Part shown: in pieces, positions 1-32,000 of the stretch
How positions within the stretch are numbered: the stretch's first letter is position 1
How the letters are laid out: each line of letters opens with the position of its first letter
NCBI GenBank assembly: GCA_015257795.3
Contig: CP072208.2
Coordinates: 120,001-152,000 of the forward strand
Direction: 5' to 3'
Length of the DNA stretch: 32,000 nucleotides
DNA from: Candidatus Nanogingivalaceae bacterium
GTDB lineage: Bacteria > Patescibacteriota > Saccharimonadia > Saccharimonadales > Saccharimonadaceae
The notes under the pieces: generated by a model
The model's database searches: none
Told to the model about the DNA's origin: nothing
The model's input: the letters and a program-made list of their open reading frames with translations, nothing else
Translations under genes and position numbers: made by a program

Positions 1-411
1 TTTCAATTAGACGATAAATTTTTTGAAGGAATTGGCATTGAACGAATGTCGCCAGAAGAAGCAGCGGTGTTTAAGCAACACGTTCAAGAAGAACTCGAAG
101 CTCGAATCGGTGAACGGATTATGGATGGTTTTTCAAGTGAAAAACTTGAAGAATTTGAACAAATTATGGATGATGCTCCAGGGTTCGTTGACAATTGGCT
201 AAGACTAAACGTTCCAGACTTTCGAAATGACAAGACTTTTGCAGCGTTAGTTCAAAACAACAATGGTCAAGAGACTCGTCAAGTTATATCTGAATTTGCC
301 TCATTGAAGTGGCTTGAAATTAACCGCCCAGATTTCAATCAAATCAGTATGCTTGTAATTAAAGAAATGCAAGACGAACTTAAAGCAAATATCGATAAAA
401 TTTTTAGCTAA
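1..411 (+). CDS. Small helical conserved hypothetical protein, probably 5'-partial
   Basis: The reading frame is open from base 1 (FQLDDKFFEGIGIERMSPEE...), so the true start may lie just upstream of the window. The track ORF starts at the internal ATG at 46. The acidic helical pattern ...QEELEARIGERI...EEFEQIMDD resembles small proteins (possibly DUF5663-like) seen in Saccharibacteria and Actinobacteria; this is from memory, not verified. Confidence 0.55.
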   Translation, partial: FQLDDKFFEGIGIERMSPEEAAVFKQHVQEELEARIGERIMDGFSSEKLEEFEQIMDDAPGFVDNWLRLNVPDFRNDKTFAALVQNNNGQETRQVISEFASLKWLEINRPDFNQISMLVIKEMQDELKANIDKIFS

Positions 412-416
412 AATAT

Positions 417-446
417 AAAACCGCGCAGAAGAGCGTGGTTTTATTT
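417..446. terminator. Bidirectional hairpin terminator between convergent genes
   Basis: aaaaccgcgc (417-426) pairs with gcgtggtttt (433-442) around a 6-nt loop. A-run and T-run flanks allow function on either strand. Confidence 0.55.
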
Positions 447-1328
447 TAGATAGCCGTTTTCAAAGCTTTTAGCAGCGGTTTCTTTACCGTTTGGTGTGAT
501 TAGTCTTTCAATCTTTAAAAACGTTCCTTCGGCGAATTTTAACGTTAAAGGCGAATTTTCAGGGTTAGAACTAACTACTTTTGCGCTTTTAACGATTATT
601 AAATGCTCACCGAGCTTAATTTTACTTTTTGGAAAAATTTCGAAAGCACGAATTTGCTGTTCGGCTTGCTCTGCAGTTTGCTCATCTTGAGAAAGAAGGG
701 CGTCACTTTTTTTAAGAAGTTGGCAATATTCAGCTTGCGAATCATCTTGTTTTAGTCCTTTAATTTCACCAGAGATAATTTTTGGTAAATCCCGCACAAG
801 CATTTCGGCGCCGATTTCACCACAAGTTTTATAAAGATCGCTTGCGGTTTCGGTTTTCAAAAGCTCAATTTCTTCTTGTGAATAAACATCGCCTGCATCC
901 ATTTCTTTCGAAAGTTTCATTAGTGAAACGCCAGTTTTTTCATCACCGTTTAAAATTGCGCTTTCAATTGGGCTTGAACCGCGATATTTAGGCAAAAGTG
1001 AAGGGTGAACATTCACAATAGCGGGTGTGAATAAATCGATGATTTCTTGCGGAATAATCCGACCAAAAGAAACCAAAACTCCCGCAGGTTTTTCGAATTT
1101 TTTAACGAAGTCGGTAATTTCTGACATTTTTTGCGGTTGAAGTACTGGAATATTAAACTTTTCACCAATTTGCTTCACTTTTGGCGCTTGAAACTTTTGC
1201 CCGCGACCTTTTCGAGAGTCGGGTTTGGTGATAATTCCGGCAATTTCGAAGCCTTCATCAATAAGTTTTTGGAGTGAAACGGCCGAAAAATCTTCCGTTC
1301 CAAAAAAGATTATTGGAGTTTTTTTCAA
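441..1328 (-). CDS. fmt: Methionyl-tRNA formyltransferase
   Basis: N-terminal ...PIIFFGTEDFS, the formyltransferase core VNVHPSLLPKYRGSSPIESAILNGDEKTGVSLMKL, and a position directly downstream of def. I prefer the TTG start at 1328 (MKKTPIIFFGT), preceded by GGGAGGA, over the track's GTG at 1346, which has no SD. The start is uncertain by 18 nt. Confidence 0.93.
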   Translation of the reverse strand: MKKTPIIFFGTEDFSAVSLQKLIDEGFEIAGIITKPDSRKGRGQKFQAPKVKQIGEKFNIPVLQPQKMSEITDFVKKFEKPAGVLVSFGRIIPQEIIDLFTPAIVNVHPSLLPKYRGSSPIESAILNGDEKTGVSLMKLSKEMDAGDVYSQEEIELLKTETASDLYKTCGEIGAEMLVRDLPKIISGEIKGLKQDDSQAEYCQLLKKSDALLSQDEQTAEQAEQQIRAFEIFPKSKIKLGEHLIIVKSAKVVSSNPENSPLTLKFAEGTFLKIERLITPNGKETAAKSFENGYLK

Positions 1329-1330
1329 GA

Positions 1331-1912
1331 TTATAAATCCTCCCACAGATCAGAGTTGTTTTCGATATCTTTTTCGTAGTTTAATGGTTGTAATTCGCCA
1401 TCTTCGTCAAGTTGGTAGAAAGCGTCTTTTTTATCGCGAATATGATCAATGAAAAGAACGCCATTTGTGTGGTCGATTTCATGTTGAAGCACACGCGCAA
1501 GAAAATCTTCGGCTTTAATTCGAACTTCGTTGCCGTGAATATCAAGCGCTTTAACGCGAACTTTTGATGCGCGAGGAACTTTGCCGTAAATTCCTTTAAT
1601 CGAAAGACATCCTTCAAAATCAACATCTGTTTTTCCTTCGAATTTTGTAATTTCAGGATTGATTAAAGCGGTAAATTCTTTATTATTTTTATCGTCCAAA
1701 TCACTTCGAACAATAATAATTTTATAAAGTTTGTTAATTTGCGGTGCAGCAATTGCGGCCGAAATTTCGTGCGGGTGAGCATTTTCCCAGTCAAGGCTAG
1801 CATCAATCATATCTTGCACAATTTGGCGAACTTCATCTGTGATAACATGCACACGTTCGCATTTTTTGCGCAAATTTTGGTTAGGTAAGGTTATAATATC
1901 TTCTTTTTTCAT
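1331..1912 (-). CDS. def: Peptide deformylase
   Basis: The three PDF motifs are visible: GIAAPQI-like (AIAAPQINK), EGCLSIKG and QHEIDHTNG. Classical def-fmt operon order. Confidence 0.95.
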   Translation of the reverse strand: MKKEDIITLPNQNLRKKCERVHVITDEVRQIVQDMIDASLDWENAHPHEISAAIAAPQINKLYKIIIVRSDLDDKNNKEFTALINPEITKFEGKTDVDFEGCLSIKGIYGKVPRASKVRVKALDIHGNEVRIKAEDFLARVLQHEIDHTNGVLFIDHIRDKKDAFYQLDEDGELQPLNYEKDIENNSDLWEDL

Positions 1913-2056
1913 TGTTTTTATTATACCATTTTTAGGGTAAAAAAGCTACAAGATCATTGATTTCTAGGTTTGATTATGGTAAAATCTAATACTCGAAGAA
2001 AGTAGTCTCAAGGTTAACGAGCTATATAGCTCGTTTTTTAAAGAGAAAGGTTAATT

Positions 2057-2827
2057 TTGAATATATATAAATCTTATAAATATTGGGAAGTTCTGCATTT
2101 ATACGAACACATTATCGTGGATGAATTCTGGCGAAGAATGCATGAAGGAGGATGGGTTTACTTTGAGGACTATTCGGTTTTAGGTTTCACTTGGCCTAAT
2201 AGTGGGATTACTGAAATATCTTTAAAGTCGAAAAATGAAAATATATATTCGGAATTTGAAAAATTTATGGATCAAAACTTGCAGATTGAAGATTGGGAAA
2301 TTGAAAAATACGCTAATCAAATTTTTGCAGAAGAGCAATCTTGGCAATTTGATGATAATTTTAACTTGAGTAAAATTCGCAAAATGTTGAATGAAATTCA
2401 CGCTTCGAAATATTTTTTCGAAAAGCCAATTTTAAGATTTAAGCCTCACGAAACGAGCGCGTTTTCCTCGCAATATTTTTCGAAGCCGAGAAATCGGCGT
2501 GATATTTTGCGAATTTCGGTTGAATCTGAAAATGCTAAAACTCGAGATTTTTTGCTTGAAAATCTTTCGCGATTCATTGGTTTTAGCTTTGGTTTTTATC
2601 ACTTTAAAAATCGGGATTTCAAGAATTCTCGAACGGGATATTTTTCAATTGGAACTTATTCGCACCGCGATGTTTTACGTGATTTCGACGAGCTGATTTT
2701 GGATGAAATTTCAGATTTTTTGCGTGAAGATTTTTCGAAAACAGTAAAGAGTAAATATTTTGAAAAGTCGAAAGTTATAATTCATTTCAACCAGCGAAGA
2801 GAAACGCTAAATCTAGACATTTTTTAA
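2057..2827 (+). CDS. Hypothetical protein with an inverted-zincin-like HxxEH motif (possible degenerate M16-like domain)
   Basis: TTG start preceded by aagagaaagg. HLYEH lies at residues 14-18. About 75 residues downstream is EKYANQIFAEE, reminiscent of the M16 HxxEH...E arrangement. The N-terminus is much shorter than in real M16 peptidases. Confidence 0.5.
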   Translation: MNIYKSYKYWEVLHLYEHIIVDEFWRRMHEGGWVYFEDYSVLGFTWPNSGITEISLKSKNENIYSEFEKFMDQNLQIEDWEIEKYANQIFAEEQSWQFDDNFNLSKIRKMLNEIHASKYFFEKPILRFKPHETSAFSSQYFSKPRNRRDILRISVESENAKTRDFLLENLSRFIGFSFGFYHFKNRDFKNSRTGYFSIGTYSHRDVLRDFDELILDEISDFLREDFSKTVKSKYFEKSKVIIHFNQRRETLNLDIF

Positions 2828-2833
2828 AAACTC

Positions 2834-2863
2834 TTGACAACATACATATATGCACACTACAAT
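2834..2863 (+). promoter_or_regulatory. Sigma-70-like promoter for the 2917 and 3231 genes
   Basis: TTGACA (2834-2839), an 18-nt spacer and TACAAT (2858-2863), followed by the SD taggagg before the ATG at 2917. Confidence 0.55.
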
Positions 2864-2916
2864 TAGGAGTAGAAGTTTTGATTAGTGAATTTTGGTTGTT
2901 TTACTAGGAGGTAAAT

Positions 2917-3198
2917 ATGGACGAAATAACTACAAATATAGAAAAGGAGTTTAACATAGAGTTGGGCCCTGTAATAGATAGGTATTTTGACAGAGATATG
3001 CCCGATCAAAGTATATATTTTTTTGAAAAATATGCTTTAATCGTTACTGATTATTTTAGCGATGATGAAATAAAAACATTTTACCCGAAAAAAATATCGG
3101 AATATGGCAAAGAATTTAAAAGATATATAAAAACTAATAGTGGCGATATCGGAATTCTATCTTCTGACGGTTGGATTATTTTGGCGGAGATGGATTAA
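2917..3198 (+). CDS. Hypothetical small protein
   Basis: Good SD (ctaggaggtaaat) before the ATG. No recognisable motif. AT-rich. Confidence 0.55.
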   Translation: MDEITTNIEKEFNIELGPVIDRYFDRDMPDQSIYFFEKYALIVTDYFSDDEIKTFYPKKISEYGKEFKRYIKTNSGDIGILSSDGWIILAEMD

Positions 3199-3230
3199 CC
3201 TTTGCTCTTTAAAGTATAAGGAGTTATTTC

Positions 3231-3578
3231 ATGAAAGAAATTACAGATTTTTTAGATCTAATAAAACCAGAAAATGACAGGGAAATGTTTTCGGCGTTGA
3301 TTTATCTTGCGTTGATATTTTTCGAAACGGATAATTACGAAGGTATAGAATATCTTGCGAAAGATTATTACGGTCAATTGGTTTCTAAAGGGCGAGGTTT
3401 TTCTAATCCTGATAGTAAATTTTCGCCAAGCGTGGTGGAGTTTGGCGAATTAACTGGCTTTATGCTTGAAGATATTGAAAAGGTAAAATCTGGCAAAATA
3501 ACAAAAGATGAAGCAAGAAAAGCTAATTTAGATTATTTAAAGAATTACATTTTTAACACTTTGAAAAAAGACAATTAA
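3231..3578 (+). CDS. Hypothetical small protein
   Basis: SD taaggag 7 nt before the ATG. No recognisable motif. Its stop overlaps the priA stop on the opposite strand. Confidence 0.55.
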   Translation: MKEITDFLDLIKPENDREMFSALIYLALIFFETDNYEGIEYLAKDYYGQLVSKGRGFSNPDSKFSPSVVEFGELTGFMLEDIEKVKSGKITKDEARKANLDYLKNYIFNTLKKDN

Positions 3579-5539
3579 ATCAATCCTGGTGGGTCTAAGT
3601 CAACGCGCCACTGTGGCTTGCCTTGAAACTCGCGTGCAATCTCTAAAAGGGGCGCGCGTTTTTTGCTTTTAACTACAATTTGCCAACGATAAGTTTCGCC
3701 TACGCGCTCATAAAAAGCTGGCGTTGGACCAAAAATTTGTACATCTTTCGAAAATTTTTTGCGAATCTCGTGCGCTTCTTTCTGTGAATTTCGTACGGCT
3801 GAAATCTCGGTTTTATATACGCAGGTTAATTTTAACAGATATACAAAAGGTGGGTAGTTTTGTTTTTGGCGATTTTTAATTTCGAAATTATAAAATCCAG
3901 CGTAATCTTGATTTAAGCCAAATTGGATCGACGGAGCTTCAGGTTGATAAGTTTGAATAATTACATTTGATTCGCTAGAATGCCGCCCAACACGACCAAT
4001 CACTTGTGAAATTAACTGAAAATTTCGCTCGCTCGAAGTAAAATCAGGCAAAGCTAATCCCGCATCGGCCTGAACTACGCAAACGGTTTTTAATTTTGGT
4101 AAATCTAGACCTTTTGCAATAACTTGGGTGCCAATAATAATATCAATTTCACCGTTGCGAATTTCACTATAAAGCTTTTCGACGGTTTCATTTTTGTCAC
4201 TATCTGCATCGAAGCGTGCAACTTTTTTCTGCGGAAAGAGTTTTCGAATTTCTTCTTCGATTGCTTTTGTACCGATTCCTTTATGGATAATTTCTGCTTC
4301 ACCGCAATCTGGACAAGAAATTGGTGGGCGTTCTTTGTGCCCACAAATATGACATGACAATTGAAATTTATCGGCGTGTAAAGTTAGCGGAACAAAACAA
4401 TTTGGACAAAGTGCCATCCATCCGCAATTGTGGCAAAGTGTAATACTGGCCGAACCACGACGGTTGTGATAAATTAAAACCTGTTTATTTTCGCTTAAAG
4501 TTTGCTCCATTTCGGCGAGCATTTTTTTCGAAAAAAAGCGGTGGTTTTTCGAATCTTTTTTTGTTAAATCAACTAGTTCAATTTTTGCTGGTTGAGCTTC
4601 TTTTTTGGCGAGTTCGGTTAGTTTAATAATTTCGTTTCCGCCATTTTTTTCAGATAATTCGGCTAAGAAATAATCTTCAATTAGCGGTGTTGCAGAGCCA
4701 AAAATTGCTTTAAAATTAAAATTCGAAGCCAAAAAACTGCTTGCGCGTAAAGCAGAATATTTTGGTGTTTGATCTTGTTTGAAACTTGGCTCGTGACACT
4801 CATCAATTACAATTAGCCCCAAGTTTTTTACGGGCGCAAAAAGGGCAGAGCGTGCACCAATAATAACTTGCGGTTCGGGGTCGTTCAAAATTTTTAACCA
4901 AGTTTTGTGGCGTTCAGCTTCAGTTTGGTGTGAGTGAATGATTTTAATATTACTAAAATGTTTTTCGAAATTCAAAACTAGTTGTGAAGTTAATGCGATT
5001 TCGGGAACTAAAATTATTGCGGATTGCTGGTTGGCTAAAATTTTTTCGGTTTGATTTATATAAATTGAAGTTTTTCCCGATCCGGTAATTCCATGAAGAA
5101 GAACTGTTCCGGAGTGAATTTTATCAAGTTTTTTGATTGCGTTTTGTTGTTGGCTTGTGTATAAAAAATTTGAACAGCTCTCTTTTTCATCTGTTAATTT
5201 GATTTTTTCTTTTTTTGAAGAACGGCGATTCTTGCCTAAACCGGCTGGTAAAATTCCGCTCAAAACTTGCGAAAGAGGCGTCGCATAATATTGGCTCATC
5301 CATTTCGAAAGTTCAACTAAATGTTTTGGAATTGGCGTTTTTTCGACTATTTTTAGAATCTCGCGAGTTTCGAAATCTGGTTTTTCGACTTCTTTAAAAA
5401 CCACACCAAACATATTTTTTTTGCCAACAGGAATTTGTACAATTTGGCCGGTTTCGAGTTTTTCTTTTGAGGCATAAGTAAAAACTTCGCTATTAGTGCG
5501 AACAATTTTTAACGGTGCAACTTCAAAATAAAAATCCAT
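3575..5539 (-). CDS. priA: Primosomal protein N' (replication restart helicase PriA)
   Basis: Walker A GITGSGKT, DExH box IDECHE, a Cys-rich zinc-binding insertion (CHNCGW..CPNC..CHICG..CPDCG) and helicase motif VI QVIGRVGR. Confidence 0.95.
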   Translation of the reverse strand: MDFYFEVAPLKIVRTNSEVFTYASKEKLETGQIVQIPVGKKNMFGVVFKEVEKPDFETREILKIVEKTPIPKHLVELSKWMSQYYATPLSQVLSGILPAGLGKNRRSSKKEKIKLTDEKESCSNFLYTSQQQNAIKKLDKIHSGTVLLHGITGSGKTSIYINQTEKILANQQSAIILVPEIALTSQLVLNFEKHFSNIKIIHSHQTEAERHKTWLKILNDPEPQVIIGARSALFAPVKNLGLIVIDECHEPSFKQDQTPKYSALRASSFLASNFNFKAIFGSATPLIEDYFLAELSEKNGGNEIIKLTELAKKEAQPAKIELVDLTKKDSKNHRFFSKKMLAEMEQTLSENKQVLIYHNRRGSASITLCHNCGWMALCPNCFVPLTLHADKFQLSCHICGHKERPPISCPDCGEAEIIHKGIGTKAIEEEIRKLFPQKKVARFDADSDKNETVEKLYSEIRNGEIDIIIGTQVIAKGLDLPKLKTVCVVQADAGLALPDFTSSERNFQLISQVIGRVGRHSSESNVIIQTYQPEAPSIQFGLNQDYAGFYNFEIKNRQKQNYPPFVYLLKLTCVYKTEISAVRNSQKEAHEIRKKFSKDVQIFGPTPAFYERVGETYRWQIVVKSKKRAPLLEIAREFQGKPQWRVDLDPPGLI

Positions 5540-5638
5540 ATATCTTTATTTTACATCAAAAGGTTTAAAAAATAAAATAAATATAGCTTGCGAAAAAAGC
5601 TAAAATTTTGTAAAATAGAAATACGAAAAGGTGAGGAT

Positions 5639-5959
5639 ATGGTAGATTTAGATATTTTTATTACATCACGAGTTAAGCGAAAAATTGTCGTATTTTTTGT
5701 TACGTATCCAGTTATTAAAATGCACTCTCGTGGCCTTGCCAAACTTTTAAAAGAAGATCCAGGAAACATTCAACGCGAACTTGCCAAGCTTGAAAAAGCC
5801 GGATTTTTATTTAGGGAAAAGAAGAAAAATACCTATACTTATTTTGCGAATACGAATTTTTTGTTTTTCTCCGAATTGCAGTCTATCGTAGTGAAAGTTC
5901 GCGAGCAAAACAGTGTTGCGCGTTCAAACAATTATATCGAGAGGTCTGTTAAAAGATAG
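5639..5959 (+). CDS. Winged-helix transcriptional regulator (ArsR/MarR-like fold)
   Basis: ATG at 5639 with SD aaaggtgagg; the track's TTG at 5588 has no SD. The wHTH-like stretch is SRGLAKLLKEDPGNIQRELAKLEKAGFLFREKKKN. Divergent from priA. Confidence 0.65.
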   Translation: MVDLDIFITSRVKRKIVVFFVTYPVIKMHSRGLAKLLKEDPGNIQRELAKLEKAGFLFREKKKNTYTYFANTNFLFFSELQSIVVKVREQNSVARSNNYIERSVKR

Positions 5960-5968
5960 AGTTCGCGA

Positions 5969-7603
5969 ATGACGGTTGAACAAATTTTTGAGCAAATTTT
6001 AAAGAATCGTGGAATTTCAAAAGAGAATCGTGAAGCTTTTCTGAATCCGAATTATGATAACCAGCACGATCCTTTTTTGTTGCCGGATATGGAAAAAGCG
6101 GTTGAGCGATTACTTATTGCCCACAAAAAACAAGAAAAAATTACAGTTTATGGCGATTATGATGTTGATGGTGTTTCAGCTTCAACAGTGATTTTGGCAG
6201 CTTTCGAAAAATTCGGTTTTAAAAATGTGGATTATTTTTTGCCCGATCGTTTTAAAGATGGCTACGGAATGAACGAGCGTGGCGTGAGAGTTCTTGCGGA
6301 TCGAGGAACGAACTTAATTTTAACGGTTGACTGTGGAAGTTTAAATCACGCTGAAATTGATTTTGCAAAAGGTTTTGGAATCGATACAATCGTAACGGAT
6401 CACCATAACATTGCCGAAGTTCAACCAAATGCAGTTGCGGTTGTAAATCCGCGCAGAAAAGAAAACAAATATCCGCAGGCTGAAAATTTTGCCGGCGTTG
6501 GAGTGGCGTTTAAATTGGTTCAAGCGCTTCAAACCAAACTCGAGGGCTTTCCTGCTGGCCAAGAAAAGTGGCTACTTGACATGGTGGCGCTCGGCACCGT
6601 TTGCGATATTATGAAACAAACGGTCGAGAATCGCCAAAACACTTTTTGGGGGCTAAAAGTTCTTTCGAAAACACGCCGAGCTGGTTTGAAATCGATGCTT
6701 GCACTAGCTGGCGTGAAAGAGCCGAAAAGTTCAACGCTTGGCTTTATCATCGGCCCACGAATCAATTCGGCTGGTCGGCTTGAAACTGCCGAAAAGGCAT
6801 TAGATTTAATGCTCGAAAAAGACTCTTTTGTTGCTTTCGAAAAAGCCAAAAATCTCGATGATTTAAATAAAAAACGCCGTAAAATTCAACACGAAGCGCT
6901 CGAAATTGCAATTCAAAAAGCCGAAGATTTTAAAAATAATAAGGTTTTGGTTGTAGCTGATGAAAGTTTTAACGATGGAATTATTGGAATTGTGGCGAGC
7001 GGATTGCTTGAACGTTTTAAAAAACCAGTTTTTGTGATTTCGATTGAGGGCGATGTAGCAAAGGGTTCGGCGCGTAGTTTTGGTGATTTTTCGGCGAGTC
7101 AAGCAGTGCAAAATGCAAGCGAAATTATTATTAAAGGCGGTGGTCACGATGCGGCCGCGGGCGTAACTTTGCCAACTTTAAAAATTGATGATTTTCGAAA
7201 AAGCGTGAACGATTTTTACGATTCATTAAAATTAAAAAACCAGCTCGAAAAGCTTTTGCCAAAAGTGGATGTTCAGCTTGAAGATTTTTCGCCAATTTCA
7301 TTAGAACTTTTTGAGAAAATTTCGCTTCTTGAGCCTTTTGGAAATGGGAATGAAGAGCCAACTTTCGAAATTAAGAATGCTTGCGTAATTGCACGCCAAG
7401 AAATGGGCGATAAAAATCAGCATCTGAAAATAACTTTAAGTGATGGCGAGCGTGAAATCAAAATGTTAAAATTTAATGCACCAAAAGATTTTTTTGCCGA
7501 AATAGATGAAAAAGTTGACGTGATTTTTTCGCTAGGTTTAAATGAATGGCAGGGTCAAAAAAATGTTGAAGGTCAAATTTTGCATTTAAAGAGGAGGAAA
7601 TAA
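5969..7603 (+). CDS. recJ: Single-stranded-DNA-specific exonuclease RecJ
   Basis: DHH family motifs: YGDYDVDGVSAS, TVDCGS, IVTDHH and GGGHDAAAG (DHHA1). Confidence 0.95.
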   Translation: MTVEQIFEQILKNRGISKENREAFLNPNYDNQHDPFLLPDMEKAVERLLIAHKKQEKITVYGDYDVDGVSASTVILAAFEKFGFKNVDYFLPDRFKDGYGMNERGVRVLADRGTNLILTVDCGSLNHAEIDFAKGFGIDTIVTDHHNIAEVQPNAVAVVNPRRKENKYPQAENFAGVGVAFKLVQALQTKLEGFPAGQEKWLLDMVALGTVCDIMKQTVENRQNTFWGLKVLSKTRRAGLKSMLALAGVKEPKSSTLGFIIGPRINSAGRLETAEKALDLMLEKDSFVAFEKAKNLDDLNKKRRKIQHEALEIAIQKAEDFKNNKVLVVADESFNDGIIGIVASGLLERFKKPVFVISIEGDVAKGSARSFGDFSASQAVQNASEIIIKGGGHDAAAGVTLPTLKIDDFRKSVNDFYDSLKLKNQLEKLLPKVDVQLEDFSPISLELFEKISLLEPFGNGNEEPTFEIKNACVIARQEMGDKNQHLKITLSDGEREIKMLKFNAPKDFFAEIDEKVDVIFSLGLNEWQGQKNVEGQILHLKRRK

Positions 7604-8598
7604 TGAAAGTTTTATTATTTAGAGATGACGAAAAAATATTCGCAAAAAGTGGCGTTGGTCGCGCAATGAAGCACCAAGAAGCTGCGTTAAAATTAGCCGG
7701 CGTAGATTTTACTACCGACTCATCTGAAGATTTTGATATAATTCATCTAAATACTATTAATCCAAAGTCTTATTTATTGGCAAAAAAGGCTCGCAAGAAT
7801 GGTAAAAAAGTGGTTTTTCATGCACATTCCACTGAGGAGGATTTTCGAAATTCATTTGCGCTTTCGAATCTTGCGGCGCCAGCTTTTAAAAAGTGGCTCG
7901 TGAAGTGCTATAACACCGCTGATGTAATCTTAACGCCAACCGAATATTCGCGTGATTTGCTTTTGAAATATAATTTGAAAGCGCCAATTATCCCAATCTC
8001 GAACGGAATAGATCTTTCGCAATTTTCGAAAAATCCAGAAAAAATCAAAGCTTTTCGAGAGTATTTTAAACTCAAAAAAGATGAAAAAGTTGTGATTTCA
8101 GTGGGGCATTATTTTGAGCGAAAAGGTTTACCAGATTTTATGGCGGTGGCTCGTGATTTTCCAGAGGTAAAATTTATTTGGTTTGGTCACACGCCGGCTG
8201 CGGCGCTAACTGAACATGTAAAGAAAGCGATTCGAAAAAAACCTGAAAACGTAATTTTGCCGGGTTATATTTCGGGCGAAATTATTCAGGGTGCGTTTAT
8301 GAGTGCAGATATGTTCTTTTTCCCGAGCTACGAAGAAACTGAGGGGATTGTTGTTCTTGAGGCTTTGGCGGCGAAATGCCAGGTGCTAGTTCGAAATATT
8401 GGTGTGTATGATTCTTGGCTTTCGAAAAATGAAAATTGTTTTATGGGTAAAAACAACGAAGAATTTACAGAGGCGATTGAGAAATATTTGAGCGGTGAAG
8501 TTAATTCAACTGTTGAAAAAGGTTATGAAGTTGCAAAAAGTAAAAGCCTCGAAAAAATTGGTGCGCAACTTAAAAGAATCTATGAAGATTTGATCTAG
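7603..8598 (+). CDS. Glycosyltransferase, GT4/GT-B family
   Basis: The start overlaps the recJ stop (TAATG). The C-terminal GT-B motif FFFPSYEETEGIVVLEALAAKCQVLV matches the E-x7-E signature. Confidence 0.85.
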   Translation: MKVLLFRDDEKIFAKSGVGRAMKHQEAALKLAGVDFTTDSSEDFDIIHLNTINPKSYLLAKKARKNGKKVVFHAHSTEEDFRNSFALSNLAAPAFKKWLVKCYNTADVILTPTEYSRDLLLKYNLKAPIIPISNGIDLSQFSKNPEKIKAFREYFKLKKDEKVVISVGHYFERKGLPDFMAVARDFPEVKFIWFGHTPAAALTEHVKKAIRKKPENVILPGYISGEIIQGAFMSADMFFFPSYEETEGIVVLEALAAKCQVLVRNIGVYDSWLSKNENCFMGKNNEEFTEAIEKYLSGEVNSTVEKGYEVAKSKSLEKIGAQLKRIYEDLI

Positions 8599-8716
8599 GC
8601 TTTTATAAAAAAATTAATAAGATATTTAGTTTCTATTTTCGTAAAATCGTTCAAAATTGGGCGATTTTATTTTCTTCTTGCTTTTTTAGAAAAACTTTGG
8701 TAAAATAGTAATCAGT

Positions 8717-8935
8717 ATGAGTATTAGTGTAACAAGGAAAGACCAGAAAGAAGCTAACGAAAATATCATTCGTCGCTTTAATCGAAAAGTTCTACAAAGT
8801 GGAGTTTTGAGCGAAGCTAAAGCATCAATGCGATTTTCAAAGCCTCTAAGCAAGGTTGAACGACGCAAAAAAGCAATCGTTCGAAATCAACGCCGTGCTG
8901 AAAAAGCACAAAAAATGCGACTTGGTATTCGCTAA
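8717..8935 (+). CDS. rpsU: 30S ribosomal protein S21
   Basis: Small, basic protein: ...ENIIRRFNRKVLQSGVLSEAKASMRFSKPLSKVERRKKAIVRNQRR. Confidence 0.9.
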   Translation: MSISVTRKDQKEANENIIRRFNRKVLQSGVLSEAKASMRFSKPLSKVERRKKAIVRNQRRAEKAQKMRLGIR

Positions 8936-8987
8936 AAAACAGATAAATTCCAGTCGAGAGGCTGGATTTTATTTTTAAAGGAGGAAA

Positions 8988-9425
8988 ATGCTAAAAGAAC
9001 AAATTAACGCCGATTTAAAAACTGCAATGCTTGCGCGAAATGCTTTCGAAACTACAGTTTTGCGAGGTCTAAAAGCTTCAATTTTGGACGAAGAAGTAAA
9101 ACTTGGCAAGCGCGAAGAAGGTTTAAACAATGATGAAATTGAAACGCTAGTTGCGCGAGAAGTGAAAAAGCGCAAAGAAGCGGCCGGTTTATTAGATGAA
9201 GAACGTGCCGAAAATGAACTAAAAGAAGCCGAAATTCTTTCGAAATATTTGCCAGAAATGGCGAGCGAAGATGAAATTCGCGCAGCTGTAAAAGCTGAAA
9301 TTTCAGCAATGGGTGAAGCTTCGATCAAGCAAATGGGTGCAATTATTGGCAAAATGAAAGCAAAATTTGGTAATTCTGCCGATGGTGCTGTTTTGGCGAG
9401 AATCGTGAAAGAAGAATTGAATTAA
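8988..9425 (+). CDS. yqeY: GatB/YqeY domain protein
   Basis: L..DLKTAMLARN......LRGLKA.I and the C-terminal MGAIIGKMKAKFGNSADGAVLARIVKEEL. The rpsU-yqeY adjacency is common in Gram-positive bacteria. Confidence 0.85.
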   Translation: MLKEQINADLKTAMLARNAFETTVLRGLKASILDEEVKLGKREEGLNNDEIETLVAREVKKRKEAAGLLDEERAENELKEAEILSKYLPEMASEDEIRAAVKAEISAMGEASIKQMGAIIGKMKAKFGNSADGAVLARIVKEELN

Positions 9426-9430
9426 AATAA

Positions 9431-9454
9431 AAAAACGGCCAAAAGGTCGTTTTT
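9431..9454. terminator. Bidirectional terminator between yqeY and the convergent ORF
   Basis: aaaacggcc / ggtcgtttt stem around an aaaa loop, with A-run and T-run flanks. Confidence 0.55.
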
Positions 9455-9866
9455 AAATTTCCCAGTCGGAAATAAGCTTATTTGCGAGCTTCTCTCTTTC
9501 TTTTAGTGGTATAGCTATAAAATAATCAGAATATTCCTGAATATCAAAGCCTATTTCTTTTGTTCTGAAATCTTGAGCGAACAATATGGATAATTTTCTT
9601 GAGAAGTTAACCAAGTTTTTATCTGGGTTGTCTCGAATCTCTATTATAAAATTCTTAGCAATCTCGTAAATTATACAAATTTCTTCTTTTGAGAAAGGCT
9701 TAGGATAGTCTTTTTCGAAATAGTTAATGTAGAAAGAATTCAAATCTTTTATAGTGTATTCTTTATTTGATGTACTATATTTTTTTAATTTAGTAGGAAA
9801 AACTTTGAAACTACTATCATAATCTATTTTATATAAAATAGTGACAATTTTTTGAAAAATGCTCAT
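9453..9866 (-). CDS. Hypothetical protein (AT-rich, accessory-looking)
   Basis: SD aaggag 8 nt upstream of the ATG. No recognisable motif. Its own promoter and leader hairpin lie at 9884-9953. Confidence 0.55.
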   Translation of the reverse strand: MSIFQKIVTILYKIDYDSSFKVFPTKLKKYSTSNKEYTIKDLNSFYINYFEKDYPKPFSKEEICIIYEIAKNFIIEIRDNPDKNLVNFSRKLSILFAQDFRTKEIGFDIQEYSDYFIAIPLKEREKLANKLISDWEI

Positions 9867-9923
9867 AGAGAAATCTCCTTTTTAATAAAAGAGCGCTAAA
9901 ACAGCGCTCGTAAGCTAATGAAT

Positions 9924-9953
9924 ATTATATATGAATTTGATAATAAAAGTCAA
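9924..9953 (-). promoter_or_regulatory. Minus-strand sigma-70-like promoter for the 9453-9866 gene
   Basis: On the minus strand: TTGACT (9953-9948), an 18-nt spacer and TATAAT (9929-9924). Confidence 0.5.
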
Positions 9954-10007
9954 ATAGTTTTTTTGAAAAATCAATTTGACTTTTAGGGGGTCGACTATAA
10001 TGGGGCT

Positions 10008-10426
10008 ATGAAAAAGCATAAACTTTATGAAGGATTTACGATTATTGAAGTTGTTTTGGTTCTTGCAATTGCTGGGCTGATATTTCTTGCGGTTTTCTTG
10101 GCTTTGCCAGCTTTGCAAAGGTCTATTCGAGATAAATCCGAAAAGATTCGGTCGCCAGAACTGTTGCAATGATTAAAACTTATCGCTCAAATAGTGGTCA
10201 TCAATTAAAATTTAGTGATGAATATAAAAGCTATTCTTTCACTAAGAATAACTCTGGTGAATGGGAAACTTCAGGTGAGGATTATGTTGGTAGGCTTCAG
10301 ATAGTTTTAGGTAGTTCTTGTGAGGTGTATAAATCGCGTGAGGGCGAATATCCTCGATTTAATCCTAATAAATCAATGGTTGCAATTCATCTTGAAGCGA
10401 GCGACTATTATTGTGAAGAATTTTAG
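10008..10426 (+). pseudogene. Type IV pilin (prepilin-type N-terminal cleavage/methylation domain) interrupted by a 1-nt frameshift
   Basis: 10008-10172 encodes MKKHKLYEG/FTIIEVVLVLAIAGLIFLAVFLALPALQRSIRDKSE... The G-FT.IE prepilin site has Glu at +5. The frame then stops at 10170-10172. The -1 frame continues ..RKDSVARTVAMIKTYRSNSGHQL..., matching the usual pilin RD..RK.D....A...Y..N..G pattern. It ends with a Cys...Cys pair (SSCEVY...DYYCEEF). The switch must fall around 10136-10141. Confidence 0.75.
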
Positions 10427-10486
10427 TATTTTTAATTTTTTGTGCTATAATATAAAAGTACATAATTTAAAAACAAAAGGAATTTA

Positions 10487-11035
10487 ATGATCGTATTTTT
10501 TGGTCCAGCGGGTGCTGGTAAAAGTGTTCAAGGAAATTTGTTAGCCGCAAGAAATGATTGGCGCTGGCTTGGTGCTGGTCAACTTTTGCGTGATAGCAAA
10601 GACCCTGAACTTCTTGCACAAATGAGCACGGGTCAATTGGTTGATCCAGAAATTGTGAATCGCGTTATGGGTGAAGCTTTAGGCCGAGCAAATAACGGAA
10701 AAGTTAAACAAGTAATTCTTGATGGTTACCCACGCCAACTTGCTCAGGCGAAATGGTTAATTGAAAATAAACAAAATCATGGGCGCAACGTTGACCTCGT
10801 AATTGTTTTAGAGGTGCCACGAAGCGAATTAATGCGTCGTCTTGCAATTCGTGGTCGTCTTGATGATACTCCAGAAGTTATCGATGAGCGACTTCGAATT
10901 TACCGAAAAGAAATGTACCCAGTTTTGAACTACTTTAACGAAAACGGCGTGGTTATCGCGCATATTGATGGAACTGGAACTGTTGGCCAAGTTCACGACC
11001 GAATTATGGAGGAAATCGAAGCATGCGGAATTTAA
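10487..11035 (+). CDS. adk: Adenylate kinase (short-LID form)
   Basis: P-loop GPAGAGKS, LRD....P, ILDGYPR, and RGRLDDTPE with no Cys4 or long LID insertion (182 aa). Confidence 0.88.
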   Translation: MIVFFGPAGAGKSVQGNLLAARNDWRWLGAGQLLRDSKDPELLAQMSTGQLVDPEIVNRVMGEALGRANNGKVKQVILDGYPRQLAQAKWLIENKQNHGRNVDLVIVLEVPRSELMRRLAIRGRLDDTPEVIDERLRIYRKEMYPVLNYFNENGVVIAHIDGTGTVGQVHDRIMEEIEACGI

Positions 11036-11793
11036 TCACAGGTAATAAAACTGAAGAACAACTTCAAGCAATGCGTGAAGGTGGAAAAATCCTTGCACGA
11101 ATTTTACGCGAGTTAACTGAATTTTCGAAAGTTGGTGTAACTGGTCTTGAGGTTGATGCTTTTGCGCGTAAAAAAATTAAAGAATACGGCGCAAAATCTG
11201 CATATCTAACACCTGAAGTTAATTTTCCGGGTGTGGTTTGTATTTCTCTAAATGATTGTGTTGTTCATGGCGCACCAAACGATATTCCTTTCGAAAAAGG
11301 TGATGTTGTTAAATATGATATGGTGATTCAATACAAAGGCATGATGGTTGATTCTGCTACGACAACTGTTGTGGGCGAAGAGCCAAAAGGTGCAGTAAAA
11401 CATCTTTTGAATGATACAAAAAAAGCACTCGCTGCTGGAATTTCGGTTGTTAAACCTGGTGTAAAAACTGGCGACATTGGTGCTGCGGTTGAAAAATCAC
11501 TTAAAAAATCAAAACTCGGCAATGTTCGGGATTTGGTTGGTCATGGAATTGGTGTTAAAATGCACATGGATCCAGAAGTTCCAAATTATGGGCATGCTGG
11601 TCAAGGTGTTGTTTTTCAAGAAGGTGACACTTTCTGTATCGAACCTATGACTTCGCTTGGAAAAGGTGATGTTGTTTTCAATGGAACAGATAGCGAATGG
11701 GATGTTTTAATGCGCGATGGCTCGCTTTCAGCACATTTTGAACATACGATTTTAGTTACTAAAGACGGTGCAGAAATTCTAACTTTAGAGTAG
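11023..11793 (+). CDS. map: Methionine aminopeptidase type I
   Basis: VVHG.P, the D..V..KG...D metal ligands, GHGIG, F.IEP and EHT. Overlaps the adk 3' end by 13 nt. Confidence 0.95.
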   Translation: MRNLITGNKTEEQLQAMREGGKILARILRELTEFSKVGVTGLEVDAFARKKIKEYGAKSAYLTPEVNFPGVVCISLNDCVVHGAPNDIPFEKGDVVKYDMVIQYKGMMVDSATTTVVGEEPKGAVKHLLNDTKKALAAGISVVKPGVKTGDIGAAVEKSLKKSKLGNVRDLVGHGIGVKMHMDPEVPNYGHAGQGVVFQEGDTFCIEPMTSLGKGDVVFNGTDSEWDVLMRDGSLSAHFEHTILVTKDGAEILTLE

Positions 11794-11805
11794 TTTTATA
11801 GAAAA

Positions 11806-12720
11806 ATGAAAAAAAGTGGGCTTTTAAGAGCTAGCAAAGATACTCGCGAACATCAATTGAATGAACATTTTGGGCATTCACACAGCCATGTGCATACAAG
11901 TGATCTTCCGTTGGCAATCGGTTTAAATTTAGGGTTTTCAATCGCTGAATTCTTTTTAGGGATATTTCTGGGTTCCGCAGCAATTTCGGCAGATGCAATC
12001 CATGATTTAGGCGATGCTATTTTGTTAACATTTACGCTAGTTTTGAGTAAGTTTAGCAATAAAAAACCCACTTCAATTATGAGCTATGGATATAAGCGCT
12101 TGTCGGTTTTGGGTGCTGTTTTGAATTCTTTCGTTATGTTGGGTCTTTCGTATATGATGGCGAGGACTCTATATTATGAATTTATTAATCCGCACAATCA
12201 TGCACATGTGAATGTTCCGGGGTTAATGGTAGTTTCAGTTATTGGAATTTTAGTTAACCTATTTGCAGCCCTTCGACTTCACGGTTCGAAGAATATTCTC
12301 GATAAAACAGTTTCGCTTCATCTATTCGAGGATCTTTTTGGCTGGGTTTTAACCCTTCTTACATCTATTTTAATTTCATTTTCGGGCCTTGCGATTCTCG
12401 ATAGAATTGCGAGTTTGTTTATTCTGTTATTTATTTCTTGCGGTGCGATTATGAACGCTTGGGATGCTTTAAAGATTTTACTTCAGCGAGCACCTAATGT
12501 AAAAGATTTAAATAATATTAAAAAGAATATTTTAGCAATTGAAGGTGTTGTGTCTATTAAGAATGTGCATTTCTGGAGTCTTGACGGGGAAGAACATATT
12601 TTTACTGCGCAGATTATCGTGAATGATTCTTCGAAAAATGTAGAAATTCGAAGAAAAATTTCGAGTTTTTTGCCAGATTTCCAGATTGTAGATTCAACAA
12701 TAGAAATTTTGAAAAAATAA
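11806..12720 (+). CDS. Cation diffusion facilitator (Zn/Co/Cd efflux) transporter
   Basis: His-rich N-terminus HFGHSHSHVH, the CDF signature SAAISADAIHDLGDA in TM2, six predicted TM segments and a C-terminal cytoplasmic domain. Confidence 0.88.
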   Translation: MKKSGLLRASKDTREHQLNEHFGHSHSHVHTSDLPLAIGLNLGFSIAEFFLGIFLGSAAISADAIHDLGDAILLTFTLVLSKFSNKKPTSIMSYGYKRLSVLGAVLNSFVMLGLSYMMARTLYYEFINPHNHAHVNVPGLMVVSVIGILVNLFAALRLHGSKNILDKTVSLHLFEDLFGWVLTLLTSILISFSGLAILDRIASLFILLFISCGAIMNAWDALKILLQRAPNVKDLNNIKKNILAIEGVVSIKNVHFWSLDGEEHIFTAQIIVNDSSKNVEIRRKISSFLPDFQIVDSTIEILKK

Positions 12721-12733
12721 ATCAAAAAAGTAC

Positions 12734-12762
12734 TTGCATTTTTGAAAAGGCTCGTGTATAAT
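12734..12762 (+). promoter_or_regulatory. Promoter of the tRNA pair
   Basis: TTGCAT (12734-12739), a 17-nt spacer and an extended -10 tgTATAAT (12755-12762). Confidence 0.5.
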
Positions 12763-12783
12763 TAGAAACGTACTTGGTGATAT

Positions 12784-12860
12784 GCCACCTTAGCTCAGCT
12801 GGTTAGAGCAGCTGTTTTGTAAACAGCAGGCCTTCGGTTCGAATCCGAAAGGTGGCTCCA
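12784..12860 (+). tRNA. tRNA-Thr (anticodon UGU), CCA encoded
   Basis: Cloverleaf folded by hand: acceptor gccacct/aggtggc, D arm gctc..gagc, anticodon stem gctgt/acagc with loop ttTGTaa, T arm ttcgg-ttcgaat-ccgaa, discriminator t, then cca. Confidence 0.93.
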
Positions 12861-12885
12861 AGTATTTTTTAATACAAGTTAAAGA

Positions 12886-12971
12886 GCTGGGATAGTGAAG
12901 CGGTCAAACACAACAGACTGTAAATCTGTCGGCAGATGCCTTCGAAAGTTCGAATCTTTCTCCCAGCACCA
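12886..12971 (+). tRNA. tRNA-Tyr (anticodon GUA), long variable arm, CCA encoded
   Basis: Acceptor gctggga/tcccagc, anticodon stem acaga/tctgt with loop ctGTAaa, long variable arm (cggcagatgccttc), T arm gaaag-ttcgaat-ctttc, discriminator a, then cca. Confidence 0.93.
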
Positions 12972-12985
12972 GAAATTATTTTCCA

Positions 12986-13019
12986 AAAAAACGCCCAATC
13001 ACTGCGAGGGGTGTTTTTT
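12986..13019 (+). terminator. Putative intrinsic terminator after the tRNA pair
   Basis: aaaacgccc pairs with ggggtgttt (one G-U), with a loop of about 12 nt, followed by a T-run. Confidence 0.45.
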
Positions 13020-13039
13020 ATTATTTGCTATTTTCGTAC

Positions 13040-13068
13040 TTGATAAAAATTAGCATTAACGGTATAAT
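13040..13068 (+). promoter_or_regulatory. Promoter of ftsA-ftsZ-nrdR
   Basis: TTGATA (13040-13045), a 17-nt spacer and TATAAT (13063-13068), just upstream of the ftsA ATG at 13075. Confidence 0.5.
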
Positions 13069-13074
13069 GGAACT

Positions 13075-14292
13075 ATGAATGAGAATTCTCGAAATGTGGT
13101 AGGAGTAGATATTGGAACTTCAAAAGTTCGTGTTATTATTGCGAACTTTGATAAAGAAGGAATGCCAAATGTTATCGGTGTTGGCTCCGCAGAAAATAAC
13201 GGAATGAAAAAAGGGGTGATAACTAACGCTCAAAGCGTTTATCAAGCTTTAGATAAGGCTTTGCTTCAAGCAGAAAGAATGGCTGGCTATGAAAGTAGTA
13301 GTGCTATATTTAGCGTCAATGGTGCACATATTTTAAGCACAAATACTGACGGAATGATTGCAATCAACTCACCAGATGGCATTGTGGATGAAGAAGATCT
13401 TCAGCGAGTTGAAGAGGTTGCCACAATTGGTAAAATCCCAGCAAATCATCGAGTTTTGGAATTTATTCCATACTACTATAATCTCGACAATCAAGAAGGC
13501 TTAGTTGATCCTTACGGTATGGAAGGTGTTCGCTTAGAGGTTCACGGTAGTGCTATTTCGGCATTAGATTCAAATATAGATAACTTAAGAAATACTGCTG
13601 CAAGATTAGACCTTGACCCAGAACTTTATGTTCCAAGCGTTTTGGCTTCTTCTCGAGCATTGTTGACAGATAACCAAAAAGAAAACGGTGTTGCAGTTGT
13701 TGATCTTGGTGCCTCAACTACTGGAGTTGCAGTTTATGAAGACGGCGCGTTGCGATTAATAGAAGTTATTCCACTTGGTGGAATCAATATTACCAACGAC
13801 CTTGCAATTTGCTTGAAAGTTTCACCAGAAGTCGCCGAAGAAATAAAAATTAAGCATGGTTTTGCTTTCGAGAGAGAAGAGAGTGGCGATATTGTTGTGA
13901 AACATGGTCGCGAACATTATAGCTTTAATACACGAGAAATCGAAGAAGTTATTGAGGCGCGACTTGAAGAAATTTTTGAAGAAGTTAAAAAAGTTCTTAA
14001 AAAATCAGGTTTCGAAAATCAATTACCAAACGGAATTGTACTAGCGGGAGCGGGTTCAAACCTTAAAGGAATTGATGAATACGCGAGAAAACAATTACAG
14101 CTAGCAACTCGAATTGGTAAAAACGGCGTCGAAAGAACTGTTTCACAAGAAGTGAATAAACCAGAGTTTTCAGCTGCGGTTGGCTTGATAATTGAAGCAA
14201 GAAATGTGGTTTTGAGAAGAGAAGAATATCGAGATAATTTTGAGCCTAAGAGCTTTGGATTTTTCGCAAGATTCTTTAAGAAAAAGCGATAA
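13075..14292 (+). CDS. ftsA: Cell division protein FtsA
   Basis: Actin-like ATPase motifs: VGVDIGTSKVRV, VVDLGASTTGVAVY and LAGAGSNLKGI. Lies immediately upstream of ftsZ. Confidence 0.95.
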   Translation: MNENSRNVVGVDIGTSKVRVIIANFDKEGMPNVIGVGSAENNGMKKGVITNAQSVYQALDKALLQAERMAGYESSSAIFSVNGAHILSTNTDGMIAINSPDGIVDEEDLQRVEEVATIGKIPANHRVLEFIPYYYNLDNQEGLVDPYGMEGVRLEVHGSAISALDSNIDNLRNTAARLDLDPELYVPSVLASSRALLTDNQKENGVAVVDLGASTTGVAVYEDGALRLIEVIPLGGINITNDLAICLKVSPEVAEEIKIKHGFAFEREESGDIVVKHGREHYSFNTREIEEVIEARLEEIFEEVKKVLKKSGFENQLPNGIVLAGAGSNLKGIDEYARKQLQLATRIGKNGVERTVSQEVNKPEFSAAVGLIIEARNVVLRREEYRDNFEPKSFGFFARFFKKKR

Positions 14293-14325
14293 AGTGATAT
14301 AATGGGAGTAAATTAAGGAGAAGAA

Positions 14326-15549
14326 ATGCCAGAAATTAAACCGAATGAAGTTGAAACTTTTGCAAAAATTAAAGTTGTAGGAATTGGTGGCGCAGGTGGA
14401 AGCGCTGTTAATCGAATGAAAGATGTTGGCCTAAACAACATTGAATTTATTGCAATGAATACTGACGCTCAAGCGTTGTATAAATCAAAAGCTGATAAAA
14501 AAATTCACCTTGGTCGTGAAACAACAAACGGATTGGGTGCGGGTGCTGACCCTATTGTTGGGGAAAGTGCTGCTCTTGAATCACGCGAAGAAATTCGCGA
14601 AGCTCTTGAAGGCGCAGACATGGTGTTTATCGCTATTGGTGCCGGTGGTGGAACTGGTTCTGGTGCTGGTCATGTTGTGGCTGAAATCGCCCGCGAAATG
14701 GGTATTTTAACGATTGGTGTTGCTACTCGACCATTCGCTTTTGAAGGCGCAAAACGAAAAACTAACGCCGACTGGGCAATTGAAAAGCTTGCAGCCGCAG
14801 TTGATACTTTAATTACAATTCCTAACGATAGGCTTCTTCAAACTGTTGATCGCAACCTTCCTCTTCTTGAGACTTTCAAAATTGCCGACGATGTTCTTCG
14901 TCAAGGAGTTCAAGGTATTTCAGAACTTATTACTGAACATGGTTTGATTAACCTTGACTTTGCTGATGTTAAGTCGATTATGAGTAATGCCGGTTCAGCC
15001 TTGATGGGAATTGGTCGTGCAAGTGGCGATAATCGAGCACAAAAAGCTGCTGAACAAGCTATCGAAAGCCCAATGATTGAAGTTTCAATCGAAGGTGCTC
15101 GAGGTGTATTGTTTAATGTTGCTGGTGGTTATGATATGAGCATGAGTGAAATTCAAGAAGCTGCTGAAATCATTACAGGTGCAGTTGCTCCAGATGCAAA
15201 CATTATCTTTGGTGCAACCTTGAATCCAGATCTTGAAGATGAATTAATCATTACAGTTGTAGCAACTGGTTTTGATCGTGATTATAGCGAACCAGCTCCA
15301 GTTGAATCACTTGAAAACGTTGTTTCGAAAACTTTCAATCTTGAAGACGAACACGCAGATGCTCAAGAAATTGATGAAAAAGTTTCTAGCGCAATTGATA
15401 TGGAACTTAAAAAAGAAGAACCATCTTCAGCCGAAGATTTCACAAGCGATATTGAAACTAAAAATATTTGGGCTCAAGACGAAGAAAAAGACGAAAGTGA
15501 TGTTCCTGCATTTTTGCGCCGCCGAAAACGCAATAAAAAGGAAGACTAA
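14326..15549 (+). CDS. ftsZ: Cell division GTPase FtsZ
   Basis: [17 protein letters not shown], the tubulin signature [16 protein letters not shown], and an acidic linker with a basic C-terminal tail. Confidence 0.97.
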
Positions 15550-16004
15550 TGGAATTTAAGCTCGACGAAACCAAGGTTCTTGAAAGTCGAATGTCGGTCG
15601 ACGGCCAATCTGTGCGCCGTCGCCGAGTTGCTCCAGATGGAACTCGCTTCACAACTTACGAGCGAATCGAAAAACCGCGGATTATTGTTATTAAATCGCA
15701 GGGCGGAAGAGAAGAGTTTAGTCGCGAAAAGCTTAAAAGCTCAATTATTCGTTCGATCGGAAAGTTTATTTCAGATCTTCAAGTTGAAGAAATTATCAAC
15801 CGTGTCGAAAACGAACTTCTTCAAAAATCGAACAAAGTTTCTTCGCACCAGATCGGTGAAACTGTTTTGGCGGTTCTGTTTGAAATGAATAAAGTTGCGT
15901 ATATTCGTTTTGCAAGTGTGTTTAACGGTTTCGAAACAGTTGAAGATTTTGAAGATATTTTAGCAAAAGTTAGAGGTGAAAATGAGAATTGTAGTAGTCT
16001 ATAA
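15549..16004 (+). CDS. nrdR: NrdR-like transcriptional repressor (ATP-cone) lacking zinc-ribbon cysteines
   Basis: TKV..SR......SVRRRR......RFTTYE, an ATP-cone (V.K..G..EEFSREKL) and the C-terminal VAYIRFASVF..F match NrdR. The four Cys of the N-terminal zinc ribbon are absent. The start overlaps the ftsZ stop (TAATG). Confidence 0.8.
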   Translation: MEFKLDETKVLESRMSVDGQSVRRRRVAPDGTRFTTYERIEKPRIIVIKSQGGREEFSREKLKSSIIRSIGKFISDLQVEEIINRVENELLQKSNKVSSHQIGETVLAVLFEMNKVAYIRFASVFNGFETVEDFEDILAKVRGENENCSSL

Positions 16005-16242
16005 AGATTATAGCGATCATGGCCGTGAAGTTCGAGAATATATTGAAGATTTCGAAAGGCAAACGGGCTTAAAAGTCGAAGTTATGGATCCCGATTCTGG
16101 CAGAAATGAGTTTTTCTTGCGAGCTTATGATGTGGTTGAATATCCAACAATTTTAGCAATTACAGATGAAGGACGCCTGCTGCAACAGTGGCGGGGTAAA
16201 CCACTCCCACTTTTTGACGAAGTTGCATATTACGCACGCTAA
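15982..16242 (+). CDS. Small hypothetical protein, possibly a thioredoxin-like fold without CxxC
   Basis: ATG at 15982 after agagg; the track's GTG at 15976 is less likely. Overlaps the nrdR 3' end. ..YPTILAITDEGRLLQQWRGKPLP resembles the C-terminal half of thioredoxin-fold proteins, but no Cys is present. Confidence 0.5.
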   Translation: MRIVVVYKDYSDHGREVREYIEDFERQTGLKVEVMDPDSGRNEFFLRAYDVVEYPTILAITDEGRLLQQWRGKPLPLFDEVAYYAR

Positions 16243-16907
16243 ATTTGAAGCTTGGCGTGTTTTTTTGTGTTTGTGTTTTCTTTTTTTTGGTTGATTATAA
16301 AGTATTTTTAGTTATGCAATAAATATACCTAACAAATACTCAACATGAAATATAGATAAAATAAGTAAAATATAAAAAAAGAGAAAACTCTTTTTTTATA
16401 GTTGAAGAAAATATGGTTTATAAAAAACATAACTATTATGTCATAAATTTTAAAAAACAGTAGACGCTATATATAGTGTGTGCTAAATATAAACTTAAGA
16501 TAACATTATTTTTGTTGTAAATAATACACGCTAAATATAGCGTTTTTTCTTGCTTTAGGTAATTAAAAAAGTTACAATGTAATTATGGCTTCTTAATACG
16601 GTAGGGGGTTAATATAATTAAGTTTTAAACTAGCCTAGGAGATATAATTTAGTTAGTGATGTAGGCTTATTGTAAGTTAATAAATTAAGGAAGGAGATGG
16701 GAGAAGAAACTAAGACATACAGATGGATGTTAAGATCAGGAGAAAGTTGAATATTTTAGCACAAAAATAATATTACTATTTTGCGGAAGAGAGCTTTTAA
16801 ATTCTTATATTTGGAAACTAACAATCTTTCGAAATAATAAAGGTTATGGCCATGGTAAGGGAACTAACTTTACAGAAATATCAATATAAATAATATAAGG
16901 AGGTTTA

Positions 16908-17471
16908 ATGTCGAAAAATCAAGAAAAATTACACTTTGAACTTAAAAATTTTATAGTAAATGTAGGTTGGACTCATAAAATTCATGCGGTTAGAATTGAC
17001 GAGTTAGAAAACTATATTCGATGGTTTAGAATAGCAACAATAATCATTTCTGGAGTTGTCTCTTCTGGCTTAGTTGGAATACTTTGGTTTGATAAATATT
17101 GGATAAAGCTTGTTACAGCATTTTTATCATTAGTCACTACAATAATTTTTAGTATCACTAAGGAGTTTAACTTTGAGGAACGACTAGCTTTGGAGAGGAA
17201 ATCTGTTGATGAGCTTTGGAATCTTAGAGTGTTAGCTGAAATTCTTTTATCTGAGGTGGTTTACAATGTAAAACCATCCAGGGAAATCCAAGAATCTTTC
17301 GAAGAATTAAAACTTAGAAGAGATGCTATTTATAGTCAACTTTCTAATTCGTCTCCTAAAAATGTATCCAAGGCTTCAAAACTAATAAAATCACGAAAAG
17401 ATAATGATTATGAGGAGGATTATAAATACTTTATTTCAAAAGAATTGATGAAAATTAAGGAGGAAGAATAA
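16908..17471 (+). CDS. 2-TM helical-hairpin membrane protein, SLATT-like putative effector
   Basis: Strong SD aaggagg. An N-terminal helix is followed by two adjacent hydrophobic helices (about residues 42-61 and 65-83) joined by a 3-residue turn (DKY). The C-terminus is a charged helical region. This size and architecture match the SLATT domains that accompany SMODS nucleotidyltransferases. AT-rich codon usage. Confidence 0.6.
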   Translation: MSKNQEKLHFELKNFIVNVGWTHKIHAVRIDELENYIRWFRIATIIISGVVSSGLVGILWFDKYWIKLVTAFLSLVTTIIFSITKEFNFEERLALERKSVDELWNLRVLAEILLSEVVYNVKPSREIQESFEELKLRRDAIYSQLSNSSPKNVSKASKLIKSRKDNDYEEDYKYFISKELMKIKEEE

Positions 17472-18793
17472 TGTCTTTATCTAATGATTTTAGAGAATTT
17501 TGCGAAAATGAACTGTCCATGACTGATGAGGAATGGGAAAAATGGGAGAATAGATTAAAAGAGATTACGAAACAACTTAATCGAAAATACTATTCCTTAG
17601 ATGAGCTTGACGATCAAGAAACTGACAACGGTTTGATTGTTGGTAGTATAGGGAGAATGACAGCTGTTCGAAATGTTAGTGATTTTGATTATATTTTTAC
17701 ATTACCATCAGAAGTATATAGACGATTTGATAATTACGAGGGAAATGGGCAATCTGCACTTTTACAAGAAATTAAAAATGAATTATTAAAAAGATATCCT
17801 GATACTAATATAAAAGGAGATGGACAGGTTGTTGTTATTGATTTTTCGGATGGTCGAAAGATTGAGTTAGTTCCAGCTTTTGAACAACCTGATGGTAGTT
17901 TTATATATCCTGATTCTCATAAAGAAGGTTCTTGGGGAACTACTAAGCCAAAGCTTGAAATTGAAAAATGTAAATCTTTAAATTTGAATTTTAACAATCA
18001 TTTCTCTAATTTAACAAGGCTCATGCGACGATGGAAAAATCATACGGGCTTTTCATTTAAGGGGTTGCTGATAGATACTTTGATATCCGATTTTATTGAC
18101 GATAAAGGTATTTCTGAAATATATTACTCTGATTATAATATTCTCTTGAAAGATATTTTTGAATACTTTTCAAATCAAGATAGAAATAGAGAGTATTGGT
18201 ATGCTTTAGGCAGTAATCAAAAGATTTACAATAATGATGGAGCAAAATTTATCAATAAAGCTAAGAAGGCTCTAAAGAGAATAGAAGATGCTTCAGAAGA
18301 GGAACTTACTGAAGTTTATAGACGGCTATTTGGTAGGCAATTCGCCAAATCTAGCTCTACGATAAATAGGGCAGCGAATGAAGAATTTATTGACGAGTTG
18401 TTCAATATTGATATCCAATATAATATTATTTTGGAGTGTGAAATTACTCAAAACGGTTATCGAAGAGCATTTCTTTCTGATTTTTTAAAGAAGGGGTATA
18501 AAATTAAGAGTAAGAAATCTCTCGATTTTAAAATTATAAAATCAAATATTCCAGATGAATACAGAAGAAAAATTAAGTATTATTGGAAAGTCAGAAATAT
18601 TGGAAATGAGGCAATTAAAAGGAAATGTGAGCGTGGTGATATTATTGAAGATGAAATAGAACATCACGAAGATTCTCAGTTTGAAGGAGACCACTATGTT
18701 GAATGTTATGCTGTTTTAGATAATACGGTTATAGCAAGAGATAGAATAACAGTGCCTATTGACCCGTTAAATGGGAAAGACTATGCATTTTAA
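17471..18793 (+). CDS. SMODS/CD-NTase-like nucleotidyltransferase with an extra C-terminal domain (possible AGS-C-type sensor)
   Basis: The start overlaps the upstream stop (TAATG). Pol-beta NTase signature G58-S59-x11-D71-x-D73 (VGSIGRMTAVRNVSDFDYIF). A third acidic strand follows (VVVIDFSDGRKIELVPAF). The segment GSWGTTKPK...LTRLMRRWKNH...KGLLIDTL is typical of OAS/cGAS/SMODS-type enzymes. About 140 further C-terminal residues carry no motif I recognise. Confidence 0.7.
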   Translation: MSLSNDFREFCENELSMTDEEWEKWENRLKEITKQLNRKYYSLDELDDQETDNGLIVGSIGRMTAVRNVSDFDYIFTLPSEVYRRFDNYEGNGQSALLQEIKNELLKRYPDTNIKGDGQVVVIDFSDGRKIELVPAFEQPDGSFIYPDSHKEGSWGTTKPKLEIEKCKSLNLNFNNHFSNLTRLMRRWKNHTGFSFKGLLIDTLISDFIDDKGISEIYYSDYNILLKDIFEYFSNQDRNREYWYALGSNQKIYNNDGAKFINKAKKALKRIEDASEEELTEVYRRLFGRQFAKSSSTINRAANEEFIDELFNIDIQYNIILECEITQNGYRRAFLSDFLKKGYKIKSKKSLDFKIIKSNIPDEYRRKIKYYWKVRNIGNEAIKRKCERGDIIEDEIEHHEDSQFEGDHYVECYAVLDNTVIARDRITVPIDPLNGKDYAF

Positions 18794-18809
18794 ACTTTTC
18801 AATATTCTT

Positions 18810-18844
18810 CCTAAACCCAGCGATTCCGAGTTGCTGGGTTTAGG
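18810..18844 (+). terminator. Strong intrinsic terminator closing the SLATT-NTase operon
   Basis: Perfect 12-bp stem cctaaacccagc / gctgggtttagg with an 11-nt loop, followed by a T/A-rich tract. Confidence 0.75.
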
Positions 18845-18912
18845 TTAAAAAGTTTTTAACTATTCACCTATTAGATCTAATATATCTTTTAGCTTAATTT
18901 ATATTTAAAAGC

Positions 18913-18941
18913 TTGAAAATATCTTTAATTTTTGATAAAAT
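18913..18941 (+). promoter_or_regulatory. Promoter of the ileS leader
   Basis: TTGAAA (18913-18918), a 17-nt spacer and an extended -10 TGaTAAAAT (18933-18941). Confidence 0.5.
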
Positions 18942-18970
18942 AAGCTTATAAAAGCGTTTTATTTTGATAA

Positions 18971-19139
18971 ATGAGCGGCTATCAACCGCGAAGCTCCCAG
19001 AAGAAAGGTTTAACCGATTAGAACTGGGCGGGAAAGCTCCGTGAAAGCTAAAATTAAGGGCTAAAAGAATCACTTCTTTTGGAATCGAGATGGTATCGCC
19101 GAGCTTGCTTGGTTCTCGAATCTAAAAGAGGTGATTTTT
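18971..19139 (+). promoter_or_regulatory. T-box-like riboswitch leader of ileS (Ile AUC specifier)
   Basis: The hairpin gcgg-CUAUCAA-ccgc (18975-18989) displays AUC followed by A in a 7-nt loop and is flanked by GA-rich K-turn-like sequence. An antiterminator-like element spans 19085-19119. It comprises helix tcgaga/tctcga, the 7-nt bulge UGGUAUC (T-box consensus UGGNACC), helix gccgag/cttggt and a tetraloop. T-run at 19135-19139. Confidence 0.6.
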
Positions 19140-19157
19140 AATTTAAAAGGAGGAAGA

Positions 19158-22055
19158 ATGAAATTTCAAGCAAACTCAAGAAGACGGGCAAAAGAATATG
19201 AAGCCGATGTTTTGGCGCGCTGGAAAGCAGAAAATACCTTTAAACAATCAGTTGAAAACCGTAGCGAAGATAACGCTTTTGTGTTTTATGATGGTCCTCC
19301 ATTCATTACTGGTGTGCCACACCACGGAACACTCCTTAGCTCAATCGTAAAAGATGCTGTTCCGCGCTATCAAACAATGAAAGGCAAGCGAGTTGAACGC
19401 CGTTGGGGTTGGGATACGCACGGTTTGCCAGCCGAAAACTTTGTTGAGAAAAAGCTCGGTATCACTTCTCGACACGAAGTTGGTGAAAAAATTTCACTCG
19501 CCGAATATATCACAACTGCGCGCGAGAGCATGGTTTCGAACGCGGCACTTTGGGAAAGCACGATTGATCGCATCGGTCGTTGGGTTGAATTTAAAAATGC
19601 CTACAAAACAATGGATAAAAACTTCATGGAAAGTGTTTGGTGGGCGTTCAAAACTCTTTACGAAAAGGGTAAAATTTATGAAGGTGAACGCGTTTTGATG
19701 TATGATACGGCGTGGGCAACTCCGCTTTCAAAAAGTGAAGTCACAATGGACAACGACGCCTATAAAACTGTGACTGACCCAAGCGTTTTTGTGAAATTCT
19801 GGTTGAAAGATTTCGAAGATGCAGAAGGTTCAAAAGATAAAACTGCAATGCTCGCCTGGACAACAACTCCTTGGACTTTGCCAGCAAATATGGGCCTATT
19901 TGTTAACCCAGATTTCACTTATGCAAAAGTTAAAGTTGGTGATGAATTCTATATTTTAGCAAAAGATTTGCTCGAAAAAGTTTTTGTTGATGAAAAAAAA
20001 CAACCGATTCCTTTCGAAATTGTTAATTTGATTGATGGTTCAGAATTGGTTGGTTTGAGCTACGAACCACTTTTCGAAGATTCGAAATATTCCGGTGAAG
20101 GTGAAGAGAACGCTTATAAAGTTTGGGGCGCAGATTACGTTTCTCTTGAAAGTGGAACGGGAATTGTTCACTCGGCACCAGCATATGGTGAAGAAGACTT
20201 CAACTTTGGTAAAGAATACGGAATTCCAGTTTTCCACGTTTTAGACGAATATGGAAAATATTTGAACGGTGAATTTGCCGGAAAAGATGTTTGGGAATTC
20301 AACAAGCCGCTTGCTAAAATCTTGAAAGAGCGTGGTGTAGTTTGGAAAATTGATTACATTCGTCACGAATACCCACACAATCCACGAACAGGTCACCGAT
20401 TGATGTATCGCGCGCACCCAAGCTGGTTCTTTGATATTCAAGGTCAAAAAGAATTAATGCTTGAGCAAAACGAAAATATCAATTGGTTCCCAGCACACTT
20501 GAAGCATGGTCGTTTCGAAAAGAATCTTGAAGCTGCACCAGATTGGAATCTGTCGCGTGACCGTTTTTGGGCGACTGCAATGCCAGTTTGGAAGTCTGAA
20601 AGTGGTAAAATCCGCGTGGTTGGTTCTTATGCTGAACTTAAAGAATTGAGCGGCGTGGAACTTGAAGACTATCACCGACCTTGGGTCGATGAAATTACTT
20701 TCGAAATTGATGGTGAAAAATATACTCGAATTGATAAAGTGCTTGACTGTTGGTTCGAAAGTGGTTCAATGCCGTTCGCGCAATTCCATTATCCTTTCGA
20801 AAACAAAGAAAAATTTGAAAAGAATTTCCCAGGCGACTTTATTGTTGAATATATTGGTCAGGTTCGTGCATGGTTCTATTATGTTCACGCTGTAAACACT
20901 GCTTTGTTTGGCAAAAACGCCTTCAAAAACGTGATTACAACTGGTGTTGTTGCCGGAAACGATGGCCGCAAGATGAGTAAATCTCTTGGAAACTACACCG
21001 ATCCAAACGAACTAATGGATCAATATTCTGCCGACAGCTTGCGATTCTTGTTGCTTACTAGCCCACTTTTGAACGGTGAAGATTTTGCACTTCACGACAA
21101 GGATGTTTCAGATGTTGCGCGCAAGCTTTCGATGATTTGGAACATGTATGATTTCTTCACAATGTATGCCAGTGTTGACGGTTGGGAATTTAACGGCGAA
21201 CTCAAAGATCCTTCAAAAGATCTAGAAAATCCACTTGATAAATGGATTGTGAGTCGTGTTCACGAGCTTCGAAACGAAATTACAGAAAACATGGACGTTT
21301 ATAACATTCCACGTGCGCTTGAAGGTGTTTTACCATTCCTCGATGATGCTTCGAACTGGTTTGTGCGCCGTTCACGACGTCGTTTCTGGAAGAGTGAAAA
21401 TGGTGCCGATAAACTTCAAGCTTATCAAACGCTTCACTATGTTTTGAGCTATCTTGCGTTGATTCTTGCACCATTTGTACCGTTCTTGGCAGAAGAGCTC
21501 TGGAGTAAAATGGTTAATGATGGTTCAGTTCACTTGAAAGATTGGCCAGAAGCTGGTGAAATTGATAAAGACTTGATTGCTAAAATGGCTGAAGTTCGCG
21601 GTTATGTGAATGAGGCTCTCGCGCTTCGAGCAAAGAACGGCATGAAGATTCGCCAACCGCTTGCTAGTGTGAAAGTTCCAAAAAATGCTGATACTTTCGA
21701 TTTTACGCCAATTCTAATGGAAGAATTGAACGTTAAAGCTGTTGAATATGGTGGCGAAGAAGTTGATTTCGACTTTGAACTAACTCCTGAGCTCCGTGCG
21801 GAAGGTTTAATGCGTGAGATTATTCGCCACATTCAGGCCACACGTAAGAAAGCTGGATTAAATGTTGATGATCGAATTGAACTTAACTTTACATCTGAAA
21901 ATACTGAAGTTCTCGATGCGTTTAAAAAATTTGAACAAGAAATTTCGAAAGAAGTTCTGGCTACAAAAGTTGAAATTTCAGAAGATGAACTTGACTTTAC
22001 TCAAACTGTAAAAGTTGAAGGTTCTGAAGCAAAAATTTCACTCAAAAAAGCTTAG
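19158..22055 (+). CDS. ileS: Isoleucyl-tRNA synthetase (type-2 / eukaryote-like architecture)
   Basis: ATG at 19158 after aaaaggagg; the track's GTG at 19131 lies inside the leader helix. GPPFITGVPHHGTLL is the HIGH region, here HHGT. Also present: the editing domain, WFESGSMPF, KMSKSLGN, and the C-terminal EGLMREIIRHIQATRKKAGLNVDDRI without Cys clusters. Confidence 0.96.
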   Translation: MKFQANSRRRAKEYEADVLARWKAENTFKQSVENRSEDNAFVFYDGPPFITGVPHHGTLLSSIVKDAVPRYQTMKGKRVERRWGWDTHGLPAENFVEKKLGITSRHEVGEKISLAEYITTARESMVSNAALWESTIDRIGRWVEFKNAYKTMDKNFMESVWWAFKTLYEKGKIYEGERVLMYDTAWATPLSKSEVTMDNDAYKTVTDPSVFVKFWLKDFEDAEGSKDKTAMLAWTTTPWTLPANMGLFVNPDFTYAKVKVGDEFYILAKDLLEKVFVDEKKQPIPFEIVNLIDGSELVGLSYEPLFEDSKYSGEGEENAYKVWGADYVSLESGTGIVHSAPAYGEEDFNFGKEYGIPVFHVLDEYGKYLNGEFAGKDVWEFNKPLAKILKERGVVWKIDYIRHEYPHNPRTGHRLMYRAHPSWFFDIQGQKELMLEQNENINWFPAHLKHGRFEKNLEAAPDWNLSRDRFWATAMPVWKSESGKIRVVGSYAELKELSGVELEDYHRPWVDEITFEIDGEKYTRIDKVLDCWFESGSMPFAQFHYPFENKEKFEKNFPGDFIVEYIGQVRAWFYYVHAVNTALFGKNAFKNVITTGVVAGNDGRKMSKSLGNYTDPNELMDQYSADSLRFLLLTSPLLNGEDFALHDKDVSDVARKLSMIWNMYDFFTMYASVDGWEFNGELKDPSKDLENPLDKWIVSRVHELRNEITENMDVYNIPRALEGVLPFLDDASNWFVRRSRRRFWKSENGADKLQAYQTLHYVLSYLALILAPFVPFLAEELWSKMVNDGSVHLKDWPEAGEIDKDLIAKMAEVRGYVNEALALRAKNGMKIRQPLASVKVPKNADTFDFTPILMEELNVKAVEYGGEEVDFDFELTPELRAEGLMREIIRHIQATRKKAGLNVDDRIELNFTSENTEVLDAFKKFEQEISKEVLATKVEISEDELDFTQTVKVEGSEAKISLKKA

Positions 22056-22072
22056 CCAAGATATTGACAATC

Positions 22073-22116
22073 AAAATAACTTATGCTATAATACAAGCAT
22101 AAGTTATTTTTTAAAC
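22073..22116 (+). terminator. ileS terminator hairpin overlapping a promoter-like TTGACA-17-TATAAT
   Basis: 14-bp stem aaaataacttatgc / gcataagttatttt (22073-22086 / 22097-22110) followed by a T-run. TTGACA (22064-22069) and TATAAT (22087-22092, in the loop) are spaced 17 nt apart. Confidence 0.6.
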
Positions 22117-22144
22117 AAAAAACATAAAAAATCAAAAGGCAAAA

Positions 22145-22618
22145 ATGGAAAATTTTAAGATAAACGATTATAGTACGAACGAGCAGGATAAAAAGTCTCT
22201 TGAACGAGAGAGTAATTTTGAAGAGTTTCAAGATTTTAAATTCGATTCTTTCGAAAGCTTAAATTCTGAACAGCAAAAAGAAATCGAAAAAACACAAGAG
22301 AGTTCAAAAAATGAAGCTCTTGAGAATTTGAACGATATTTATGCGCGCGAACGAAACACCGATCGCGAAAACAGTAGTTTTTTCTTGCGAGATGATGAAA
22401 TTAAAAACTTGAATATTGTGCATTTCGAAGATTATGACGCAAACTTCGAAACTTATGAAGGTCGCGAAAACGAATTCAGTTTGCGTGAAAATCAATTTAA
22501 AACGCAAGAAGAACTTGTTCAAGAAATTAGCACAATGAAATCTGTTCGCCGAGAAGTTCCAGCAGGGCAACGTTTCTCAAATATTATTCGGGCAATTTCT
22601 GGAAAAATTGCAGCTTAA
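22145..22618 (+). CDS. Acidic hypothetical protein
   Basis: ORF with SD-like aaaaggc upstream. Rich in E, N and F. No signal peptide and no known motif. Confidence 0.55.
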   Translation: MENFKINDYSTNEQDKKSLERESNFEEFQDFKFDSFESLNSEQQKEIEKTQESSKNEALENLNDIYARERNTDRENSSFFLRDDEIKNLNIVHFEDYDANFETYEGRENEFSLRENQFKTQEELVQEISTMKSVRREVPAGQRFSNIIRAISGKIAA

Positions 22619-22630
22619 TATCTGGCAAAA

Positions 22631-22660
22631 AGAAAATCGGTAGAAATATCGATTTTCTTT
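22631..22660 (+). terminator. Hairpin terminator after the 22145 gene
   Basis: agaaaatcg / cgattttct stem with a 10-nt loop, then ttt. Confidence 0.5.
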
Positions 22661-22670
22661 TAAAAAAGTG

Positions 22671-22699
22671 TTGACATTTTATTACGCTTGTGGTAAAAT
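22671..22699 (+). promoter_or_regulatory. Promoter of the surface-protein genes
   Basis: TTGACA (22671-22676), a 17-nt spacer and an extended -10 TGgTAAAAT (22691-22699). Confidence 0.55.
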
Positions 22700-22736
22700 A
22701 CGGGAGTAAATAAATTAAAAATAAACAAGGACAGAA

Positions 22737-25073
22737 ATGAAGAACGGGAATAATCTCAATCCTACACCTGACACAAGTAAGTCTTTTGAGGAAGCTTATG
22801 GTGCTTGGGATACTCTGCAAGAGGAGTTAGCCCAGCAAAAGCGTGAAGAAGAACTTGCAAAGGGTGCAGAAAATTACGAGAAAGCTGTTCGTGATGCGAT
22901 CGATAAAGGTGATCAAACTGCCTTTAACGAGATGGCTGAACGTGACGAGCACTATCGTAAAATGGAAAATGGTGAAAATCGAATAGATGATGAACAGCCA
23001 TACGAATCTTCAGTACTTTCGCAAGAAGAAATGGCACAAGCTGTAAAATCTAGCGATGAAATTCAAAAAATGGATTTGCTTGCTCGTAGAGTCCAAAATG
23101 CTGGAAGCGACGAAGCTAAAGCAAAATACCAACAACAACTAGTTGAACTTTCGAATGATTTTTCGAAAGGTGAAGGTGCTATTGCAGTTAAAGATTGGCA
23201 CGACCAATCTCAATGGGATTTTCGAGAAGCTAGTCAAGCTGAAGGATTCCGCCAAAAAGTTCTTGATTCAATTTGGGAAAAAGCAATGGAAACTCCAAAA
23301 GCTGACGATCAAGAAAATGATAACTCAAATGACAATGATCAAGAACCGCAGGTTGCTGATAATATAGATAATCAACAAGCTCAAAACGTTGATAATATCG
23401 ATGATCAAAAAGTTAGTGTTAACTATAATGTTGAAAATAATATCGACAATCAAAAAGTTAGCGTCAATTATAATGTTGAAAATAACATTGATGATGAGCA
23501 GAAGCCAGAAATGATTGAACAAAACGAGTATGAGAAGAAATTTGACGAAATGCTCGTAAATGGCGCAACAGCTGATGAATTAGCAAGATATCGTCGTTCA
23601 ATTCGCGCAGACTTTATTAATACAGGAGAAATGACACCTGAAAATAAAGAGATGTTAAAGCGTATGGAAAAAGTTGGTTATGCAGTTGGCGATATTGCAC
23701 GAGAAAACGCTAAAGATACAGAAAACAATGCCGAAGAAAAAGTTGGACGATTCCAAAAACTCAAGAAAAAAATTGGTAAAAATATCTTGAAACTTGGCGC
23801 ATTAGCTGGTCTTGGTATAACTGTATTCGGAGTTGGTCGCCAAGCTACTGAGTCGGTTCGTACTAACAATAGTGAACCAAAAGTAGAAAATAAAACTAAG
23901 ACAGAACTTGGTGATGTTTCTGCGACTGAATTCAGCAAACATGCAAGCTTTGATAGCAGCAATGCTCAAGAGCAAGAAAAGAACTTTAATAACGGAAAAT
24001 ACGATTCAGAAAATAACGACTACAATAAAGTTGATCAAAAAGAGAATCAGTATTCGATTGGTACAAGTGTAGCGGAACTTTCAAATGAAGACTTCCAGAA
24101 AAATATGATTGAATCGCACAGTGAAGATGACATTGAATATATGGGACAATTCTTTGTTAACGATTCTGAAGCGGCTCAAAAATATTTGGGAATGTCGAAC
24201 GGCGAAGTTGACAACTTAGTTGATGCTGCACGAAACGGCGACCAATCTGCTTTCCAAAAATTGAATGAAGCTTATTCAAACTATATGGCTGGCGCTAAAG
24301 TTGTTGGTCAAGAAGCTTTGGAAGGTGATTATTACTCAATCTTTGTGAATGGTGATAAAAATTATGCTCACTCTGAAGGTGCGTTTGGCGGAACAGCGCG
24401 TGTTGTTCAATTGAAAAATGGTCAACAAATTTTGATCCGTGACCAATGTAAGCAGTTGATGATGAAGAAGCAGGTGAATGTTCCTAGCGGATGGACAACT
24501 CCAACAATTCCGTTTGGTCAAACTTATACTCCACCCGCTCCAAACACACCACCAACACCGGAAACTCCACCGGAGACACCTCCAAACACTCCACCGGAAA
24601 CTCCACCGGAGACACCTCCAAACACTCCACCGGAAACTCCACCGGAGACACCTCCAAACACTCCACCGGAAACTCCACCGGAGACACCTCCAACACCGGA
24701 AACTAAGTTTACAGAAGATCAGTCAATCTATAACTACGGCGGCTCTGTAACTAAAATGGATGCTGGAGAATTAACTCAAGCTCCAACTGCGGCAGAAGAA
24801 GCTGGTAAGGCGACTTATGATGTAGCACCAGGTGCTGAAACTACGATTGCTGCTGAAGGTATAGATAGTAGTATCGATAACTCAAATATAGCTAACCAAG
24901 CTAGTCAGTATGGTGGTGAAATAACTACTGATCAAGCTGCAGCACAAGCTGCGCAACAAGTTGAGGCTTCAGCAAATGCGCAAGCTAATGCTCAAGATCA
25001 AAATCAGTCTGTAAATATCGGTGGTCAGAATATTTCATATGATGATATTCAAAGAGCACAGAACGGGCAATAA
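22737..25073 (+). CDS. Large repeat-containing single-pass membrane or surface protein
   Basis: No signal peptide. An acidic N-terminal region of about 350 aa contains NID(N/D)QKVSVNYNVEN repeats. One TM segment (ILKLGALAGLGITVFGVG, nt about 23781-23840) follows. The extracytoplasmic region carries a (PETPPETPPNTP)n linker and a Q/A/N-rich tail. Confidence 0.7.
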   Translation: MKNGNNLNPTPDTSKSFEEAYGAWDTLQEELAQQKREEELAKGAENYEKAVRDAIDKGDQTAFNEMAERDEHYRKMENGENRIDDEQPYESSVLSQEEMAQAVKSSDEIQKMDLLARRVQNAGSDEAKAKYQQQLVELSNDFSKGEGAIAVKDWHDQSQWDFREASQAEGFRQKVLDSIWEKAMETPKADDQENDNSNDNDQEPQVADNIDNQQAQNVDNIDDQKVSVNYNVENNIDNQKVSVNYNVENNIDDEQKPEMIEQNEYEKKFDEMLVNGATADELARYRRSIRADFINTGEMTPENKEMLKRMEKVGYAVGDIARENAKDTENNAEEKVGRFQKLKKKIGKNILKLGALAGLGITVFGVGRQATESVRTNNSEPKVENKTKTELGDVSATEFSKHASFDSSNAQEQEKNFNNGKYDSENNDYNKVDQKENQYSIGTSVAELSNEDFQKNMIESHSEDDIEYMGQFFVNDSEAAQKYLGMSNGEVDNLVDAARNGDQSAFQKLNEAYSNYMAGAKVVGQEALEGDYYSIFVNGDKNYAHSEGAFGGTARVVQLKNGQQILIRDQCKQLMMKKQVNVPSGWTTPTIPFGQTYTPPAPNTPPTPETPPETPPNTPPETPPETPPNTPPETPPETPPNTPPETPPETPPTPETKFTEDQSIYNYGGSVTKMDAGELTQAPTAAEEAGKATYDVAPGAETTIAAEGIDSSIDNSNIANQASQYGGEITTDQAAAQAAQQVEASANAQANAQDQNQSVNIGGQNISYDDIQRAQNGQ
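23394..23483 (+). repeat. Two tandem 45-nt in-frame repeats (NID[D/N]QKVSVNYNVEN)
   Basis: 23394-23438 and 23439-23483 encode near-identical 15-aa units. The DNA differs mostly at synonymous sites (gttagtgttaactat vs gttagcgtcaattat). Confidence 0.85.
24558..24692 (+). repeat. Perfect 36-nt tandem repeat, about 3.75 copies (PETPPETPPNTP)
   Basis: ccggaaactccaccggagacacctccaaacactcca is repeated identically at 24558, 24594 and 24630. A 27-nt partial copy lies at 24666-24692. Degenerate P/T-rich sequence flanks the tract. Confidence 0.9.
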
Positions 25074-25097
25074 TTTAAAAAATAAAAAAGGCAAAAA

Positions 25098-26531
25098 ATG
25101 TTAATTAAAAATAAAGTACAAAATTTGGGGGTTGCAGTAATTGCAACCCTCGTCGGGGCAGCATTTTTTGGTTCAACAGCATTTGCTTATGGGCCAGAAC
25201 GGCAAACTTTTACTGCCGAAAACCCTGCAGATCATGTGACATTTAACTCTATCACAAACAACCCAACAGTTGGTGATGAACGAAATTTCGTTCGAGTTCG
25301 CCAAGTTGGTAGCGCACAATTTGTTGACAGTGTTGATATTGTTCCTGGTCAAGAATATGAAGTTTATGTCTATTACCATAATAATGCAAAAAGTTCTTTA
25401 AATTCAAAAGAAAATAATTATCGCGGTATTGCACTAGATGCAAAACTTCGAACAATTCTACCTTCAAAAATTGCTAAAGGTGGAACAGAACGAGTTATTG
25501 CAGAAATTACTGCAAGTAATGCACGACCACAAAAAGTTTGGGATGAATCTACATTGCGATCACCTTCGCGAGAAGTTGCGTTGCGATATATCCAAGGTTC
25601 AGCCAAAATCACAACAAAAGGAAGCATTAATGGTCAAGCTATTTACGGTGAAAGTCTTCTAGGCAGCGGCGTAAAACTTGGTTTTGATGGTCTAAACGGT
25701 ATCCTTCCTGGATGTGATCACTACTCAGGTTATATCACATATCGATTTAAAGCGGACTATCCTGATTTTGAAACAACTAAAACTGTTTCAAAAGCTGGTG
25801 CAAATTCATTTGCAAAAAGCCAAACTGTAGGTATTAATGACGAAGTTGAATTCAAAGTTACTTACAAAAACACTGGAACAACCCTTCAAAGTAATGTTAA
25901 TATTAAAGATATTCTTCCAGCAGGTATGACACTTGTTCCTGGAACAACTCGAATTACAACTCCATCAGACCAAACTGGTAAAACTTTAAACGATGATATT
26001 TCAAAGGCTGGAATTAATATCGGAAATTACTCAGCTGGTGGTTCAGCAACGGTAGTGTTCCGCGTAAAAATTGATTCTTCAAAATTAATTTGTGGAGCTA
26101 ACACTTTCACAAATACCGCACAAGCGATTACTCAAAATGGTGGAAAATCTGATTCTGCGAAAGTAGTTGTTCAAAAGAATTGTACACCACAAGAGAAAAA
26201 AGAATATTGTGAAATTCCTGGAAAAGGTAATTTGAAGAAAGATGATGTAAACTGTAGCGATAAATGTAAAATCCCTGGTCTTCAACATCTTTCAGCTAAC
26301 GACGCGAACTGTGCTGAAGTTCCAACAGAGCTTCCACACACTGGTCCTGCTGAAGCTGCAATGATGGTAATTGCGATTATGGCAATCACAGGTGCTGTAG
26401 CATACTGGTTCCGAAGTCGTGAAGAGATGAAAAAAGCGACTGCAGGTCTTGCAACAAAAGCAAACGACATCGTTGATCACAAAGCAACAAAAACTGAAGC
26501 TAAAAAATCTGAAAAAGTAGAGAAAAAATAG
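25098..26531 (+). CDS. Secreted surface protein with DUF11-like repeat domain and LPXTG-like sorting motif
   Basis: Signal peptide MLIKNK..AFFGSTAFA/YG. A DUF11/CARDB-like segment reads VEFKVTYKNTGTTLQSNVNIKDILPAGMTLVPGTT...ATVVFRVKI. Two Cys-bounded C.IPG modules are present. LPHTG (26331-26345) is followed by a hydrophobic helix and RSR, then an additional K-rich tail. Confidence 0.8.
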   Translation: MLIKNKVQNLGVAVIATLVGAAFFGSTAFAYGPERQTFTAENPADHVTFNSITNNPTVGDERNFVRVRQVGSAQFVDSVDIVPGQEYEVYVYYHNNAKSSLNSKENNYRGIALDAKLRTILPSKIAKGGTERVIAEITASNARPQKVWDESTLRSPSREVALRYIQGSAKITTKGSINGQAIYGESLLGSGVKLGFDGLNGILPGCDHYSGYITYRFKADYPDFETTKTVSKAGANSFAKSQTVGINDEVEFKVTYKNTGTTLQSNVNIKDILPAGMTLVPGTTRITTPSDQTGKTLNDDISKAGINIGNYSAGGSATVVFRVKIDSSKLICGANTFTNTAQAITQNGGKSDSAKVVVQKNCTPQEKKEYCEIPGKGNLKKDDVNCSDKCKIPGLQHLSANDANCAEVPTELPHTGPAEAAMMVIAIMAITGAVAYWFRSREEMKKATAGLATKANDIVDHKATKTEAKKSEKVEKK

Positions 26532-26542
26532 TTTCAAAAAAT

Positions 26543-26580
26543 AAATAAACCTCGTTAAGTCGGGGTTTATTTTTGTTTTT
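26543..26580 (+). terminator. Terminator after the LPXTG protein gene
   Basis: A stem of about 12 bp, aaataaacctcg / cggggtttattt (one G-U), with a 6-nt loop and a T-run. Confidence 0.65.
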
Positions 26581-26644
26581 GAATGATTATTGGGTGTTAA
26601 AAAGTTCAAAATGCTTATGTCGCACAATTTTTAAAAATAGCAAT

Positions 26645-26676
26645 AAAAAATACCTCTTGAGTAGGGAGGTATTTTC
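26645..26676 (-). terminator. rplU terminator
   Basis: 10-bp stem aaaatacctc / gaggtatttt. On the minus strand it is followed by ttttttatt. Confidence 0.6.
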
Positions 26677-26701
26677 GATATAATGGCTGGCCGCCTTTTT
26701 A

Positions 26702-27010
26702 TTATTTAATCGAAGTAATTTCGATTTTAGTATATTTTTGACGATGTCCGTTTTCTTTGTGAACGCGTTTTTTAGCTTTGTAGCGAATCACACGGATTTT
26801 TTCGCCCTTAACAAGTTCGTCAACAACTTTAGCGGAAACTTTCACGCCTTTCACAAAAGGAGTTCCAACTTCCACTTTGTCGCCATCAATAAGCATCAAA
26901 GCGTCAAGTTTGAGCTCTTTTGTTCCTTGCGGGAGGAGGTCCACCAGAAGGGTCTCTTTTTCGCTAACGATAAATTGTTTACCGCCAACTTTTATGACTG
27001 CTTTTTTCAT
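26702..27010 (-). CDS. rplU: 50S ribosomal protein L21
   Basis: MKKAVIKVGGKQFIVSEKETLLVD...GEKIRVIRYKAKKRVHKENGHRQKYTKIEI is a typical L21. Confidence 0.95.
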   Translation of the reverse strand: MKKAVIKVGGKQFIVSEKETLLVDLLPQGTKELKLDALMLIDGDKVEVGTPFVKGVKVSAKVVDELVKGEKIRVIRYKAKKRVHKENGHRQKYTKIEITSIK

Positions 27011-27142
27011 AAAATCCTCATTTAATTTAATATCTTTATTATTCTATCATAGAAAAACTTAAAAATCAAGTTAAAGTTTATAAATGGTTCTTTTTAAAAG
27101 GTTATGGTTTTTTCAAAAAAAGTATGATATAATGTAGATATT

Positions 27143-27913
27143 ATGAAGGTGATTTCGATAACCAATCAAAAGGGAGGGGTTGGTAAAACTACCAGCGCTA
27201 TTAATATTGCTTACTATATTGCCAAGCGTGGTTTTCGAACACTTCTAGTTGACTTTGACCCGCAAGGAAATGCAACTAGTGGTCTCGGTATAGATAAAAA
27301 TGAGCTTGAATTTACTATGGCAGATGTAATTTCTGGCGAAAAAGAATTAAAAGATATTATTATTAAAACTAATTTTTCGAAATTAAGCATTGCGCCCAGT
27401 ACACCTGTTTTAGCTAATGCCGAGGTTGAGCTTGCATCGGTTAAGGGTCGTTTTTCACGGTTAAAAGATGCTCTAAAAACTGTTGAAGCTGATTTTGATT
27501 ATATTATTTTAGATTCACCACCAAGTTTAAGTTTACTCACAGTTAACGGCTTTATTGCTAGTGATTACTTAATTTTACCTGTTCAGGCTGAGTTTTACGC
27601 AATGGAAGGCCTTGGGCAGTTGTTGGAAAGTATGAAGCTCGTAAAGAAGGGGATGAATCCAAATCTTGAGCTTTTAGGTGTTTTGCCAACAATGGTTGAT
27701 GCAAGAACCACTTTAGGAAACCAAGTTCTTGAAGAGATTAAAAAATTCTTTCCAGATAAGATTTTTTCAAATGCGATACCTCGGAATATTCGCCTAGCTG
27801 AAGCGCCAAGCCATGGTGTGCCAATTGGTGTTTACGATAGGTTTAGTAAAGGTTCGCGTGCATATAAAGCTGTTGCGAAAGAAGTCATTCAACGCATAGA
27901 AAGGGGTAAATAA
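27143..27913 (+). CDS. parA: Chromosome partitioning ATPase ParA/Soj
   Basis: Deviant Walker A NQKGGVGKTT, DFDPQGNAT and IILDSPPSL. Confidence 0.95.
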   Translation: MKVISITNQKGGVGKTTSAINIAYYIAKRGFRTLLVDFDPQGNATSGLGIDKNELEFTMADVISGEKELKDIIIKTNFSKLSIAPSTPVLANAEVELASVKGRFSRLKDALKTVEADFDYIILDSPPSLSLLTVNGFIASDYLILPVQAEFYAMEGLGQLLESMKLVKKGMNPNLELLGVLPTMVDARTTLGNQVLEEIKKFFPDKIFSNAIPRNIRLAEAPSHGVPIGVYDRFSKGSRAYKAVAKEVIQRIERGK

Positions 27914-28800
27914 TGGCGAAAAAAGGTCTTGGCCGAGGTTTTTCTTCACTTATTCCTACAGAAATGCTCGTTGATGAAAAACTTGACTCAGAACTAGGTT
28001 TGGGGCAAGTTGATGGTGAATTGAAAGAAATTAAAGTAAGTGATATTTCACCAGATCCAGAGCAACCTCGTAAATATTTTAACGACGAAAAGCTTAAGGA
28101 GTTAGCTAGCTCCATTGAAATTCATGGTGTTTTGCAGCCGATTGTGGTTGTTCGAAAAGATTCAAAATTTTTAATTGTTGCTGGTGAGAGGCGATATCGT
28201 GCTTCAAAGATTGCTGGCCTGAAGAAAATTCCAGCAATAGTTCGTGAATTTTCAGACCAGAAACGATTAGAGCTTAGCTTGATTGAAAACATTCAACGTG
28301 ATAATTTGAACGTTCTTGAAACGGCTGAAGCATATGCGAAACTTCGTGAACAATTTAATTTAACAGCTAAGCAAATTGGCGAAAGGGTTGGTGGAAGAAG
28401 CGAAAGTGCCATTCTGAACACTCTTCGATTATTAAAACTTCCAAAAATCGTAAAAGATTGTATTTTGGCGGGAAAAATAAAAGAAGGACAAGCTCGACCA
28501 CTACTTAAGATTGATGAAAAAACAATAGAGAAAATCCTTCCAAAGATTATTGAAGAAAATTGGAGTTCTCGTAAAATTGAACAATTTTTGGTAAATTACA
28601 AGAAGCAGAATGAAGGTGATAAAAAATCTGAATCTAAAAAAATGAACAGCAATCCTTTCGAAAAAACCGTTCAACATATTTCAAAACGATTGAGCGCTCC
28701 AGTAGATATTAAAACTTCAGCGCGTGGTTCTGGTAAAATTGTAATTAAATTTAAAACTGAAGAAGAACTCAAAAGACTTGAAGAAATTCTTTCAAAATAA
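27913..28800 (+). CDS. parB: Chromosome partitioning protein ParB/Spo0J
   Basis: KKGLGRGFSSLIP, PEQPRKYF, GVLQPIVV, the arginine patch GERRYRAS and the HTH LTAKQIGERVGGRSESAILNTLRLLKLP. The start overlaps the parA stop. Confidence 0.95.
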   Translation: MAKKGLGRGFSSLIPTEMLVDEKLDSELGLGQVDGELKEIKVSDISPDPEQPRKYFNDEKLKELASSIEIHGVLQPIVVVRKDSKFLIVAGERRYRASKIAGLKKIPAIVREFSDQKRLELSLIENIQRDNLNVLETAEAYAKLREQFNLTAKQIGERVGGRSESAILNTLRLLKLPKIVKDCILAGKIKEGQARPLLKIDEKTIEKILPKIIEENWSSRKIEQFLVNYKKQNEGDKKSESKKMNSNPFEKTVQHISKRLSAPVDIKTSARGSGKIVIKFKTEEELKRLEEILSK

Positions 28801-28830
28801 AAAAACCGAGATTATTCTCGGCTTTTTTAT
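28801..28830. terminator. Bidirectional terminator between parB and lepB
   Basis: ccgag-attatt-ctcgg with A-run and T-run flanks. Confidence 0.5.
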
Positions 28831-28835
28831 ATTCT

Positions 28836-29450
28836 TTAGACTTGTTTATATTCGAAATTTCTAATTTTGTTAAATGGGAAAATTCGAAAGGCGACAGGTC
28901 CAACAATTTTATACAAGGGAACTGTACCAAGGCCACTCCTTGAATCGTAAGAATTATTACCTTCACGGTTATCGCCAGAAACGAATATTTCATTTTCTGG
29001 AACAGTCCATTCACCGTCGTGACTTGTATAACTTTTTGGTTCATGGTTGAAATTGTCATCTGGATTGAAGCCGTTTGGATGGTTTTTATTATAAACTGTT
29101 AACTTACCATTTTCAACTTTAACTTTTTCTCCAGCAAAGGCAATCACGCGTTTAATAATGTATTGATCTCGCATCCCTTCAATATATTGTGGATTTTCGA
29201 AAACAATAACTTCACCACGCTTTGGTGTGAATTTTGTATTTGTAAGGTTTGCCCAGGTTGTCTGAAGGCGACTAATAATCACTTTATCTCCGTCGGCAAA
29301 AGTCGGATCCATACTTGAACCTACTACCGTAAAGCTTTGAAAAATAAAAGTGTTGATTAAAATAGTTCCTAAAGTCACGCAAACTATAAAAATAAAAATC
29401 CCAAAAGTGTCGGCTGCCCAAGGATGCCGTTGCCAAAAATTACTCTTCAT
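28836..29450 (-). CDS. lepB: Signal peptidase I
   Basis: N-terminal TM segment. The catalytic Ser box is VVGSSMDPTF, the Lys box is IIKRVIAFAGEKV, and GDNREGNSYDSR follows. Confidence 0.9.
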   Translation of the reverse strand: MKSNFWQRHPWAADTFGIFIFIVCVTLGTILINTFIFQSFTVVGSSMDPTFADGDKVIISRLQTTWANLTNTKFTPKRGEVIVFENPQYIEGMRDQYIIKRVIAFAGEKVKVENGKLTVYNKNHPNGFNPDDNFNHEPKSYTSHDGEWTVPENEIFVSGDNREGNNSYDSRSGLGTVPLYKIVGPVAFRIFPFNKIRNFEYKQV

Positions 29451-29526
29451 TTTTCCATTTTAACATGTTTCTTGAAGCTTTTCAATTATGGTTATTTTTT
29501 GAAATGTGTGATATAATGAAAGAAGT

Positions 29527-30312
29527 ATGGATTTTATTAAAATTTCGAAAAAGAATTCTTTTTGGGGAAGTATTGCACATATTTTTCTAAATATTATTTT
29601 AGCGGTAACCATATGGCTTTCAATTTACATTACAAAAACGCCGTGGGTTGCAATATTGTTAGTATTTATTAGTAAATGGCGAACTTTTGCGGTTCGACCA
29701 AGGTTTTGGCTTGCAAACGTAAAATCAAATCTTGTAGACTTGATTTTCTCTTTAAGCCTAGTTATTCTAATGTTTTCAACGGGTGTTGATTATATAATTT
29801 CGCAAGGTTTCTTGCTTGCAGTTTATATTTTTTGGCTAACAATAATTAAACCGCACTCATCTGAAAACTCTATGAAGATTCAGGCATTATTAACAGTGTT
29901 TTTCGGTTTATCAGCCTTATATTCTATAACTTACGCTTGGGGCGAAATTCCAGTTTTCGTGGCTGCTTTCTTGCTTGGGTATGCTACTCTTCGTCATATT
30001 CTATCTTCTCGCGTAAATAAAAATATTGAGATCTTAAGCTTATTTTGGGGAATGATTTTAGCTGAATTTGCATGGATTTTTAATTTTTTGGTAATCGGCT
30101 ACAGGATTCTTCTTGCACCATATTTTAACTTTGTTATTCCACAGGCTGCGATAATTTTAACAGTTTTGAGCTTTGTTGCTTTTGATGTTTTGGATAGCGG
30201 AGAAGAGAAGAAGAAAGATATAAAAGAGCTTTTACCGGAAATTATTTTTGCTACAATTTTGATTTTAACGCTGTTAATATTCTTTTCAACAATTCCAGTT
30301 GCGAAAAGCTAA
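29527..30312 (+). CDS. Polytopic integral membrane protein, unknown function
   Basis: About 7-8 hydrophobic segments. No recognisable motif. Confidence 0.6.
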   Translation: MDFIKISKKNSFWGSIAHIFLNIILAVTIWLSIYITKTPWVAILLVFISKWRTFAVRPRFWLANVKSNLVDLIFSLSLVILMFSTGVDYIISQGFLLAVYIFWLTIIKPHSSENSMKIQALLTVFFGLSALYSITYAWGEIPVFVAAFLLGYATLRHILSSRVNKNIEILSLFWGMILAEFAWIFNFLVIGYRILLAPYFNFVIPQAAIILTVLSFVAFDVLDSGEEKKKDIKELLPEIIFATILILTLLIFFSTIPVAKS

Positions 30313-30333
30313 TTTAGAAAATGAGGAGGAAAA

Positions 30334-31521
30334 ATGGATAATAAACCAGATAACGAATTACAAACAAAAGAACTGCAAACGAAAAATAATTCAAAAAACC
30401 AAATTATCATAGCGGTTGTTTTAACTACATTGGTTTTTGGTACAATTGGTATCTTTCAGTTATTTTCAATATTTGGATCGAAAATAAATCAAGGTGCGTC
30501 AATTAATTTTTCAAATAGCAATGAGAATTCAAGTTTTTCAAAACAGTCTGATTCGAATTCGATCGAATCGGTTGCGAGTAGAGTTTCGCAAAGCGTAGTT
30601 TCGATTGTTGGAAAAAGCCAAAGGTCTTTAAGATATTTTAGTTCATCGGTTGAAACGGCTAGTGCTGGAACGGGGATTATCGTTAGTGAAAACGGATATA
30701 TTTTAACAAATAAGCATGTTGTTTCAAAAGCTTCTGAAATTTCAGTTGTTACGAGTGACGGGAACTCTTATGATAACGTAAAAGTTGTATCGACTGATCC
30801 TTTGAATGATATTGCAATATTAAAAATTTCGAACGCAAAAGGTCTTAAAGCTGCTGAACTTGGTGATTCGAAAAAACTAAATATTGGCCAACAGGTAATT
30901 GCGATTGGTAATGCTCTTGGTGAATACGACGGTACGGTTACGAGCGGAATTATTTCTGGTGTTGGTCGAACTGTTGTCGCTGCAGATGGTGCTGGTTCAA
31001 ATAAGGAGATGTTAACAGATATGATTCAAACAGATGCCGCAATTAATACGGGAAATTCTGGCGGACCATTAGTGAATGCACAGGGTCAAGTTATTGGAAT
31101 TAATACTGCCGTAGCTTCAAGCGGTCAGGGAATTGGTTTTGCAATTCCAATTTCTTCTGTTAAAGGGATGCTAAAATCAATTAGCAGGGGTGAAACTCCA
31201 AAACGTGCATATTTGGGCGCTAATTATGTAGCAGTGACTCCACAAATTCAAAAGGAATATAAACTTACTGTTTCGAAAGGTGCTTTGATCAAATCACGCG
31301 TTCGTAGTCGAAATGCTATAATTTCAGATAGCCCAGCGCAACAAGCAGGTCTTCAAGAGGGTGACGTCATTACTAAGATTGATGGGATAGAAGTTTCAAA
31401 AAATACCAGCTTAGGTTCTTTGATTGGCGAAAAGAATGTTGGCGATAAAGTTCAAATTACATACATTCGCAACGGTCAAGAAAAAACAACTTCAGTAATA
31501 CTTGAAGAATACCAAAAATAA
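30334..31521 (+). CDS. htrA: HtrA/DegP-family serine protease with PDZ domain
   Basis: N-terminal TM anchor. The triad contexts are TNKHVV (His), NDIAILK (Asp) and GNSGGPLVN (Ser). The C-terminal PDZ reads GLQEGDVITKIDG. Confidence 0.92.
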   Translation: MDNKPDNELQTKELQTKNNSKNQIIIAVVLTTLVFGTIGIFQLFSIFGSKINQGASINFSNSNENSSFSKQSDSNSIESVASRVSQSVVSIVGKSQRSLRYFSSSVETASAGTGIIVSENGYILTNKHVVSKASEISVVTSDGNSYDNVKVVSTDPLNDIAILKISNAKGLKAAELGDSKKLNIGQQVIAIGNALGEYDGTVTSGIISGVGRTVVAADGAGSNKEMLTDMIQTDAAINTGNSGGPLVNAQGQVIGINTAVASSGQGIGFAIPISSVKGMLKSISRGETPKRAYLGANYVAVTPQIQKEYKLTVSKGALIKSRVRSRNAIISDSPAQQAGLQEGDVITKIDGIEVSKNTSLGSLIGEKNVGDKVQITYIRNGQEKTTSVILEEYQK

Positions 31522-31560
31522 AAAATAATACTAGGGTTATTACTCTAGTATTATTTTTTA
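31521..31560. terminator. Bidirectional terminator between htrA and prmC
   Basis: Perfect 11-bp stem aataatactag / ctagtattatt (31524-31534 / 31545-31555) with a 10-nt loop and A/T runs on both sides. Confidence 0.6.
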
Positions 31561-32000
31561 TCTAAAACGATTGTGTAGTTTTCAGATTTTGATTTAACTA
31601 AACCGCAACTGTTCGCATATTTTTCAATTTCTTCAAATTGGCACGGGTCGGCCTCAAGAATAATTTTTCTTAATTTTGGTAAATCTTGCGCCTGGAATAA
31701 TAGCTCAAAAATAAGTTCTAACCCGTTTTTTCGAGCATAAAGCGCAATTTGTGGCTCATGATGTAGCTCGTTATTCTTTTCAAAGTCAACCCAATCACGA
31801 TTAACGTAAGGCAAATTTGCGGTAATAATTGTGATTTTCGAAAGAATATCTGATGGGATTTTCTCTAATAAATTGCTTTCGAAAAGAGGGATTTCTTGGT
31901 TTAAAAGCTTTTTTGCGTTCAGATTTGCTACAGCGAGAGCTTGTAGAGAAATGTCACTCGCAAAAACTTCAACTTTTTCACCACATTCAGCTTTTAGGGT
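31551..32000 (-). CDS. prmC: Release-factor glutamine N5-methyltransferase (PrmC/HemK-like), 5'-partial
   Basis: The minus-strand frame is open to the window end: ...VEVFASDISLQALAVANLNAKK...ITIITANLPYVNRDW...EPQIALYA. The NPPY catalytic motif is present as NLPY. The track's 31814 start (TTG) is internal. Confidence 0.8.
   Translation of the reverse strand, partial: TLKAECGEKVEVFASDISLQALAVANLNAKKLLNQEIPLFESNLLEKIPSDILSKITIITANLPYVNRDWVDFEKNNELHHEPQIALYARKNGLELIFELLFQAQDLPKLRKIILEADPCQFEEIEKYANSCGLVKSKSENYTIVLDKK

Follow-up and report, generated by a model that had tools for sequence, protein, structure and literature searches.

Highly iterated palindromes (HIPs) have been described in cyanobacteria, among them HIP1 (GCGATCGC) and the alternates GGCGCC, GCCGGC, GCSGC and GGGATCCC. 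HIPs are found together with methyltransferases whose specificity matches theirs (PMC4390886), and the sites of HIP1 are conserved (PMC5861425). It has been reported that methylated HIP1 raises natural transformation more than 100-fold (bioRxiv 10.1101/2024.09.10.611283) and that DNA-uptake genes co-vary with HIP1 abundance (bioRxiv 10.64898/2026.06.24.733823). In HIP1, the uptake signal and the methyltransferase target now look like two aspects of a single mechanism. Another kind of repeated word is the uptake sequence, termed DUS in Neisseria and USS in Pasteurellaceae, which is 9-12 nt long and asymmetric, with a pilin or an unknown receptor as its reader. The cyanobacterial HIPs, HIP1 foremost, are the closest known precedent for the pattern described here, one that a preliminary description of the sequence had not taken into account.

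The window analysed is the whole 32-kb stretch, with a GC content of 36.4% (the preliminary description had put it at about 38%). The hand counts in that description were exact. TTCGAA is present 85 times (2.66 per kb), scattered over the full length, with starts at 221, 639, 907, 1092, 1245, 1519, 1637, 1705, 2404, 2417, 2479, 2734, 3321, 3747, 3881, 4243, 4527, 4548, 4722, 4964, 5304, 5369, 6203, 6664, 6836, 7194, 7364, 7844, 7863, 8025, 8231, 8390, 8421, 8880, 9045, 9239, 9714, 10893, 11124, 11290, 12285, 12630, 12647, 12838, 12941, 12949, 14011, 15324, 15930, 16051, 16828, 17298, 17667, 19535, 19812, 20013, 20073, 20081, 20514, 20700, 20754, 20796, 21268, 21350, 21944, 22250, 22424, 22445, 23150, 23162, 25447, 27234, 27376, 28151, 28657, 28851, 28883, 29196, 29544, 30552, 30828, 30867, 31272, 31837 and 31878. 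The octamer TTTCGAAA occurs 44 times (span 220-31884), starting at 220, 638, 906, 2416, 2733, 3320, 3746, 3880, 4526, 4963, 5303, 5368, 6202, 6663, 6835, 7193, 7363, 7843, 8024, 8420, 9044, 9238, 9713, 11123, 11289, 14010, 15323, 15929, 16050, 16827, 20012, 20513, 20699, 20795, 21943, 22249, 23161, 27375, 28656, 29195, 29543, 31271, 31836 and 31877. The decamer TTTTCGAAAA is found six times (2415, 2732, 4525, 7192, 8023 and 29194), which matches the prediction of about 6 from the octamer context.

Models of dinucleotide and codon composition do not account for these counts. The zero-order expectations given earlier, about 10 hexamers and about 1 octamer, agree with the computed 10.6 and 1.07. 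Markov models of order 1, 2 and 3 predict 26.4, 45.0 and 51.4 copies of TTCGAA, and orders 1 and 3 predict 4.87 and 8.6 copies of the octamer; under the order-1 model, TTCGAA ranks first by z among the 6-mers of the window. Within-gene synonymous shuffles of the coding sequences yield 31.6±4.7 hexamers against 77 real ones (z 9.7) and 7.7±2.6 octamers against 40 (z 12.3). The over-representation of the whole TTCGAA is confirmed as real, and the interpretation placed on it in the preliminary description is partly supported. At the flanks, T at -1 and A at +1 are present in 68-69% of the copies (background 42-46%); sequence information stops at ±1, apart from a mild C at -2.

As had been claimed, the word occurs in all three codon phases (31/16/30) and in intergenic DNA (eight copies), and the four examples quoted for this were verified. 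Three of the eight lie inside tRNA-Thr and tRNA-Tyr (12784-12971, plus strand) and were rejected as part of the phenomenon: two of them, at 12838 and 12949, belong to T-loops (GGTTCGAATCC and GTTCGAATC), and the one at 12941 is also within tRNA-Tyr. The remaining five are found at 8880, 16050-16057, 16827-16834, 31836-31843 and 31877-31884, and four of them are full octamers, as against about 0.65 expected. Spacing within the 32 kb is random (CV 1.12 vs 0.98±0.10), so nothing suggests that the copies are regularly placed.

Inside genes, synonymous choice depends on context. TTC is the codon used before Glu in 33 of 60 cases and elsewhere in 95 of 397; TCG is chosen in 30 of 74 T|TCG|AA contexts and otherwise in 74 of 536; for CGA in TT|CGA|A, the figures are 16 of 27 and 100 of 373. 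For every one of the three phases, this amounts to an odds ratio of about 4. A lineage-peculiar codon, codon-pair or dipeptide preference would place the cause in translation, and a codon-pair Markov model indeed comes close to the phase-1 (28.1 vs 30) and phase-2 (12.2 vs 16) counts. This model is, however, circular, since the half-sites are already built into its pair frequencies (T|TCG 76% vs 39% overall). One and the same palindromic hexamer results, at equal odds ratios, from three codon contexts that have nothing in common (F-E; xT|Ser|Lys/Asn; xTT|Arg|Axx), and the relatives are without these dicodon biases. A palindrome is, moreover, meaningless for translation.

The two half-sites are coupled around the central CG, with an odds ratio of 2.9-5.0 for TT/AA and 7.1-9.5 for TTT/AAA, whereas outgroups give about 0.7 and TG, CA, TA or GC centres about 1. 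The favoured unit is therefore the entire palindrome, and the coupling indicates recognition of a duplex palindrome; one-off cores of TTCGAA are not favoured. The spread is pervasive enough to cause amino-acid replacements. IleS of the clade described below has 10-11 Phe-Glu dipeptides vs 5.7 in outgroups, and it gained FE, SK, SN and LRN at variable columns. Phe and Glu are also commoner in it, as a translational preference would have it, but the shortfall of the synonymous shuffles, the intergenic octamers and the CG-specific coupling effectively refute such a cause, which we consider extremely improbable. It was proposed earlier that codon or amino-acid preference is unlikely to be the sole cause and that a DNA-level force is implied; the shuffles, codon contexts, IleS replacements, half-site coupling and GC-matched outgroups bear this out. 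This force favours the whole palindrome in non-coding and coding DNA alike, whatever the codon phase.

The enrichment is not confined to the window, as its outer flanks carry 1.8-2.5 copies per kb. In about 25 independent assemblies, which represent three related species (A, B and C) diverging by 16-18% at the nucleotide level, the density is 2.3-3.6 per kb. All loci with IleS identity of at least 90% or FtsZ identity of 92-100% fall in this range (3.0-4.3 times the order-1 expectation), whereas all those with IleS at or below 67% or FtsZ at or below 72% have 0-0.7 per kb. The comparison covered more than 100 other Saccharibacteria loci, 21 of them GC-matched; over these 21, TTCGAA is enriched 11-fold, the biggest excess of any hexamer. 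The motif-poor Saccharibacteria mildly avoid the word (observed/expected mostly below 1; flank odds ratio 0.69). The iteration is, in short, confined to one genus-level clade of low-GC, gut-type Saccharibacteria, and among the related genomes compared, only species A, B and C are motif-rich.

Sites are kept 1.5-2 times better than matched controls (Jaccard 0.23-0.39 vs 0.13-0.22), yet they turn over; only 10 of 66 are common to the three species, while density is equal in all three. A nucleoid-associated or chromosome-organising protein, with site density selected for compaction, segregation or domain structure, would suit the palindromic unit with its coupled halves, the retention above controls and the similar densities, and a structural role was proposed for HIP1 by Xu et al. 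(PMC5861425). We nevertheless hold it to be quite improbable, as the turnover is fast, the spacing over 32 kb is not regular and no candidate protein was identified. The known sequence-specific organisers (ParB, Noc, SlmA and MatP) work with tens of sites rather than thousands.

The sites that are not shared between species are mostly TTTGAA/TTCAAA. This would be expected if m5C at TTCGAA, together with Vsr-like very-short-patch (VSP) repair of T:G in TTTGAA/TTCAAA, produced the excess as a neutral by-product; Dcm/Vsr causes such an excess of CCWGG in E. coli. In the TT_AA context, the CG/(TG,CA) ratio is 1.6-3.3 against a median of 0.6-0.7, and polarised TpG->CpG gains are about 2.5-3 times higher, although the counts are small (6/40 and 2/15 vs 0.062 and 0.045 elsewhere). 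However, TTTGAA/TTCAAA are not depleted (observed/expected 0.65-1.25) and are 1.9 times commoner than in the GC-matched outgroups. The TTYRAA family as a whole is 2.8 times up; therefore, new TT..AA frames arose, partly by amino-acid replacement. CpG transitions also account for most of the turnover in other WWCGWW words (68% vs 77%), and C/T polymorphism at the site equals that of other CpGs (17.1% vs 16.8%), so there is no m5C hot-spot signature. Neither Vsr nor an m5C methyltransferase was seen nearby. A pure m5C/VSP conversion model thus fails on the undepleted TTTGAA/TTCAAA and the absent CpG hypermutability, which contradicts the simplest form of the repair bias proposed earlier, and a bias of mutation or repair only is very unlikely. 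Within-species polymorphism is weak evidence for a current bias; unpolarised diversity at TTCGAA equals that of other CpGs in species A and is raised only in species B. The force is weak per site, with the CpG:TpG balance moved about 2-6 fold, an effective bias of roughly 1-2 Ne*s.

The uneven density noted earlier is also real, and the gene-by-gene counts given for it hold. Synonymous opportunities are filled in 39% of cases overall. The densest long gene is ileS (19131-22055, plus strand), with 12 copies, 12 of 19 opportunities filled and 7 of 10 Phe-Glu dipeptides encoded TTC-GAA. It is accompanied by priA (3575-5539, minus strand; nine copies, 9/18) and a GT4-family glycosyltransferase gene (7603-8598, plus strand; six copies in 1 kb, 6/8). 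A strain-variable islet (16004-18905, plus strand; GC about 0.30), whose site holds unrelated genes in other strains, has three copies, and its SLATT_4 (16908-17471) and SMODS/AGS_C (17471-18793) genes fill 2 of 19 opportunities. The two partly strain-variable surface-protein genes (22737-26531, plus strand), encoding a 778-aa protein with tandem repeats and a DUF11/CLIPPER protein, also have three copies (3/21). Taken together, these four accessory genes fill 5 of 40 opportunities, compared with 72 of 157 elsewhere (p=1e-4). ftsA and ftsZ have one copy each, and ftsZ offers just 2.5 opportunities per kb. The unevenness thus follows from differences in opportunity and gene age. Recently acquired genes are poor in TTCGAA because the favouring force works on resident DNA over time.

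Such depletion, the proteome distortion, the clade specificity and the occurrence of about 1-3 copies per kb in all frames match the behaviour of DUS/USS, and the earlier likening of the density to theirs was a fair one. A competence-pilus or uptake receptor that binds TTTCGAAA could spread the word by preferential uptake and recombination, without methylation. Species A, B and C have the word in common, and natural competence is a trait of Saccharibacteria (PMC10633639). The window also includes a type IV pilin gene (10008-10426), though this gene is split and strain-variable. A pure uptake signal is, nonetheless, unlikely. Known signals are 9-12 nt and non-palindromic, while the halves of TTCGAA show the coupling expected of a symmetric duplex reader; an AT-rich word of 6-8 bp discriminates poorly; the spacing is no more even than random; and competence genes are phylum-wide, with the motif in this clade only.

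The reading we prefer, in which our confidence is about evenly balanced, is that TTCGAA, with a soft extension to (c)TTTCGAAA(g), is a clade-specific highly iterated palindrome, analogous to HIP1 and read by a symmetric, probably dimeric, DNA-recognising protein. Since TTCGAA belongs to the classical Type II sites (BstBI/AsuII), this putative reader would most likely be a DNA methyltransferase, either orphan or in a restriction-modification (R-M) system, and probably tied to DNA uptake, recombination or repair. Methylation of the form TTCGA(m6A)A is known from nature. Sites would accumulate if marked or recognised DNA had an advantage when conspecific DNA enters by natural transformation and recombines homologously or, alternatively, during methyl-directed repair. 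HIP1 is currently proposed to accumulate in this manner. An uptake or recognition signal and a methyltransferase target are both viable. R-M targets are usually avoided in genomes, not enriched, which counts against this reading. A gene for a methyltransferase or restriction enzyme, for Vsr or for another candidate reader was sought, and neither the window nor its flanks, about 16 kb in total and reaching up to about 10 kb on either side, contain one.

Among the known systems, Type II restriction sites share the class of palindrome and its mild avoidance in motif-poor Saccharibacteria, but the strong enrichment in the clade is of opposite sign. The Dcm/Vsr signature of E. coli (CCWGG excess, CTAG/CTWGG deficit) is similar in the excess of a methylatable palindrome and in turnover that is largely C<->T at a potentially methylated cytosine. 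It differs in that the expected deficit of T:G-product words is missing, the effect is far bigger, and changes span all six positions and include amino-acid replacements. DUS and USS share a density of about 1 per kb in coding and non-coding DNA, distorted peptides, motif-poor recent acquisitions, family- or genus-level specificity and a competent host, whereas TTCGAA is a true 6-8 bp palindrome with coupled half-sites, without even spacing and without an identified receptor. HIP1 is likewise a palindrome of 6-8 bp that recurs at least about once per kb in all frames and intergenic DNA, lineage-specific with a word that varies by lineage, with one-off variants raised too, sites that outlast control palindromes yet turn over, a core of Type II methyltransferase type with softer outer positions and a naturally transformable host phylum. 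In contrast, TTCGAA is AT-rich, belongs to another phylum (Patescibacteria) with a 36% GC genome below about 1 Mb, and is limited to one genus-level clade instead of being phylum-wide. Its fold-enrichment is also lower: the octamer exceeds order 0 by 41 times, order 1 by 9 times and the synonymous shuffles by 5 times, which is modest beside the 15-300 times reported for HIP1 and counts against the likeness. Overall, the pattern is like that of HIP1, itself unexplained in cyanobacteria, and suggests that TTCGAA is read by a protein specific to this clade.

TTCGAA occurs 85 times in the 32,000 bp of the window, the octamer TTTCGAAA 44 times and the decamer TTTTCGAAAA six times, exactly as counted by hand in the preliminary description, whose quoted examples and per-gene counts were also correct on exact recount. 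At a GC content of 36.4%, this amounts to 2.66 hexamers and 1.4 octamers per kb. Markov models of order 0, 2 and 3 predict 10.6, 45.0 and 51.4 hexamers; an order-4 model, which already includes both 5-mers, predicts 75.8. For the octamer, 1.07, 4.87 and 8.6 copies are expected at orders 0, 1 and 3. By z-score against the dinucleotide model, TTCGAA ranks first among the hexamers of the window, and no other palindromic hexamer stands out. The decamer is no more frequent than its octamer context predicts.

The word is independent of reading frame and is present between genes, as had been proposed. ORFs hold 77 of the copies, distributed over the codon phases as 31/16/30, and eight are intergenic. 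Three of the eight lie inside the tRNA-Thr/tRNA-Tyr genes (12784-12971), where the T-loop reads GGTTCGAATCC, and are unrelated to the over-representation; an origin from T-loops covers only the copies in these two genes (T-loop copies at 12838 and 12949), and the flanks of the others differ. Four of the five remaining intergenic copies are full octamers, against about 0.65 expected between genes. Within-gene shuffling of synonymous codons leaves 31.6±4.7 hexamers and 7.7±2.6 octamers in the coding sequences, where 77 and 40 are observed (z 9.7 and 12.3), and shuffling of codon order leaves 21.5 and 2.9. Thus, the counts do not approach expectation under dinucleotide (85 against 26.4 at order 1) or synonymous models, as they would if composition explained them. 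A composition artefact is ruled out by Markov orders 0 to 4, by both kinds of shuffle and by the GC-matched relatives.

Synonymous choice depends on context in all three codon phases: where the neighbouring bases allow the word, the codon completing it is favoured with an odds ratio of about 4. TTC is used in 33/60 cases before Glu and in 95/397 elsewhere (p 2e-6); TCG between a preceding T and a following AA in 30/74 against 74/536 (p 2e-7); and CGA between TT and A in 16/27 against 100/373 (p 7e-4). A codon-pair Markov model comes close for the two phases that span three codons (28.1 and 12.2 predicted, 30 and 16 observed). This agreement is circular, because the pair table already holds the preference for TCG after T (76% against 39%) and before AA (36% against 14%). 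Three unrelated codon-pair biases all spell one palindrome.

The information in the flanks of TTCGAA is limited to one or two positions on either side, with a slight preference for C at -2; the copies have T at -1 and A at +1 in 64-69% of cases, as against 40-49% in controls. A repeat or mobile element is ruled out, since the flanking information ends within 1-2 nt of the core. Around a central CG, TT on the left is coupled to AA on the right in all three motif-rich species (odds ratio 2.9-5.0), and TTT to AAA even more so (7.1-9.5); the value is about 0.7 in the outgroups and about 1 for TG, CA, TA and GC centres. The one-off cores ATCGAA, CTCGAA, GTCGAA, TACGAA, TCCGAA and TGCGAA have an ordinary CpG/TpG ratio of 0.2-1.0, as against 1.6-3.3 for TTCGAA. 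The favoured unit is therefore the duplex palindrome: the coupling rules out the half-site TTTCG, and the TaqI-type site TCGA is ruled out because one-off cores, ATCGAA and GTCGAA among them, show no increase. Such a pattern would be expected of a symmetric protein that reads double-stranded DNA. The same coupling, together with the null models and the codon contexts of each phase, excludes causes acting at the level of translation.

Comparison of FtsZ and IleS places the window in the Saccharibacteria, with an 'uncultured Candidatus Saccharimonas sp.' MAG as the nearest GenBank genome; the window is identical to ENA ERZ28636235 scaffold_4 (locus L163). The motif-rich relatives were sorted into three species-level groups: species A (the window and about 18 assemblies, 2-6% divergence within), species B (loci L001, L084, L087, L088 and L129, about 16% from A) and species C (L085 and L086, about 17-18% from A and B). 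Their assemblies, at 36-38% GC, carry 2.3-3.6 TTCGAA per kb, 3.0-4.3 times the order-1 expectation; in each of them the word ranks 18th or higher among the hexamers, and in most it is first or second. The flanks of the window are as rich in it (1.8-2.5 per kb), so the enrichment is not confined to this stretch, a doubt that the preliminary description had raised itself. Most species A assemblies break at one place, about 6.6 kb left of window position 1 (the source scaffold ends of L161-L170), which points to a repeat there, for instance an rRNA operon.

All other loci, a motif-poor comparison set of more than 100 Saccharibacteria and other Patescibacteria (FtsZ at most 72% or IleS at most 67% identical), carry 0-0.7 copies per kb, mostly under expectation. 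Against 21 outgroups with GC below 0.42, TTCGAA is raised 11-fold and is the most differential hexamer, the median hexamer fold being 0.82. No comparable iterated palindrome was found in the other Saccharibacteria loci, which gave weak signals besides GGTACC in L152; the latter is a protein-sequence effect, with 24/28 copies in phase 0 and z 0.6. Among the matches listed, IMG/VR viral contigs with two octamers within 30 nt gave chance matches only, none with a clade-like density.

The ORFs of the window offer 197 places able to carry TTCGAA without protein change, and 77 (39%) carry it. The uneven density noted earlier is borne out with two different causes: ftsZ is poor because it offers few such opportunities (2.5 per kb), while true under-occupation is seen in the strain-variable SLATT/SMODS islet and in two surface-protein genes (5/40 against 72/157 elsewhere, p=1e-4). 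Similarly, strain-specific segments carry 0.99 copies per kb and core DNA 2.92. The islet occupies the nrdR-ileS gap (16004-18905; about 11,900-14,800 in L161-L170), a strain-variable hotspot. Here the window and L163 hold a SLATT_4 and SMODS/AGS_C pair, a CBASS-like nucleotide-signalling defence pair with a GC of about 0.30; other strains of the species hold an Excalibur-domain protein, a DUF5655 protein, DUF3611 or unrelated small ORFs. One surface-protein gene, of 778 aa, contains a perfect 36-bp tandem repeat of 3.8 copies, encoding a segment rich in Thr-Pro-Pro-Glu/Asn. The tandem repeats sit at 24556-24693 and 23392-23485, the second kind being a 45-bp repeat, and the 36-bp and 45-bp repeats account for the top non-palindromic 8-mer outliers (ACTCCACC, CTCCACCG and others). 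The type IV pilin gene (10008-10426), with its classic class-III signal MKKHKLYEG/FTIIEVV..., also varies between strains. It seems to be broken up into two overlapping ORFs of 54 and 85 aa, and its calls of 85, 105 or 124 aa suggest frameshift, phase variation or pseudogenisation.

The proteins themselves are affected. IleS has 10-11 Phe-Glu (FE) dipeptides in the clade and 5.7 in the outgroups (6.2 in those of low GC), and Ser-Lys/Asn (SK, SN) rise from 5.8 to 9. Phe numbers about 59 against 43 and Glu about 96 against 80. In invariant FE columns, TTC-GAA is the spelling in 5-8/28 outgroup and 3-8/8 clade sequences; in variable columns, FE, SK, SN or LRN of the clade stand opposite YK/YT, FD/FA/FT, PSE, IAA or LVA of the outgroups. 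The force thus suffices to fix amino-acid replacements, and a drive that is weak and acts on DNA can change the make-up of proteins to a measurable extent (in IleS, about +38% Phe and about +20% Glu). The non-coding leader of ileS (18905-19155) is 94-95% identical between species A and B, as is the S21 region (8635-9004; rpsU 8717-8935), the flanking coding DNA being 78-86% identical. No Rfam family scored above the gathering threshold in either region, and an unrecognised regulatory RNA or leader may be present.

Conservation of sites between species was scored by the Jaccard test of Xu et al., with control words alongside. TTCGAA scores 0.23-0.39, palindromes of the same GC 0.08-0.18, CpG words of the same composition 0.13-0.20, and same-composition, CpG-containing and one-off controls taken together 0.13-0.22. 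Only 10/66 positions are common to species A, B and C, yet the counts in shared columns are nearly equal (34, 37 and 38); the sites are therefore in dynamic equilibrium. At window scale, their spacing is random (CV 1.12 against 0.98±0.10 for random placement). Most non-shared sites align with TTTGAA or TTCAAA in the other species, because the flux between CpG and TpG is generally high. CpG transitions are 2.2-2.8 times the non-CpG transitions in the polymorphism data; in the species A/B alignments, CpG/TpG polymorphism is raised in every context, and, per site, changes from TpG to CpG are no rarer than those from CpG to TpG. CpG is over-represented in the whole window (odds 1.29), which is unusual for a 36% GC genome. 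At least 11 positions in 19500-24100, including 19812, 20013, 20073, 20081, 20700, 20754, 22303, 22424 and 22445, are polymorphic for TTCGAA against TTTGAA/TTCAAA in both A and B; recurrent mutation at the same CpGs or inter-species exchange could be responsible.

Outgroup-polarised gains of CpG from TpG in the TT_AA context number 6/40 in A and 2/15 in B, against 0.062 and 0.045 elsewhere. Losses at the word (3/62 and 4/79) equal those at other CpGs (0.036-0.040). The derived-allele-frequency test for fixation bias rested on few, strictly polarised sites, namely 6 gains and 3 losses in species A. An excess of TTTGAA sites that segregate for TTCGAA is confined to species B (31% against 12.7%, p=0.003). 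Compared with other contexts, TT_AA has a CpG:TpG balance displaced about 2-6 fold, which corresponds to a weak bias per site.

An m5C methyltransferase acting with very-short-patch (VSP) repair by Vsr was weighed as a source of the sites. The CpG-transition share of the turnover was dropped as proof of it, since other WWCGWW words behave alike (68% against 77%). If VSP repair purely converted TTTGAA/TTCAAA that were already there, these two should be depleted and the sum of all TTYRAA words unchanged. These words are at expectation (0.65-1.25) and 1.9 times commoner than in GC-matched outgroups, part of a 'decay halo' of one-substitution variants (CTCGAA/TTCGAG 2.4x, TGCGAA/TTCGCA 1.9x), and TTYRAA as a whole is 2.8 times up (6.1-8.7 against 1.7-3.3 per kb). 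Nor is TTCGAA an m5C-like hot spot, unpolarised C/T diversity being 17.1% at the site and 16.8% at other CpGs. Neither feature expected of the pair, a deficit of the T:G-product words or raised C to T change at the methylated cytosine, is thus seen.

The window and its flanks of about 16 kb (about 48 kb in all) encode no methyltransferase, restriction enzyme or Vsr. As a candidate for G:T repair, the UDG gene 1.7 kb right of the window was dropped, since it is an ordinary family-1 Ung; the adjoining PrmC/HemK is a release-factor methylase. Between priA and recJ, a small conserved ORF (5588-5959) has weak winged-helix/HTH similarity (BilQ/Sta1/Csa3-HTH, E 3e-4 to 9e-3) and may be a DNA-binding protein among replication and repair genes. 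Several palindromes fall below order-1 expectation in the whole window (ACGT 32 against 83.6, CATG 48 against 87, GTAC 23 against 40.8, GATC 66 against 93), and GGTACC, GTATAC, CTATAG, ACCGGT and CCCGGG are absent; under-represented short palindromes may reflect restriction avoidance.

The over-representation of TTCGAA is real, strong and clade-wide, and the drive behind it acts on DNA, on the whole palindrome and in this clade specifically. Among Type II sites, TTCGAA is a classical example, and a MAG has been found to carry TTCGA(m6A)A methylation. Most likely, the word is an iterated palindrome comparable to HIP1, the highly iterated palindrome of cyanobacteria, and is recognised by a symmetric DNA-reading protein peculiar to the clade, probably a methyltransferase. 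Its sites would pile up through a weak fixation bias tied to transformation and recombination or to methyl-directed repair. We infer this protein and the methylation, as well as the step of selection or drive. A further reading, which we consider rather unlikely, is that TTTCGAAA serves as an epigenetic mark of self: a clade-specific methyltransferase would mark the DNA, and the competence or recombination machinery would prefer marked conspecific DNA over that of the host bacterium. If true, the Candidate Phyla Radiation (CPR) would have its first uptake or recombination signal, and the HIP1 system would have been re-invented independently in an AT-rich form.

Highly iterated palindromes have been a puzzle for 30 years and were, until now, essentially restricted to cyanobacteria; an independent case would make them general rather than a cyanobacterial quirk. 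Distinctive here are the different word, the tiny genome, a naturally competent, host-dependent phylum and the sharp phylogenetic boundary between presence and absence. Because of this boundary, the gene behind the word can be sought by a clean comparison of the three species that are rich in it with the many relatives that have a similar GC but are poor in it. Should the word label DNA for uptake or recombination, it would be relevant to the way in which ultra-small epibionts distinguish their DNA from that of the host, and it could improve genetic tools for Saccharibacteria. TTCGAA is also a strong k-mer signature for binning and tracking the clade in metagenomes. In the literature searched, no paper links over-represented TTCGAA or TTTCGAAA to Saccharibacteria or to any genome.

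Two kinds of known systems invite comparison. Like the DNA uptake sequences (DUS/USS), and at a density similar to theirs, TTCGAA is rich in core DNA, poor in recently acquired DNA and affects the encoded peptides. However, DUS/USS are asymmetric, 9-12 nt long and more evenly spaced than random, whereas the present word is shorter and palindromic, with coupled half-sites and no such evenness. Saccharibacteria are naturally competent (PMC10633639). HIP1 and the alternate cyanobacterial HIPs are lineage-specific palindromes of 6-8 bp that occur about once per kb in every frame and are better conserved than controls; their one-off variants are enriched, and they are linked to methyltransferases of matching specificity (PMC4390886, PMC5861425). 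More recently, HIP1 has been linked to a methylation-dependent boost of natural transformation and to DNA-uptake genes (bioRxiv 10.1101/2024.09.10.611283; 10.64898/2026.06.24.733823). Like HIP1, TTCGAA/TTTCGAAA is a perfect palindrome of 6-8 bp, present at or above about 1 per kb in every frame and in non-coding DNA, and kept between genomes above control palindromes. HIP1 is reported to be over-represented 15-300 times; here, the octamer reaches 41 times at order 0, 9 times at order 1 and 5 times against synonymous shuffles, and the hexamer 11 times against GC-matched relatives. The iteration of TTCGAA is a new case of a known, still unexplained kind of genome feature, and its closest precedent is HIP1, with the alternate HIPs of the cyanobacteria.

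Follow-up and report, generated by a model that had tools for sequence, protein, structure and literature searches.

The two genes at positions 16908-18793 of the window (the whole stretch of 32,000 nt that was analysed) are best explained as a two-gene Type I CBASS anti-phage module that was acquired horizontally and recently from a Streptococcus-like donor and that occupies a defence hotspot in the genome of a clade G6 Saccharibacteria strain; the probability of this explanation, taken as a whole, is roughly 0.8. The pair in itself is an ordinary, already classified Type I CBASS module of the SLATT/AGS-C subtype and adds nothing categorically new to CBASS. Its sole unusual aspect is the apparent recent pick-up by a tiny oral parasitic bacterium into a slot where defence genes are swapped. 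The assignment to Type I follows from a SMODS protein that scores above the curated threshold, an adjacent effector of a recognised class and the lack of ancillary genes; no Cap2/Cap3 (E1/E2/JAB) or HORMA/TRIP13 genes are found among the neighbours at the locus.

The first gene (16908-17471, + strand) encodes a SLATT_4 two-transmembrane effector of 187 amino acids. It matches Pfam SLATT_4 (PF18186; E 2.6e-23, 83 bits, cutoff 27) and NCBIfam SLATT_4 (NF033632; 109.7 bits, cutoff 55), and the PADLOC model CBASS Effector 2TM (PDLC00690) covers residues 1-187 of 187 with 303 bits. The tight transmembrane hairpin noticed in the initial annotation (17025-17159, + strand) consists of residues 40-61 and 66-84, approximately, joined by the four-residue turn DKYW. 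The Kyte-Doolittle value (19-residue window) exceeds 1.6 near residues 49-53 and 73-75, and the AF2 model (pLDDT 85), which contains helices only and no recognisable receptor domain, has continuous helices at 3-60 and 64-87. Hydropathy and the predicted model together give the SLATT_4 arrangement of two adjacent TM helices with soluble helices on either side. In the homologue alignment G54 of the hairpin is invariant, as are W21-T-H-K-I25, R107, D165 and Y168 in the predicted cytoplasmic helices, and N166, D167, D171, Y172 and F175 are nearly so.

The second gene (17471-18793, + strand) encodes a CBASS cyclase of 440 amino acids, a CD-NTase (SMODS) fused to AGS-C. Residues 1-171 match Pfam SMODS (E 8e-38, 130.6 bits, cutoff 26.5) and the PADLOC model CBASS Cyclase (PDLC00796) matches residues 1-431 with 489 bits, while the scores against NCBIfam CBASS_cyclase_a and _b (99 and 64 bits) are below the equivalog cutoffs (200). 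The AF2 model (pLDDT 91, pTM 0.89) has a predicted cGAS/DncV-like fold. The best 50 matches in a Foldseek search of the PDB are all CD-NTases with probability 1.00, among them CdnD, CdnC, CdnB, CdnE, CdnG and DncV, with target-normalised TM-scores of at most 0.75, and the sequence matches among PDB entries are likewise CD-NTases throughout. By profile the closest solved sequences belong to clades D and C (E 1.6e-13 to 4e-6), in conflict with the best target-normalised TM-score, which is obtained for BfCdnB (0.75), and no single clade is favoured. The SLATT-like and SMODS/CD-NTase-like identities suggested in the initial annotation were thus upheld by the profile searches, the structure prediction with fold search and the PADLOC comparison that it had called for.

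The catalytic set of the pol-beta superfamily (GS, [DE]xD and a third acidic residue) is complete. The motif G58-S59...D71-x-D73, which had been read from the sequence at 17642-17689 (+ strand), is present there and is invariant in 30 homologues of 45-84% identity. The same homologues keep W155/T158/P160 and R186/W188/K189, the helix pattern W..T.P...(R/K)..K.W that had also been pointed out. A third acidic strand had been proposed as well; the acidic residue exists, but it is most likely E132 in IELVPAF (17864-17866, + strand) and probably not D124 or D127. E132 is invariant in the 30 homologues, and its counterpart in P. aeruginosa CdnD (6p82) is the Asp of VDAVPAF, which makes E132 the probable third metal-binding residue.

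The AGS-C domain (18377-18760, + strand; residues 303-430) matches Pfam AGS_C (PF18134; E 2.6e-35, 121.7 bits, cutoff 26.7) and lies C-terminal to the nucleotide cyclase, as is characteristic of the family. A beta-sandwich is predicted, with beta strands of the model at 319-427. Matching solved structures were absent for this part of the protein, the best matched stretches ending by position 286. AGS-C is the fastest-evolving part of the cassette. Relative to the S. mitis-group copy there are 37 differences among the 145 residues that begin at 296 and 38 among the 295 residues that precede them (Fisher p = 0.0018), and dN is 0.157 in the AGS-C part versus 0.060 in the rest of the cyclase.

The genes are translationally coupled, as the initial annotation had it: the stop of the first and the start of the second overlap by 1 nt (TAATG, 17469-17473), and effector and cyclase are also adjacent or overlapping in the Streptococcus, Enterococcus and Lactococcus copies. 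A strong Shine-Dalgarno sequence, AAGGAGG (16897-16903, + strand), ends 4 nt 5' of the effector ATG at 16908, and a second AAGGAGG (17457-17463, + strand) lies inside the end of the effector gene before the ATG of the cyclase gene. A candidate sigma-70-like promoter, TTTACA-16-TAATAT (16869-16896, + strand), is placed just upstream of the first Shine-Dalgarno sequence; it has 9 of 12 consensus matches, and the AT-rich region gave 23 such candidates versus 14.6 expected. A consensus scan of the cassette lent support neither to a canonical promoter nor to a canonical terminator. The hairpin at 18810-18844 (+ strand), 3' of the cyclase stop, had been taken as the terminator of the pair. It folds stably, with a 16-pair stem and a folding energy of -24.4 kcal/mol (z = -6.0; none of 200 shuffles equally stable), but the terminator role is plausible only, since the hairpin is followed by a broken T-run (TTAAAAAGTTTTT) and is not listed by the consensus scan.

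The association of the two genes is not confined to this genome. Of 15 loci whose flanks are unrelated, 14 have SLATT_4 next to the SMODS gene, in one gene order or the other; they include the S. mitis group, E. faecalis, a Lactococcus plasmid and IMG/VR viral contigs; this is the co-occurrence that the initial annotation had proposed to look for.

The cassette occupies a strain-variable slot at about 16272-18906, with a conserved 86-aa gene that follows nrdR on one side and the conserved leader of ileS on the other. The position between ftsA-ftsZ-nrdR and ileS had been recognised earlier, and the 86-aa gene is to be added to it. The bounds come from a blastn comparison of 15901-19400 with nine further G6 loci, in which homology to the strains that carry other cargo ends at 16263-16271 on the left and restarts at 18904-18907 on the right. 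The GC content of the slot is 0.29 and that of the two genes, described as AT-rich from the start, is 0.31, compared with 0.37 in the rest of the window. The effector and the cyclase are the only ORFs of the slot. In its left part (16272-16730) any ORF is shorter than 34 aa, nothing resembles the streptococcal island (alignment score 26, shuffle mean 25.8), and the two Rfam matches fall far below the gathering scores and are not credible. The slot flanks have no direct or inverted repeats hinting at an integrase site, and a mobile-element backbone was not found in the slot.

What the slot contains varies even among strains with identical NrdR. In one such strain the main slot holds Cas9-Cas1-Cas2 and an array with a period of 66 nt, and in others it holds genes of unknown function. 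A second site, directly upstream of ileS, has PD-T7-4 (204 bits) or PDC-S18 (275 bits) in some of the identical-NrdR strains. A contig search with FtsZ gave a single close relative (L011, 92%), with different small genes in its slot. Because presence varies among strains with identical NrdR, the pair is not a housekeeping function, an outcome that agrees with the initial annotation. Exchange of defence genes at this hotspot is the reading of the slot that belongs to the explanation favoured above.

The phylogenetic source of the cassette is indicated by its DNA, which is 90.6% identical to S. mitis-group contigs over 1889 nt (L101) and 82.9% identical to a second Streptococcus locus (L107) over 2020 nt. 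The similarity to the latter extends to 18904 and includes the hairpin. At the protein level the identity to Streptococcus copies is 82-94% for SLATT and 77-88% for the cyclase. Upstream of the effector gene, at about 16730-16880 (+ strand), a decayed relic of an Abi_C/AbiJ-like gene is left, corresponding to its 3' half. By blastn, 16730-16831 matches L107 5108-5210 (75%) and 16819-16877 matches L101 5275-5332 (86%); tblastn recovered the motif RNxKGxGHGKGTNFTE (E 1e-8), and the local alignment scores 81, whereas shuffled sequences average 22.7 (sd 2.9). On the + strand of the relic region any remaining ORF is shorter than 20 aa. In Streptococcus an intact Abi_C/AbiJ-like gene is found directly upstream of the cassette with a restriction-modification system beside it, which is a defence context. 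Searches for the transfer vehicle gave no match in the phage collection, only partial matches of 66-71% among plasmids, and IMG/VR relatives of at most 49% identity, near-full-length matches being at most 41% identical.

After the transfer the cassette could have become a passenger, that is, a CBASS functional in streptococci but unexpressed or useless in the Saccharibacteria cell and awaiting decay like the Abi gene transferred with it. This has perhaps one chance in ten. The Abi_C gene upstream in the donor arrangement has already been reduced to a relic of about 150 nt, the low GC content of the cassette is unameliorated, and the exact cyclase occurs in 166 indexed blocks versus 2772 for the exact NrdR, which makes the cassette a minority allele. 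Both ORFs are however intact with strong Shine-Dalgarno sequences while the adjacent Abi gene decayed, which argues for selective retention, and contigs of at least 24 assemblies from different samples (independent oral metagenomes) carry the identical intact cyclase. The slot of sister strains, furthermore, carries other intact defence systems. The dN/dS ratio is 0.15-0.39 in every segment of the cassette, well below 1, so that both genes look maintained as far as sequence comparison goes, although the ratio compares Saccharibacteria with Streptococcus copies and is alone no proof of selection after the transfer.

As a functional Type I CBASS, the module would work as follows. Effector and cyclase would be co-transcribed, perhaps from the candidate promoter, and their coupling signals are present in the sequence. 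The CD-NTase would be inactive until infection, and the Ig-like AGS-C may help to choose the activating phage cue, as published Type I CBASS screens suggest. The active site (G58-S59, D71, D73 and E132) would then join NTPs into a cyclic di- or tri-nucleotide, which may act on SLATT_4 and cause oligomerisation, a breach of the membrane and cell death before phage release. This last step is drawn by analogy, because no SLATT protein with a solved structure or a demonstrated ligand was found.

The direction of the signal could also be the inverse, as in the guard-type signalling of Panoptes, where a constitutive nucleotide keeps the 2-TM protein closed and depletion by a phage sponge or nuclease frees the effector. 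The sequence is silent on whether the ligand activates or inhibits SLATT_4, and two-gene minimal systems of a cyclase and a 2TM effector are reported to act in this way (PMC12657230). The cyclases of Panoptes are however Cas10-palm (mCpol) and not pol-beta SMODS enzymes, and its effectors are described as '2TM'; the Panoptes paper was not among the papers found to use the term SLATT. AGS-C/SLATT6 Type I operons are reported to restrict many phages, and their capsid-assembly escape mutations fit activation by a phage cue (10.1101/2023.05.21.541620), which makes inverse signalling improbable.

Equally improbable is a toxic pair without a role in defence, which might serve the island for addiction or stabilisation, or act on membranes in the interaction between epibiont and host. 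CBASS modules are intrinsically toxic, and some of the operons proved impossible to keep in the hosts used for testing (10.1101/2023.05.21.541620, PMC11381338), and the biology and host of G6 are unknown according to PMC8386444. Against this, the SLATT_4 protein has no signal peptide and no secretion partner nearby, the slot offers no mobile-element backbone to stabilise, and free-living Bacillota, plasmids and viral contigs carry the cassette as well, in the surroundings of defence islands. That gene 2 is a non-signalling NTase (an MNT-type antitoxin or an aminoglycoside NTase) beside an unrelated membrane protein has the generic pol-beta GS...DxD motif shared with those families as its sole support and is refuted by the profiles, which give no such family in Pfam, NCBIfam or PADLOC at E <=1, by the CD-NTase folds, and by a gene 1 that passes the SLATT_4 thresholds and is tightly linked to gene 2 across taxa. 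Gene 2 has no HEPN neighbour either.

The preferred reading, a Type I CBASS module in a defence hotspot, implies that the 0.69-Mb genome of a G6 epibiont keeps a site between nrdR and ileS where CBASS or CRISPR-Cas9 alternate, while the ileS-proximal site takes PD-T7-4 or a PDC-S18 candidate. At least one cargo of the hotspot would have come recently from a Streptococcus-like donor, which supports the published guess that G6 may associate with streptococci. Baker is said to have described in 2021 an element of about 10 kb that was transferred from Streptococcus to G6. The cassette may tentatively be regarded as a second, independent transfer in the same direction, and the uncultured G6 could possibly live on streptococci and stock its hotspot from the mobile gene pool of the host. 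If so, a system of abortive infection that is adapted to the phages of streptococci, or to cues in common, would work inside the epibiont.

The locus offers a compact, naturally minimal SLATT_4/AGS-C cassette and is of modest value for CPR/Saccharibacteria biology. Which nucleotide is made, which cue AGS-C responds to and how a SLATT protein devoid of a receptor domain reads the signal are questions for the whole field and not specific to this locus. No earlier description of the locus was found among the papers searched on Saccharibacteria/Patescibacteria together with CBASS or defence-finder tools, which does not prove that none exists.

Among CBASS effectors, Cap15 and other transmembrane effectors are known as small membrane proteins which, once they bind the nucleotide, disrupt the membrane and so kill the cell. 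Cap15 has a recognisable C-terminal beta-barrel as ligand-binding domain, in contrast to the SLATT_4 protein, which is predicted to be all-helical with no recognisable receptor domain. Operons with Cap15 are cited in 10.1101/2023.05.21.541620. A further likeness, by description and not by homology comparison, is to ThsH of Thoeris type VII (10.64898/2025.12.03.692087), which likewise combines a SLATT membrane effector with a signal-producing enzyme. ThsH is proposed to oligomerise upon ligand binding, with charged pockets predicted between protomers (10.64898/2025.12.03.692087), but its signal is cADPR from a TIR protein and not the product of a CD-NTase. Pycsar, in which PycC makes cCMP or cUMP, is ruled out, as gene 2 matches SMODS/CD-NTase models and folds only, although AGS-C is common to some PycC enzymes too (10.1101/2023.05.21.541620). 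Nor is gene 2 an mCpol cyclase of Panoptes, its catalytic domain being SMODS, with the reservation that the model libraries may predate Panoptes.

Within Type I CBASS the layout is a familiar one. AGS-C is borne by about 40% of the cyclases, and SLATT proteins form a recognised class of effectors (10.1101/2023.05.21.541620). EcCdnF04-SLATT6, EcCdnF05-SLATT6 and the AGS-C-bearing CD-NTases of clades B, F, G and H (Richmond-Buccola et al.) have the same Type I layout, a SLATT effector and an Ig-like AGS-C, but these E. coli systems are gammaproteobacterial and use SLATT6 where the present cassette has SLATT_4. EcCdnF04-SLATT6 and AGS-C-bearing operons are reported to protect E. coli, AGS-C correlates with the phage range, and phages that escape Type I systems have their mutations in the prohead protease or the scaffold (10.1101/2023.05.21.541620).

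The closest functional precedent is the system of the Lactococcus plasmid pUCCL631C, which is reported to act against lactococcal phages with an abortive-infection-like phenotype (PMC11381338). Its pUCCL631_167 (SLATT, 190 aa) and pUCCL631_168 (NTase/AGS-C, 408 aa) have the same domains, with SLATT_4 first and an overlapping stop and start as in the present pair of 187 and 440 aa; over near-full-length alignments the identity is 34% for SLATT and 47% for the cyclase. It differs from the present cassette in being plasmid-borne in a free-living member of the Bacillota. The initial annotation had counted three departures from canonical CBASS, namely the effector gene in first position, the lack of a SAVED/CARF domain and an extra C-terminal domain. 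This claim overreaches, because AGS-C is so frequent among Type I cyclases, the SLATT class is established and a SLATT_4-first operon is reported to be anti-phage in Lactococcus; all three are normal for a Type I subtype. The nearest relative by sequence is the SLATT_4 and SMODS-AGS_C cassette of the Streptococcus mitis/pneumoniae/gordonii group, in which gene lengths and overlap are identical to those found here. The two cassettes differ in that the streptococcal one follows a restriction-modification system with two methylases and an AbiJ-like Abi_C gene that is intact, of which only the Abi relic is seen here, and in the AGS-C domain, whose divergence is roughly double that of the remaining protein.

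The two genes of the cassette lie on the plus strand, the first encoding 187 amino acids (16908-17471) and the second 440 amino acids (17471-18793). Reading of the sequence places both frames, and their TAATG stop/start overlap at 17469-17473, precisely where the initial annotation had them. An AAGGAGG motif precedes each start codon, at 16897-16903 and 17457-17463, and the cassette carries coupled expression signals. The genes are AT-rich as described, with a GC content of 0.31 versus 0.37 in the remaining window. The claim that the pair has its own terminator holds in part: the hairpin at 18810-18844 is stable (-24.4 kcal/mol, z = -6.0 against dinucleotide shuffles), but its T-tract is broken and it was not flagged by a consensus terminator scan.

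The first gene had been described as a SLATT-like protein with two transmembrane segments, and profile searches place it in SLATT_4 (Pfam 83 bits, cutoff 27; NCBIfam 110 bits, cutoff 55). The PADLOC CBASS profile "Effector 2TM" (PDLC00690) covers it end to end with 303 bits. Hydropathy gives two hydrophobic segments, approximately residues 40-61 and 66-84, and the AF2 model is all helical (pLDDT 85); no solved structure was related to it by sequence or fold. Beyond the membrane hairpin W21-T-H-K-I25, R107, D165 and Y168 are invariant, and N166, D167, D171, Y172 and F175 nearly so. Judged by sequence, the product is a 2-TM effector from an established CBASS effector class.

Residues 1-171 of the second protein match Pfam SMODS (131 bits) and residues 303-430 match AGS_C (122 bits), so the C-terminal domain first called uncharacterised is, by profile, AGS-C. 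The PADLOC CBASS "Cyclase" profile (PDLC00796) covers residues 1-431 with 489 bits. In the AF2 model (pLDDT 91, pTM 0.89) the protein has a predicted CD-NTase fold with an intact catalytic set; the top 50 PDB matches are CD-NTases only (CdnD, CdnC, CdnB, CdnE, CdnG and DncV), all with probability 1.00. The AGS-C part is beta-rich in the prediction and has no match among solved structures, the best aligned stretches ending at or before profile position 286. The proposed pol-beta signature, G58-S59 and D71-x-D73, is unchanged across 30 homologues of 45-84% identity, as are W155, T158, P160, R186, W188 and K189 of the helix pattern noted with it. For the third acidic residue the best candidate is E132 (IELVPAF), which is invariant and aligns with the Asp in the VDAVPAF motif of CdnD from P. 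aeruginosa. A non-signalling nucleotidyltransferase is refuted by the fold matches, and no MNT or aminoglycoside-NTase family appeared in the Pfam, NCBIfam or PADLOC results.

Of 15 loci whose flanks are unrelated, 14 have a SLATT_4 gene adjoining the cyclase gene, in keeping with the expected co-occurrence. These loci come from the G6 clade of Saccharibacteria, the S. mitis group (two loci), E. faecalis, the Lactococcus plasmid pUCCL631C, IMG/VR viral contigs and other metagenomic contexts. The SLATT gene is first with AGS-C-bearing cyclases and the cyclase is first in relatives lacking AGS-C; gene order flips with AGS-C loss. In the IMG/VR contigs L118-L121 and L123, where the cyclase lacks AGS-C, the SLATT gene follows it. 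In two viral-contig relatives with 41% identity (L116:3383-4219, L117:4485-5321), the SLATT_4 and SMODS-AGS_C pair is preceded by an extra short SMODS gene. The E. faecalis locus (L110:4327-5217) has a second SMODS gene 3' of the pair, split into 88- and 198-aa ORFs, probably a decayed duplicate cyclase.

Against the streptococcal copies dN/dS (Nei-Gojobori) lies at 0.15-0.30 in the SLATT gene and at 0.17-0.27 in the cyclase gene; that the cassette is an unexpressed passenger seems unlikely. Compared with the S. mitis-group contig L101, dN is 0.157 in AGS-C versus 0.060 in the catalytic core, with 37/145 and 38/295 residue differences respectively (Fisher p = 0.0018), and the AGS-C changes are concentrated at residues 341-368 and 390-397. 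This faster, clustered evolution fits a recognition surface.

Both proteins have their nearest named homologues in Streptococcus pneumoniae, mitis and gordonii, at 82-94% identity for SLATT and 77-88% for the cyclase. The cassette DNA matches L101 at 90.6% over 1889 nt and a second S. mitis-group contig, L107, at 82.9% over 2020 nt; the latter homology spans the hairpin and ends exactly at the right slot boundary. The streptococcal pair is preceded by an Abi_C gene matching PADLOC AbiJ and by a restriction-modification system made up of two C5 methylases and an endonuclease resembling BpuJI. In the window, a frameshifted relic of Abi_C is detected ahead of the SLATT gene, at 16730-16880, by blastn (75-86% identity), tblastn (motif RNxKGxGHGKGTNFTE, E 1e-8) and local alignment (score 81 versus a shuffle mean of 22.7, sd 2.9). 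The cassette has a defence-island context, and the homology together with the relic argues that G6 acquired it from a Streptococcus-like donor island. In both hosts the cassette is more AT-rich than its flanks (GC 0.31 versus 0.36-0.43). Baker 2021 (PMC8386444) described a different G6 element of ~10 kb, ~95% homologous to S. salivarius, with the speculation that streptococci may serve as G6 hosts. Synonymous divergence between 16908-18793 and L101:5438-7323 is 0.09 for SLATT and 0.33 for the cyclase, a mosaic look that would fit recombination between variants of the cassette better than one clean transfer.

CP076102 matches the window at 100% identity; it is the 691,584-bp complete genome of JB003, a clade G6 Saccharibacteria strain from human saliva (PMC8386444). 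Public assemblies sharing the exact NrdR protein and the flanks ftsA-ftsZ-nrdR-86-aa gene and ileS differ in the cargo between them, with slot edges by blastn at 16264-16271 and 18904-18907. The alternatives to SLATT and cyclase are an Excalibur-domain gene with a 169-aa gene, a 199-aa gene with a DUF4145 gene, and lone genes of unknown function; presence of the pair accordingly varies between close relatives. The sister species (FtsZ 92% identity) has still other genes, and a universally syntenic housekeeping role therefore fails. The contig L099, from one HMP sample (SAMN00037537) and a G6 strain whose NrdR is identical, holds a complete type II CRISPR locus (L099:8958-14600) in the slot corresponding to 16272-18906: Cas9 (1103 aa), Cas1 and Cas2, followed by an array of 66-nt period at ~13490-14580. 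No CRISPR elements were reported in the G6 genomes examined in the genome paper (PMC8386444). A second small insertion site, empty in the window, was located by blastn at ~19145-19155, immediately 5' of the ileS start (ATG 19158). It is occupied in other strains (L092:9842-10525, L096, L098, L009:11696-12625, L011:13265-14224), the cargo including a DUF4145 gene matching PADLOC PD-T7-4 (204 bits) and a DUF5655 gene matching the candidate PDC-S18 (275 bits). The slot is a defence hotspot, and a toxic module serving some role other than defence is very improbable. The exact cyclase occurs in 166 indexed blocks versus 2772 for the exact NrdR, a rough comparison which suggests that the cassette is a minority allele. 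The context is what is noteworthy: a 0.69-Mb epibiont genome seems to have taken up the cassette recently and across phyla, from a Streptococcus-like donor, and the compact defence hotspot between nrdR and ileS holds a full CRISPR-Cas9 locus in other strains.

An 86-88-aa gene (15976-16242) that overlaps the end of nrdR marks the fixed left edge of the hotspot; it is conserved in every strain and the sister species, and has no Pfam match. The left end of the slot (16272-16730) is ~460 nt of AT-rich DNA without ORFs, in which no similarity to the streptococcal island or other slot alleles was detected. It contains a near-perfect 16-nt palindrome (16368-16403) and, at 16514-16536, a 23-nt imperfect copy (78%) of 16222-16244, which comprises the final 21 nt of the 86-aa gene and the 2 nt after it; this may be a recombination scar. 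The large gene 3' of ileS (22737-25073) encodes 778 aa in the window and 749-778 aa across strains (homologues in L001-L010 and L091-L100); in some strains just a 105-aa gene is called at this position. It has no Pfam match, is followed by a gene with a CLIPPER domain and may encode a variable surface protein.

Mutations that escape Type I CBASS fall in the prohead protease or scaffold, and phage range correlates with AGS-C (10.1101/2023.05.21.541620). From this literature, a phage cue would switch on the cyclase, which would then make a cyclic oligonucleotide. Inverse signalling of the Panoptes kind (PMC12657230) is a very remote prospect.

The observation is confirmed and its interpretation as a second-messenger module supported. 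The architecture is Type I, with no Cap2/3 or HORMA/TRIP13 genes at the locus; the sequence and architecture features of Type I CBASS, of SLATT_4 and of AGS-C are all present, with phage protection and nucleotide synthesis predicted. The initial annotation listed three differences from canonical CBASS: the effector gene first, no receptor domain on the effector and an extra C-terminal domain on the synthetase. These are instead defining traits of a known subtype, as seen from pUCCL631C, from AGS-C on ~40% of Type I CBASS cyclases and from SLATT6 operons, which strongly protect E. coli (both 10.1101/2023.05.21.541620). As CBASS the module is thus ordinary, its subtype already catalogued. Among tested systems the nearest is the pUCCL631C Type I CBASS, with reported anti-phage activity in Lactococcus (PMC11381338), in which a 190-aa SLATT effector precedes a 408-aa NTase/AGS-C protein in overlapping genes, at 34% (SLATT) and 47% (cyclase) full-length identity to the window proteins.
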